Positions 1 through 64,000 of a stretch of DNA of 64,000 nucleotides are shown one piece after another. Within the stretch, counting starts at the first letter, position 1; every line of letters starts with the position of its first letter. The notes under the pieces are model-generated. The model saw nothing but the letters and a program-made list of their open reading frames with translations, was not told the DNA's origin and searched no databases. Source of the DNA: Chiloscyllium plagiosum (lineage: Eukaryota); the NCBI RefSeq assembly GCF_004010195.1, contig NC_057712.1, positions 102,338,468 to 102,402,467 on the forward strand. The letters run 5' to 3'. The translations under genes were made by a program, and so were the position numbers.

Positions 1-585
1 ATCTTTGGAGTAACTACTTCCCTAAAGCTCCGATCTATGACCCCCTCTGCCTCCCAAATGATCCTAAGTTCATCCAACTCCAGCTCCAGTTCCCTAACAC
101 GGTCTTGGAGGAGCTGGAGATGGGTGCACTTCCTGCAAGTGTAATCAGCAGGGACATCCATGGCATCCGTCACCTCAAACATGTTGCAAGAGGAACATTG
201 CATTGTCTTCACTGCCATCCCTCTAAAAGTAACCTTTTATAAAAAAAATAGGTCTAAAGAATAGTGCAAGCAAAATGGAGCACTTACCTACTTACCACAA
301 CGGGTCTTATTATTAGGTTAGAGGAGGAGGGAGGATGGGAGGCACTACCTCTGTAGTGCCTCGGGTTCCTCTCCTGCGCACTTTTATAGGAAAAAAAACC
401 TACCCAGGTAAGCTTGCGCTACACCAGCTTCCGGCTGCCCCTCTGGTCGTCGTCACTTCCCCCTGCTGCTCCCGCTCTTTCTGTGAAGAGAAAAAAAAAC
501 ACCGCTGCCGGTAAGTAATTTTAAAACAAACTGTCTCACCTTAGCTGGAGCCTTCGTTTAAACTCAGCTGCTGCTCGCACTCAAA
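1..585 (-). mobile_element. 5' end of a CR1 LINE: 5'UTR plus start of ORF1 (ATG at 218, runs off the window start)
   Basis: Minus-strand translation from 218: MAVKTMQCSSCNMFEVTDAMDVPADYTCRKCTHLQLLQDRVRELELELDELRIIWEAEGVIDRSFREVVTPK. This is the CxxC...CxxC zinc finger plus leucine zipper typical of the CR1 ORF1 N-terminus. The UTR boundary is approximate. Confidence 0.85.
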
Positions 586-589
586 ATAT

Positions 590-695
590 GCCCTTCATCA
601 GGATTCCTAATGAAGGGCTTATGCCCTAAATGTCGATTTTCCTGCTCCTTGGATGCTGCCTGACCTGATGTGTTTTTCCAGCACCACACTCTCGA
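590..695 (+). mobile_element. Short PLE-derived terminal-repeat element with a degenerate hammerhead motif and an inverted stub
   Basis: gcccttcatcagga-ttcctaatgaagggc palindrome followed by ttatgccctaaatgtcgattttcctgctcc...; same family as the copies at 41.8, 51.9, 56.4 and 61.9 kb. Confidence 0.75.
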
Positions 696-996
696 TACCT
701 GACACACAGCTTACTTGACACATCCCCTACCTGATCTGATCCAAAGCCCCTGACCTAACACGCTGCCAGCCTTGCACCCTCCTAACTCAAGCTGACCATC
801 CCTCCCCAAAAGCTTACACATCTATCTACCATCCTAACCCCAGACATGCGTGCTATCCCACACTCTCACCCACCCACCCACCAACCCACCAGTCAATGTT
901 CCCATTATAAGGGAATTATTGCAAGGTTTGTGAAGATTTGTAGCTCAGGTTGAGGTTTAAGGTGTAGGTTTGCTTGCTGAGCTGTAGGTTTGATAT

Positions 997-1036
997 CCAG
1001 ATGTTTCATTACCTGGCTAGGTAACATCATCAGTGG
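997..1036 (-). ncRNA. Inverted copy of the same hammerhead motif (cleavage triplet AUC)
   Basis: Reverse complement reads ccactgatgatgttacctagccaggtaatgaaacatctgg. Confidence 0.75.
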
Positions 1037-1161
1037 CAACCTCCAAGTGAAGCGAAGCTGTTGTCTCCTGCTTTCTATTTATATCTTTCTCCTGGATGGG
1101 GTTCCTGGGGTTTGTGGTGATGTTATTTCCAGCTAGTTTTCATTAGGACCCTGTACAACCC

Positions 1162-1590
1162 ATGGACAAAACCAACGTCATCTACAAAATTCCATGCAAG
1201 GACTGCCACAAACACTACGTAGGACAAACAGGAAGAAAGTTAGCCACCAGGATACACGAACACCAGCTAGCCACAAAAAGACACGACCCTCTCTCCCTCA
1301 TTGCCCTACACACAGATGAAGAAAAACACCATTTCGACTGGGACAACACATCTATCCTGGGAGAGGCTAAGCAAAGACATGCCAGAGAATTCCTAGAGGC
1401 CTGGCACTCCAACCACAATGCCATAAACAAACAAATAGATCTAGATGCCATTTATCAACCCCTCAGAAAACGAGCAGGAAATGACATCACCACAAACCCC
1501 AGGAACCCCATCCAGGAGAAAGACATAAATAGAAAGCAGAAGACAACAGCTTCGCTTCACTTGGAGGTCGCCACTGATGATGTTACCTAG
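1162..1590 (+). pseudogene. C-terminal GIY-YIG endonuclease domain of the Penelope-like element (RT portion missing)
   Basis: NVIYKIPCKDCHKHYVGQTGRKLATRIHEH...HTDEEKHHFDW...REFLEAWH: PLE-type GIY-YIG with a CxxC insert. Confidence 0.9.
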
Positions 1591-1610
1591 CCAGGTAATG
1601 AAACGTCTGG
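1571..1610 (+). ncRNA. Minimal type I hammerhead ribozyme motif in the PLE pseudo-LTR
   Basis: CCA-CUGAUGA-U-GUUACCU(AGCC)AGGUAAU-GAAA-C-GUC-UGG: stem I CCA/UGG, 7-bp stem II, intact core; predicted cut after 1607. Confidence 0.85.
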
Positions 1611-3295
1611 ATATCAAACCTACAGCTCAGCAAACAAACCTACACCCCATAAGGGAATTAGATAAAGTGTCAGAGTCCATTCGGATGCTGTTGGCCATGA
1701 GCATTTGCCAAATCATACCCTTACCAGGTGGACTGCAGCAGTTCTAGAAGAACTTTGGTCTGTCTCGGGGTAACTAGGGATGAGGCAACAAATTCCAGCC
1801 TTGTTAGTCATGTTGACATTTCCCTGTCATCGTGGCACCAAGTATTTCAGTTCATGCCTAGTGGTCCCAGGAGTGGCTTCTTAATTGGCTGCCAATGATC
1901 AAATCAGTTGGGGGTACCTAGTGCCCATCTGTGCTGGCTCAAGACCCACTTTCAACTCCAGTGTTGGGGACTACTTACATTCTCGTAAAATCTAATGCAT
2001 AATTCAAATTTCCGTTTTGAAGATGTGCAATTGCTAGTTCCCAATTTTTACTTCCTACATATCAAATATGGATTGGACTGAGCTGCTCAAGATACTTTTA
2101 TGGCCTTCAATTTCTAGTATGGAGGGATCCACTTCTTGTAAGACATGATTAAACGATTAGAATTTTTCTCCAATGTGTGTGAAGCTCCAGTAAATGGATA
2201 TCATGCAAGTTAAGGCTGTTAACATCAATACTTTTATTGGGTGGATATTCTAATTTGCAGGCAATTGAAACAATAAATGCTGCAAATCTGTGTGTTTCTG
2301 GTATTTGTACTTATGATGATATCTGGGGTTTGTAAATAATGGCTACAATGCTCCTTCCAACTTGGCAGACTGGCTGAGAGAAATGTTCACACAAGTTTTA
2401 CTATAAATGCCAATTTAAGTTGGACAGCTGCTGTTTGAATTTAACCTAGTCCACCTCAATTGAATGCAAAGGCCTGCACTGGATTTCCCAACAGAATAGG
2501 CAACCCACCCCCATCCCACAATCCAAAGGGAGCCAGGTACAGTATATGGGTACTGCACTGGCTGTGGGCGGAGAAAATGCAAAAAAGGCTAATCATCTTT
2601 GGCACAGAGGAGCATCCTGTGTCGGAGAGATTGGCGAAAGATGTTTCCCACCTGAAGGACGCTGATGGGCTAAGCTACTCATGTGTACACACTACACAGT
2701 GTTTTCACAGACACTCCATCTAAACCATTCAGACAACCTTACAGCTCTTTGCCTGGTTACAAGTTGCTCTGGTCACAGTGTATCAGGGCACACATACAAG
2801 CTACTTCTCACTGTCATCTGTTACTAGATTGGTACTTTAAAGGGCTTTCGTTCAAGTTGAATATTTAAGATCCAGCCTAGCTGCATGATGCATGTTAAAC
2901 TAATGAAACACTGGATGCACTCAACACTCAATTTCACTAAACCTTGTGACTATTACACATGTGGCAAAGCACATAATCAAAGGAAGCTGACAGGAGCTGG
3001 AAGTGGTCCTGAAATGTTAATCCCTTGACTTCTTTTGAGTACTGCATCTTTGTAAGAGTAGGATAAATTAGCATAAAGTGTTTGGGGGAATGAGAAATCC
3101 CCTCCTGGCTCAATGACACCGGTCCACGCACACACATCTCACAATAACTCCAAGTTATTCTATTTGGGTGTTAAGTCTTTTTCGGATACTGTTCATTATT
3201 CTAAGAATTTCGGAACAGGAGTGGCCATTCAGGCCCTGCCACTTGTTCTACAATTTAATGAGACCATGATTGAATCGGTATTTCTGTCCCATTAT

Positions 3296-4205
3296 GTGCT
3301 GCAAGGATTGGTGCCGTGTTCACTATTGTTTATCATTTATATGAATGATTTTGATGGGAATACAGGAGGCATGGTTAGAAAGTTTGCAGATGACACCAAG
3401 ATTGGTGATGTAGGGGACAGTAAGAAGGTTATCTAAGAGCGTGATAAGATCTTGAACAGTTGGTCCAATGGCCAAGGAATGGCAGATGGAGTTTAGTGCA
3501 AATACATATAAAGTGTTGCATTTTAGTAAGACAAACCAGGACAGAGGTTGCACAATTAATAGTAGGGCCCTGGGTAATGTTGAACAGAGAGACCCAGGGG
3601 TGCAGATATATAGTTCCTTGAGAAAGGCATCACAGGTAGACAAGGTAGTGAAAAATGGCGCACTTTCCTTTGTTGATTAGAGCGTTGAGTATAAGAGTTG
3701 GCATGTCATGTTGCAGCTGTATAAGACATTGGTGAGGCTACTTTTGGAGGACTGCATAAAATTCTGTTGCCCCGCGATAGGAAGGGGGTTATTAAACTGG
3801 AAAGATTCACAAGGATGTTACCAAGACTAGTGGGCTTGAGAGGCTGGAAAGGCTGGGATTTTCTCACTGAAGCATTAGATGTTGAGGGGTGATGTTATAG
3901 AGGTTTATAAAATCAAAGTCTTTTCCCCAGGGTAGGGGAGTCCAAATCTAGAGGGCATAAGTTTAATGTTAGAGTGGAAAGATTTAAAAGGGACCTGAGA
4001 GCAACTTTTTCACGCAGAGGATGATGTGTATATGGAATGGACTGTCTGAAGAAGTGGTAGAAGTGAGTACAATTATACTATTAAAAGACATTTGGATGGA
4101 TACATGAACAGGGAGGGCCAATTGCAGGCAAATGGGGCTAGTTAAGTTTGGGAAACCTGTTTGGCCGAAGGATCTGTTTCCATGTTGTATTACTCTATAA
4201 TTCTG
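3296..4205 (+). mobile_element. CR1 LINE 3' fragment (RT C-terminus and 3' tail)
   Basis: LFIIYMND...KFADDTKIG and WQMEF..KVLHF motifs; ends in a ctctataattct-type tail; frameshifted. Confidence 0.9.
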
Positions 4206-4899
4206 CCTTTGGCGCATTTTCCTTCATATGCTTATTAACAAAAATCTGTCAGTCTCAGGCATGAAATTTCCATTTGGTCCAGCATTTTGAAGGGGTTAGA
4301 TTCCAGATTTGTGCTATCTTTATATAAACATGCACTGGGTTAAATCTTCTGAGATGTGGCAATAACCATCAAATTGCTACTCTTCTCCTTTTATCTCACC
4401 CTGTCTGCATTTCTCAACCTGGCTTCTAAATCAGGTCTCTTGAGAAATGTGGCACTTAACTGTTCTGGGTGTTCATCCTCACAGTGCAAGCTTGTCAGTG
4501 AGATTTAATCCACTTCTTTTGACAGCTCTGCCTGCCAGATTTCAGGGTTTAAATGTGCCAAAAGATCTCCGACAAGCTACAGCGTGAAGTCAAGTATCAA
4601 AATCAGGTAGCAAAATCAGGAAGTGCTGGAGAAACTTGGCAGATTTGCCAATATCAGTGGAGAGAGAAGCAGCATTAAAATTTTGCATGTAATATGGTTC
4701 TGCTTCAGGAATGAAGAGAGAAGAGGTGGAACATTGATGGACGTTGGAAAAGATGAGGAAGAGGATGCGAAAGAGAATTGAAGGCCAGGAGAAGGTTAGA
4801 AGCTGAGGGAGATTCAAGGTCACAGGTATCACAGACCAAAAGACAAAGTGGTAATGTTTGTAGACAGTAAAGACAGGTCCAAAGTTGTGTTATCAAAAA

Positions 4900-6460
4900 G
4901 ATTTTGGAGCAGAATTAGGCCATTTAGTCCCTCAAGTCTGCATGGTCGTTCATGAAGATTATGGCTGACCAGTTTTTGAATTCCACGTTCTAATCAACTT
5001 TTAATGACCTGATTTCCTTACATAACAAAAATATATCTAATCCCACTTTAGAAGTATTCAATGATCCTGCCTCCACCAGCTTTTGAGGGAGGGAGTTCTA
5101 AAGTTGTACAACAATACGGAGTGAAAATATTTCTCCTCTCTTTCCGAAAAGGGTGACCATCAGTTTTAAAACAATGCTTCTTGTTCAGTGCTCAGCTGCA
5201 AAAGGACACATCATTTCCACATTCACAGCCTTAAACCATTCAGGGTGCTACATGCTTCAATCAAGTCACCCTTCACACTTCCATACTCCAACGGAAAAAA
5301 GCCCAGCCTATCCAACCTTCCTTCATCAGCCAACCTGCTCCTTCCTGGTATCAATCCAGTAAACCTTCTCTGAGCTGTCTCCAACACACTAACATCCTTC
5401 TTTAAATAAGGAGACCAAACTTGCACATGGTATTTGGAATGTGGTCTCATCGATGGCCTGTATAACTGAAGCACGGCACTCTTACTTTTCCATCCAATTT
5501 CTCTCCTGATAAACAATAACATCCCATTAACATCTTTACTATGAACTGTATCAGCATATAATTTTCTTCATGACTCATGTATCAGAACAACTAAATCCCT
5601 CTGCACCTTGGAATTCTTCCTTTCGGTAAAACAATGTTTTTTCTTCTTCCTGCCAAACTGAACAATTTCACATTCTCCCATCTTAGACTCTATTGGCCAC
5701 ATGTTTGTCCAATCACTCAACCTAGCTATCTTTGTTTACAACCTCCTTATGTTTTCTTCAAAACACGCATTTTTTTTTTACCAATCTTTATATCACCTGC
5801 AAATTTAGCCACCATTCCTTCGATCCTCTCATTGAAGTCACTGATATAAATCGCAAAGCATTCAGGCTGAATCTCAGAGCCCTGCGCGAGCCCACGAGTA
5901 CATTTTACCAATTAAAAAATACTTATTTGCGTAGATTCTGTTTGCTGCCAGCCAGGCAATCTTCTATCCATGCTAGCTTGTTACCCCGTTCACCATGTGC
6001 TCCTGCTTTGCACCACAACGTTTTATGTGAGAAAAGCAAATGCTCCTTGTCCAATGCCTCCTGGAAATCCAGGCCCAGCACATCAGCAGGCTCTCCTGTA
6101 TTCAAAGCACATGTTCCTTCTTCAAAGAACTCCCCAATAAATAGATTGAACATGAGTTCCCTCTAATAAATTCATCTTTCAAACTTCTAATCACCTTGAG
6201 CTTTTCTAAATTCCTACCTTTAAACTCCACAATGATTGAGTCTAACACTTTCCCCATGACACATGTTATGCTAACTAGACTACAGTTTCTGATAGCGGGG
6301 TTATATTTCTGGGCTGATGAAACTATTCAGGATTGAGTGAATTTTGGAAAAATAATGCAAAGCATCTACTGTCTCATTAGCTGCCTTCCTTAAGATCCCA
6401 GCATGAATCCATCAGAACCTGGGAATTTGTTAGCCCATAGTTCTATTGGTTTTCTCAGTA
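4900..6460 (-). mobile_element. Degenerate CR1 LINE 3' portion
   Basis: Minus ORFs contain LQLYRPSMRPH...WSPYLKKD...QRRFTGLIPG and LDFQEALDK. Confidence 0.85.
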
Positions 6461-6949
6461 CCATTTCTCTCATGATTGCAATCTTCTGTAGATGCATGAG
6501 AAACATGTTTGGCCATATACACAAAGCAACCTGGTAAAAGCATGCAGATCACTTGGTGTGCTTGAGCTCGAAAGTAAAGCGCTAAAGTACATAATGATGT
6601 GGTGAGGCTGGTGGTTTGGCAGTGCCAGCTGGAGTGGATGATGAATCAAGGAGGACAGCATCCCACAGAGCATGCAGGGACAGTGTTATGAAGGAGCAGC
6701 TGAGCAATGGCTATGATAAGCATTCAGCATGGAGCTGGCAGGTATGAATGCTAGGGGTTAAATGTCAGAAATTTGCATTGTCCAGTTTCTCAGAGAGGGA
6801 AAGGAAATTGGAAGTGCCATATAAATACAGAACTTGGGACTTATATCTGATGCAAATGCATGGAAATAAGGTAATTTCTACTCAATGGTGAGATTCTGAA
6901 TTGCTATAGAGGGCTGGAGGAGTAAATTGCAAAGACTTATCTCAATGTC

Positions 6950-7205
6950 AAGGGAGGTGGTGGCAATGTCACTGGACTAGTAATGCAGAACCTCAGGCTA
7001 ATGTTCTGGTGACATGGTTCCAATCCCACCACGGTGGATGGTTAAATTTGAATGTATTTAAAAGAAATCTGGAATACAGGAAATCTGCCATCCTTACCTG
7101 GCCTGGCCTACAAGTCATTCCAGACTGAGGCAATGCGGATTGCTCTTCACTGCACTCTGGGCAAGCCAGGGACACCAACAGCCCGTGAGTGAACAAGGAA
7201 AAAAT
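6950..7205 (+). mobile_element. Old tRNA-derived SINE with a LINE-derived tail (family distinct from the V-SINEs)
   Basis: tggcaatgtcactggactag...ggttccaatccc (A/B-box-like); the 3' end resembles the LINE tail at 23460-23505. Confidence 0.55.
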
Positions 7206-7224
7206 TCAGATGATTTGATTCTCT

Positions 7225-7752
7225 CACCAGGACAAAACACCCTGCACCCATCATGTGCAAGACTAACATAGTTGACAAGATTCCATGCAAAGACTGCACA
7301 AAACACTATATAGGACAACCAGACAGACAATGAGCAATCTGCATCCACGAACACCAACTAGCCACTAAACACCACAACCAGCTGCTCCTGGTAGCCACAC
7401 ACACAGATGACAAGGACCACAAATTCGACTGGGACAATACAACAACCATAGGACAAGCCAAACAGAGGACAGTCAGAGAATTTCTAAAAGCATGGCACTT
7501 ACCATCAACAAGCACATAGACCTAGACCCAATATACTGGCCACGACAACAAACAACCGGAACTGGTAACCAGAAACAACAGGAACGGACCTAAATAAATT
7601 CCACAAGACACAGTAAAGTAGCACTTCACAGGAGGCACTGAGTATGTCACCTCGACAGGGGATAAAACGTCTGCAAATCAACTTTTTAGCTTGGCCAACA
7701 TTCCCACAATGACAGCAACCAGTACCCAAGCTAAAAGTTTATACACAAACTG
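7225..7752 (+). mobile_element. Degenerate Penelope-like 3' end (GIY-YIG plus pseudo-LTR with a decayed hammerhead at 7635-7674)
   Basis: Translates KTNIVDKIPCKDCTKHYIGQ..*..HEHQLATK..FDWDNT..REFLKAWH, homologous to 1162-1590; motif gca-ctgagta-tgtcacct-cgac-aggggat-aaaa-cgtc-tgc. Confidence 0.88.
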
Positions 7753-8382
7753 TGAGTCTCTCGGCACTCTCCTATCTTTCTCACGAAGGGAAAATTCCAC
7801 CTGTTGTGAACCTTTTATTATGACTTTAAACTCAGCTTTGTCAGTTCAGACCTACCAATTTTAATGTTTTGTTACTGGTCTCCCTTATTTCCAATAAATG
7901 CAATTTGCGCAAAAGGTCAGTGCCAAATCCTAATCTTTGTTCTTGAATATTAATGTTGGCTTCTGAACACTTAGATAGCTAAATTTAACCTGATGAATCA
8001 CCTTTTAAACTTATTCAAGATCACAAACTTGCCTCTTGCTATAACCTCCTTCAGCCCCACAACCACACTGCACCAAACCCTTCATTCTTCTTTCTTTTTT
8101 CCTATTGGCTATTTTTCTTTCCCCTCATTTACCTATACTCCACACCCTGAAATTCTCTCCCTGAAATGTTTTGTATTCTCACTTTACTTTGCCCCTTGAA
8201 AGTTTTTAATAAAGCTCATCTCTCTCAGCAAGTTCTTGGTGCCATGTTTGGCTAAGCATCTGCATTTTATTGATACATTTCTCTGAAGTGCTTCAGCATA
8301 TTTTTCGGTAAGGGCATTATATAAATGAAAACTAACATATATTTCACTTCCTCTAACCTACGAAGTCAACATAGGCCCATCT

Positions 8383-8612
8383 TAGAGTTATAGACATGTG
8401 CAGCACAGAAACAAACCCTTTTGTCTAACTTGTCCATGCCGACCAGATAGCCTAAATTAATCTAGTCCCGTTGACCAGCAGCTGGCCCATATCCCTCTAA
8501 ACTCTTCCTACTCATATACCCATCCAGATGCCTTTTAAATGCTGTAATTGTACCAGCCTCCACCACTTCCTTTGGCAGTTCATTCCACGCACCCAACACC
8601 CTCTGCTTGAAG
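8383..8612 (-). mobile_element. CR1 3' end fragment
   Basis: WNELPKEVVEAGTITAFKRHLD motif plus the tail shared with the other CR1 copies. Confidence 0.9.
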
Positions 8613-9313
8613 AAAGGCAAGTGAAAATAGGTCAGAGAAGTGATTAAAAAAAAGTAATGAAACACTGTGGTGAGATGGAGAAATGGGGTTTTAATCTTTA
8701 ATTGCTGGAATCATCAGCTTTTACAGAACCTACCTAATTGTTGTCCTACTGAGATTTACTGAATGAAGATTGGGATTGTGTAAAAACTGAGTGCTTCCCT
8801 CCACTAGGTAACCACTCAGGTAACAATATTGAAATTGTTCCTAACAAATTGTATTTATACGGAAACTTTGATATGATCCAGGGAGTTTCACAGATGGCAG
8901 TGAGGGTAGGTGAACAGATTCAGAAATGGAGGAAATGGTTAAACTTGGCTAAATACTTGAAGGTAAAAAGAGTCGTAGGAGGAAGGGAGATTCTCAAATC
9001 TGCCATTTCCTGGTCTAAAGTGGGTCCTAAAATAAGTTGATTCTGGAAGACAAGATGTTCACAGCAGGTGGGTTGGTGTTGGATTTTGCCTATTATCCTT
9101 TGGATACTTAGTGTGAGTTGAAAACCTTGCCAACTTTTTGTTTAAACCTCCTCCCCCAATCTTCCCCCTCTTTCCTTCCTCTCCTGAAGGTGTAGTCTCA
9201 ATATTGGTGAACAGTTCCAAGGACACCAGTTACCCCTGACACTTCAAGCAAGCAACCAATATTGATGCATGTGCCTGTCAGTGAGTATAGACTAGTTACT
9301 AGACTGAGCAGGA

Positions 9314-9724
9314 GCAAATTACTGCAGATGCTGGAATCTGAACTGAAATCAAAAAATGCTGGTGATCACAATGGGTCAGGCAGCATCCATGGAGAGAAAG
9401 CAAGCTAGCATTTCAAGCCTGGATGACTCTTCACCGTAACTAAAGTGAAGCGTAGAGTGAACAGCATATACGCAATAGTGGGAGTTGGGGGGGGGGTGGA
9501 GGGGGGGCGCAGGTGTGTGTGTGTGGGGGGCGGAATGGGGGTTAGAGTGCTGGGAGAGAAAGGATGTTCAGATTAACTCCCCTTCCCACTATTGCATATA
9601 ATGCTACCTCTCTCCACACCTCACTTTAACTCTGATGAAGAGTCATCTAGATTCAAAACATTAGCTTGCTGTCTCACCTTTGTGACTACCTGACCCACTG
9701 TGATCTCCAACACTTTTTGTTTTC
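9314..9724. mobile_element. Non-coding PLE-derived inverted (tail-out) element with a 16-bp TSD and two decayed hammerheads
   Basis: ACTAGACTGAGCAGGA at 9298-9313 and 9725-9740; plus-strand motif ctgatga-agagtc-atcta-gattc-aaaa-catt at 9629-9665, mirrored at ~9404-9438. Confidence 0.85.
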
Positions 9725-10414
9725 ACTAGACTGAGCAGGACCGCACAGCAGAGCTTAATTTTGTTCTGTCTGAACACAAGGCAATCTCAGCAGGATAGTG
9801 CCCAGTAACAGAAATAATTCACAATCGAGTAAAGGCTGGAGCGAAATGAGTGCTCCTGCGCTGAAATTAATATATTTTAAATCATTTTAACACTTTATGT
9901 ACATCTTTTAAAATCAGCTAACAAATGTAAATTATATGACAACATTTGACAACAAGGGATCTAACAATTTTATAGAAAACAATCTTCCCTCAAAACAACA
10001 AGGAGCAGTTTTTAAAATATGAATGAACATTTTTTACACACACATACAATTGTAGTTCTTTCTATTATAGTAACTCTCCTAATTAACTGTTTTCAATTAC
10101 ATTTAACTCACATATTAATAACTTAGATCTGCCAACTAGAATCTTAAAAATATACTCTTATAAACTATGCAATAAAAAAGGGACAAAAAAAGGTTTTGAC
10201 TGCTATTAAGTACAGGAAATAAAGGTCAGCTGTGTGCAATCACTCATTATTTCCATGTTAGAAACAGCTCTCACTTTCTTTTTATTTGCAGAGTTCTAAA
10301 AAAATGTAATTTGAAACATAATAGTTCGACAGCTCTTTAGTCCCCTCGCGCTTTGCACTGTTCTCCAGCCAAACTGGAAGGTTTGGCAACCTGCTGCCAG
10401 GCAATCAGCCAAGA

Positions 10415-10417
<3 letters not shown>

Positions 10418-10447
<30 letters not shown>
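10418..10447. repeat. (CT)n microsatellite
   Basis: Direct reading. Confidence 0.95.
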
Positions 10448-10448
<1 letters not shown>

Positions 10449-11254
10449 ACCATAGCCCCAAGCAATTCTGCCAGGGTTAACCCAGGCTTCAGCTTTCCTG
10501 ACCCTCAAAGTGATGGTATGCCTCGCCTTTCCTCTGAGTCACTCACGGATGGAATCAGGACCTGGTTATGGGCCAAACTCCCTGAAGGTGATCGACTTTT
10601 CCAAAGGCCTGTGGCTCACCACGTCGAGACGTCTGTGTGTTACACTGATGGGCCACCTAAAAAAAAAATGTTCATTTGATGTCCCAAGTGTGATCTTACT
10701 TTAAAAATTTCCTGCAATCCCACCCACAATGAAAATAAACACTGCTTACACCAGGGTCTAAAGTAATGCTCTTAGACAAAGAAGCAAATTGTTCTTGATT
10801 TGGAAACACCAAGTTTGAAGTTCAGGCTTTACTTTTTGATCTTGCAGTGAAATCCATTGCCTGCTGTTTGCATTTATTTTCTCCCTTCTTTTAAGTAAGA
10901 CATATCGCTTGCTTACAGAAGAAAATGACACAAGCCTTGAGATTAATATCTGTAACAGTAATAATTCAAACCTCAAAACCCACATCTGTGCTCCTGCTTT
11001 TCATTTTTATTTGATTCATTTTGTTCAAAAATATTGACATTTTTTGATTCTTTCTGCTGCCCCAATTTTCCTCATTTCTTTCCTGAGTTCTCGACATGTG
11101 AGCGTTTACAGGACCACAGCATTTTGGTACAATGTTGACACACAGCTCTCTCTAGTAAAGGGAGATCAGAACGTGGCCAGAGCTGAAAATAAATAAGGGA
11201 TTACAAAACTTATCGTCAGAAATACCTTTCCAGGAAAGAAAACAAAAGGTAACT

Positions 11255-11950
11255 GCTGTCCATAAATGTCACAACCAAATAACATGGAAGGGATGAAAAC
11301 TGCTTCATGGATGGATTGATACAGACAGAGAGATATTGAGAGGTTAGGTAAGTGGTCAAAAAGTTGACCAATAGTGTAGAATGTCGGACAATGTGAAGTT
11401 GCTCATTTTGGAAAGGAGAACGAAAGAACAGAGTATTATTTAAATAGAGAAAGACTGCAGAAAGCAACAACACAAATGGACTTAGGTACTCACCCATGAA
11501 ACATAGAAAGCTACCACACAGGTACAGGAGGTAATCAGGAAGGCTAATGGAATTTTGACCTTTATTTCAAAAGGGTTGAAGTATAAAAGTAGAAAAGTCT
11601 TACTGCAACAGTACAAGGTGCTGGTGAGACCACATCTAAAATACTGTGAGCACTTTTGGTCTCCTTATTTAGAGAAAGATTTTATTTCAGAGGAGTCAAT
11701 TCAGTGAAACTTCACACGACATGTGAAGGGATTGTTTTAAGGGTAAACGGGTTGGGACTCTATTCACTGGAATTTAGAACAAGAGGTGATTGAAACATCT
11801 ATGATTTTTAAGGGACTTGACATGGTAAATGCTGAGAGCTTATCTCCCCTCATAGGAGAGTTTAGGACCATAGAGCATAGCCTCAGAATTAAGGGGCACA
11901 AATTTAATACAGAGATGAGGAAGAAATTCTTCTCTTTGAGGATTATGAAC
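11255..11950 (+). mobile_element. CR1 3' fragment, left part (interrupted by the Gypsy element, resumes at 16632-16820)
   Basis: CR1 RT C-terminal motifs (FKGLDMV..LRIKG..EMRKKFFS); sequence breaks at ...attatgaac and resumes gtaaacctttggaac after the 3' LTR. Confidence 0.85.
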
Positions 11951-12167
11951 GTAGTGATTGTAATGAGGTCAGCCAAGTGGACCTCATAGAATATGAGTTC
12001 CCTGATTGGGGCTGTCAATCTGATCCAATCAGGGAGCCCTGGCTGACAGATATAAACAGGAGTGTCAGAGATTCTGTACAATCTGAGAGTTGGGTCAGAG
12101 GGAGCTGGATCGGTGTAAATGAAGGGTGACTTTGTGACAGGATACTTGTCTCTCTGGAGTTATTTAA
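11951..12167 (+). repeat. 5' LTR of the Gypsy element
   Basis: Direct repeat of 16413-16631 (gtagtgattgtaa...ggagtta); TATA-like tataaa; followed by a degenerate PBS-like tggaaatgagg. Confidence 0.88.
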
Positions 12168-13020
12168 TTGGAAATGAGGGGGGAAAGCATGCTCCTGAAT
12201 AAATTCACTCACAACAGTCATCTTTGAGTTGGTGTAAGCATTTCTGGCATCATGCTGTTATCTGGGAAGCTTGACTTGTTTGATCCTGCTGTGGGAGACT
12301 GGGCCCAGTATGTGGAAAGAATGTATTTTTTTTCCAGATAAATGACATTGGGATGGATGAAAAGTTATGAGTAATTCTCCTGACAGCCTCTGGACCTGGA
12401 GTTTTTCCGGTTATTAGGAGTCTGGCTTTCCCTGAGGTGTTAAAATCTTTCAAGAGTTAATGGATTTACTTAAGGAATATTATGACGCCAAGCCTCTGCT
12501 AATTCTGAGACACTGTCAGTTTTACACGAGAATTCGAGAACCAGAGGAATCCGTATTGGAATTTTTGACTCAATCAAGATGACTGGCAGAAGCATGTGAC
12601 TTTGGTTTAACTCTTAATGAGACACTGAGAGATCGTTTGGTATGTGGGATTAATGATGTAACCAAGCAAAAGTGCCTATGAGCTGAAAGCCAAACTGGAC
12701 TTCAAACCAGTACAGCACTGGCTTTATCATTGGAAATTGTGGCAAATGGAGCACATGGGGGTATTCCGATGGAAATAGACACCCTTGCCAGTCTGACTGA
12801 GCTTGGGGAACATCACTTGGGTGAAAGTAATTGCATAGTGTCAATCAGGATTTCTCCTGATCGGAGGGACTCTAGGTCGGCTCACAGTAAAACCCTTAAA
12901 ACAAAGCCAAGCCTCGGACAAACGGTTAAAGGTTTCTTCAGAATTCGAGCCGGCAAGCCAAAGTATTTGCTGCTGGTACGCAGACATGAGACAGCAAAAG
13001 AGCCCCACAGGTCTGAATGA

Positions 13021-13425
13021 TTATATTAGATTCCCTACAGTGTGGAAACAGGCCCTTTGGCCCAACAAGTCCACACCAACCCTCCAAAGAGTAACCCACC
13101 CAGACCCATTTCCCTCAGAATAATGCTCTTAACACTGGGAAATTCAGTGTGGCCATTACCTAACCTGCACATCTTTGGACTGTGGGAGGAAACCCACTCA
13201 CCCAGAGGAAACTCCCACAGAAACAGGGAGAATGTGCAAACTCCACACACCCATTTCCCTCAGAATAATGCTCTTAACACTGGGCCTGCACATCTTTGGA
13301 CTGTGGGAGGAAACCCACTCACCCAGAGGAAACTCCCACAGAAACAGGGAGAATGTGCAAACTCCACACAGACTGTCATCCGAGGCTGGAATCAGCAGTG
13401 CTAACCACTGAGCTACCGAGCGACC
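13021..13425 (-). mobile_element. HE1/V-SINE-type SINE inserted in the Gypsy element, with an internal tandem duplication
   Basis: V-domain (tgtgtggagtttgcacattctcc...ttcctcccacagtccaaag) present twice; CR1-like tail. Confidence 0.88.
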
Positions 13426-16412
13426 TTGAAATTTTTTTTTAGTCCACAATTGAGTCAGAGAACTCATAGGTAAGTATCCAGGAGAGTGTATACACTGAAA
13501 AGTCCATCTATACCTAGTTTAGAACAGTTACATTGCTTGGCAACATCCAAATCAGAACCATTCAAAATCAACATCTGGTTAAATGGTCAACCAGTTCTAA
13601 TGGAGGTTGATACTTATGCGGCTGTTTCAGTGATCACAGAACCAGTCTTTAACAATATTCCCACTGGGACTCCAACCCTTAAGTTTGTGCAAAACCTCAG
13701 CTTTCCAGAAGCTCTTGGGGCTATCAGAAGAGCCTAAACCACCTTCCATGTTGACCAGGAAGCAATTCCATGATTCTTCAAAGCCTGCCTTGTGCCATTT
13801 GTGATAGTGTCGATAGGAGAGTGAGAAATCAGAAAGCTGGAACATGAAGGAATCATCAAACCAGTCCAGTTGGCAGAACGGGCCCCACCGGTCATACCGA
13901 TTGTGAAGCCTGATGGGTTGGTTCGCCTTCGTGGGATTTTAAACAAATGATAGAGCACTTTTCCCAGCTGGATAAATATCGAATCCTTCACATAAAGGAC
14001 TCATACGCAAAGCTGACAGGGGAGCTGTCCTTCACAAAGCTGGACGTGAGCCATGTGTACATGCAATTGTAGTTATGTGAGGATTCTCAGAAGTATGCTA
14101 CAATTAGTACCCACAAGGATTTGGACCAATATATGAGACTGCCATTTGGGATATCGTCAACCTGTGCAATCTTTCAATGGATGATGGAGAACATCTTATA
14201 AAGCCTACCCCAGGCCATCATTTATCTAGATGATGTGCTAGTAACAGGGAAGATTAATAAGGAGCACTTAGAGAACTTGCACATAGTCCTTAGCCATTTC
14301 TCCCAGGTGGGTGTACGCCTTAGAAGGGAAAAATGTGTGTTCCAGACATCCCAAGTGACTTGCTTGGGCTACAGAATTGGCAAGGCTGGGATACACCCAT
14401 TGCAAGATAAACTGAGGGCAATCAACTCTGTCCCAGCTCCCACATCTTTACCGGAGTTTTGGTCTTTCCTTGTGCTGGTGAATTATTACGGGAAGTTCAG
14501 ACATAACCTGGCCTCCATCCTGGCAACTTAACATCAACTGTTCAAAAAGGGTCAGCCTTGGAAATGGTCATGTAGCCAAGCCATAAATTTCAAGGAATTG
14601 AAAATACAGCTATCATCTCCCTCATCATCATAATGCTAGCCCCAATTGAGAGGAATGCCAAATAGCGTGTGCACCAGGACTTTGGTTAATGCAGAGCAAA
14701 GATAGACCCAGATACAGAAGGAAGGTTTGGCAGCCATATGTGGAGTCAGGAAGTTCCAACAATACCTTTGTAGATGTAAATTTGTAATAACAACAGACCA
14801 CAAACCCCTGCAAGATCTATTTAAATAGGACACAGTCGTGCTACTCATTTCTTCAAGCTGAGTTCAGTTTATGGCCCTAATCGTAAGTGTGTACAATTAC
14901 AAGCTGGTACACCATCCAGGAGGCCAAGTAGCAAGTGCAGATGCATTGAGCCACCTCCCACTGGCAGATACACTTCTGATCGTATTGCGTTTGGAAGAGT
15001 CCATAATGGTTTTAAATTTTCTGGACATATTTCCAGTCACAGCTGACAATATCAGACTCTGGAAGCAGAAAGATCCGGTCCAGGCAAAACTGAAACAGCT
15101 GGTGATGGTGGGGGAGACCAAAGGGCCTTCACAATCAGAATCGAAGACGTTTTGGACCCAGGGACACCAAATCACAGTAGATGGCAGCATATTAATAAAG
15201 GGAGCAAGAATGATTGTCCCGAGCACATGTCTCACCCAGATATTGGCTGAACTTGACCAGGGTTATCCAAGGGTTCCTAAAATGAAGATGTTGGTGAGAC
15301 GTTATGCCTGCTGGTGAGGACTGGATGCAGACATAGCTGCTTTGGTGGGGCAGTGCCCAGAGTGCCAACAAGGGCAAAACGTCCCACATGCAGCTTCGCC
15401 ATATTTATAGGAGTGGCTGGATAAACCTGGATTTGGTGACACATTGCAGGTCCTTTCATGGGCTCTATGTTTTTAGTCATTGTGGATGCTCACTGGAAGT
15501 GGCTGGACATTCTTAGAGTTCATTCATCAAACATGGGGACGATGATAGAAAAACCACATGCATCTTTTGCGTAAATGGACTGCAGAAGGTGTAGCTCACA
15601 AACAACAGGCCATTACTTCCCAGCAGGAAATTTGAGTAAACTCGAATTGTATCTGCTACATAAGGACAGCTCGAAACCATCCATCAGAAAGAGCATTCCA
15701 AAATTTGAAGGCAGGCTTAAAGAAACAGCTTAGAGCTTCAGTTAATACCAAACTGTTCTGATTCCTACTTGATTAAAGCACCACTCCTCATGCAACTATC
15801 ATAGCTCCAGCAGAGTTGCTAATGGGGGGAGGACTCCATGCGAGGTTAAAACTGATAGTTCCACAGTTGGTGGGGAGGGTGAAATGGCATTAGGACCACC
15901 AATGCCAGACACAAGACTCTGCTAAGTGAGAAAGACAGTTTACTTCAGGTAAAAAAGTTTGGGGTAGGAACCACGGGAATGGCCCTGCATGGGTAAGAGG
16001 CATGGTTGACATGAGGCCAGGTCCAGTAATGTATAAAGTTTGGAGAGGTGCGATGGTTCTGAACATTCACATGGACCATATAAAAGCTGCAAACTCACAA
16101 ACGGTGCAGGAGCAAACAGTGTCCGGTTCATTAACTGCCTTTCTGACTGTTCTGGAACCCGTGGGCTCTCCCTGTCAAGCATTAAGGGTACCTTGGAATC
16201 TGAGATGGACATGGTGGATATCACCACCTTGAAGCCTTTGCTGCCTGAAGAGGAGAATGAATTTCTTCAGAGATGTTTCAGGCATAAGAGGCGAGCTACT
16301 GTGTGTTACACGCTGCCCATTTCAGAGGCAGAGTTGGAGGAACCTGACCCAGTGCTGAAATGCCCCAGGAGGAGCTACAGGCCCATGCCCTCAGACTCCA
16401 TGGCGGAGGGAG

Positions 16413-16631
16413 GTAGTGATTGTAACAAGGTCAGCCAGGTGGACCTCATAGAACATGAGTTCCCCGATTGGGGCTGTTAATCTGGTCCAATTAAGGAGCC
16501 CTGGCTGACAAGTATAAACAGGAGTCTCACAGGCTCCTCTCACTGAGGAAGCTGGATCAGGTCAAGAATTGACCACATGTAAATAAAGGGTGACTTTGTG
16601 ATGGGATACCAGGCTCTGTGGAGTTACTTCA
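16413..16631 (+). repeat. 3' LTR of the Gypsy element
   Basis: Preceded by purine tract ggcggagggag; contains tataaa and aataaa; ends in CA. Confidence 0.88.
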
Positions 16632-17614
16632 GTAAACCTTTGGAACTCATTGCTATGGGGCAGAGTCCTTGTGTATGTTTAAGATTGTGATAGATTCTTT
16701 ATCAGCAGGGAACCAAGGGTTATGGGGAAAAGGCAGGAGAGTGGATGAGAGGCATGTCAGTTCAGCCATGATGTTACTGAGTGGCAAAGCAGGCTGGAGG
16801 TGCTTGTTCCCATTTCTTACCATTTGATGAGCTAAAGAAGGTGACTCCAGCTTTCTCCACCAGGGAGCAGAAAGATACTTGGCTCCAACGAGGCTTCCAC
16901 TTTCCAACGTTCTTTTTCACTTTATCGCCTGAGGAAAAAAATGCAATGATATCATCAGATAATCCAATGGATACAGTTCTATTCATTGCATAGAATGGGC
17001 TCTTTCATGAACATTGCATTTCTTCCTGAGGCGAGCTTTCTCATAGTGAGAATTTTCTTTTGCAATTAATTGATACAAAATATATCAAGTTAACAAAACA
17101 GGGGTGAAGGCTATTAGTTACAAAGTAAGATTGGAAAGGCTGTGTTGTTCTCTTTAGGACAAAGGAAATTGAAAGGAAAATTATTAAAGTTGTACAACAT
17201 TCTGACATGCTTAAGTAAGGTAAACACAGAAAAATGATTCCCATCATCTAATTGCATCAGAACTATGAGAGACAGATTCAACACTTCTGTGACAATGGAG
17301 GTGGGATGTGAAGGACTTTTCCACAGCAAATGGTGATGAACTGAAGCTCACTACCTGTGGATCTGGAAACAATCAATGAAACCCAATGGGCATTAAAAGA
17401 AGGAAATGTGCAGTTTATGAGGGACCAAGCAGATGTTGGGAACGTGTTGGAGATTGGGGGGGATTGCTCTTTGGGAAGCTGGCATCAATTCATTGTGCTA
17501 GAAGGGCTTCTTCTGCGCTGTAATGATTCTGTGACAAGATTTCAAGTTTTAGAACTTTAAATTAACAAACAAACTGAAAGCAACATTATTGCAACACTAT
17601 TCTGTAGGCAACCT

Positions 17615-18005
17615 GGGCTGACAAGTGGCAAGTAACGTATGTGCCACATGAATGCCATTTTCAACAAGGGTGGATCTAACCATTGCTCCTTGACTTACAA
17701 TGGTATCACCATCACTGAATCTCCCATTATCACCATCCTGGAGGTTATTATTGACCAGATTCTGAACGGCATAGATGTATAAATACTGTGGCCACAAGAG
17801 CAAGTCAGAGGCTAAGACACTCACCAAAACCTGTCCACCATCTAAACGGCACATGGCAGGCATATGATGGAATAGTCCACTCTTGCTGATGGGTGCATCT
17901 CCGACAAAACTCCAGAAGCTTGAAACTACCCAGAACAAGGCAGGCCACTTGATTGGCACCAGAACCGCAAACATTCCATCCTTTCATCATCACCATTCAG
18001 TGCCA
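17615..18005 (+). mobile_element. Fragment of a second CR1/L2-group LINE family
   Basis: tgggctgacaagtggcaagtaac...atggaatagtccactcttgc...; homologous to 22703-23505 and 46770-47452. Confidence 0.7.
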
Positions 18006-18597
18006 GCAGATGATCTGCAATGACCATGTGTGATACTTAGGTTAGCTCCCATTACATAGATATGAACCATGGGTCATATAGTACTGAAGATTTCAATTAA
18101 GTTTTATTGTAGCTTCTTGTATTTACATTTCACATTACAATTATAGGCATTTGAGGTCTGAGCTCAAGTTGAGAAATTTGGATGAGCTGTAGCATTCCTT
18201 CCTTAGCATATTATGCTGCAAGAGGGCAGATCTGAGTAAGATTGAGACTGAGAACTTTATACCATGAAGTCAATTACAAACTCGCTTAGCCTCTGTGTAA
18301 GTTGGTTCTCAGGGAAAACACACTCATGGTTTTTGCTGCAGTATCTGGTCACAAAGTTGTCAAAAAAGACTTGCCGTTTCCTTCTGCACAATATGAGGTG
18401 GAATCTGTCAATTGGAATTTCGAAATGGATGCATACTTTGAGCTGGTCCTTAAAAACTTTCTGGATTCTGTTGTCTTCAAAACTGGCAGGTGCGGTTATT
18501 CTGTGAAGACCCTCCTTGCTGATAGGAAGTAATATTTAAGAGATCTCCTATTGGGATCATTTTGCGTTGAGGTAAACTTGCATTTGTTACTGCACGA

Positions 18598-18831
18598 TAT
18601 TCTGGCAATAGCCCTGAAGGCTTGTGCACCAGAACTAGCTGCACCCCTAGCCAAGTTGTTCCAGTACAGTACAAAGCTGGCATCTACCCAGCAATGTAGA
18701 AAATTGCCCAGGTATGTCCTGTACACAAAAAGCAGAACAAATCCAACCCAGCCAGTTACCACCCCATCAATCTAGTCTTGAGCGTCAGTAAAGTAATGGA
18801 AGGTGTCATCTACAATGCTTTCAAGCAGCAC
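18598..18831 (+). mobile_element. Second-family CR1/L2-group LINE, left part (split by the CR1 insertion)
   Basis: LKACAPELAAPLAKLFQYS RT-region motif; continues at 22703. Confidence 0.8.
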
Positions 18832-21800
18832 CCAGAGTCACAGAGCCATAGAGATGTACAGCATGGAAACAGACCCTTCGGTCCAACCCGTTCATGCCAA
18901 CCAAATATCCGAACCCAATCTAGTCCCAACTGCCAGCACCCAGCCCATATCCCTCCAAAACCTTCCTATTCATATACCCATCCAAGTGCCTTTTAAATGT
19001 TGCAATTGTACCAGCCTCCACCACTTCCTCTGGCAGCTCACTCCATACATGTACCACCCTCTGTGTGAAAATGTTGCCCCTTAGGTCTCTTTTATATCTT
19101 TCCCCTCTCACCCTAAACCTATGCCCTCTAACTCTGGACTCCCCAACCCCAGGGAAAAGACTTTGTCTATTTACCCTATCCATGTCCCTCAAAATTTGGA
19201 AACCTCTATATGGTCATCCCTCAGCCTCCGACGCTCCAGGGAAAACATCCCCAGCCTGTTCAGCCTCTCCCTAAAGCTCAAATCCTCCAACCCTGGCAAT
19301 ATCCTTGTAAATCTTTTCTGAACCCTTTCAAGTTTCAATATGTTTTATCTTCTGGAAGGAAACCAGAATTGTATGCAATATTCCAACAGTGGCCTAACCA
19401 ATGTCCTGAACAGTTGCAACATGACCTCCCAACTCCTGTACTCAATACTCTGACCAATAAAAGAAAGCATACCAAATACGTTCTTCACTATCCTGTCTAC
19501 CTGCAACTCCACTTTCAAGGAGCTATGAACCTGCACTCCAAGTCAGCAACACTCCCTAGGACCTTACCATTAAGTGTATAAGTCTTGCTAAGATTTGTTT
19601 TCTCAAAATGCTTCACATTTATCTGAATTAAACTCCATCTGCCACTTCTTAGCCTATTGGCCCATCTGGTCAAGATCCTGTTATAATCTGAGGTAACTCT
19701 CTTCGCTGTCCACTCCACCTCCAATTTTGGTGTCATCTGCAAACTTATTAACTGTACCGCTTATGCTTGCATCCAAATCATTTATGTAAATGATAAAAAC
19801 TAGAGGACCCAGCACCGATCCTTGTAACACTCCACTGGTCACAGGCCTCCAGTCTGAAAAACAACTCTCCACCACCACCCTCCTACCTTTGAGCCATTTC
19901 TGTATCCAAATGGCTAGTTCTCCCTGTATTCCGTGAGATCTAATCTTGCTAATCATTCTCCCATGGGGAACCTAGTCGAACGCCTTACTGAAATCCATAT
20001 AGATCACATCTACTGCTCTGCCCTCATCAATCCTCTTTGTTACTTCTTCAAAAAACTCAATCAAGTTAGTGAGACATGATTTCCCACGCACAAAGCCACG
20101 TTGACTATCCCAAATCAGTCCTTGCCTTTCCAAATACATATACATCCTGTCCCTCAGGATGTATATCCTTGCCCACCACTGAGGTCAGGCTCACCGGTCT
20201 ATAGTTCCCTGGCTTGTCCTTACCTCTTTTCTTAAACAGTGGCACCACGTTTGCCAACCTCCAGTCTTCCGACACCTCACCTGTGACTATTGATGATACA
20301 AATATCTCAGAAAGAGGCCCAGCAATTACTTCCCTAGCTCCGCACAGAGTTCGAGAGTACACCTGGTCAGGTCCTGGGGATTTATCCACCTTTATGCATT
20401 TCAAGACATCCAGCACTTCGTCCTCTTTAATATGGACATTTTGCAAGATGTGACCATCTATTTCCCTATAGTCTATGTCTTCCATATCCTTTTCCACAGT
20501 AGATATTGATGCAAAATACTCGTTTAGTATCTCCTCCATTTTCTACGGCTCCACACAAAGGCCGCCTTGCTGATCTTTGAGGGGCCCTATTCTCTCCCTA
20601 GTTACCCTTTTGTCCTTAACGTAATTGTAAAAACTCTTTGGATTCTCGTTAATTCTATTTGCCAAAGCTATCTCATGTCCCCTTTTTGCTCTTCTGATTT
20701 ACCTCATAAGTATACTCCTTTATACTCTTCTAAAGATTCAATCGATCTATCCTGTCTATACATTACATATGCTTCCTTCTTTTTCTTAACCAAACCCTCA
20801 ATTTCTTTAGTCATCCAGCATTCCCTATACCTACCAGCCTTTCCTTTCACCCTAACAGGAATATACTTTCTCTGGATTCTCACTATCTCATTTCTGAAGG
20901 CTTCCCATTTTCCAGCCGTCCCTTTACCTGCGAACATCTGCCCCTGATCAGCTTTTGAAAGTTCTTGCCCAATCCCGTCAAAATCGGCCTTTCTCCAATT
21001 TAGAACTTCAGCTTTTACATCTAGTCTATCCTTTTCCATCACTATTTTAAATCTAATAGAATTATGGTCACTGGTCCCAAAGTGCTCCCCCACTGACACC
21101 TCAGTCACCTGCCCTGCCTTATTTCCCAACAGTAGGTCAAGTTTTGCACCTCCTCTAGTAGGTACATCCACTTACTGAATCAGAAAATTTTCTTGTACAC
21201 ACTTAACAAATTCCTCTCCTTAACACTATGGTAGTCCCAGTCTATGTTTGGAAAGTTTAAATCCCCAACCGTAACCACCCTATTATTCTTACAGATAGCT
21301 GAGATCTCCTTACAAGTTTGTTTCTCAATTTCCCTCTGACTATTAGGAGGTCTATAATACAATCCCAATAAGGTGATCATCCCTTTCTTATTTCTCAGTT
21401 CCACCCAAATAACTTCCCTGGATGTATTTCCGGGTATATCCTCCCTCAGCACAGCTGTAATGCTATCCCTTATCAGAAACACCACTCCCTCTCCTCTCTT
21501 GCCTCCCTTTCTATCCTTCCTGTAGCACTTTAAGCTGCCAGTCCTGTCCATCCCTGAGCCATGTTTCTGTAATTGCTATGATATCCCAGTCCCATGTTCC
21601 TAACCATGCCCTGAGTTCATCTGCCTTCCCTGTTAAGCCCCTTGCATTGAAATAAGTGCAGCTTAATTTATTAGTCCTACCTTGTCCCTGCCTGCCCTGA
21701 CTGTTTGACTCGCTTCTGTTCTCAACTGTACCCGTCTCAGATTGATCTTTTTCCTCACTATCTCCCTGGGTCCCACCGCCCACCTTACTCGTTTAAATCC

Positions 21801-22702
21801 TCCTGAGCAGCTCTAGCAAATTTCCCTGCCAGTATATTAGTCCCCTTCAAATTTAGGTGCAATCTGTCCTTCTTGTACAGGTCACCTCTACCTCAAAAGA
21901 GATTCCAATGATCCAAAAATGTGAATCCTTCTCCCATACACCAACTCCTCAGCCATGCATTCATCTGCTCTATCCTCCTATTCCTGCCCTCACTAGCTCA
22001 TAGCACCGGGAGTAATCCAGATATTACTACCCTCAAGAACCTCCTTTTTAAATTTCTGCCTAACTTTCTGTAATCTCCCTTCAGAATCTCAACCTTTTCC
22101 CTTCCTATCCCCCTACATTTTCCAAACCAGCATACCTGTTTGAAATGGGTATATCCACAAAAGACTCCTGCACTAGCTGCCTACCTCTCTTACCTTTCCT
22201 GGAGTTAACCCATCTATGTGACTGTATCTAAGACTTTCCCCCCTTCCTATATCTGCCATCCATCACATACTGTTGCTGTTGCAAATTCCTCATTGCTTCT
22301 AACTGTCTCTCTAACTGATCCATTCAATCTGATAAGATTCGCAACCAACAGCATTTATGGCAGATATAATCCGCAGTAACCCTTAAACTCTCTTTAAACT
22401 CCCACATCTGACAAGAAGCACATATCACTCTACTAAAGGCCATTTTTGCTCCTTCACAATCTACAGACTCAGAAAATAACACCGTCTTATTTTTCTACAA
22501 ACACTGCCCCAGATTAAATTAATGGTTATGGCTTATATTTTAAGTTTAATGAAGAGACATATCTCCAAAAACATATAATCATGAAAGAACGCACTCTATT
22601 CACTACTGCAGACATTCTGTAGGCCATACTTAAAAAACAATTCACTTATCTGATTCTGTGCTGTGAACGTTGCCCAACAGTTCCTCCAAGGTCAGTTGTG
22701 AT
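18832..22702 (-). mobile_element. Near-full-length CR1 LINE (5'UTR, ORF1, APE endonuclease, RT, 3' tail), inactivated
   Basis: ORF1 start at 22443 (MAFSRVICASCQMWE..YICHKC); endonuclease motifs YFNARGL, IAITETW, YYRPP, GDLNFP, TSDHN; RT motifs KSPGPD, NYRPVSLTS, QGSVLGP, KFADDTK; (ctctatga)-type tail at ~18832-18852. Confidence 0.95.
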
Positions 22703-23505
22703 CTTACTCAGTGATAACCTGCTCAGTGATGCCCAGTTTGGGTTTCACCAGGGCCACTTAGCTCCTGACCTCAGTGCAAACATGAACAAAAGAGCTGAAT
22801 TGCAGAGGTGAGGTGAGAGTGGCAGCCCTTGACATTGAGGCCATATTCGACTGAGTGTGGCATCAAGGAGCCCAAGCAAAACTGGTATCAATGGGAATCA
22901 GGGGGCAAACATTTCCCTGGTTGGCACATAGGAAGATGGTGTGGTTGTTGGAGGTCAGTCATTTCAGCTCCAGGACATCTCTGCAGTTCTTCAGGGTAGT
23001 GTCCTATGTCCAAACACCTTCAGCGAGTGTGATGGAATATTCCCCATTTGCCTGGATAAGTAGAGCTCCATCAACACTCAGATTGGCACCACATCCACAA
23101 GCATTCACTCCCTCCACCACTGACTCTCAGTAGCAACAGTGTATACTAGCTACAAGATGGACTGCAGAAATTCACCAAAGATCCTCTAACAGCACCTTCC
23201 AAACCCATGACCACTTCCATCTGGAAGGACAAAAGCAGCAGATATATGGGAACACCATCACCTGAAAGTTTACCTCCAAGCCACTCACTATCCTGACTTG
23301 GAAATATATCTCCATGGCTCCAGTGTCACTGGGCCAAAACCTTGGAATTCTCTCACTAAAGGCATTGTGGGTCTACCTACAGCACGTGGACTACAGTGGT
23401 TCAAGAGGCAGCTCATCACCACCTTTTCAAGGGCAGCTTGGGACGGGCAATACATTTTGGCTCAGCCAGTGATGGCCATGGCCCACAAGTGAATGAATAA
23501 AAAAA
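22703..23505 (+). mobile_element. Second-family CR1/L2-group LINE, right part to its 3' tail
   Basis: Resumes the sequence broken at 18831 (aagcagcac|ttactcag); ends gaatgaataaaaaaaa. Confidence 0.8.
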
Positions 23506-23890
23506 ATTGGATGTGTTATCTTGCACAGAAAAGTTGGATAGAGTCTTATACCTGCTGGTGTTTAGAAAAGTAAGAGGTGACTTGATTGAAACATATCAGA
23601 TCCTGAGGGGTTTTGACAGGGTAGCTGTGAAAAGGATGTTTCCTCTAATGATAGAACCTCGAATTAGGTGTGAGTGGTGTAGGGTTGGAATTTAAAATTG
23701 TTTTTTACATAGGGCAGTGAGCATTTGTAACTCTTCTTGAAAAGTTGGTGTAAGCAGAGCCTTTGAATATTTTTAAGGAAAAGATTGATAGATTTTTGGT
23801 GATCAAGGGGATGAAGGATTCTTGTGGTGGGTGCTAATGTGGATTTGTGGTTATGATCAGAACAATCATGACTATATTAAATGATGGAAC
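23506..23890 (+). mobile_element. Old CR1 3' fragment
   Basis: RGDLIETYQILRGFDRV motif. Confidence 0.75.
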
Positions 23891-26158
23891 CATTTGTATT
23901 TTTGGTGAATGCCTTTCCCAGTTAATTATAATATTCCATTAGCTTTCCTAACTGTTTGTCTTACCTGCTACTAGATCTTTGTGATCCATGCACTCCGTCA
24001 CCCAGTTCCTGCTGCCTCACTCTGAATAATCAAGTAACTTCATGACAACTGTGACTTAAGAAAACAGAAAAGTTATCTCTCCGCCCCATTAATAGGTGGC
24101 TCTAATGAAAGTTGCCCACCCGATAGTTCAGTACCCAAAACAGTACCATGTTTTGGGTACTGCAGTAGTTATGATGGAAAGAGAGGTGGTGTAATATCTG
24201 CTGAGGATTTAGCTGCCAGTCCATTGCTGACTTCTGGTGATACATGACTGTATCAGTACTGTTTTGCATCATAACTACAAGATGGCTTTTGGTTACAGTG
24301 GAACTAATCTACAATACAGAATCCAGCTGTGGAATCCTTACAGTAAGGAACAGCAATTAAATTCTCCTGATTTCTGGATGAAACTGACCTTTTCTTAGTA
24401 CTTTAGTGACTTAAGAATTGTTCTATGCAGTGGTTTTTATGTTATGAATCTCTGAAAGCTATCTATAAAAATAAAAACACAACATTGTAAATATAATAAA
24501 AATCCATTAAAAAGTGTGATCAGTAATGGCCTGTTTTAATGCAAGCTGGAAAAGTCATTGAAAGTCACCTCCAACTGCTCTTGCTGCAGGTTATTCATAA
24601 TATTCCTGAGTGCTTTGTAGTTTTGAAACTTCAGCTCAGTGACAGAGTTGGATCTGAATAAGAAATTATTCATGGGAAACTTGCGTCTTCCTGGGAAACT
24701 GTGATCAGAGCTTTTGTTCTGGATCCTATTCTCAGCTGCAGCGGGCCAGCCAGTCTGAATATAACACTTTTGCTTTTTTATTCAGTCTCATGCTTTCCCC
24801 ATAAGGCAGCCTACTCTGTGAACGCCCCCTCTAGGTGGTAGAAAGAGCAGAAAGAAATCTGGTGCCATTCTCCAGAGGCGGGAAGCATGTAAAATAAAGT
24901 AGCCTGCACAATAGAATCAGAAGAGTAAGGTTTATTCTCGCCTAACCTGCCTCTCTCAAACTCCTCTCAATCTCTTGTCAGCTTTTCTGTCATTCCCAGG
25001 TGAAATGGAGACTGGTTTAAAGTACATATCTTCCCCAGACCCGTCTCTTACCCGCTTCCACACCATTGCTCCCACTCCTTCTCCTGCAGAGTCCTCAGCC
25101 TCCATCATCTCTCCCCATACTCAAGTAAGTGGCACATACACTTAAAATGATGCCGTTGTGAATGGAACATGAGGACGCCATTGTGGCATGCACTGCTACT
25201 TCCTGTGGTCTGACCTGTCTTGTTCAGGTGACTTCGCTGACCATGTCTGCGCATGCGCAACAGGCATATTTAACCATGGATAATGACGCTATTTCCATAC
25301 GTCCTACAATACTCTGTCTACTGCACCTTACCCTTCTCCAAGTTAACTCGTTACTCTAACTATTTATTTATACTTAGTAGAATCACAGGATTATTATGAT
25401 GCAGAAAGCAGCCATTGAGTCAATTGTGCAGAGCTATTATCTTGTGCCAATTCCTTGCCTTTTCCCAGTATTCCTGCCTAACATCACAACCTAAATAGCC
25501 ATCAAATCCTTTTATGTATTTTTATGCCAATTAGTTTTATAATGGAAAGACCCTCAAGTTAGCAAACATAGAGAGCAAAGAGCTTGAAATCAGAAAAAGA
25601 TGCAAAGGATTGAATTTTATGAGAAATCAACTAAGTGTCGTTTTCATTGCATAACATGGAGGGTTTCTATCTGTCAGGCCTAATACATTTTATCATGTTA
25701 TTGTCTCAAAAGCTTGTTGCATAACTAGGTACCACACCCTTATGGCATCCCATTTGTCTGTGCAAGCCTGATTACCCCACTTGCTGTAGGCATAAGTATT
25801 TACCACCAGCCGGGACATCCCGGGGTTCAGGGCATTGGCACAAACATTGTTTAAACATTGACTGTTGTACCCGGTCAAGCCCAATCTGTCAGAGCTGTCC
25901 TGCATGGTTCTGTGAACTTGCCCGAGACCTGGCAAATAAGGGGAGATTGCAAGGGTACAACTTATATAAAGACTGTGGTAGCTAATGGAGAAGCTGGAGA
26001 TGTGGCTTACCTCATACATCTGCCTCACTAGGTAGTCAGTGCTCAGTCAATTACACAGGGATGTTATTTGGGAGTATAAGGTAGCAGAGAGAAGATAGTG
26101 ACACCAGCTGTGGTGGAGTGGAGAAGGTCATTTCTGGGTGATTTTCTAGTCGTTCCTT

Positions 26159-26288
26159 CAGATGGTTGAGATAGGCCTACCCCAGATGGTTGAGATAGGC
26201 CTACCCCAGATGGTTGAGATAGGCCTAGCCCTAGTGGTTGAGATAGGCATAGCCCAGGTGGTTGAGGTAGGCCTAACCCAGGTGGTTG
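26159..26288. repeat. 24-bp tandem repeat, about 5 copies (cagatggttgagataggcctaccc)
   Basis: Direct reading; leftmost copies identical, rightmost more diverged. Confidence 0.9.
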
Positions 26289-27709
26289 CTTAGACAAGTC
26301 AGGCATGGTCTGGTGTCATGGCCACCTCTACTGGCCCTGGGAGCAGAGAGCACCTATGCTCTGCACCACCTTACTTGCCAGGACCTCCAGGTGAACAAAT
26401 ATTGAATTCTTTTTTTAAAAAATCAACAAATGAAGAGGAAGGTAGAGCAAGAAACAATTGTTAACTGCACCGTCAGGTTCAAGATCCAGAAATTCCCAAC
26501 CTAAGACCATTGCAAAAGTACCACCTGTATAAGGATGAGATCTACCTCTCCTTCTGATGGTCAGTCAAGGAGCAGGACTGAAACTTGCAAGGTGCTACTG
26601 GAGAGGTTGACACTTTTCCCAGGTAACTGCTAACTGGAAAAGGACAGAAAATGAAAGGGGTAGAGAAAAACTTTGCCAGGTGTGCCACTCATTTCAAACG
26701 CACATTACCTCATGCTCCCCCCACTCCACCCCCCGACCCCCACCACCGCCCCCAACACTCCACCATCACACAGTTTATTTCAGTTTAGCATAATGGTACT
26801 TTCTGAACAGAGAACGTTTCTATAAAGTAGACTTTTCTCCTCATTTATCATTCAGTCAATCTCAACGATTTGTAAACTCAGAGACTGTCCGTGCATTATC
26901 CTCGGAGGCACTTCAACAAATGGAACTGCAGCCTTCAGTGGCTGATTGACAAGTCGGTATGTCAAATTCCCAGATCCCAGTGCATTAATTATTCTCCATG
27001 CCTCTCAGAAGCACAGAATCGTACAACAATTACTGCTCGACTCAAATTAAAGTGATGAAAGCAGAGGTATTTGGATGTTCGATCCATTTTGTATTGCTCT
27101 TTCATCATACTTGTAAACTTTACATTTCTTGTCACCTGCTAACATGACATAGCAAAACAGAAAACTTGGCAAGTCGCCAAGCCTCCTTTCGCCAGCACCT
27201 AACAGCCTGATACCTTTACCCCATTAAAGAACAAACACAGCAGGCACATAGGAAACCGACTCCAGCAAGATCCTCCACCATTCACACTTCACACTGACTT
27301 CAAAAAGTCATTCCTTCACTGTGCTAGGTCAAAGTCCTGGAACACTCTGCCTAACAGCACCGTGGGTGTATCTATGCCACATTGACTACAATGTCTCAAC
27401 AGCATGGGCTCAAGGGGAATTAGAGAAAGGTACTAAATGCTAGCCTTGCCAGCAATGTTTGCTGCCTATGGATAAATAAGAATGAAATAAGGCCTGCCTT
27501 TACCTCCCAGTAATAATTCCCCAGCAACTTCAGTTCTCCTTTAGATTAAAAAAAAATGAAGGAAATCTTCCTGAGATGGGAAGTTTGGTTTCTTTTTGAA
27601 TTTGGTCAATAATTTGCACTCAGGCAATCCAATGCATCCAAATGTAGACCCAGAAAAAAATGCCCTGCACTTTCGTTCCTTAATAACTGATTGGAGTCAT
27701 ATCAAGGTA

Positions 27710-28815
27710 AAACAAAGACCTGCGTAGGCTGGAAATCTGAAACATGATCAGAACTTGCTGGAGAAACTCAACATGCCTGACAGCATCTGTGAGGAGAAAG
27801 CAGCGATAATGTTTCAAATCAGGTGACTCTTCATCAGAACGGTTAGTAGCGAGGGAAAAGAGGGAGCGATGCTGAAGCCATACTGTGGTGGGTGGTGGAT
27901 AGGGGGGAAGGGGAGGAGGGGAGAGGGAAGCAGAGAGAGAGATATGAAAGGGCCATCAACCCACCAGCATTCACATCCAAAGGACCGGAAGTCGCTATTT
28001 TCATCATTCCCCTCCCCTCCATTGGCAGCCTACTGCAGGGACCATTCCCTCCGGAACACTCTTCTCCAGTCCTCCTCCATTCCCAACATCTTCTCACATT
28101 CCCATGACACCTTGCCCTGCAACAGCAGAAGGTATAGCACCTGACCATTTATTTCCCCCCTCCTCACCATCCAAGGCCCCAACCATACCTTCCACATGAA
28201 GCACTTCACTCAATCTAGTCGACTGCATTTGCTGCTCACAATGTGGTCTCCTCTCCTTTCGGGAAGCAAAGTACAGACCAGGTGACCACTTTGCAGCATC
28301 ACTTGGGCTGGGTCCTTAAGAATTAGCTTAGGTTTTCAGGTTCGTGCCACTTCAACACTGTGTTCCCATGCCCACATTTCTGTCACAGGACTGCTCAAAG
28401 AACAGCATCGCATTTTCCACTCAGGGTCCTTGCAGCCTCTAGGGTTTAACATTGAGCTCACAGCCTGATTCTATCCTTCCCTGCTTTTTCCTCACACCAC
28501 ACCTTCAGCACGGTGACCAATTCTCACCAATGCCCCACATTATATGGGTTGCAATCAGCATAGCTAACTCCATTTTCTCACTATTGATTCTTATTATCTC
28601 TTCTTGTGCTTTACATCTTCCAACCTGGCCTGCTATCTATTATCTCTTTGCTGACTTTCATATCTGTTTCTCTCTGGGCTCGGCCTCCGCCTGCCTGCTC
28701 ACCTCTCCCCTTCTCCCCCCACCACCAACCCCCTCCTTCCCCACTTCAGCTTCGGTAGAAATATCACTTTTTCCAAGCTGCTCTCAGTTCTGATAAAGAG
28801 TCACCAGTTATGAAA
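27710..28815 (+). mobile_element. Degenerate Penelope-like 3' end (Neptune-like) with an inverted terminal arm carrying a hammerhead
   Basis: AYCRDHSLRNTL..TLPCNSRR..T, then VDCICCSQCGLL..GEAK..GDHFA (decayed zinc finger plus GIY-YIG); minus-strand ctgatga-agagtc-acct-gattt-gaaa-catt at 27805-27840; decayed plus copy near 28790. Confidence 0.75.
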
Positions 28816-29022
28816 AGATATCAGTACAACTCTAAAATATCCTCCAAAAAGAATGTTAAGCATCAGAACGTTAATGTTGAAAACCATGTTTGATTTTCCC
28901 TTTAATCTTCAGAAGTTTGCAATTTATTAGTGACTACCTTATTTCCATGCATTTCTATATCATTAAAGACACAGCTCATCTTATTTATACACTATTTCTA
29001 ATTCTCCTCTTCTTCCCCAAGA

Positions 29023-30214
29023 ATTTGTATCATCAATAGTCACAGGTGAGGTGCCACAAGGCTGGAGAGTGGCTAACGTGGTGCCACTGTTTAAGAAGGG
29101 TGGTAAGGACAAGCCAGGGAACTATAGACCGGTGAGCCTGACATCGGTGGTGGGCAAGTTGTTGGAGGGAATCCTGAGGGACAGGATGTACAAGTATTTG
29201 GAAAGGCAAGGACTGATTCGGGACAGTCAACATGGTTTTGTGCGTGGGAAATCATGTCTCACACACTTGACTGAGATTTTTTGAAGAAGTAACAAAGAGG
29301 ATTGATGGGGCAGAGCAGTAGATGTGATCTATATGGATTTCAGCAAAGCGTTTGACAAGGTTCCCCTTGGAAGACTGGTTAGCAAGGTTAGATCTCATGG
29401 AATACAGGGAGAACTAGCCATTTGAATGTAGAACTGGCTCAAAGGTAGAAGACAGAGGGTGGTGGTGGAGGATGGTCCAGTTTTTCAGACTGGAGGCCTG
29501 TGACCAGTGGAGTGCCACAAGGATCGGTGCTGGGTCCACTGCTTTTCATCATTTATATTAATGATTTGGATGTGAACATAAGAGGTGTAGTTAGTAAATT
29601 TGCAGATGACACCAAAATTGGAGGTGGAGTGGACAGCAATTAAGGTTACCTTAGATCAATGGGATCTTGATCAAATGGACCAATGGGCTGAGAAGTGGCA
29701 GATGGAGTTTAATTTAGAAAAATGTGAGGTGCTGCATTTTGGAAAAACAAGTCTTAGCAGGACTTATACACTTAATGGTAAGGTCCTAGGGAGTGTTGCT
29801 GAACAAAGAGACCTTGGAGTGTAGGTTCATAGCTCCTTGAAAGTGGAGTTGCAGGTAGATAGGATAGTGAAGGCGGGTTTGGTATGCTTTCCCTTATCGG
29901 ACAGAACATTGAGTACAGGAGTTGGGAGGTCATGTTGCAGCTGTACAGGACATTAGTTAGGCCACTTTTGGAATATTGCGTGCAATTCTGGTCTCCTTCC
30001 TTGAGAAACTTGGAAGGGTTCAGGAAAGATTTACAAGGATGTTGCCAGGGTTGGAGGATTTGAGATATTGGGAGAGGCTGAATAGACTGGGGCTGTATTG
30101 CCTGGAGTGTCAGAGGCTGAGGGGTGACTTTATACAGGTTTATAAAATCATGAGGTGCATGGATAGGATAAATAGACAAAGTCTTTTCCCTGGGGTGGGG
30201 CAGTCCAGAACTAG
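29023..30214 (+). mobile_element. Internal CR1 ORF2 (RT) fragment lacking its 3' tail
   Basis: WRVANVVPLFKKG..NYRPVSLTS..QHGFVRGKSCLT; closely similar to the reverse complement of 19130-20300. Confidence 0.93.
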
Positions 30215-30394
30215 ACGGCAGTCTTAATATACATGAAGTAGTATTCTAAAGAAACCCAGGACAGAAGAAGGTACTTGATGTTGCTTTCTCCTTACGCAGT
30301 CAGAGTTGAACCCAATCTCATGGCTACCTTCTCATGGAAAATTTTCGAGCACCGTGCTGTCTGAACTGGTGTGTGACTGAACTTCAAATATGGT

Positions 30395-33300
30395 GCCAGC
30401 AGTATGAATCCCAGCAGTGCGAATCCCAGTAGCTTGAGTCCCAGCAGTGTGAATCCCAGCAGTGCAAATCTCAATAGCCTGAATCCCAGCAGTGTGAGTC
30501 CCAGCAGTGTGAATCCCAGCAGTGCAAATCCCAGTAGCCTGAATCCCAGCAGTGTGAATCCCAGCAGTGCAAATCCCAGTAGCCTGAGTCCAAACAGTGT
30601 GAGTTTCAGCAGTGTGAATCCCAGCAGTGAAACACCAGTAGCCTGAGTCCCAGCAATGTTAGTCCCAGCAGTGTGAACCTTAGCAATGTCAGTCCCATTG
30701 TGTGAATCCCAGCAGTGAGAATCCCAGCAGTGTGAATCCTAGCAGTGTCAGTCCCAGCAGTGTGAACCCCAGCAGTGTGAATCCTAGCAGTGTCAGTTCC
30801 AGCAGTGTGAGTACCAGCAGAATGAATCCCTGTAACCTGACTCCCAGCAGTGTCTGTCCCAGCAGAGTGAATCCTAGTTTTGTGAATCCCAGCAGTGTCA
30901 GTCCCAGAAGTATGACTCCAGCAGTGTCATTCTCTGGAGTGTGACTCTGAGCTGTGTCAATCCCAGTAGTATGAATCTCAGCCGCATGAGTCCCAACAGT
31001 GTGAATCCCAGCAGTGTGATTCCAAGCAGTGTGAATCCCAGCAGCATCAGTCCCTGAAGTGTGAATGCCAGCAGTGCAAATCCCAGTAGCCTGAGTCCCA
31101 GCGGTGTGAATCCCCACAGTGTGAATCCCAGCAGCGTGATTCCAAGCAATGTGAATCCCAGTAGTACGAATCTCAGCAGTGTGAGTCCCAGCAGCGTGAA
31201 TCCCAGTAGCCTTAGTCCCAGCAGTGTGAGTCCCAGCAGTGTGAATCCCAGCAGTGTCTGTGCCAACTGTGTGAATCCCAGCAGTGTGATTCCAAGCAGT
31301 GTGAATCCCAGCAGCATCAATCCCTGAAGTGTGAATCCCAGCAGTGCAAATCCCAGTAGCCTGAGTCCCAGCAGTGTGAGTCCCAGCAGTATGATTCCAA
31401 GCAGTGTGAGTCCCAGCAGTGTGAATCCCAGCAGTGCAAATCCCAGTAGCCTAGGTCCCAGCAGAGAGAATCCCAGCAGTGTGGATCCCAGCAGCGTCAG
31501 AGCCAGCAGTGTGAAACCCAGCAGTGTGAAACCCAGCAGTGCGAGTCTCAGTAGTATGAATCCCAGCAGCGTGATTCCAAGCAGTGTGAATCACAGTAGC
31601 CTTAGTCCCAGCAGTGTCTGTCCCAGCAATGTTAGTCCCAGCAGTGTGAACCTTAGCAATGTCAGTCCCATTTGTGTGAATCCCAGCAGTGAGAATCTCA
31701 GCAGTGTGAATCCTAGCAGTGTCAGTCCCAGCAGTGTGAACCCCAGCAGTGTGAATCCTAGCAGTGTCAGTCCCAGCAGTGTGAGTACCAGCAGAATGAA
31801 TACCTGTAGCCTGACTCCCAGCAGTGTCTGTCCCAGCAGAGTGAATCCTAGTTTTGTGAATCCCAGCAGTGTCAGTCCCAGACGTATGACTCCCAGCAGT
31901 GTCATTCCCAGGAGTGTGACTCTGAGCTGTGTCAATCCCAGTAGTATGAATCTCAGCAGCATGAGTCCCAACAGTGTGAATCCCAGCAGTGTGATTCCAA
32001 GCAGTGTGAATCCCAGCAGCATCAGTCCCTGAAGTGTGAATGCCAGCAGTGCAAATCCCAGTAGCCTGAGTCCCAGCGGTGTGAATCCCCACAGTGTGAA
32101 TCCCAGCAGCGTGATTCCAAGCAATGTGAAACCCAGTAGTACGAATCTAAGCAGTGTGAGTCCCAGCAGCGTGAATCCCAGTAGCCTTAGTCCCAGCAGT
32201 GTGAGTCCCAACAGTGTGAATCCCAACAGTGTCAGTCCCAGCAATTGTCAGTCCCATTTGTGTGAATCCCATCAGTGTGAAACACAGCAGTCTGAAACCC
32301 AGCAGTGGGAATCACAGCAGTGTGAATCCCAGCAGCGTCAGTCCCAGCAGTGTGAATTCCAACAGTGTGAATCCCAGAATCCTGATTCCCAGCAATGTCT
32401 GTCCCAGCAGTGTGATTCCAAGCAGTTTGAATCCCAGCAGTGCAACTCCCCATAGCCTGAGTCCCAGCAGTCTGAGTCCCAGCAGTGAATCCCAGCAGCG
32501 TGATTCCAAGGAGTGAGAATCCCAGCAGTCTGAGTCCCAGCAATGAGAATTGCAGAAGTGTGAATCCCAGCAGTGAGTCCCAACAGGATGAATCCCAGCA
32601 TTGTGAAACCCAAAGTGAATTCCAGCAGTGTGAGTCCCAACAGTATGAATCCCACCGGTGTGACACCGTGCAATATGAATGCCAGCAGTGTCAATCTTAG
32701 CAGTGTGAATGCCAGTAGTATGAATCCCAGCAGCATGAATCCCAACAGTGTGAATCCCAGCACCGAGATTCCAAGCAGTGTGGATCTCAGCAGCATCAAT
32801 CCCTGAAGTGTGAGTCCAGCAGTGCAAATCCCAATAGCCTGAGTCCTAGCAGCGTGATTCCAAGCAGTGTGAATCCAAGCAGTGTGAATCCCAGTAGTAT
32901 GAATCCCATCAGCATGAGTCCCAACAGTGCGAATGCGAGCAATGTGAATACCAGCATTGTGAAACCCAGCAGTGTGAATCCCTGCAGTTTGAATCCAGGC
33001 AGTGGGGGTCCCAGCAGTGGGAGTCCCAGCAGAGTGAATCCCAGTGGTGAGAATCCCAGCAGAATGAATCCCAGCAGTGTGAGCACCAGCTGTGTCAGTC
33101 CTCACAATGTGAATCCCAGCTGAATGAATTCCAGCAGTATGGATCCCAACAGTGTAGGTCCTAGCAGTGTCAATCCCAGCAGTGTGAGTCTCAGCTGCGA
33201 GAATCCCCGTAGCATGAGACCCAGTAGCGTGAATCCAAGCAGTGTGAATCCCAGCGCAGTCAGTCTTAGCTGTGTGAACCCCAGCTATGTTATTCCCTAC

Positions 33301-36300
33301 TCTGATAATCCCAGCAGTGTGAGTACCAGCCGTCTGAATCCCAGAAGTGTGAACCCCAGCGGTGAGAATCCCAGCAGCGTCAGTCCCAGCAGTGTGAATC
33401 CCAGCAGTGTGAATCCCAGCAACGCCAGTCCAAACATTGTTAATCCCAGCACTGCCATTCCCAGCAGTGTGAATCCCAGCAGTGTGAATCCCAGCAATGT
33501 TATTCCCCACTGTGATAATCCCAGCAGTGTGAATCCCAGCAGTGAATCCCATCAGTTTGAGTACCATCAGTGTGAATCCCAGCAGTGTGAGTCCCAGCTG
33601 TGTGAATCCCAGCAGTGAGAATCCCAGCAGTGTGAGTCCCAGCTGTGTGAATCCCAGCAGTGAGAATCCCAGCAGTGTGAATCCCAGCTGTGTGAATCCC
33701 AGCAGTGAGAATCCCAGTAGCCTGATTCCCAGCAGAGAGAATCCCAGTAGCCTGATTCCCAGCAGTGTCTGTCCCAGCAGTGAGAATCCCAGCAATGTGA
33801 GTCCCAGCAGTGTGAGTCCCAACCGTGTGGGTCCCAATAATATGAATCCCAGCATTGTGAAACCCAGTGTGAATCCCAGCAGTTTGAACCCCACCAGTGT
33901 GACTCCGTGCGGTGTGAATCCCAGCAGTGTCAGTCCCAGCAGGGTGTAACCCAGCAGTGTGAGTCTCGCCTGCATGAATCCGGGCAGTGTGAGACCCAGC
34001 AGTATGAATCCCAGGATTCTGAATCCCAGCATTATTTGTCCCAGCAGTGTGAATCCCAGCAGTGCCAGTCCAAACAGTGTGAATCCCAGAAGTGAGAATC
34101 CCAGCAGTGTCAGTCCCAGCAGTGTGAATCCCAGCAGTGTCTGTCCCAACCATGTGAATCTCAGCAGTGTCAGTTCCACAAGTTTGAATCTCATCAGTGT
34201 GAGCCCCAGCCATGTCAATCCCAGCAGTGAAAATCCCCGCAGTGTCAGTCCTACAATTGTGAATCCTAGCGGTGTGAGTGCCACAATTGTGAATCCGAAC
34301 AGTGAGAATTCCCGCAGTGTGAATCCCAGCCGTGTCAGTCCCAACAGAGAGAATCCCAGTAGTGTCAGTCCCAGCAATTTGATTCCCAGCAGTGTCAGTC
34401 CCAACAGTGTGAGTCACAGCAGTATGTCCCAGCAGCATGAATCACAGCAGCAACAGTCCAAGCAGTGTGAATCCTAGCTGCGTGAATCCCAGCAGTGTCA
34501 CTCCCAACAGTATGAATCTCAGCAGTGAGAGCCCCAGCAATTTCTGTCCCAGCAGTGCAAATCCCAGCAATTTCTGTCCCAGCAGTGTGAATCCCAGCAG
34601 TGTGGGTCCCAGCAGTTTGAATCCCAGCAGAGCGAGACTCAGCAGTGTGAGTCCCATAGTGTGATTCCCAGCAGTGTGAGTCCCAGCAGTTTGAATCCCA
34701 GCAGTGTGAATCCCAGCAGTGTGAGTCCCAGCTGTTTGAATACCAGGAGTACGAGTCCCAGCAGTGTGAGTCCCAGCAGTGATTATTCCAGCTGTTTGAA
34801 TCCCAGCAGTGTGAATCCCAGCAGTGTGAATTCAAGCAATGTGATTCCCCATAGTGTGAACACCAGCTTTTTCAGACCTAGCAGTGTAAATCCTAGTAGT
34901 GTCAATCACAACCTTGTGAATCCCAGCAGTGTCAGTCCCAACAATGTGAATCCCAGCAGTGTGAGTGCCTGCAGTGTTAAACGCCGCAGTGTGAGCACCA
35001 GCTTTGACAGTTCTAGCAGTCTGAATCCCAGCAGTGTGAGTCCCAGCAGTGTGTCCCAGCAGCGTGAATCACAGCAGGCTGAATCCTAGGAGTGTGAATC
35101 CCAGCAATGTCAGTCCCAGAAGTACGAATCCCAGCAGCAACAGTCCAAGCAGTGTGAATCCCAGCAGCATCACTCCCAGCAGTGTGAAACCCAGCAATGT
35201 GAATCCCAGCAGCTAGAGCTCCAGCAGTGGGAGACCCAACAGAATGAATCTCAGTGGTGAGAATCCCAGCAGAGTGAATCCCAGCAGTGTAAGCACCTGC
35301 TGTGTCAGTCCTTGCAATGTGAATCCCAGTTGAATGAATCCCAGCAGTGTGAATCCCAGCAGTGTCAGTCCCAGCAGTGTCAGTCCCAGCAGTGTCAGTC
35401 TCAGCAGCGAGAATCCCTGCAGTACGAGACCCAGTAACGTGAATCCCAGCAGTGTGAATCCCTGCAGTGTGAATCACAGGATGCTGAACCCCAGCACTGT
35501 TTGTCCCAGCAATGAGACTTACTGCAACACCAGCCCTCGCAGTGTGAATCCCAGCAGTGTCACTCCCAACAATGTCACTCCCAGCAGTGTGAGTCTCAGC
35601 AGTGCGTGTCCCAGCAGTATGAATCCCACCAGTGTGTGTCCCAGCAGTGTGATTCCCAGGATTGTGAATCCCAGCAGTGTGAGTCCCAGCAGATTAAATC
35701 GCAGCAGTGTGATTCCCAGCAGTATGAATCGCAGCAGTGCCAGTACAAGCAATGAGAATTCCAGCACTGCAAGTCCCAGCAGCATCAGTTCCAGCAGTGT
35801 GAGTCCCAGCAGTATGAATCCCAGCAGTGTGCATTCCAGCAGTTGGAAACAAAGCAATGTGATTCCCAGCAGTTAGAATCCCAGCAATGTGAATCCCAGC
35901 AGCTAGAGCTCCAGCAGTGTGAATCCCAACAGTGTGATCCTAGCCGTGTGAGTCCCAGAAGAGTGAATTCCAAACTTGTAAATCCCAGCAGTGAGAATCC
36001 CAGCAGAATGAGTCCAAGCAATGTGAATGCCAGTCATGTCAATCTCAGTAGTGTCAGTTCCAGCAGTGTGAATCCCAGCAGTGAGTAACCCAGCACTGTC
36101 ATTCCCAGCAGTGTGAATCCCACGATGTGAATACAAAAAATGTGAATCTCAGCAGTTTGAATCCCAGCAGAGTGAGCTCCAGTAGTATGAATCCCTGCAG
36201 TGTGAATCCCAGCAGTCTGAATCCCAGCAGTGCGAGTCCCAGCAGTGCAAGTCCCAGCAATGTGAATCCCAGCAGTGTCACTCCCAGCAATGTGAATCTC

Positions 36301-39300
36301 TGTGGTGCGAGTCCCAGTAGAGTGAGTCCCAGCAGTTTTGTCCCAGCAGTGTCTATCCTAGCAGATTAAATCACAGCAGTGTGAATCCCAGCAGTATGAA
36401 TCCAAGCAGCGTCTGTCCCAGCAGTCTGAGTCCCAGCAATATGAATCCCTGCAGTGTGCATCTCAGCAGTGTGAGTCCAGGCAGTTTGCGTCCCAGCAGT
36501 GTGAATCCCAGCAGATGGAATCCCAGCAGTGTGAATACCAGCAGTATGAGTCCCCACAGTTTGAATCCCAGGAGTATGAGTCCCAGCAGTGTGAATCCCA
36601 GCAGTGTGAATCACAGGATGCTGAATCCCAGCACTGTTTGTCCCAGCAATGTGACTTACTTCGACACCAGCCCTAGCAGTGTGAATCCCAGCAGTGTCAC
36701 TCCCAACAATGTCACTCCCAGCAGTGTGAGTCCCTGCAGTGTGAGTCCCTGCAGTGTCACTCCCAGCAATGTGAATCTCAGCGGTGTGAGTCCCAGCAGA
36801 TTAATTCGCAGCAGTGTGATTCCCAGCAGTATGAATCGCAGCAGTGCCAGTACAAGCAATGAGAATCCCAGCACTGCAAGTCCCAGCAGCATCAGTTCCA
36901 GCAGTATGAATCCCAGCAGTGTGCATCCCAGCAGTTGGAAAGAAAGCAATGTGATTCCCAGCCAGCAGTGTGCATCCCAGCAGTTGGAAAGAAAGCAATG
37001 TGATTCCCAGCAGCTAGAGCTCCAGCAGTGTGAATCCCAGCAGTGTGATTCCCAGCAGTGAGAATCCCAGCAGTTAGAATCCCAGCAATGTGAATCCCAG
37101 CAGCTAGAGCTCCAGCAGTGTGAATCCCAACAGTGTGATCCTAGCCGTGTGAGTCCCAGAAGAGTGAATCCCAACCTTGTGACTCCCAGCAGTTTGAATC
37201 CCAGCAGAATGAGTCCAAACAATGTGGATGCCAGCCATGTCAATCTCAGTAGTGTCAGTTCCAGTAGTGTGAATCCCAGCAGTGAGTATCCCAGCAGTTT
37301 GAATCCCAGCAGTGAGTATCCCTGCACTGTCATTCCCAGCAGTGTGAATCCCACGATGTGAGTACGAACAATGTGAATCCCAGCAGTTTGAGTCCCAGCA
37401 GAGTGAGCTCCAGTAGTATGAATCCCAGCAGTGCAAGTCCCAGCAGTCTCACTCCCAGCAATGTGAATCCCAGCAATGTGAATCCCAGCAGTGCCATTCC
37501 CAGCAATGTGAATCTCAGCGATGCGAGTCCCAGTAGAGTGAGTCCCAGCAGTGTCTATCTCAGCAGATTAAATCACAGCAGTGTGATTCCTAGCAGTATG
37601 AATCTCAGCAGCATCCGTCCCAGCAGTCTGACTCCCAGCAATATGAATCCCTGCAGTGTGCATCTTAGCATGTGAGTCCAGGCAGTATGCTTCCCAGCAG
37701 TGTGAATACGAACGAATGGAAACCCAGCAGTTTGAATCCCAGCAGAGTGAGCTCCAGTAGTATGAATCCCTGCAGTGTGAATTCCAGCAGTATGAATCCC
37801 AGCAGTGTCACTCCCAGCAATGTGAATCCCAGCAATGTGAATCCCAGCAGTGTCACTCTCAGCAATGTGAATCTCAGTGGTGCGAATCCCAGTAGAGTGG
37901 GTCCCAGCAGTTTTTGTCCCAGCAGTGTCTATCCCAGCAGGGTGAGTCCCAGCAGATTAAATCACAGCATTGTGATTCCCAGCTGTATGAATCCCAGCAA
38001 CGTCCATCCCAGCAATATGAATCCCTGCAGTGTGCATCTCAGCAGTGTGACTCCAGGTAGTGTGCTTCCCAGCAGACGGAATCCCAGCAGTGTGAATACC
38101 AGCAGTGTGAGTCCCCCAGTTTGAATCCCAGGAGTATGAGTCCTAGCAGTGTGAATCCCAACAGTTTGAATCCCAACAGTGTGATCCCAGCAGTGTGAGT
38201 CCCGGCACTGATATTCCCAGCCGTGAGATTCCCACGAGTGTGAATGCGAGCAATGTGAATCCCAGCAGTGTGAATCACAGGATGTTGAATCCCAGCACTC
38301 TTTCTCCCAGCAATGTGAATTCCTGCAACACCAGCCCTAGCAGTGTGAATCCCAGCAATGCCACTCCCAGCAGTGTGAGTCTCAGCAGTGCGTGTTCCAG
38401 CAGTGTGAATCCCACCAGTGTGTGTACCAGCAGTGATTCCCAGGGGTGTGAATCCCAGCAGTGAGAATCCAGCAGTGTGAATCCCAGCAGTGTGAATCCC
38501 ACCAGTGTGTGTACCAGCAGTGTGATTCCCAGGAGTGTGAATCCCAGCAGTGAGAATCCAGCAGTGTGAATCCCAGCAGTGTGAATCCCAGCAGTGTCAC
38601 TCCCAGCAATTTGAATCCCAGCAGTGTGATTCCCAGCAGTATGAATCCCATCAGCGCCAGTCCAAGCAGTGAGAATCTCATCACTGTAAATCCCAGCAGC
38701 ATCAGTCCCAGCATGGTGAGTCTCAGCAGTATGAATCCCAGCAGTGTGATTCCCAGCAGTTGGAATCCCCGCTGTTTGAATCCCAGGAGCATGAGTCCCA
38801 GTAATGTGCAACACAGCCGTGAGAATCCAGTGAAAATCCAGCAGTGTGAATCCCAGCAGTTAGTATCCCAGCACTGTCATTCCCAGCAGTGAGATTCCCA
38901 CGAGTGTGAAACCCAGCTGTGATTAGCTTACATTACAGTGTGGAAACAGGCCCTTCGGCCAAATAAGTCCACACCGACCCGCCAAAGCGCAACCCACCCA
39001 TACCCCTATATTTACCTCTTACCTAACACTACGGGCAATTTAGCATGGCCAATTCACCTGACCTGCACATCTTTGGACTGTGGGAGGAAACCGGAGCACC
39101 CGGGGGAAACCCACGCAGAGAACGTGCAAACTCCACACAGTCAGTCGCCTGAGGCGGGAATTGAACCCGGGTCTCTGGCGCTGTGAGGCAGCAGTGCTAA
39201 CCACTGTGCCACCGTGCCGCCCACAGTGTGAGTGGCAGCAGTGTGAGTCCCACCAATGCGAATCCCAGCAGTGTGAATCCCAGCACTGAGAATCCAGCAG

Positions 39301-41213
39301 TGTGAATCCCACAATATGAATCCCAGCAGTGTCACTCCCAGCAATGTGAATTTCAGCAGTGCGAGTCCCAGTAGAGTGAATCCCAGTAGTTTCTGTCCCA
39401 GCAGTGTCTATTCCAGCAGCGTAAATCCCAGCAAATTAAATCGCAACAGTGTGATTCCCAGCAGTATGAATCCCAGCAGCGTCCTTCCCAACAGTATGAA
39501 TTCCTGCAGTGTGCATCTCAGCAGTGTGACTCCAGGCAGTGTGAATCCCAGCAGATGGAATCCCAACAGTGTGAATGCTAGTAGTGTGAGTCCCCGCAGT
39601 TTGAATCCCAGGAGTATGAGTCCCAGCAGTGTGAATCCCAGCAGTTTGAATCCAACAGTGTGATCCCAGCAGTGTGAGTCCCAGCACTGACATTCCCAGC
39701 AGTGAGATTCCCATGAGTGTGAATGTGAGCAGTGTGAATCCCAGCAGTGTGAATCACAGCAATGTGAATCACAGGATGCTGAATCCCAGCACTCTTTCTT
39801 CCAGCAATGTGAATTCCCACAACACCAGCCCTAGCAGTGTGAATCCCAGCAATGTCACTCCCAGCATTGTCACTCCCAGCAGTGTGAATCCCACCAGTGT
39901 GTGTCCCAGCAGTATGATTCCCAGGAGTGTGAAACCCAGCAGTGTGATTCCCAGGACTGTGAATCCCAGCAGTTTGAATCCAAGCAGCGTCACAACCAGC
40001 AGTGTCACTCCCAGCAATGTGAATCCTAGCAGTGTGAATCCCAGCAGTATGATTCCCAGCAGTATGAATCCCATCAGCGCCAGTCCAAGCAGTGAGAATC
40101 TCAGCACTGTAAGTCCCAGCAGCATCAGTCCCAGCAGTGTGAGTCCCAGCAGTGTGAGTCCCAGCAGTATGAATCCCAGCAGTGTGCATCTCAGCAGTGT
40201 GAATCCCAGCAATGTGATTCCCAGCAGTTAGAATCCCAGCAGTGTCACACCCAGCAGTGAGCATCCCAGCAGTGTGAGTCCCCACTGTTTGAATCCCAGG
40301 AGCATGAGTCCCAGTAGTGTGCAACACAGCAGTGAGAATCCTGCAGTATGAATCCCAGCAGTGAGTATCCTAGCACTGTCATTCCCAGCAGTGTTAAATC
40401 CCGCAATGGGAATCCTAGCTGCAAGAGTTCCAGCAGTGTCAATTCCAGCAGTTTGTGCACCAGCTGTGTAAATCCCAGCAGTGTCAGTCCCACAAGTGTG
40501 ATTCCCAGCTGCATGAGTTCCAGCAGTGTGAGTCCCAGCAGTGTGAATCCCAGCAGTGTGAATCCCAGCAGTGCGAATCCCAGCAGTGTGAATCCCAGCA
40601 ATGTGAGCACCAGCTGTGTCAGTCCTTGCAATGTGAATCCCAGCTGAATGAATCCTAGCAGTGTGAATCCCAGCAGTGAGAATCCCAGGAGTGTGAATCC
40701 CAGCAGTGTGAATCCCAGCAGTGTCTGCCACAACCCTGTGAATCCCAGCAGTGTTAGTCCCAGCAGTGTGAATCACAGCAGGCTGAATCCCAGGAGTGTG
40801 AATCCCAGCGCTGTCAGTCCCAGCAGTAAAAATCCCAGCAACGACAGTCCAAGCAGTGTGAATCCCAGCAGTGTCACACCCAGCAGTATGAGTCCCAGCA
40901 TTGTATCCCAGCATTGTGAGTGCCTGCAGTATGAAAGCCAGCAATGTGAATCCCAGCAGCAGGAGTTCCAGCAGTGTGAGCCCCAGCAGTTTGTATCCCT
41001 GCAGTGTAAGCACCAGCGGTGTCGGTCCTAGCAGTGTGAATCCCAGCAGTATCCATCCCAGCAGTGTGAATCCCAGCGCTGTCAGTTCCAGCAGTGTGAG
41101 GCCCAGCATAGTAAATCCCAGCAGTATGAATCCTAGCATTGAAAATTCCAGCAGTGTGAGTCCCAGCGTTGTGAATCCCAACAGTGTCTGTCCCAGCAGT
41201 TTGAATCCCAGCG
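30395..41213. repeat. ~10.8 kb minisatellite, 15-bp unit GTGAATCCCAGCAGT (roughly 700 variant units)
   Basis: Direct reading; generates (VNPSS)n, (CESQQ)n, (GFTLL)n, (GIHTA)n and (WDSHC)n ORFs. Confidence 0.98.
38921..39222 (-). mobile_element. Young full-length HE1/V-SINE-type SINE inserted in the minisatellite
   Basis: tRNA head with A box (tggcacagtgg) and B box (ggttcaattccc), V-domain, CR1-like tail; CpGs retained. Confidence 0.93.
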
Positions 41214-41428
41214 CTGATGAACAGATCCATATCTTCATGTGATTGCACAAGAAAGCATGGTTGTTCCCAGGCGCAGAGATGATGCTGTGAAGAACAGAAA
41301 CCCGTGTGTGCACAGGGCTTTTTTGTCGGAATGCCAGGGATCTCACTTCACAAAATCTTGTCCAATTCAGTCCATTGTTATCTTTCACCTGAAGGTGCTT
41401 GATGACAAATGAGGATCGTGCACCATTA

Positions 41429-41639
41429 CAGGCTGTTCTGCTATAACATGATAGTTCTAGCCCTATGCATTATTAGAAAACTGCCTCATAGCAGTACCAT
41501 TTAAATCAATGCGACCAGAATCAAGTTATAGCCAATGTAGGTGAGGAATGTTCGCATTCTGGAAATAATGGTCTAAATTCTTCAATCGCATTATTGTCAA
41601 TTTGCGTTGATGAAACACACGATGTTGCAGGACCAACTG
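41429..41639. mobile_element. Tc1/mariner (Tigger-like) MITE remnant
   Basis: TA|CAGGCTGTTCTGC...GCAGGACCAACTG|TA: imperfect TIRs starting CAG, flanked by TA. Confidence 0.6.
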
Positions 41640-41726
41640 TACTCTAAAGGTTCTTAAAGTCACTTGAACCTTCCAAAATATTTCAATCAAATTCAAAATA
41701 TTCTCCCCAGGGCCAATTCCAAGCTC

Positions 41727-41927
41727 GGTAAAAATAATGACTGCAGATGCTGGAAACCAGATTCTGGATTAGAGGTGCTGAAAATGCACAGCAGTTCAGG
41801 CAGCATCCGAGGAACAGTAAAATCGATGTTTCGGGCAAATTCCTGATGAAGGGCTTTCGCCTGAAACGTCGATTTTACTGCTCCTTGGATGCTGCCTGAA
41901 CAGCTGTGCTTTTCCAGCACCTCTAAT
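41727..41927. mobile_element. 201-bp inverted PLE-derived mini-element with a 14-bp TSD
   Basis: CCAATTCCAAGCTC at 41713-41726 and 41928-41941; the two arms are reverse complements. Confidence 0.9.
41839..41874 (+). ncRNA. Minimal hammerhead ribozyme motif
   Basis: attc-CUGAUGA-A-GGGC(UUUC)GCCU-GAAA-C-GUC-gatt; core intact, stem I weak. Confidence 0.75.
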
Positions 41928-43139
41928 CCAATTCCAAGCTCCCCATGAATGGCTCCCCCTGAGGCATTCTCAAAGCATGGGATTCTGGGTGTTCTCTTCA
42001 CAAAGTTTCTGCAACCTGTGAACTTTCTCAACTTGAGGAAGAATTCATGTGGAATCAGGATGGACTTGAAATTCCTTTTAGCTCCTGGACACTATTTGAA
42101 TCAAATTCTTTGTAAAAATGATGGAATTACCTCAGTGCTTAGGCAGACCATCAGGTCTTCAGTATCAGCTCTGGAGGTTTGTTCACCTGAGCCAACTATC
42201 TATTCTCACTCCTTTGCCAGTACCGAGGTGAGTGTATGGATGCAATAAAATGTAGGCAACAGTAAATGTCACAAGTCAGTCTCGCCATTCAATTTAGGCC
42301 AATTTGAAACTGATCAGTCATTTAGTTAACTAAAATCAGATATTTTTATCGCTTTCCTAAGGGGAAGGTATAAAGTCCATCTCGTTGATTTTATTTTTGA
42401 GTGCCAAAGTGCTTTGTCTTAATGCCAATAGCAATAATGTTTCATCCCACCCTCTCCCAGCTCTCAATCTCATATATTAGGTAATTGGGTACCGAGACCG
42501 TACTCCCTCACCTTCCCAGCAATAATCCGGATTTAATAAGTGTTAATAAAATGGCGATCCATTCGAGCTGAGCAGTGCCACAACATCAACAGATCTCAAC
42601 ATTTTACCTCATCAAGGGGCAGCGTTTTCTTTAAAGGTTCAGGATACTAACTGGAGTTACTGCAAGGAACATAAATAATAACATCACAGTTGTATATCTT
42701 TTCAGATGTGGGTTTTTATTTTGGTGATTTTAATACCTTAATCTAAATACTTTTGCAGTTTGCACCAAAGAGGCTGGAAATCCTCTCGAATCATGTTCCA
42801 TCCTGTTGCTTCACATGACCTAATCTCGAGGCCAAAGCCAACGTGTATTGGGACCTGGGGCCATTTATTTGGGTGAATTGTGAATGCATCTGAATTTCTG
42901 CAGGTAGCTCACCCTTTTGAGGAATATGAATGTCGGGGCTGCCAGCCCTCTCTGGTGATCCAGAGTCAGGGTCAACTGCCAATGAGTGAGAGAAAGCAAA
43001 CGAGAGCACCGTAAAGCCGAGGGAAGCACAGTTACTCCCTTTAGCTTCAGAGCAATGAGTAAAGAGCAAAAAGCTGCTGAAGCCATTTAAACCCAGTTCC
43101 TGATCTGATCATTGCTCTCCACTTTCAGCAAGGGAGTTA

Positions 43140-43140
43140 C

Positions 43141-43174
<34 letters not shown>
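43140..43174. repeat. (TA)n(GA)n compound microsatellite
   Basis: Direct reading. Confidence 0.9.
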
Positions 43175-43175
<1 letters not shown>

Positions 43176-44374
43176 GCCTAACTCCTGTATTAAGTGGCTG
43201 GCAGAGATTCCTGAAAGATAGCACAGCCTAATTTCTAATCCAGAAGTTTTAGTCAGATAATAGTCATGTCACCCTGTTTCTCATATCATTTTTTTGAACG
43301 TGGTTATAAATAAATCATCAGTCACAGAATATAAAATGCAATTAACCAATACAGCGGCCATCTGCATTTCAACCGCCTGCAGCCCAGATCACAGCATCGC
43401 GTTGGTACATCTTGACACAACTTTCACCATGGTTTAATTAATCAGAAAAGCTCAAAATAAATATCATTCTTATTCAGTTTGGCTCTGAAGGCTAGAACAA
43501 TAAATACAAGTGGACGGCTGACTCAGACATTAAAGACTTGACTACATTTGATATTTGTGCAGTTGCTGACCATAAGGTCCAGTTTGCCTTCATGCTGTGC
43601 AGGAGCCAAGTGTCTTGCCAATTACCCTGGTTTTATCAAGAATCTTGAGGTTTAGTTTTAGGAAGGAGAGATGTTGACACTGCACAAATGTCCAAATGGT
43701 GGGGAAATACTCAGCCTTTTGTTTTGATTGACAGATCCGCAAGATTGCTGTGTGCTTGGGTGGCAGACGGCAAGTTTATTCTGTTACTTCTGATACAACA
43801 GCTATAGCAGAAAGATGATTATCAGCAGTATTGAGTCTGGAAGCTCTACAAAAGCAGCGACTGACTCAGGAATATTTGGAGCGGTAGCTTTTGTGTGCAA
43901 GTTCAGGAATTCGGATTATGTGAAAAGCAGAGATCCAAATTCAAAATAGTGTCTCCAGTCTGAAGCTAACCAGAGGATTTTTGTTGAGTAACATTAGCTG
44001 GATGCCAAATTAGCCTCACTTTTATGTGCAGTCCCTTTCCTCCAACAGTCCTGATGTCAACACAGCAACATTTGCTGAAATATATAAAGTTGTATCATCT
44101 AAATATCAAACCAGTGTAAGGTGGACTAACATTTTACAAACATGTTACAATATTGAACATTGTTACATTTGTACTATAAGGAAATTTCTTGAATTTGGAA
44201 TGTCACTAATGAAGAGACGTTGTGCTGGAGTTGAAGCTTCCAGAATACTTCCTCCTGAGTCAAATGGTTCTGTATTTAAGCCCCAGTCCACCTGCCAGGC
44301 CAATACCAGAGTGCAATACTGGACTGTTGGAGTTGCCACCTTTTTGATAATATTTTATATTCGCAGAATCACCG

Positions 44375-45212
44375 AATTGTTGCAGCACAGGAAGAGGCCA
44401 TTCATGGCAATGTCCCTGCACCCAGTTCTCCATAGGATCAATGTGCCCAGTGCCTCTCCCATGTCTTACCCCAGCAGCCCTGCACATTGTTCCTTTTCCG
44501 ATAGCAAACCAAATCTCTCCTGAATGCCTGTCTTGAACCTACCTCTAAGACACACTCTGACAGCAATTTCCAGATCCTAACCACTCACAGCCTGATAAAG
44601 CTCATCCTCATGTTACCATTGCTTCCTTTGGCATTTATTATAAATCTGTGCCCTCTATTTCAAAATCCTTCCATCAATGGGAACACTTTCCCCCTTCTAC
44701 GTGGTACAGATCCCTCAAGATTTTGAACATCAAACTCAATCAAATCTCACCTCAACCTTCTCTATTCAAAGAAAGCAATCTGAACATCTCCAAACTACAT
44801 AACTGCAGTGCCTCAGGCCAAGATTAGAAGGATGAGAAGGAATCTGATTGGAAAATACAACTTGAACAGACTGGATAGACTAGATATAGGGAGGATATTT
44901 CCCCTGGATGGAGAGTCTTAAACCAAAGGTCGACGGCTCAGAAAACAGAATAGACCATTTCGGGGTGAGATGAGGAAACATTCCTTCCCTCAAAGGGCAG
45001 TGAAACTGTGGATTGCTCTACCGCAGATGACTGTGGAGGCCAAGTCATTGAAACTATTCAAGAAAGAGATATATGTTCAGGTATCAATGGCATTGGCAGG
45101 TAGGAGCAGAAAGGAAAATTGTGACATTGAGAGGATCAGCCATGATCATATTGAGTGTCAGAGCAGCTGAAAAGGGCAGAATGATCTGCTGCTCCCCCTT
45201 GTTTCAATGTTT
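44375..45212. mobile_element. Two old CR1 3' fragments in opposite orientation (44375-44815 minus; 44820-45212 plus)
   Basis: MRKHSFPQRAVKLWIALP..FKKEI on plus; reverse CR1 tail on the left. Confidence 0.7.
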
Positions 45213-46019
45213 TTATGAGAGAAATCACAGACCCTGAAGTTTCTGCTGTTTCCAAGCCTTCTCCTTTAAACCTCTGTAAACATCACCTGCATTCAAATAA
45301 TAATGACAACAAAACAGCGCAGCTTATTTTTTCACACAAATCTTTGCACCAAATATTTTATACACAGTGTACAACCTTTACTTTTCCAGCACTCAGGTAT
45401 TTAATGTGATCAGATGAAGTGTTGTTAGTTATATTTTGTTTTAAGTAAACGGAGATAAACCGAACCAACAAGTCATTTTTAAAAGAGAGCACGTCTCTGC
45501 ATTGGCACCAGATGTTTGCAACATGGTAATTAATGTCAGTCTATGGAGTGATGCACACTACCTCAGTCTCTAACTTCTACATGCTCAGAGACAGGGCACT
45601 TAACAGGTTTTAGAATTGGATCAGTAAAGACGGAAAAAATCATTCAAGACGAAAGAAAGTGGTAAAGTCTGGTCAAGGGAGTGCAGAGATCCCAGTACCC
45701 ATTATGTCCTCTGTCCAACATCTGACCCTGCAATCACTGCCTGCTGTCATGTCACTTGCTTTTTTTAAAATTATGCTCATATTTCACAGTTTGCCATCTT
45801 ATCACTCTTAACATTATTTGCGCAACAAAAGATATACAGATAATAAATTAACAATAATTTAACAATTTGCACCAATTGATGGTTAGGATAAATTTGCTGA
45901 AAGAGTAAGCATTCTTAAGCGAGGCCACATGCGCTTAAGCGTGCATCACAGCTGCTCTACAAAGACTGTACTCAGTGCGGGCTCACCTCCAACAGGGCGT
46001 TTGTTGCTGATCTGAGTCT

Positions 46020-46250
46020 TGTTGATTGTTGACATATGTACAGGGAAACAGTGAAAAGTGTTGTTTTGCATGCTCTTCAGGCAGATCGTACCATACCAAG
46101 TGCTTCAGGGTAGCACAACCCTGTGCAGAATACAGTATTACAGCCACAGAGAAGGTGTATATAGAGAGAGAGAGAGAGAGATCAGAATTAACATTTGAGC
46201 GGTCCATTCAAAAGTCTGATAACAGCGGGGAAGAAGTTGTTCTTGAATGC
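46020..46250 (-). mobile_element. 3' end of a Rex1/Babar-like LINE
   Basis: Minus translation FKNNFFPAVIRLLNG; 3'UTR cttttcactgtttccctgtacatatgtcaacaat. Confidence 0.65.
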
Positions 46251-46769
46251 TGATGTGATAATGCTTCAGTTATCTCCCTGAACATAAGAAACTGGGTGTG
46301 GATATTGCAGCACTGGATAATCCAACAGACATTTATTACAACCATCTATTGCATACAAACATTGTGCTCCTCAGACACTTGATAAGTGGGCTAGAATAAA
46401 GCTGGTAGTTTGTAACAGATGAGCATGTTTCCAGAAGAGCACCGTGCTTTAAGTGGTCTGAACTAAGATGGAATAATGGATCTAAGAAAATTTAAAAATG
46501 ATAAATGGAAGTTCACACCAAATTTGGATTTCAAAAATAGGGTTTTCAAAGTGCAGTTAGATGTTCTGATGTGAGAGTTGACATACTAAAGGAATCATAA
46601 CAAAAATGAAAGATTATGTCTTGATTTACCTTTGTAGCCCTTGGTTTAATTATTGTAACAGGTTTAAAAACCAGAAGGTAAACTAGCCCTCAATGCAAAT
46701 GCAGCGCGGTTTTGGTTACCTTCAAGATTTCAGACTTGAGGGAAAATGCAAGTCACATTACAATTCATA

Positions 46770-47452
46770 CATGGGATGTGATTAAGCCAATGTTTATTGC
46801 CCATTCATAATTGCCCTTGAGAAGTTGGTGGTAAGCTTCCTTCTTAACCAAAGTAGTCCTTGAGGTGGAAGCATTTCCTTGGTACTGTTATGGAGGGAGT
46901 TCACAGGATTTTGAGCCAGTAACAAGGAAGTGACAGTTATTGGCTTCCAGGCACAGATGGCACAGATGTGAGTTGGGAAGTTGGTGATGTGTCCATGTAT
47001 CTGCTGACCTTATCCTTCTAGGTAGTAGATATTGTGGTGTTGTAGGGGAGTCCTAGAAGAGCCCTTGGTGAATTGCTGCAATGAATCTTATAGATGATAT
47101 CGATGCTGTGTTGATGGTGAAGGGAATGAATATTCAGAAAGGTGAATGGGACCTCAATCAAGTAGACAGTTTTTTTTTCCTGGATGGCATCATGCTTCTT
47201 AAATGTTGTTGGAGCTGTACTCATCTGGGCAAATGGAGAGTATTCCATTGCACTCCTGACTTGAGTCAACTGGATGATAGACAGGCATTGAAGAGAGAGA
47301 AGATGAGATGTGCAGCAATTCCTGGAATCTAACCTTCACTTTGTAGGACTAGTTATCTATTTGGCTAACTCACTTCGGTTTCTGGTCAATATAACCACCA
47401 TTGATGTTGATAGTGGGGGATTCAGTGATGGTAATGCTATTGAATGTCAAGG
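46770..47452 (-). mobile_element. Second-family CR1/L2-group LINE 3' fragment
   Basis: QVRSAMEYSPFA..APTTFKKHDAIQEK..HSLHH; tail aataaacattggct...cacatcccatg. Confidence 0.75.
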
Positions 47453-47454
47453 AT

Positions 47455-48760
47455 GTCAAGCTAACTGGCCTACAGCTTCCTATTTTCTGGCTTCCTCCCT
47501 TCTTATACATATTTACTATTTTCAAGTATGATGGATCCATTCAGAATTGAGAACATTTTGGAAGATTGACAACTACTGCATTAGTGGATACTAAGGCATG
47601 AGTGGATTTTAAGGCACTAGGGTGAAGTCCATTCAGACCTGGAGACTTGTTGCCCACAGCTCTATCAATTTGCTCCACATCACTTGCCTTGCGATTATAT
47701 TTTGTAAAATTCCTCTCTCCCTTCCACCTCCTGTCTTACATCTATTACTGGAATGCTTAGTGTACTTTGTAGTGAAGGCAGGAGCAAAATATTTGGACAC
47801 CTCGTCTGCCATTATTGGATCATACAGAATAGAAGAGGTCCTTCAGCCCATTAAGTCTGTGGCACCAAAAATATACTGCAACTTACATTAGCCCCACCTT
47901 CCCAAACGTGCCCCACAGCCCTGAATGTTAAGATGCTTCAAGTGCTCATCCAAGTACTCTTTAAAAGTTATAAGTTTTCTGCTGCAACTACCATCCCAGG
48001 TCCCACCACCCTCTGTATGAAATGGTTTCCCACAAATCCCCTCTAAATCTTGTGCCTTTCACTTCAAACTAATGGCCCCTTGTTATTGACCCTTTGACTA
48101 AGGGGAACAGCTGTTTTCTATGCACCCTCTCTGTACCCCGCATAATCTTGTACATCTTAATCAGATCCACTCTCAACCTTCCATGCTCCAAAAAAAACAG
48201 CTTGAGTCTATTCAGCCTCTCCTCACAACTGAACTACTCAATCCCAGACAACAACTTGGTGAATCTCCTTTGTACTCTCTCCAGTGCATCTTCTTTCAAT
48301 ATGCAGTTTCTGTGTTTAATTGGCAAATCTCACTCTCTAGAGGACCAACAGCCAATTCAGTTATGTTTAATTCCACTTTAGATACATATACAAATTTTGC
48401 TACCTGTTTTACATTTCTATCTTGCTTCCTCTCATGCTCTAATATCTTCCTCCTGATTAACCTCTGCCTTTCTTTTATCTTCTAGCCTGGCCTGTGCAGT
48501 TAAATGCTTTTTCCTTAAGTTTGATGCTTTCCATAACCTTTTTAGTTAACCATGGATGGTGGATAACCCCTTTAACACTTGCCTTTATAGCAGGAATTCA
48601 TATATATTTGAATATTCTGAAATGTGCTGTAAATGTCTTTTTATTGAATGATTCCCTTACCTAGTATGCTGGCTCATTTCAGCTAGCTCAGCTTACATAA
48701 CCAAAAATCCAAGTCTTAGAACCAATCTTCTCCCTTTCAAAATATTACTATTACAACTAT
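47455..48760 (-). mobile_element. Cluster of old CR1 fragments (3' end at ~47820-48290 nested in older pieces)
   Basis: Reverse-strand CR1 RT and tail motifs, heavily decayed. Confidence 0.6.
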
Positions 48761-49859
48761 TTACCATTAATTTGCTTGCAAGACTTTTAGATTCATTTTT
48801 ATGTTTGTTATTAGTCTCTTTCCAAATCCATTTTTTTTTTGCTTATTCGATATTTCACTTCTTCTCTGAACCTCCTACGTTCAGCCTAGTTCTTCATTTT
48901 ATTGTCCATCTGACATCTGTCTGAAGAACACCTTTACTTCATTATCTGCGTCTCTAACGCTTTCGGTTCTGGATAAATTTTGCCCTTCCTTTCCCTTTCA
49001 CACATCCTGCGTGCACCCAAATGATCTATTCTCTCCAGGATGCCCAATAGCCACACATAATCTATCTGCTAACCTTTGATTCAAATGAATCTGGATCAGA
49101 TCCATTCTCATTCTAATGAGGTTGGTTTACACATATGATCCTGTCTCTGCCTCCACAGGTAGACATAAGAAAATTCTATTCCAAAGATATGGGGAATCAC
49201 AAACTGTGCAACCCATACTGATCCCTCAGTCGCTACCAGCAAAACAGATCGCTGTGGTTATTTAGCTCCTTAGTGTCTGTGCGACTTTGCAATACAACAT
49301 TTGGATGCAGCGTGACATGATATCGTAACATTGGCTGAAAAGCAACTGTCTTTTGCCTGATGAAGAAAAGCAATATGAATAGAAATTTCAATTCACCCCA
49401 TCTATCTCAAGCTTCCAAAAATACAACTCTATGTAAATGCGTCCTCCAAAATTACAGTTTGATTACTCTTAGCAAGGCAATCTGAGTAAAAAAGAAAAAT
49501 AAAGTTAGGATAGTCTTTCTTGTAAGCACAAAGGACTGTACCAAGGAGTTGAATTTATGACAAATATGAAGAGATCACTTGGATTAATTACTCTCTCTCT
49601 AAAATAGAAAATGTGGATATATGCAGATAAAAGCAAAAAAAAAAAGGAAAAATGAATGAAATAGATGATAACGAAGAACATGTGATTTTATTGACATCAA
49701 AGGCATATTGGGGTTTGGGGAAAGGGATAATTAAGGCCTGTATAGTCGATCATTTCTGTTAGAAGCAGATTTCACTGGATTCCCACTAACCTTGGCTCCA
49801 CTGTGACTAATGCTGACAGTTTTAACTTGAAGGTTTGTTTACATGACCAGTAAATAGTC

Positions 49860-50993
49860 AGCAAGATGGTGGCAGAGTAGGGCGGCCCACCCAGATCTCC
49901 CCTGCTCCATTTGTTCTTTTTCTGCTTTTCTCTTTTTAGCAGTCCCAGAACGGTGTGAGGGGTAACAGTCCCTGAGAAACACGAGAGGAGTGAGACCCAG
50001 AGCAGCGAGGGGGGAACCGTGTCCCAGAACGGTGTGTGGGGTAACAGTCCCTGAGTAACACCAGGGGAGTGAGACCCAGAGCAGAGAGAGGGGAACCGTG
50101 TCCCTGAACGGTGTGTGGGGTAACAGTCCCTGAGAAACACCAGGGATGTGAGACCCAGAGCAAGGAGAGGGGAACCGTGTCCCAGAACGGTGTGTGGGGT
50201 AACAGTCCCTGAGAAACACGAGGGGAGTGAGACCCAGAGCAGCGAGAGGGGAACCGTGTCCCTGAACGGTGTGTGGGGTAACAGTCCCTGAGAAACACGA
50301 GGGAAGTGAGACCCAGAGCAGCGAGAGGGGAACCGTGTCCCAGAGCAGTGTGTGGGGAAACAGTCCCTGAGTAACACGAGGGAAGTGAGACCCAGAGCAG
50401 CGAGAGGGGAACTGTGTCCCAGAACGGTGTGTGGGGTAACAGTCCCTGAGTAACACGAGGGGTGGGAGACCCAGAGCAGCGAGAGGAGAACCGTGTCCCA
50501 GAGCAGTGTGTGGGGAAACAGTCCCTGAGCAATGCAAGGGGAAGCAAGTCCTAGAGTAGTGTAACTGCCCTTGTTGCAGCTGAGTGCTGGTTTGGAGTGG
50601 TGTGGAGACTCAGAGCGAAGTGTGATAGTTGTTGGATGGGGGCCTGGTGCAGGCTGTCAGACCACATGCTCACTGAGCTGTCAGACCACATGCTCACTAA
50701 GCTGCTGCAATACCGCTGCAACGTAATATCAACCTGAAATTCTTTACCGAGCCGTCATGTCAATCCTTTAACTCTGTTATAACAATCTTATTTCTCAATT
50801 ATTTTTTAGACAGTGTAAGTAATGTTCCTACTTTTCCTTTCATTCCTCTTTTGTATCCAAGGTTTGTTCCTAGATACTTGTATCTAAGATGGTGCCATTA
50901 TAGGTAGCCATTGCAAAACCTTTTCACTGTACTCCTGTACTTCCACACCGGAGTCCACATGACAATAAAAGACTTTCTATTCTATTCTATTCA
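49860..50993 (+). mobile_element. Composite non-autonomous retroposon with an internal VNTR and a LINE-type 3' tail
   Basis: Starts agcaagatggtggcag; ends cttttcactgtac...cacatgacaataaaa..(ctatt)n; flanked by AGTAAATAGTC (49849-49859) and AGTAAGTAATC (50994-51004). Confidence 0.65.
49942..50530. repeat. 79-bp VNTR, about 7.5 copies
   Basis: Unit starts at 49942, 50021, 50100, 50179, 50258, 50337, 50416 and 50495. Confidence 0.95.
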
Positions 50994-51895
50994 AGTAAGT
51001 AATCTGTTGAAATCTAATCATTTATTTTCAGGAGAACAAGGCAGAACATATTCTTCAGAAAAGCATCCTTGTGGATAGAGTCAGTTAGCTGATAATTTTC
51101 AAGAAGTGACCAAATGACCAATTGTTTTTCGACCTTCGCTGCATTTATACAAAACCTGTTATTGCGGATTGGGTGAAACATTAGCAGCTGATTCACATCC
51201 AAATAGAAAAAAATGTTCATGCGTTTATCCCTCCAAATTTCTGAAATTAATTTTAAGTTGAATTGATTATTTAAATCTTATGGATAATTTTCTACTGATA
51301 TTTTCGATTGAACTTTGCTGTGATTGACACAGCAGTCACCTCACATAGGTACCCAGAGACTTCTCTCTGAGTCGTCTGCAAAGCTTCTTCATTGTTGAGG
51401 ATGTGACCCAGTGTAACATCCTCTGTAGGGGAACTGTAATAACCATGAGCAGTGCAACAAGCAAAGACGCTCTTCAACCAACCCAAATGGAGAACCGTGC
51501 AGATGTTCAACTAAACAGAACCCAACGTGGCAATTAGCAAATCACTTGCACAGTGGGAACAGGAAAGGTACTGTGCAGATCTGAACTAAATAAAAGTCAA
51601 ACTTTATTTTTTTCAAAAGTTCTTAACATACAGAATTACTTTTTCTGATCTAGACAGGTAGTTCAACCGTAATGATCATATAATATGCATTCGAGAACTA
51701 AGTCATAGCTGATTGCATTAGCTCAGATCTTTACCCCTGGCTTTAACATGATTACTGATTCCAAATTCACACCATTATTGTGATTTCAGTGCAGATCACA
51801 TTGGCAAACCCTTCAGCACTCTTGTGAAGGTACAGAGTACAGCTGAGAGCAACTTCTGGATTGAACTATGCACTTGCAGGCAGCAGATGTTACTG

Positions 51896-52027
51896 ATTCC
51901 TGATGAAGGGCTTTTGCCCGAAACATCAATTCTCCTGTTCCTCGGAGGCTGCCTGACCTGCCGTGCATTTCCAGCACCACTCTAATCTAGACTCTGGTTT
52001 CCAGCATCGGCAGTCCTTGTTTTTACC
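51896..52027 (+). mobile_element. PLE-derived short element beginning at a hammerhead motif (51896-51931)
   Basis: attc-ctgatga-a-gggc-tttt-gccc-gaaa-c-atc-aatt, then the family tail ...ccagcatcggcagtccttgtttttacc. Confidence 0.8.
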
Positions 52028-52649
52028 ATATTTATAAACGTAACCTAGGCTAAAACATCTGTGCAATAGTGAAGTTGCACTGCACTGTTGACAGTGTTGT
52101 CTTTCTAACAGTAACCTGTCAACACGTATAAGATCAAATTGATATCAGATTGAATTGCATTATTCAAAGTGCCCTGATAAACATTCTTTTGTCAGTTTGT
52201 CCGATAAACAAATCATTTGGCTTTCCTATCATTTATTGTTGGGGCCTTATGCATAAATTGTCTGTCACATTTATGTACATAACAACAGTAGGTACAATTC
52301 AACAATAATCTATCGGCTGCAAACTTCTTTCGGGCCTCCTGAAAGTGTGATAAGTGGCTATATAAATGCAGCCCTTTCTCTTTAGAAATGTTTTTGGCTT
52401 GACGTCCAAAACAACCACCTGAACATTTTTCAACAGACTTCCACGTCTGCTGTGGTATCAAGGAACACACTCCCAACCTATTCTGGGTGGTAAACAGCTA
52501 CTGAATCTTTAATTCCCCACAGAGATACATTCATTTGACTAGCTTGGATGGGAGTGTTAAGTTTCTGAACTGAAGGAGGGAAAATTTTCAACTAATTAGG
52601 GTTGGTGAGATTGGTAGAAATATAGTAAGGTAAATGTGTCCTAGATTTT

Positions 52650-53065
52650 AGCATTAACGGAAAATAAACTTATATCGCACATTACAATTTTTCAGGCCGT
52701 GCTAAGTGCTTCGTAGCCAATGAACTATTTTGGAAACTCTGTCACAGTTGTCCTCTAAGAAACATGGCAGTTAGTTAGCTCACAGCAACTCCTACCAAAG
52801 TAATTAGGCAGATAATCTGTTTCAGTGATACTGGTTCAGGAATATCAGCCAACTCTGAAATCATATCATAAATCTTTTACCTCCACCTGATAAAGCAGTC
52901 GTCACTTCCAACTTAACATTTCGCATGAAAGACAGTACCCCCAACAGTTCTGTACACGTGCCCCCCGCACTGAAGTGTCAGTGTAGATTATGCATTTGAA
53001 TTTCTGGGAATGGATTTAAAATCACAACACCTGACTGAGAAGTGAGACGGCTGCTGCTGAGCCCA
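52650..53065 (-). mobile_element. Ancient DeuSINE-like (SacSINE/AmnSINE-type) remnant
   Basis: Reverse tRNA-like head (ggctcagcagc...ctcagtcagg...) followed by the gacacttcagtgc...gtctttc core; similar remnants near 44240, 58750, 59520 and 62540. Confidence 0.45.
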
Positions 53066-53739
53066 GGGAGCTAAATAAAGTCAAAGACAGTACTTCTATC
53101 AACAGCAGATTTGTCCCATAAATGCGCTGACACAAAGCACCGTGTAAACAAGGTATTTGTTTAGCTTTGGCATGTGGCAGGCAATTGGAAACTTACCTAC
53201 TCAAAGAGTAGGAATGAGGTTGAATCAGGTTCGTCACCTCATTTACACTTGGACTGATTTTATTTACTTCAATAGAATGTAAAATGGAGCTGAGCTGAGA
53301 ATGGTCCATTGACAGAACCTCTCCTGTTCCCATTATGTAAGTGACTTGCTAATTGCCATGTTGGGTTCAGTAAACTGACCATAAAGCCTTATTGCCCCAT
53401 GGATGTCATTAAGATTCAGGCTCTGATATCCTTGGGGATTTTCCCAATCTCCTGCCATAACTCCTACTATGTAATGAGGAAAGATTAGAAGAGTTTAGGC
53501 TCTGCAGTCTGGAACAAAATCATTAAGGAGGACCTAACTGAGATTTATATATAAATTAAATGGTATAAATAAGATAAAGCCAGGCCTTGTATTTCACTGT
53601 GTAATATTAATAAATAACTCACTGCCTCATATGAAACTCCTTTGCTATTTTAACAGAGGCATTCATGCACAATATTACTTCAAAGCAAATTCAGAAAGTA
53701 AGGCCAGATGGCATAACTTTCAATTCCCAAATCATGAAT

Positions 53740-54060
53740 TTAGAATGAATATTAGGAATACAAAACCTTAGATGAACGGGCAGGAGTAGACCAAATGGCC
53801 CCTGGAGCCTTTCCCATGATTCAATACATTCGTGGCTGATCTTAGGTATCAACCCCACTGTCCTAACCACCCGCCATACCCCTCCCTTTTCTGTGGGAAA
53901 TAAACCTTTCATCTTGACTGTACATCTGTGGTAGACAATGCCAAAGATTCAAAATCCTGTGAGAAAAGCAAGCTCTCCGTATCTCAGTCCTAAACGGTCA
54001 TCTCTGTATCCTGAGATTATGTCCCTCTGTTCTTAATTCCCAGCCAGCGGTAAGTTACTA
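53740..54060 (-). mobile_element. Old CR1 3' fragment
   Basis: Reverse CR1 tail (caggagtagacca...catgattcaat...ggctgatc). Confidence 0.6.
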
Positions 54061-54198
54061 ACCTCAAAGCCTCACCTAATTGTTCATTAAACCCTATTCC
54101 TTCCCCAGTTCCTTCCCAATTTCCAACGTTATTAACCAAAAATATTTTCTTCAAATTATTGGCTAAAATAATTGACAAAAAGCAATCTCGTTTAACTC

Positions 54199-54620
54199 AA
54201 TAGAGTCATAGAATCATAAACAGACCCTTCCGTTCATGCTGACCAGATATCCCAACCAAATCTAGTCCCATTTGCCAGCACTTGGCCCATGTCCCTCTAA
54301 ACCCTTCCTATTCGTATACCCATCCAGATGCCTTTTAAATGCTGTAATTGTCTTCACCTCCACCACTCCCTCTGGCAGCTCATTCCATACACACTCCATT
54401 CTCTGCATGGAAAAGTTGCTCCTTAGGCCTTTTTTAAATCTTTCCCCTCTCACTCTAAACCCCTCTAGTTCTGGACTCCTCCAACCCAGGGAAAGGACCT
54501 TGTCTATTTACCCTATCCATGCTCCTCATGATTTTCTAAACCTCTACAAGGTTACCCTTCAGCCTCCGACGCTCCATGGAAAATAGCCGCAGCCTATTCA
54601 GCCTCTATCTATATCTCAAA
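54199..54620 (-). mobile_element. CR1 3' fragment
   Basis: GERFKKGLRSNF..WNELPEGVVE..FKRHLD; tail reads atagagtcatagaatcata on plus. Confidence 0.9.
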
Positions 54621-55034
54621 CAATGTATTTACATACCCACCATCTCAATGTCCATTGCTGACAGATTCAGGTCCTGTGTAGATTTCACCATTCGCCCTGA
54701 TCTGGTCATTTCAGATGGTAAAAGGTGATGATGGTCTGAAGGCTAGCCTGGAATCACAACTTTCACAAGTGGAAATGAAGTGAGTAGGATTGCGAACAGC
54801 TTTCCAAAGCTTGTAATACTGATAGGACTAGTTGCCAGCACGAGGTCACATGTGGATTAAGGCAGGTGTGTGCTCATTAAAGACTCTCACTTCCACTCCA
54901 ATGGATGCTGTTTAGTTTTGTCTCTTTCATGAGACTTACTATTGAGAAAACGTCTGACAACAAAGTACGAGGAACATCAGTATTCAACTTCAATAACAGT
55001 ATGATGTTGTCAGGGTCTTGTGCTGTGTTCTCAC

Positions 55035-55327
55035 ATAGAATCCCTATAGTGTGGAAGCAGGCCATTCAGCCCTTCAAGTCCACACTGACCCCCCAAAAGC
55101 GTACCTTACCCAGACCCATTCCCTTATCCTTATAATCCAGCCCACACATCCCTGGACACTATGGGTAATTTATCATGGACTATCCACCTAACCTGCACAT
55201 CTTTGGGCTGTGGGAGGAAACCCACACAGACATGGAGAAATGTGCAAGCTCCAAATAGACAGTTGCCCAAGGCTGGAATCTAACCTGGTTCCTGGCGCGT
55301 GAGGCAGCAGCACGAACCACTGAGTCA
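55035..55327 (-). mobile_element. HE1/V-SINE-type SINE (diverged)
   Basis: Homologous to 38921-39222. Confidence 0.85.
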
Positions 55328-56312
55328 TAGGATGAAGCAAGGATTAAACCAATGGGATGATAGAAAGTAGGAATTCACTTATTCAATATACTCGAGTATC
55401 ATGATTGAGACTGTGAATAATTGATGAAAATCTCATCAGAGATTGCTGGCTACACTGAAACGGTTGGGCCTAGCTCACTACCCTGAGGAACTCCTGCAGA
55501 GGTGCCCTGGAGCTGGGATGCATGGTCTTCCAGCAATCACAACCATCTTCTTTTATAGCAGGCATGACTCCAACTTCCGGAGAGTTTTCCCTTGATTCCC
55601 ATTGACTCCTGTTTGGCGAGGCCTCCTTGACGTTACACTCAGTCAAATGTGGATGTTAAAGTGGATACTTCCGTAGGGCTGCCTTTGGCAATTGAGCAGT
55701 TGCTTGGAGATGCTTGGTTTGACAGTTAACTGAAAGGCATTTGTCCAGTTCCTTTCAACAGTGCAATGGTTGACTTCTGTTTTCTGCAATCTGGGAGACT
55801 TTATTTATTTTTACCTGCACACATAGAACTGCATTACAGAAGGTCTCAGCTGTGCCCCTTCACAGCAGACTATTGTACAGTGGAACTTGAACCACAGGCT
55901 AGACACTGGCATGCCAGGACATTTGTTGAAAACATCATGATCAAAGACGTTTCAGGATATTTGGAATATTAGAATAATAAACATATCACATGGTGGAAAT
56001 AATGCATGCCTAAGAGAAGGATTCTCACTGAGGATGGTACGTGTAGCCTAGCCAACCTATAAGCTTGGAACTGTATAGAATCATCCCTGGTGTTGCACTT
56101 TTCACCCAGCCTGGTTCATACTCGGAATGGCCTGCTCTAAATCTGATCTTGATCAAATGGAATAAATCAGGCAGAGTTATCTTCTCAAAACATGGAAGAG
56201 AGAGCATGAAAACTGGATTTGGTTTAGAAAATACCTCATAACTGTTTGGAGATACTCTCATTTTATTAGTCAAAGCAGTGAGCTGTCAGCCTTGGCTCAC
56301 TGATAGTTCCGG

Positions 56313-56692
56313 GATAAAGTGAGGACTGCAGATGCTGGAGATCACAGTCGAGAGTCTGGTGCTGGAAAAGCACAGCAGGTCTGGCAGCATCTGAGGAGCA
56401 GGAGAGTCAATGTTCCGGGCATAAGTCCTTCATCAGGAATTGAGAGGACTTCGGGAGTACAGTGACAGAGGGACTCATGAGATTCTTGCAGAGAGAGGAG
56501 GAGAACTTCTTTAAGGTAGGCATCCTTGGAAGACGCTTCGCAGTAAGGTTGAAATCAACTAAGAAAGAGTGAGGACTGCAGATGCTGGAGGTCAGAGTCA
56601 AGAGTGTGGGGTGCTGGAAAAGTACAGCCGGTCAGGCAGCATCAGAGGAGCAGGAGAATCGAAGTTTCAGGCACAAGCCCTTCATCAGGAAT
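56313..56692 (-). mobile_element. Tandem pair of hammerhead-bearing PLE terminal repeats separated by a ~125-bp spacer
   Basis: Direct repeats 56313-56440 and ~56565-56692; on the minus strand each begins attc-ctgatga-... Confidence 0.85.
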
Positions 56693-56697
56693 CGAGA

Positions 56698-57104
56698 ATT
56701 TCCCTGGAGCATCAGAGGCTGAGGGGTGACCTTATAGAGGCTTACAAAATTATGAGGGGCATGGATAGGGTAAATCGGCAAAGTCTTTTCCCTGGGGTCA
56801 GGGAGTCCAGAACTAGAGGGCATAGGTTTAGGGTGAGAGGGGAAAGATATAAAAGAGACCTACGAGGCAACTTTTTCACACAGAGGATGGTACGTGTAGG
56901 GAATGAGCTGCCAGAGGATGTGGTGGAGACTGGTACAATTGCAACATTTAAGAGGCATTTGGATGGGTATATGAATAGGAAGGGTGTGGAGGGATATGGG
57001 TCGGTGGCTGGCAGGTGGGACTAGATTGGGTTGGGATATCTGGTTGGCATGGACGGGTTGAACTGAAGGGTCTGTTTCCGTGCTGTACGTCTCTATGACT
57101 CTCT
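56698..57104 (+). mobile_element. CR1 3' fragment with tail
   Basis: LEHQRLRGDLIEAYKIMRG..FFTQRMV..FKRHLD; ends ctctatgactct. Confidence 0.93.
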
Positions 57105-58969
57105 AAGTTCAAATTCATCACAACCCGACCTTCACTTTGCTCGGGCGCAGTACCGTCAGTAGCCACTGACTTTGCTGGTGCCACCTGTACACTGAAAGCT
57201 CCCAGCCCCTGAATAACCAGTCGATGGGCCTTGTTGTTCCTGAGTGATAGGATTTTTGTCTCCAGCCTATTACTTGGCTGTACAATGACTGTAGGGTAAC
57301 TGTCCTTTGCCTATGTGGATTCTACTACTGACATTTTTGCCAGGAGGAGAGAACCACCTGCTTTGCATACAGTTCAGCCAAAGAGTCACTAGCTATAAAT
57401 TAACTTGTACATTTTTGTGGTTTATGAAAAATAATAATAAAACTGTTTTGAGGATACTCCAAAACCTTACCGTGCTTTCTGTTAGATTGGCTGTCTCACT
57501 GTGAAACGAAGAGTTACAGGCAGATATGAGGATAGCAAAACATGACACAGTAAGGGCCTCTAGTGCCAGCAGCAGACAGCATTTTTGGTCTGGAAGTCTG
57601 ATAAGTTTGGACGGTGTCCTATTTTAGGTTCAAATTAAATCAAGCAGAACTGTTTGCCTACATGAAGCATCCTTGGAATTAAGTGACACGTGGCTCGGAC
57701 ACATGCTGCCGATGTCAGGCATGAAGAACTGCACATCCTACAAAATGTATCAGTTAGTCAACACATACCAGAATCAACCACTTGTTGATCCTTAACATTT
57801 CGCCATTAAGTTCTCCAAACTTTTAGAAATATGCAGTTTTTCCTTACCTTTTATAATGGGATACATCTTTCTGCAGGAGAGGAACAGTTATCCCCTTAGC
57901 TATGCACAGAACATTGCTACTCAATTCAGAACTGGGGAATGGTGAATTAGAGGTTCATTTTACATCTTTTCTGATTTTTGATTTCAGCAGAATTAAACGT
58001 TAGAGAAAGTTGGCAGCGGACTTGCTTCACCCATTTGAAACAAATAAAGTTAAAATCATGCCCAGAGTCTTCTGTTGTTGTTGGGGTGGGCAGTGGGGAG
58101 GTATTGGAGTTATCTACTTCAGGATGTTATTGGATTACATCAGCTATCCCTGTGGTGCCTGAAATAGACAAGGTCCACGCCAATTTTCTTTCTTTGAAAA
58201 AGAACAAGTTTGTAACTTTGGAACCATGCCAGCTTTGCCAAATTTTATTGATTTCTCTCAGTTCATAAATTTAAATATTGCTGGGAAAAGTCAATCATCA
58301 TAAGAGAAACTAAAAAATGAACTGCTTCATATGAAATCACCTTTAATGAATAGGGACTTTAATATGAATTTGAACTTTTTGCCAATGAAGGAAGCTGTTC
58401 AAGATTAACACTGTGCTGAAGCTCCAGTGTACATTAATGTAACTCTATATATGGATAGGGATTCATACATGATACCTGATGCTTCTGAATGGGCATGCAG
58501 AAAGGGAGTTCTTGAGGTCATTCATGTATAACATGTTTTGCAAGTTGTACTCAGAAATATATAGTGTTCTGTTTTAATAAATCTCAGTTGCTTTTATGGC
58601 AGTGAAAAAGTCTCTGTAGCAAAGAATAATTTTAAATGGATATTATGTACAGATAGGGGCAGAAGTCTGTAAGGCAATATCATATATGGTTAGGCTATGG
58701 GAACCAGGCACCTTTTTTTTAACAGAAGAAATAACCTGCATTATATATCATAAGGACATCCCCAAAGCACATCACATTTTCCTTTGAAACATAATCATGG
58801 ATCTATGTACATGAAGCAGCCAATGTGCACATTGCTAGGTCCCACATGTAGTATCAAGATAAATTGCCAGATAAATTTTTAATGGGATTGTTTGAGGGAT
58901 TAGTATTGGTCTGGGCATGAGGAGAATACTGCTTGCTCATCTTTTGTATTTTCCTGCAAGGTTAGACAG

Positions 58970-59490
58970 AATGTCATAAAGTCATACAGTCATGCAGCGT
59001 GGAAACAGACCCTTCGGACCAACCAGTCCATTCCAACCAAAGTCCCAAACTAAACTAGTCCCACCCACCTGCGCTTGGCTCATATCCCTCCAAATCTTTT
59101 CTATTCATGTACTTATCCAAATGCCTTTTAAATGTAACTGTACTTGCATCCACCACTTCCTTTGGAAGTTCATTCACACATGAACCACACTCTGTGTAGA
59201 AAAGTTGCCCCTCATGTCTTTTTTAAAAATCTTTATCTTCTCACCATAAAAATATGCCCTGTAGTCTTAAAATCCCCATCCCTAGGGAAAAGATGCCTGC
59301 CATTCACCTTATCTATTCCCCTCATGATATTATAAACTTCACTGAGGTCACCCCTCAACCTCCGACACTTCAGTGAAAGAGGTGCCAGCCTATCCAGCCT
59401 CTCCTTATAACTCAAATCCTCCATTTCCAGCAACACCCTGGTCAATCTTTTTTGAACCCTCGCCAGCATAATAACAACCTTCCTTAACAG
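58970..59490 (-). mobile_element. CR1 3' fragment
   Basis: LARVQKRLTR..LSYKERLDRL..RLRGDL. Confidence 0.88.
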
Positions 59491-59636
59491 TGCAACAGAA
59501 CTGGTAAATACCACAGGCAGCATCTTTACAATTGCAGAAGTCCTTCAGGGTTGCACTGAAGTGTGAGCCTGGATTAGGTTCTCAGTTGTCTCGGGTCAGG
59601 CCTCAAGCTTATGCAGTGAGAGTGTGGTGCTGGAGA

Positions 59637-59815
59637 ATCCTCCAACCCTGGCAACATCCTTGTAAATCTTTTCTGTACCCTTTCAAATTTCACAACATCT
59701 TTCCGACAGGAAGGAGACCAGAATTGCATGCAATATTCCAACAGTGGCCTAACCAATGTCCTGTACAGCCGCAACATGACCTCCCAACTCCTCTACTCAA
59801 TACTCTGACCAATAA
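59637..59815 (-). mobile_element. Internal CR1 RT fragment
   Basis: LYRTLVRPLLEYCMQFWSP..VQKRFTRMLPGL. Confidence 0.9.
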
Positions 59816-60798
59816 GTTTGTGGAGACCCAGTGAGCTGGGGTTGGTGAAGGAGGTGAGGGTCAGGACCATGGAGGATGGGTGTTCTGGACGGGTTCTACA
59901 ATAGGACCAGTGAGCCAGTTAAGGAGAGATCTCACCACCGTGTAATTGTGATAGGGGCTGGGCCGGGCAGACAGATGGCAAGAAAACTGCCTGCTGGAGT
60001 TAGTCTGTTCCTCTACATTTAATTCAGTCCTGTAGGCAGATTCTTGCGGAGATGCCGGCGGTCTTGATCAGTGGCTGCAGAGCTGATGAGAACCGCTTGT
60101 AATCATTTTTTCAATAGGACCCATCACATTTTGTACCACTCAGACAGTTAACAGGTCTGTGATAGGCCTTACCCAGGGACCAAGTACCCCGGGGCAGATA
60201 CATCACCTGCCAAGAGTTGCCAATCCATATGAGGTCTGCAGCTCCTCTGAATCCAGCACAGGATAGCAGTGTCTGCTGCTGTTAATGTACCCACCCAAGG
60301 CCTAAGATTGAAGAGAGGCCCACGCATTGGTGGTGGCAGTAATGAAATCACAAGATGGTGGGCCATAAGGGACAGTGAACGTGAAGGTGTTGGCTATTGG
60401 CAAAACTCCATACCCACCCATTAATGGCGGATCTGTTGATAGGACATGGAGTGCCTTTGAAAGAGAGGATCACCAATGGAAGGTATATTTGTTGTGGTCC
60501 CTGCATTACCAAGCCCCTCCTCTGGTTTAACCAAATTACCACTGAAGGACATTAACTGGGTGTTTGGATCACCCATGAGCACTCCCACCAATCTTAATTG
60601 GGATGAAGATGGAATTTTGCAGGGTTCCCACCAACCACTGTCCTGCCCTGCCCTGATTACATACACCTCAACCACTTGTCCTGCCACAAGATGTCAGCAT
60701 CTGTCTTCTCAGAACTGGCTTCACTATTAGTTAGTTCATGGCTGGTTCGCTTTGTTGAGGTAGCAAGTTTCATTTCTGATTATCCTTTGCCTGACTGT

Positions 60799-60967
60799 GG
60801 CAGCATCAGGAGGTGGAAGAGTCAATGTTTTGGGTGTAACCCTTCTTCAGAATTAGAGGGTTACACCGGAAACGTTGACTTCTCCACCTCCTAGTGCTGC
60901 CTGTCTGGCAGTGTTCTTCCAGCCCCCTGCTTGTCTACCTTGGATTCCAGCATCTGCAGTTTTTTTG
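60799..60967. mobile_element. Inverted PLE-derived mini-element, another family (stem II gggt-tac-accc)
   Basis: Minus ctgaaga-agggttacaccc-aaaa-catt at 60821-60853 abuts plus agggttacaccg-gaaa-cgtt; tail ccagcatctgcagtttt. Confidence 0.75.
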
Positions 60968-61869
60968 GCTCTGATCGTCATCTCACCAATGCTTTGGATT
61001 CACCTCTGCCATTTTCTCTTCATAACCTGAGTGACGGTCAATTCTATACTTCCTTTTGCAGACTTATATTGATTACTGATTGAATCAGTATCTGACCTGA
61101 TGTGCAATATCTTATTCATGGTATTTCAAAAGATGGACAGAGTGTTGAAGTTCTGGTGGCTGGCTCCTCAAGAAATGGGGAGCTTTTTTCGGTTTGTTTT
61201 TGGATGCCAACAGCTTGTTCAGTATTTCCTGCCATTCCTGTTTTATTATAGTGAGGTCCAGTTGTATGCAGTGATTTGACATTCAACAATTCCAAAGCAG
61301 AGCTTGTTTGAAGGATGAACAAGGGCTCGGTGAAACTTGAATAATTGACATCCATTGAGGCTATTAAGATGGTGCTTTAAAGATTTAACATTTATCATTC
61401 TAAACTAGTTCTCTTGGGGTGAGGCGTATTATCTCCATGACTCAACAAGGAGAGAAATAACGCACTGTACTGCAATTCAGATCTTAAACTCAGAGGCATG
61501 AAGTGAGTCTTGTGATTGGTAATCCACTGGAAGATACATGGGTAATTTTCCAATGAAATGTTTATTAATACAATATCCTACCTAATCCTGATATTTAGCT
61601 GTTTGTGTTTTCTATAGCCATCAAAAAATGTTACTCCTTTCTTCTTTCTGTATTCTAGTGTAGATAGCAGGATACCCATGTGACTAGAGGGCAGTTATCA
61701 TGTTACAACTGTGCTCGTTATTTGTGTTTCTTCTCCATCACACAGCCATCTCTTTTGGGTCATTTTAGCAGCTCTGTCTATATCTTCCGTCTGTTTAACT
61801 GTGAAGGGATTCCAATTGTAACATTCCACTTTGTTACAGCTCCCATCAGGTTGGCACCTTCTTTTCTTG

Positions 61870-62277
61870 GTAAGGGCTTTTGCCCGAAACGTCGATTCTC
61901 CTACTCCTCAGATGCTGTGCTTTTCCAGCACTACACTAATCTAGACTCTGATCTCTAGCAATGGCTAAGAATGGTGGCTCAGTGGTTAGCACTGCTGCCT
62001 CACAGTGCCAGGGTCCCAGGTTCGATTCCAGCCTCGGGTGATTATCTGTGTGGAGTTTACACATTCTCCCCATGTCTGTGTGGGTTTTCTCTTGCAGTCT
62101 AAGGATGTGCAGGCCAGGTGAATTGGCCATGCTAAATTGCACATAGTGTTAGGTGCATTAGTCAGAGGGAAACGGGTCTGGGTGGGTTACTCTTTGGAGG
62201 GTTAGTGTGGACTGGTTGGGCCGAAGGGCCTGTTTCCACACTGTAGGGAATCTAATCTGCAGTCCTCACTTTCACCT
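61870..62277 (+). mobile_element. PLE-derived mini-element (5'-truncated inside the hammerhead) with a 14-bp TSD, split by a SINE
   Basis: ACCTTCTTTTCTTG at 61856-61869 vs ACCTTCTTCTCTTG at 62278-62291; gggcttttgcccgaaacgtc; tail ...ctctagca|SINE|tctgcagtcctcacttt. Confidence 0.8.
61965..62256 (+). mobile_element. HE1/V-SINE-type SINE
   Basis: A box tggctcagtgg, B box ggttcgattcc, V-domain, tail ctgtagggaatctaatct. Confidence 0.9.
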
Positions 62278-62736
62278 ACCTTCTTCTCTTGCCAAGTCTG
62301 AAACCGGACAGGGGCAGGATTGGGAATGGATTAACAGTTTGATTTCTGACATTTTCTGTGCCGTTAATAATATGATCTCGGACTTTGGTTCTAATGTCCT
62401 CACATCACAAGGCATACAAACAAGTAGAAAAAAACATGGACTTTTACTTTAAACCCATAAATAGACCTCTGGCATCCGAAAATTTCTAAAGTTTAATCAA
62501 AAATCACAGTATTATCTGGCAGTGTGTGAGCAAGCATCACTCGAGCTCTGGAATCGGATAGCAGCTGGTTTATTGAGGCAGTGCTGTATTGCTGATGCTG
62601 TCTTTTGGATAATTTAAAACGTATATTTGTCTCGCACCTTCAACACTGATAAATATGACAAGGTATCTGAGGGGAACAATATCAAACAGAACTTGACCTG
62701 AGACACCTAGCTGTGTGCTAAGTCTGATGACCAAAA

Positions 62737-63030
62737 GATTAGATTCCCTACAGTGTGGAAACAGGCCCTTCGGCCCAATCAGTCCACACCAAGTAACCCA
62801 CCCAGACCCACTTCACTCTGATTAACACACCTAACTCTCGGGGCACTTTAACGTGGCCAATTCACCTGACCTGCACATCTTTGGACTATGAGAGGAAACC
62901 AGAGCAAACCCACACCGGCACGGGGAGAATGTGCAAACTCCACACAGACAGTCACCTGAGGCTGGAAACGAACCTGGGTCCCTGACATGGTGGGGCAGCA
63001 GTGCTAACCACTCAGCCATTGTGTCACCCC
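62737..63030 (-). mobile_element. HE1/V-SINE-type SINE
   Basis: Homologous to the other copies; possible TSD ccaaaa(a)g. Confidence 0.9.
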
Positions 63031-63143
63031 AAAAAGGCAGTTCTCTTAAAAAAAACTTTGTATTTGCATAGTGCCTCTAACATACTGATTTGGAGGTGCT
63101 GATGTTGGACTGGGCTGTACAAAGTTAAAAATCACACAACACC

Positions 63144-63413
63144 GTGGGCGGCACGGTGGCACAGTGGTTAGCACTGCTGCCTCACAGCGCCAGAGACCCG
63201 GGTTCAATTCCCGACTCAGGCGACTGACTGTGTGGAGTTTGCACATTCTCCCCGTGTCTGCGTGGGTTTCCTCCGGGTGCTCCGGTTTCCTCCCACAGTC
63301 ACAAAGATGTGCGGGTCAGGTGAATTTGCCATGCTAAATTGCCCGTAGTGTTAGGTTAAAGGGGTAAATGTAGGGGTATGGGTGGGTTGTGCTTCGGCTA
63401 ATCTAATCTCTAA
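63144..63413 (+). mobile_element. Young HE1/V-SINE-type SINE nested in the PLE-derived element
   Basis: Near-identical to the 38921-39222 copy over head and V-domain; part of the tail deleted; ends taatctaatct. Confidence 0.92.
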
Positions 63414-63446
63414 ACCAGGTTATAGTCCAACAGGTTTAATTGGAAG

Positions 63447-63481
63447 CACTAGCTTTCGGAGCACTGCTCCTTCATCAGGTG
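63447..63481 (-). ncRNA. Minimal hammerhead ribozyme motif (CUA triplet)
   Basis: CAC-CUGAUGA-A-GGAGC(AGU)GCUCC-GAAA-G-CUA-GUG: stem I CAC/GUG, 5-bp stem II. Confidence 0.82.
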
Positions 63482-64000
63482 GTTGTGGAGTGGCAGCGCT
63501 CCGAAAGCTAGTGCTTCCAAATCAAACTGGTGTTGCGTGATTTTTAATCTTCTAACATACTGAACCATCTCCTGAACATTATGAAACAAAGCTTGACATT
63601 GAACAATACAGGGGATCTTGGGACAGACGACCAAAAGCTTACCAGCAGATGTAAGCCTGGTGTGGGTAAACAAGCTGTTCTGCTGGGGTTAGGGGAGGAA
63701 GACTTCATGGATTACAAGCTTCTGAACTGAGAATTTGGTTTATTCTTTCAAGCGACCTGGACATTGCTGACAATTCCAGCATTTGTCGCTTATCCATGAT
63801 TGCTGTCCAGCTGAGTGATTTGTTAGGAGCTTTCAGTAGTTCGCTCAGAGTCAGCGTTATAAAGGGCATGGAGTTACCTGATGAATTTGAACCCATGTTC
63901 CCAAAACATTAGCTGGGGTTGATGGATCATTAGTAACATTCCCACCATCTCTCCGCAAACCTATAACCAAATTGCAAGGTGACATTTAGTCTCCCTTTCA

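Follow-up and report, generated by a model that had tools for sequence, protein, structure and literature searches.

In a stretch of 64,000 nucleotides of the Chiloscyllium plagiosum genome (contig NC_057712.1; hereafter the window), short sequences resembling hammerhead ribozymes recur, and the question is what these motifs are and how the copies arose. They are very probably minimal type I hammerheads of the pseudo-LTRs (pLTRs) of Penelope-like elements (PLEs), the window copies being separate truncated insertions, likely ribozyme-inactive and made by the route proposed below. All 14 sites listed by a sequence-only reading of the window exist, each within a few bases of where it placed them; an intact core together with the 15.2-16.2 pair is retained in only three (cores 1574+, 41843+ and 63478-). 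The core bases CUGANGA, GAAA and UH are complete in seven of the 14, four of which (1033-, 27837-, 51900+, 56688-) have lost the 15.2-16.2 pair, three of these by a CG to CA change. The core is altered in the other seven (607, 7638, 9437, 9632, 56436, 60850, 61872); at 61872 the CUGAUGA half is wholly absent. Partial inverted partners outside that list are found at 601-, 41852-, 60850+ and 63482+, and a motif fragment at 28790+. Most window copies are short, decayed and likely inactive leftovers.

Could the motifs be chance matches, or patterns read into repetitive DNA? Eleven of the 14 listed sites fail a strict descriptor (intact CUGANGA, GAAA and UH; stem II of at least 3 pairs; a 15.2-16.2 pair; stem I of at least 2 pairs), and an Rfam search of the window gives no match at the gathering threshold and, up to an E-value of 10, seven matches with no hammerhead among them. 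The Rfam miss is presumably to be expected, because the motifs lack helix III. The same descriptor, however, finds three sites in the window, where 25 dinucleotide shuffles average 0.08 (minisatellite left out), and 35 in 766 kb, where each of ten shuffles yields 0-1. Two exact patterns match the genome 69,589 and 12,186 times, and their reversed forms do not match at all. These counts and the compensating stems between families refute a chance origin, the probability of which is negligible.

The suggestion that such motifs are dense in this genome is confirmed and was, if anything, understated. The window is typical, with 330 segments per Mb in the genome; intact motifs number at least 81,775, from the two exact patterns alone, and their density is about 51 per Mb. 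Of 1,353,497 bases of sampled DNA, 35,868 (at least 2.7%) belong to ribozyme-containing pLTR pieces.

By their core, helices I and II and lack of helix III the motifs are classed as minimal type I hammerheads, with cleavage predicted. Column majorities of all nine clusters built by homology retain the intact core, and the stems change in pairs. Positions 15.2-16.2 are CG in the majorities of families A and B and GC in E; they are TG or CA, the forms left by CpG decay, in the C majorities and one small B cluster. Among the nine clusters, one of five copies has CA there. Helix II has 4-7 pairs in every family, the sequences differ, and the base after A9 is unpaired. The five stem II pairings quoted earlier (GUUACCU/AGGUAAU, GGGC/GCCC, GAGUC/GA(C/U)UC, GGGU/ACCC and GGAGC/GCUCC) are all present, as are the three of stem I (CCA/UGG, GCA/UGC and CAC/GUG). 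Helix I has 3-4 pairs in A, C, D and E. Family B (GGGC/GCCC), the commonest, mostly has just 2 bp in stem I and then U-U, on which the sequence-only reading was silent; a young B subfamily has 4 stem I pairs. The palindromic 15.2-16.2 positions allow a dimer.

A PLE origin is borne out by GIY-YIG remnants, found upstream on the same strand in at least one natural copy of each of the five end types (A to E). RT-bearing copies are seen for families A and E: one A copy (L044) carries RT with GIY-YIG at its C terminus in one 503-aa frame, and in E the RT lies between two E ribozymes. Coding parts of B, C, D and E are seen only as separate broken pieces. The claim that the copies are mostly non-coding mini-copies stands for B, C and E, where segments with a coding remnant within 1.2 kb number 23 of 235, 8 of 104 and 5 of 92 (some of the remnants are pieces of neighbours), and falls for family A (14 of 26).

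The linker and the GIY-YIG cysteine pair are listed by PLE clade in PMC8557442 (Craig et al. 2021). The L044 translation has no CX2-5CxxC linker between RT and endonuclease and a cysteine pair inside GIY-YIG; by these protein features family A has a Penelope/Poseidon layout. The same order, RT then C-terminal GIY-YIG with no zinc linker, is described for PAc of Anolis (Frangieh et al. 2024, PMC11167929). Two B copies and one E copy have an intact linker before the C-terminal GIY-YIG, and C copies have a decayed one (read by eye), as in the Neptune/Nematis PLEs of PMC8557442; B, C and E are classed by it as putatively Neptune-type, the linker being common to Nematis too. For family D, which is left unassigned to a clade, only the second half of the endonuclease is seen, in one of six segments.

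Hammerhead-bearing PLE features of the window (positions within the window; cuts are predicted)
Feature	Position	Strand	Details
Family B pLTR stub	585..693	+	Hammerhead 603-638, G5 and G12 changed
Short inverted partner of family B stub	about 585-601	inverted	
Family A inverted pLTR	961..1141	-	Hammerhead about 997-1036, core intact, 15.2-16.2 pair lost; 96% alike to 1466-1646
Family A frame 3' end, GIY-YIG endonuclease remnant	1147..1587	+	147 aa, continuing into ribozyme; PF01541 E 0.002, below curated cut-off
Family A pLTR	1466..1646	+	Intact minimal hammerhead 1571-1610; cut after 1607
Decayed GIY-YIG remnant with hammerhead, older subfamily of family A	7239..7700	+	Hammerhead 7635-7674 with stem I GCA/UGC; changes at G8 and G12
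Family C pLTR, inverted partner of 9584-9725	9344..9483	-	Hammerhead about 9404-9440, core broken
Family C pLTR	9584..9725	+	Hammerhead about 9629-9666, G12 changed
Family C inverted pLTR	27740..27933	-	Hammerhead about 27805-27841 with intact core and weak stem I, lacking the 15.2-16.2 pair; left limit of pLTR approximate
Decayed Neptune-type linker and GIY-YIG remnant, then family C pLTR fragment	28110..28815	+	Coding remnant about 28110-28460 (six-frame translation read by eye); core start 28790
Family B fold-back insertion with target-site duplications	41714..41941	.	Insertion 41727-41928; 13-bp duplications 41714-41726 and 41929-41941; sense hammerhead 41839-41874 intact, cut after 41870; tail carried by inverted arm
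Family B solo pLTR with tail	51895..52027	+	Hammerhead 51896-51931, core intact, 15.2-16.2 pair and first stem I pair lost
Family B partial tandem	56316..56693	-	Two pLTRs at a spacing of 252 nt, with cores at 56688 and 56436; reading-frame start of element between repeats; both ribozymes damaged
Family D fold-back	60790..60905	.	Minus-strand hammerhead about 60821-60853, G12 changed; partial plus-strand partner
Family B stub broken off inside ribozyme	61872..61960	+	Begins at stem II, without CUGAUGA
Family E fold-back	63405..63520	.	Intact minus-strand hammerhead 63447-63481, cut after 63450; partial plus-strand partner

The ends of the copies bear on how they were made. Target-site duplications of 11-20 bp flank 24 of the 79 short B segments that stand solo, three of these resembling tandem or mis-set ends, versus 0 of 78 with swapped flanks; the other 55 have no detectable duplication. 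The 3' ends fall at +90 to +109 in 101 of 234 segments and at +125 to +144 in 100, and these two preferred ends, 30-40 nt apart, match a 30-40 nt tail in B and E. Head-to-head pairs number 126 and hold 252 of 463 segments. Their junctions vary from copy to copy, many being near-palindromic, and core-to-core offsets in 69 close inverted B and E pairs range from -101 to +36. The duplications, the variable inversion junctions and the two preferred 3' ends argue for the PLE insertion route.

The mini-copies might instead form a self-propagating non-autonomous family, a non-LTR retrozyme or MITE-like, whose transcripts cleave themselves, become circular and are put back into the genome by PLE proteins. 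The very high copy number without coding sequence would fit such a family, as would 21 same-strand pairs within 1 kb and the reads of an RNA run that map to these families; retrozymes are reported in one chondrichthyan, with a proposed pLTR origin (bioRxiv 10.64898/2026.07.22.740005). The junctions and 5' ends, however, vary between copies, copy ends are not defined by the cut site, no tandem array of ribozyme units occurs in the window, and the sole tandem there has a reading-frame start between its repeats. A fixed MITE-like unit is ruled against by the range of offsets, and retrozyme tandem units by the lack of arrays in the window and of any intact same-strand neighbour within 1 kb of the 69 intact motifs; the reading is very improbable. 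Animal non-LTR retrozymes (PMC7229834; bioRxiv 10.64898/2026.07.22.740005) are likewise non-coding, hammerhead-bearing, PLE-related and present in vertebrates, including the chondrichthyan, but they are tandem units bounded by cut sites that give linear and circular RNAs, whereas the copies here are solo or head-to-head with ends off the cut site. The X20 polyA short reads, unsuited to circular or cut-to-cut RNAs, contain no back-joints or end pile-ups.

The 5' ends of family B gather at the front edge of the ribozyme, not at the cut site. The stop rate per base is 4.8% at -10..0, about 0.5% on either side and 0.9% (9 ends) at the cut site, and in contigs of an independent run the depth of a young B copy rises about 2.5-fold at core -3. 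In family E, 19 of 89 5' ends lie at -10..0, partly from an older subfamily without a long reference; family A has no 5'-end pile-up. The position of the B ends suggests an uncut template RNA beginning there. Following PMC11167929, the element protein would nick DNA and prime reverse transcription at an internal point of the RNA, about 90 or 130 nt past the core start, on a template not cut by the ribozyme. Synthesis of cDNA would usually halt at the ribozyme front edge, most likely as the template RNA begins there, and the cDNA would often be folded back or re-primed to give hairpin inserts. Another route to such inserts is self-priming on an antisense template, which head-to-head palindromes were argued to mean in rotifer Penelope (Arkhipova et al. 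2013, PMC3846280).

We speculate that transcription of the Neptune-type elements begins with the first base of stem I, at an initiator-like word (found at -4 in 28 of 37 long B copies versus 0 of 20 long E copies), that most copies are integrated 90-140 nt run-off cDNAs of uncut RNA, like strong-stop DNA, and that the ribozyme is a cap-proximal switch; this is a tentative proposal. If it is true, the ribozyme would remove the RNA 5' end, withdrawing the RNA from translation or copying, and this genome, whose intact motifs number about 10^5 and decayed ones 10^6, would hold the largest natural record of the run-off step. No transcription start shows in about 2% of an RNA run, where no place is rich in molecule starts or ends. 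The pile-up may instead be read, at somewhat less than an even chance, as a stall, template switch or endonuclease trimming at the ribozyme edge on a long read-through RNA. Such events are suggested by the many near-palindromic junctions, which favour fold-back, by the lack of the initiator-like word in E, and by purified PLE protein cutting its own ORF-pLTR junction at ATT (PMC11167929), family B having ATT at -4. Also in favour of this reading, Drosophila Penelope transcription, according to PMC2377424 and PMC4209133, starts about 120 nt before the intron end, which marks the ribozyme edge. A structural stall, however, is expected at the 3' side of the fold, met first by the polymerase, where the stop rate is at background, and the pile-up stands at the same place in B and E despite sequences that differ outside the core.

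If the copies are truncated PLE insertions, selection on the ribozyme would act only in source elements, with a conserved core and stems compensated between families, and copies once inserted would decay, beginning at CpG. Differences affect 21-26% of copies in CpG columns and 2-6% in other columns. Core positions of B copies differ in 2.0% versus 5.9% downstream, which could reflect copy-level selection but is confounded, since only copies with alignments running through the core were chosen and subfamily variants occur in the downstream columns. A further reading is that among the inserted copies some work as ribozymes, cutting host transcripts, and are kept for that, a reading for which this confounded difference, the density of intact motifs and the domesticated intronic hammerheads of amniotes (PMC6155905) could speak. 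We consider it very unlikely: in PMC4209133 and PMC11167929 minimal motifs, respectively, failed to cleave as monomers and required protein. Moreover, intact motifs have no intact same-strand neighbours, about half lie in or near antisense partners (33 of 69 have such a pLTR no more than 400 nt away), and the predicted hairpins of fold-back copies, at -31 to -382 kcal/mol, would pair the motif off. Read ends do not gather at the cut site in one polyA single-cell run, a weak test.

The association of hammerheads with pLTRs is already published, minimal hammerheads having been reported in metazoan PLE pLTRs, those of fish Xena, Poseidon and Neptune among them (Cervera and De la Pena 2014, PMC4209133). 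The motifs described there share with ours the type I core without helix III, the extra base after A9, G at 10.1 and the palindromic 15.2-16.2, the occurrence of several families per genome, mostly as single motifs from truncated elements, and opposite-strand pairs 100-700 bp apart; the short stem I with U-U of family B differs from them. No shark is found in the available text of that paper or in two of its supplement files. It gives about 4,000 motifs for coelacanth and 9,000 for Xenopus tropicalis, with other descriptors and older assemblies, so the count here is about nine times the largest published one that we found.

Partial tandems, an inverted 5'-truncated copy and an optional tail are shared with the PLEs of PMC8557442. 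Direct and adjacent inverted pLTRs, the optional tail, target-site duplications, junction palindromes, solo pLTRs and an initiator-like word in the pLTR are shared with rotifer Penelope (PMC3846280); unlike there, the copies here number hundreds of thousands, the unit usually being cut down to its last 90-140 nt, and the duplications are longer than the rotifer 8-10 bp. PAc, as described in PMC11167929, also has two 3' ends, a 30-40 nt tail and templates apparently uncut by the ribozyme, but it is a Penelope/Poseidon element with a purified protein, whereas the tail here belongs to Neptune-type families known from sequence; the available part of that paper describes no 5'-end pile-up at the ribozyme front edge, which is present here.

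As this kind of association is known, the gain lies in scale and in a handle on the role of the hammerhead in PLE transposition, an open question in PMC8557442 and PMC11167929. From tens of thousands of near-identical copies the start and stop points of reverse transcription can be read against the position of the ribozyme; the stop here falls before the motif, not at the cut. In practical terms, pLTR ribozyme pieces are missed by Rfam, and over half of the pLTR pieces belong to inverted pairs, whose transcripts would form double-stranded RNA.

A strict minimal-hammerhead descriptor (CUGANGA, GAAA and UH, a stem II of at least three pairs, the palindromic 15.2-16.2 pair of the core and a stem I of at least two pairs) has three matches in the window, with cores at 1574 and 41843 on the plus strand and at 63478 on the minus strand, against an average of 0.08 in 25 shuffles. 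All 14 hammerhead sites listed in the sequence-only reading are present in the window sequence, and parsing of each site gave the stem pairings proposed there. Three of the 14 are intact, four keep the core with the 15.2-16.2 pair lost, and seven have an altered core, among them site 61872, where the first half of the core is missing. The sites are assigned by stem II to five hammerhead-bearing end types of Penelope-like retroelements (PLEs), namely families A (GUUACCU), B (GGGC), C (GAGUC or GGGUC), D (GGGU) and E (GGAGC); stem I of family B consists of two pairs plus U-U and no more. An Rfam scan of the window returned no hammerhead matches. When one core mismatch was allowed, two extra matches appeared within another repeat (29174, plus strand, and 20157, minus strand), and both were rejected because shuffles average 0.52 under this relaxed descriptor. 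The Rfam mir-2131 match at 41796-41899 is a fold-back hairpin and was also discarded.

For the family consensi, natural seeds were used in BLAST to gather segments, which were then grouped by their sequence downstream of the motif; columns were read in clusters with at least three members. Only motif-covering segments were used (16 of 26 in A, 141 of 235 in B, 43 of 104 in C and 55 of 92 in E); family D has too few segments. The column majorities keep CUGANGA, GAAA and UH in all nine clusters and the stem II changes between families come in pairs, a test from which circularity is only partly removed: the seeds are mostly descriptor matches, and folding was not required of the clustered copies. 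Depending on the cluster, stem I is CCA/UGG, GCA/UGC, AGUU/AACU, CAC/GUG or UC/GA. At 15.2-16.2, the majority reads CG for A and B and GC for E; family C and one small B cluster show TG or CA, which are forms of CpG decay. A young family B subfamily with four stem I pairs (U-U in the older subfamilies) and many identical ribozyme copies has likely been active recently.

Genome-wide abundance was estimated from 28 blocks, each 50 kb long and set at a round coordinate of a large contig; the 28 comprise 1,353,497 read bases, and two of them flank the window. This sample contains 69 strict motifs, or 51 per Mb (block bootstrap 37-66), and 446 homology segments (330 per Mb); 17 such segments lie in the window. 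The first 16 blocks hold 35 strict motifs versus 0-1 in ten shuffles. Exact matching to the whole genome found one B pattern 69,589 times and one E pattern 12,186 times, where the sample predicted 63,063 and 21,021, and the reversed control patterns 0 times. These two exact patterns amount to at least 81,775 intact motifs, and extrapolation gives about 1.3-2.4 x 10^5 intact motifs and about 10^6 segments. Published counts are about 4,000 in coelacanth and 9,000 in Xenopus tropicalis (PMC4209133) and, in a 2026 preprint (bioRxiv 10.64898/2026.07.22.740005), no more than 14,255 retrozymes, the figure for axolotl; the comparison is rough because the descriptors differ.

The motifs are real and of PLE origin, as the sequence-only reading had interpreted them. 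At 1147-1587 lies the frame of a GIY-YIG endonuclease remnant (PF01541, E 0.002, a match short of the curated cut-off), which has 98,907 first-look candidates across the genome. In L044, a natural copy elsewhere in the genome, one 503-aa frame holds a reverse transcriptase (RT) and GIY-YIG without a zinc linker, which is the Penelope/Poseidon layout described in PMC8557442. In every other family (B, C, D, E), some copies carry a GIY-YIG remnant upstream on the same strand. A CX4CxxC linker, the mark of Neptune/Nematis, is preserved in two copies of B and one of E, whereas family C has it in decayed form. Two family E ribozymes flank a broken RT. Within the window, a decayed linker/GIY-YIG remnant read by eye (28110-28460) lies between inverted family C repeats, and the pair 56688/56436 encloses the start of a family B frame. 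Coding remnants are rare in all families but A, and no intact full-length element was seen among the copies examined; copies with open frames of 765 and 806 aa were rejected as such elements, these frames being mostly unread letters.

Coordinates of ribozyme-bearing copies in the genome and of other features in the window
Feature	Location	Description
Young family B subfamily	L174:2806-3075	similar copies in L156, L161 and L163
Family E element (L149)	G000:C14:40040500-40044000	broken RT between inverted repeats; unrelated sequence plus a second small fold-back in place of the 3' part
Family E upstream tract	e.g. L077:2173, minus strand	CA-rich simple sequence of several hundred bases, separating endonuclease remnant from ribozyme
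Short hairpins	window 67-130, 24129-24162	almost perfect; sub-threshold microRNA matches in Rfam
Minisatellite	window 30396-41212	10.8 kb; 15-bp unit, about 722 copies
Tandem array	window 49942-50529	79-bp unit, 7.4 copies, 92% matches
Inverted repeat pair	window 19122-20303, 29023-30220	1.2 kb, 85% alike
More pieces of the 1.2-kb repeat	window 3296-4198, 8384-8615, 54218-54620, 56699-57102, 58973-59816	
Dispersed family, about 230-300 bp	window 13025-13393, 55036-55328, 61975-62258, 62736-63029, 63139-63356	several mutually inverted

The copies are separate insertions. Among short solo segments of B, 24 of 79 are flanked by target-site duplications, versus 0 of 78 controls; for E they were found in 3 of 10, two of which are unconvincing. 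The insertion at 41727-41928 has a 13-bp duplication. Head-to-head pairs (126, with varying junctions) comprise 252 of 463 segments. Family B has two 3' ends, clustered between +90 and +109 and between +125 and +144 from core C3 (the cut is at +28), with mapped ends lying a few bases long relative to those defined by duplications. According to PMC11167929, such a tail arises from two internal starts of reverse transcription, insertion did not need ribozyme cutting, and no reads ended at the cut.

The 5' ends of family B, mapped for 220 of 235 segments (the others are unmapped or at unread letters), pile up before the core. Between +60 and +10 the per-base stop rate of the bins stays at 0.36-0.62%, except for 0.93% at +26 to +30; it reaches 2.0% at 0 to +10, 4.8% at -10 to 0 and 2.3% at -20 to -10, with about 0.5% further upstream. 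In E it is 3.1% at -10 to 0 (89 of 92 segments; a caveat is that one older subfamily is without a long reference). The cut site has no spike of 5' ends, with 9 versus about 5 expected in B and 2 in E. Duplication-defined ends of solo B copies range from -22 to +43. In the contigs of an independent run, depth is level across a family A motif; on a B copy it rises stepwise at position -3 of the core, a step to which subfamily divergence may contribute.

The pile-up could be produced by stalling or trimming, or RNA could start at this position, and we consider the two about equally probable. The initiator-like word YYANWYY, with A at -4, is found in the C majority and, among long copies, in 28 of 37 from B and 0 of 20 from E; it is weak evidence for such a start because it lies in a pyrimidine-rich tract and shares bases with the ribozyme itself. 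In about 2% of a polyA single-cell RNA run (X20), family B received 1,098 reads and family A 134. These reads have both orientations, which cannot show autonomous expression, and their molecule ends do not pile up on A or B. The bases before -4, inspected by eye for an extra G, gave no signal, G and A both being common. Splicing at the AG words that precede the core by 16-25 nt was rejected: the RNA reads contain no spliced joint, and the youngest subfamily has no AG. Overall, it is very probable that these separate PLE-derived insertions arose by target-primed reverse transcription that would begin at an internal start on uncut RNA and mostly end at the front edge of the ribozyme, after which the cDNA would fold back or be re-primed.

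Single copies are likely silent as ribozymes, because minimal motifs require a partner or a protein (PMC4209133, PMC11167929), none of the 69 intact motifs in the sample has another intact one on its strand less than 1 kb away, 33 of them lie within 400 nt of an antisense partner, and the fold-backs form long hairpins. Counting against silence, differences among 122 B copies are fewer in the core (24/1,218) than downstream (193/3,271), a test of copy-level selection confounded by how the copies were found; in 50 E copies the two do not differ significantly. ViennaRNA dimers were uninformative about an active dimer, since stem II was swapped and helix III did not form. Dimeric PLE hammerheads were reportedly the subject of a 2017 paper.

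The gain lies in the scale of the copies and the position where they end, the kind itself being already known. The PLE-hammerhead association, opposite-strand pairs and single truncated copies have been described (PMC4209133), as have inverted PLE terminal repeats, tails and junction palindromes (PMC3846280, PMC8557442); Penelope is listed for the whale shark (PMC8455134), and further related literature exists (PMC6155905, PMC7229834, PMC2377424). We found no work on shark PLE hammerheads in a search that took in few subscription papers and two of the three PMC4209133 supplement files; the third file, and the supplements in which the preprint names its chondrichthyan and counts, may bear on novelty.

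The window contains several other repeats. The minisatellite is probably non-coding, because its minus-strand open frames, up to 691 aa long and built of five-residue repeats, do not keep to one frame along the array. The 79-bp array starts directly after a pyrimidine run with a terminal AG, and open frames 204-294 aa long cross it. The 1.2-kb repeat is probably CR1-like; matches to RT (14202 and 28967) and to an AP endonuclease (21183) suggest that LINE remnants are present. The dispersed family is, by its appearance, presumably a tRNA-derived SINE; ARAGORN found no tRNA in it. One of its copies adjoins the stub at 61872 and another the fold-back at 63447.

Follow-up and report, generated by a model that had tools for sequence, protein, structure and literature searches.

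A pair of hammerhead repeats and its surroundings

The window analysed here, a stretch of 64,000 nucleotides from Chiloscyllium plagiosum, is repeat-rich animal DNA. On its minus strand, two direct repeats (56568-56697 and 56318-56445) flank a short spacer and are 86-86.7% identical over 130 alignment columns, with 10 transitions, 7 transversions and one 2-nt gap between them. Each repeat starts with ATTCC, after which come CUGAUGA, one additional A, a helix II of 4 bp and the second core box of a minimal hammerhead. The CUGAUGA boxes stand at 56688 and 56436, and the last triplet bases, which are the predicted cut sites, at 56661 and 56409. An initial annotation, made from the letters alone, had described a repeat-spacer-repeat on this strand with predicted cuts 252 nt apart, and both the layout and the spacing are borne out. 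Just 5' of ATTCC, TCTC(A/G) is found in both repeats, giving 4/5 upstream bases in common.

Repeat 1 (56562-56697, minus strand), a putative pLTR-type end module of a Penelope-like element (PLE) family, begins 9 nt 5' of its own hammerhead core. Its 3' limit was placed by register with repeat 2 at an offset of 250. Repeat 2 (56312-56445, minus strand) is a standard ~130-nt stub of the same family, and its 3' end is the point where the ends of other copies pile up. The locus holds ~1.5 units and is not an array; none of the 11 rows returned by TRF, at settings slightly different from those of Li et al., falls on it. No convincing target-site duplication (TSD) was found around the whole two-repeat unit.

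The pairing of the two cores was compared with chance by a core pattern that was relaxed post hoc so that GGAA was admitted, and scored in the window minus its big satellite. This pattern finds 8 cores and one same-strand pair 100-400 nt apart. One hundred Markov simulations gave a mean of 1.3 cores, with zero same-strand pairs in 100/100. The hammerhead pair at 56318-56697 is beyond chance.

The spacer is composed of two parts. The repeated part (56472-56561, minus strand) is the normal follow-on of the pLTR in the repeat family and the probable start of an ORF, with an ATG at 56523 that reads MPTLKKFSSSLCK. The junction part (56446-56471, minus strand) is single-copy at 80% likeness and is either heavily mutated parent sequence or filler or host DNA. 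The initial annotation had taken the ATG as possibly the start of the parent ORF. The ATG is present, but its frame is open 5' into the repeat, so it need not be a start codon. A protein search with the 43-aa spacer frame (P0001) gave 9 candidates, none at E<=1, and a second protein search gave none. An atlas search with the spacer peptide returned only matches below 0.9. The sole phmmer match, P0002 (E 1.4e-15), is a repeat protein of 1,527 aa with the look of a bacterial surface protein, and it was rejected as nine summed weak repeats only. DNA patterns from the spacer and the repeat matched 0 loci in metagenome, prokaryote and viral contigs.

Repeat 1 abuts the 3' fragment of a neighbouring LINE (56699-57102, plus strand), which we take to be CR1-like. 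The fragment lies outside the element, is 90% identical to 18842-19244 and has further copies in the window; it may have removed sequence upstream of repeat 1. A Pfam search of 44 ORFs between 41.7 and 64 kb found no host exon or other domain; apart from 39 ORFs of the spacer and its region, the Pfam searches covered a chosen subset of 102 ORFs.

Several other repeats occupy the window. An array at 30396-41212 (10.8 kb) is built of 722 copies of a 15-bp unit with long open frames, among them a Leu/Gly-rich frame of 691 aa that matches Pfam Decapeptide PF25296 (E 5e-16), probably via the repeat alone. A minisatellite at 49942-50529 has 7.4 copies of a 79-bp unit with 92% matches. Long LINE remnants lie at 18842-21575 and 29023-30220, the first with an endonuclease domain at 21183-21575, and many 3' fragments of related LINEs are scattered over the window. 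Nested inverted repeats made of short interspersed elements are clustered at 61973-63356.

The repeat family and the state of its hammerheads

A profile made from the window's copies of the repeat finds 12 matches in the window, 7 of them at E<1e-19. Intact members carry the features of minimal hammerheads (min-HHR), namely the core boxes, the extra base and a palindrome without loop 3. At 41843 in the window, a copy retains the two core boxes and an unbroken ACGT palindrome, with G10.1 paired with U. The window copies and the contig joints described below show truncation at the 5' side, 5' partners in inverted or tandem position and fixed 3' ends, and the 5' inversions at window copies 602 and 41731-41921 are typical of PLEs. 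Protein searches tied no reverse transcriptase (RT) or endonuclease ORF to the family. Judged by motif and insertion architecture, the repeat appears to belong, as end module (pLTR), to a Penelope-like family of extreme abundance. The minimal hammerheads are of the kind found in Penelope-like pLTRs, in agreement with the link that the initial annotation had drawn. Repeats 1 and 2 are 86.7% identical, and unlinked window copies are 81.9-88.0% identical (10 pairs from 5 copies). The two repeats are thus no closer to each other than unlinked copies are, which speaks against homogenisation.

A sister family at 950-1660 shows the end of a GIY-YIG domain at 1147-1587 (Pfam E 0.002, below cut-off) immediately followed by the same kind of motif. 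The best relatives of this fragment are gene models of Stegostoma, Hemiscyllium and Chiloscyllium, several of them with RT (28 matches among 207 candidates). In the truncated PLE of this family, the minimal hammerhead at 1574 looks intact, and 961-1141 and 1466-1646 form an inverted pair (96%). A second GIY-YIG fragment at 7217-7700 is more decayed, is 71% identical to the first and ends in a degenerate hammerhead-like motif. Elsewhere in the window, 41712-41940 consists of head-to-head stubs related to the repeat, with the core at 41843, and is flanked on each side by a 14-nt direct duplication. At least four families contribute solo stubs headed by a hammerhead, found at 602-697, 51895-52018, 61872-61965, 60845-60961, 27718-27840 and 63450-63480, and three related stubs in this set start at or near the same ATTCC edge. 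The Chiloscyllium punctatum gene model P0026 includes the 56318-56697 repeat in antisense. The shark gene models P0004, P0006 and P0026-P0029 include PLE-derived segments, as annotation artefacts or exonised repeats. A literature search on shark hammerheads with retrozyme or pLTR, which covered few subscription journals and left Repbase outside its scope, found no paper on shark PLE hammerheads.

Both cores of the pair are damaged. Core 1 (56661-56688, minus strand; C3 at 56688, G12 at 56668, triplet UUC ending at 56661) reads GAAACUUC; it has lost the helix III palindrome ACGU, which is now ACUU, and has a G10.1-U11.1 wobble. Core 2 (56409-56436, minus strand; C3 at 56436, G12 at 56416, triplet AUU ending at 56409) has GGAA, an A-C mismatch in helix II and ACAU where ACGU is expected. 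Core 2 retains the G10.1-C11.1 pair, as does the window copy at 51900. The initial annotation had placed the damage, GGAA, in one core only; GGAA is confirmed in core 2, but the palindrome of core 1 is also lost. A13 is essential for hammerhead catalysis, and a literature search for A13 mutational data found none.

Minimal hammerheads without loop 3 are described as forming helix III solely as a dimer, through the palindromic ACGU (PMC4209133), and a dimer mechanism is also treated in the accessible text of PMC6155905. Between cores 1 and 2, the dimer helix III would read A-U, C/A, U/C and U-A, with 2/4 pairs broken, and its computed pair probabilities are 0.0. Self-pairing of helix III in trans is impossible for either copy of the core. 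Because the self-complementary ACGU is lost in both cores, the dimeric fold is impossible and no 252-nt monomer is predicted. The initial annotation had proposed that the tandem cores allow the dimeric fold and would release such a monomer, and for the copy at 56318-56697 neither proposal holds. Neither the cut at 56661 nor the one at 56409 is predicted, and the pair is, on its sequence, presumably catalytically inactive. Given the decay of both hammerheads, self-cleavage of a transcript is not expected, nor is any 252-nt monomer or circle from this locus. Rfam gave 0 hammerhead matches at gathering score in the whole window and a single unrelated row (E=0.2) in 56250-56750, a result that is expected for minimal motifs and is evidence neither way. 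The 252-nt monomer has a GC content of 49.6%, and its fold has z = +0.30, with 116/200 shuffles folding equally well.

Copy number, the junction and the origin of the pair

The existence of a family was examined in contigs of public runs, mapped on 56150-56567 (flank, repeat 2 and spacer) at 80% likeness. The contigs are fragmented, and 56,431 matched in X1 (DNA, organism A), 65,400 in X11 (organism B) and 7,462 in X18, a run that is RNA by guess only. Of a fourth run, X22 (raw RNA reads), 0 reads matched, even on the very abundant repeat, which is evidence neither way on expression. Depths are summed over filtered contigs and are not copy numbers. The flank has a depth of 17.9 in X1 and 15.8 in X11, while the summed depth of the repeat in X1 reaches 1.5e7. 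The spacer peaks at 119,520 in X1 (at 56514-56527) and at 82,726 in X11. Its depth in X1 then drops to 2,511 at 56472-56485 and to 19.0 at 56458-56471, and in this last bin it is 0 in X11 and 0 in X18.

At 80% likeness, the join of the spacer to repeat 2 has the depth of a single copy, in contrast to the massive repetition of the parts on either side. The initial annotation had extended its claim from this copy to a family of tandems and had named two findings that would together count against it, a unique arrangement and the absence of any ~250-nt linear or circular RNA. Within the 80% threshold on fragmented contigs, the arrangement appears unique, in line with the first of the two, and the claim of a family is to that extent not supported. 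Since copies share 82-88% identity, near the threshold, old siblings may have escaped the mapping; a young or abundant family would have shown up. The single-copy depth of the exact junction argues against an abundant or young family and is compatible with an old one of low copy number.

About 90 of the 116 spacer bases are, by contig depth, multi-copy sequence that normally comes after the repeat. Contigs that join 56550-56561 to 56312-56316 number at least four in X1, at least seven in X11 and at least one in X18 among the joints listed. The 3' end of the repeat is thus joined to the start of the spacer, which makes the spacer the normal continuation of the repeat. The repeated part of the spacer fits the 5' part of the parent element, and it may be coding sequence there. 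For the last ~26 nt, either parent origin or filler or host DNA would do.

Loose contig ends accumulate at 56312 (778 in X1, 470 in X11, 136 in X18) and at 56440 (867, 860 and 111). At 56312/56316 and 56440, contigs leave the reference into mixed sequence (agreement 0.33-0.41) and not into the spacer. As hundreds of contigs exit at these points, repeat 2 has the standard ends of its family. X1 record 8, which is multi-copy (depth 266), also aligns up to 56445, and the TCTC(A/G) edge may be the repeat family's own upstream edge. Bare stubs joined head to tail (56440 to 56311, ~130-nt period) occur in at least four X1 contigs among the joints listed, and 9 of the 15 joints listed (out of 99) are opposite-strand. 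Together, these joints indicate that tandem and inverted junctions at the edge of the hammerhead arise again and again in this family. The bare-stub tandems would be its shortest units with two hammerheads. At least six contigs join 56440 to 56490 or 56495 (1+1 in X1, 2+1 in X11 and 1+0 in X18, among 15 of the 99 joints). Their shorter sides are 18-23 nt, their depth is near or below single-copy and the letters between are not known; they may be siblings of the same architecture or independent events of the same kind. No piece runs from the repeat into the spacer among the 24 longest of 131,671.

The flank downstream of repeat 2 (56150-56311) is single-copy, without a continuation of the element, and a landing of repeat 2 mid-way in a longer copy is rejected on that ground. 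X1 record 1 spans 56150-56340 with 0 differences. X11 record 9 crosses the flank and the edge of repeat 2 (56179-56344) and differs by 8 substitutions and 4 gap positions out of 170. Organism B shares the flank across the insertion edge, and the edge is therefore older than the split of organisms A and B.

The locus is probably a single old, dead PLE insertion in minimal partial-tandem form, made via a template switch; of the histories considered, this one is the simplest. Its layout would be an end module, ~116 nt of normal follow-on (the probable ORF start) and the end module again. The RT would have started at the usual start point of the family, 56312, and copied ~134 nt in a first run to the front edge of the hammerhead, which is the usual stop of family copies. 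It would then have switched to a point ~116 nt past the usual start on another RNA; alternatively, it could have stayed on the same RNA and skipped ahead by roughly the length of one element, which would amount to an internal deletion. A second run would have reached the same hammerhead front edge, and both hammerheads would have decayed later, with no self-cleavage. The literature on PLEs (PMC8557442, PMC3846280, PMC11167929) describes internal RT starts as well as partial tandems, inverted copies and internal deletions; tails are likewise standard (PMC8557442, PMC3846280). In the Anolis PLE, as presented in the accessible text of PMC11167929, reverse transcription begins within the RNA, 111-118 nt into the ORF. 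Several points weigh against a template switch. No RT or endonuclease ORF is tied to the family, the spacer peptide has no real homologue, no TSD brackets the unit and, at 116 nt, the extension exceeds the tail of 30-40 nt known from the literature. In addition, a pre-formed junction would equally give the common TCTC(A/G) edge, and the contigs that join 56440 to 56490 or 56495 could be siblings.

An unlikely alternative is that two successive insertions built the pair, either as a long-tailed copy at the front of an older stub or as two landings ~26 nt apart. The long-tailed copy would follow from a PLE endonuclease that homes to the ATT of its own pLTR. The Anolis protein cuts by preference at an ATT just downstream of where the ORF meets the pLTR, with possible insertion in its own pLTR (accessible text of PMC11167929), and repeat 2 starts with ATTCC. 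The family is dense, with at least seven related stubs in the window, 56446-56471 is single-copy and could be host DNA, and no TSD is common to the unit. Organism B, moreover, has the flank and the edge of repeat 2 and nothing at 56458-56471, though this gap proves nothing since the contigs were filtered. Against two insertions, both repeats are of the same sequence subtype, in the same orientation and similarly diverged, and the density of stubs, about one per 7-8 kb, makes it unlikely for any given locus that a second copy landed by chance within some tens of bases. The outcome would be equally ordinary debris.

It is quite improbable that the locus is a decayed member of a non-autonomous, retrozyme-like mini-PLE family, consisting of the pLTR and the start of the ORF, with the 1.5 units as a short rolling-circle copy. 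Intact members would then be transcribed as tandems, and a dimeric hammerhead would cut these into monomers of ~200-250 nt, which would close into circles and be reverse-transcribed by a PLE RT. The 252-nt period lies within the 150-450 range reported in PMC7229834, both repeats have 4/5 upstream bases in common, and the few joints of 56440 to 56490 or 56495 occur in both organisms. According to the accessible text of Li et al. (bioRxiv 10.64898/2026.07.22.740005), non-LTR retrozymes are derived from pLTRs and are predicted in the sole chondrichthyan sampled, with a mean of 363 bp. In the Anolis element, the ORF start holds the RNA that insertion requires (PMC11167929), and a mini-element of this kind could thus be open to mobilisation.

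Several results run the other way: the junction has single-copy depth, no repeat-to-spacer piece was seen among those 24 longest, TRF finds no array, the monomer fold is not special and its GC content exceeds the <45% of the description. The accessible text of the literature adds to this. Cleavage by minimal hammerheads is reported as poor even in dimer form (PMC4209133), and 8/9 Xenopus dimers tested by Li et al. were uncleaved. Hammerhead cleavage of the Anolis PLE depended on the protein, insertion in vitro could do without it, and a search of RNA-seq data for ends at the cut site found none (PMC11167929). A more specific version is very doubtful: a worn member of a small, old carpet-shark mini-PLE family made of the hammerhead pLTR and the first ~70-120 nt downstream. 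There is just as slight a chance that its intact members formed circles of ~200-250 nt that the PLE RT copied back, a retrozyme at birth. In this version, the contigs joining 56440 to 56490 or 56495 would be siblings, and the downstream part would probably bind the protein of the element.

In the preferred reading of one partial-tandem insertion, the hammerhead pair is a genuine feature of ordinary origin and is probably inactive. So read, it adds one more decayed PLE end piece to the very many in a shark genome and matters little. Its modest value is that of a fossil in which a two-hammerhead mini-unit would have arisen from a PLE in one step, and it is from such units that retrozymes would start in the origin put forward by Li et al. 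2026. The discovery of a family with intact cores and real circles would provide a natural test of minimal PLE hammerhead cleavage in vivo and of whether PLE reverse transcriptase mobilises circular templates.

Comparison with Penelope-like elements and retrozymes

The comparisons below refer to the accessible text of the papers cited. The shark pair resembles the min-HHR from the pLTR of metazoan PLEs (Cervera and De la Pena 2014, PMC4209133) in its type I topology without loop 3, the extra base between 9 and 10.1 and a short, weak helix I. It also shares the palindromic 15.2-16.2 in intact copies and the massive genome-wide spread as truncated copies. In that work, however, tandem motifs flank an ORF of ~3 kb and close pairs (100-700 bp) are opposite-strand, whereas the shark copies lie 252 nt apart on the same strand and have both lost the palindrome.

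Endonuclease-bearing PLEs form partial tandems of head-to-tail units that run from the pLTR into the ORF start, as at this locus, and fixed 3' ends, inverted 5' copies elsewhere in the family and internally deleted derivatives are likewise shared with them (Craig et al. 2021, PMC8557442; Arkhipova et al. 2013, PMC3846280; Frangieh et al. 2024, PMC11167929). Unlike those partial tandems, the ORF is almost wholly missing here, an extension of 116 nt lies between the repeats in place of a terminal tail of 30-40 nt, and no TSD was found; tail and TSD are both optional in PLEs.

Two direct type I motifs a few hundred nt apart are also typical of non-LTR retrozymes (Cervera and De la Pena 2020, PMC7229834), and pLTR-derived sequence without coding capacity is a further likeness (PMC7229834; Li et al. 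2026). The 252-nt monomer falls within the 150-450 nt given for them. Such retrozymes are further described as multi-copy families with linear and circular monomeric RNAs. The locus differs from them in having ~1.5 units, with no TRF row, where a tandem of at least two full monomers is described. Its minimal cores are both damaged, where two or more consecutive units, each with a full type I hammerhead, are described, and it has a GC content of ~50% without a self-paired fold, where GC <45% and high self-pairing are described. The working definition of Li et al. (bioRxiv 10.64898/2026.07.22.740005) is two consecutive units with complete motifs. As far as the accessible text defines the class, the locus falls outside this definition and lacks most of the features in PMC7229834. 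At most, it would resemble the step at which, in the proposal of Li et al., a retrozyme is born.
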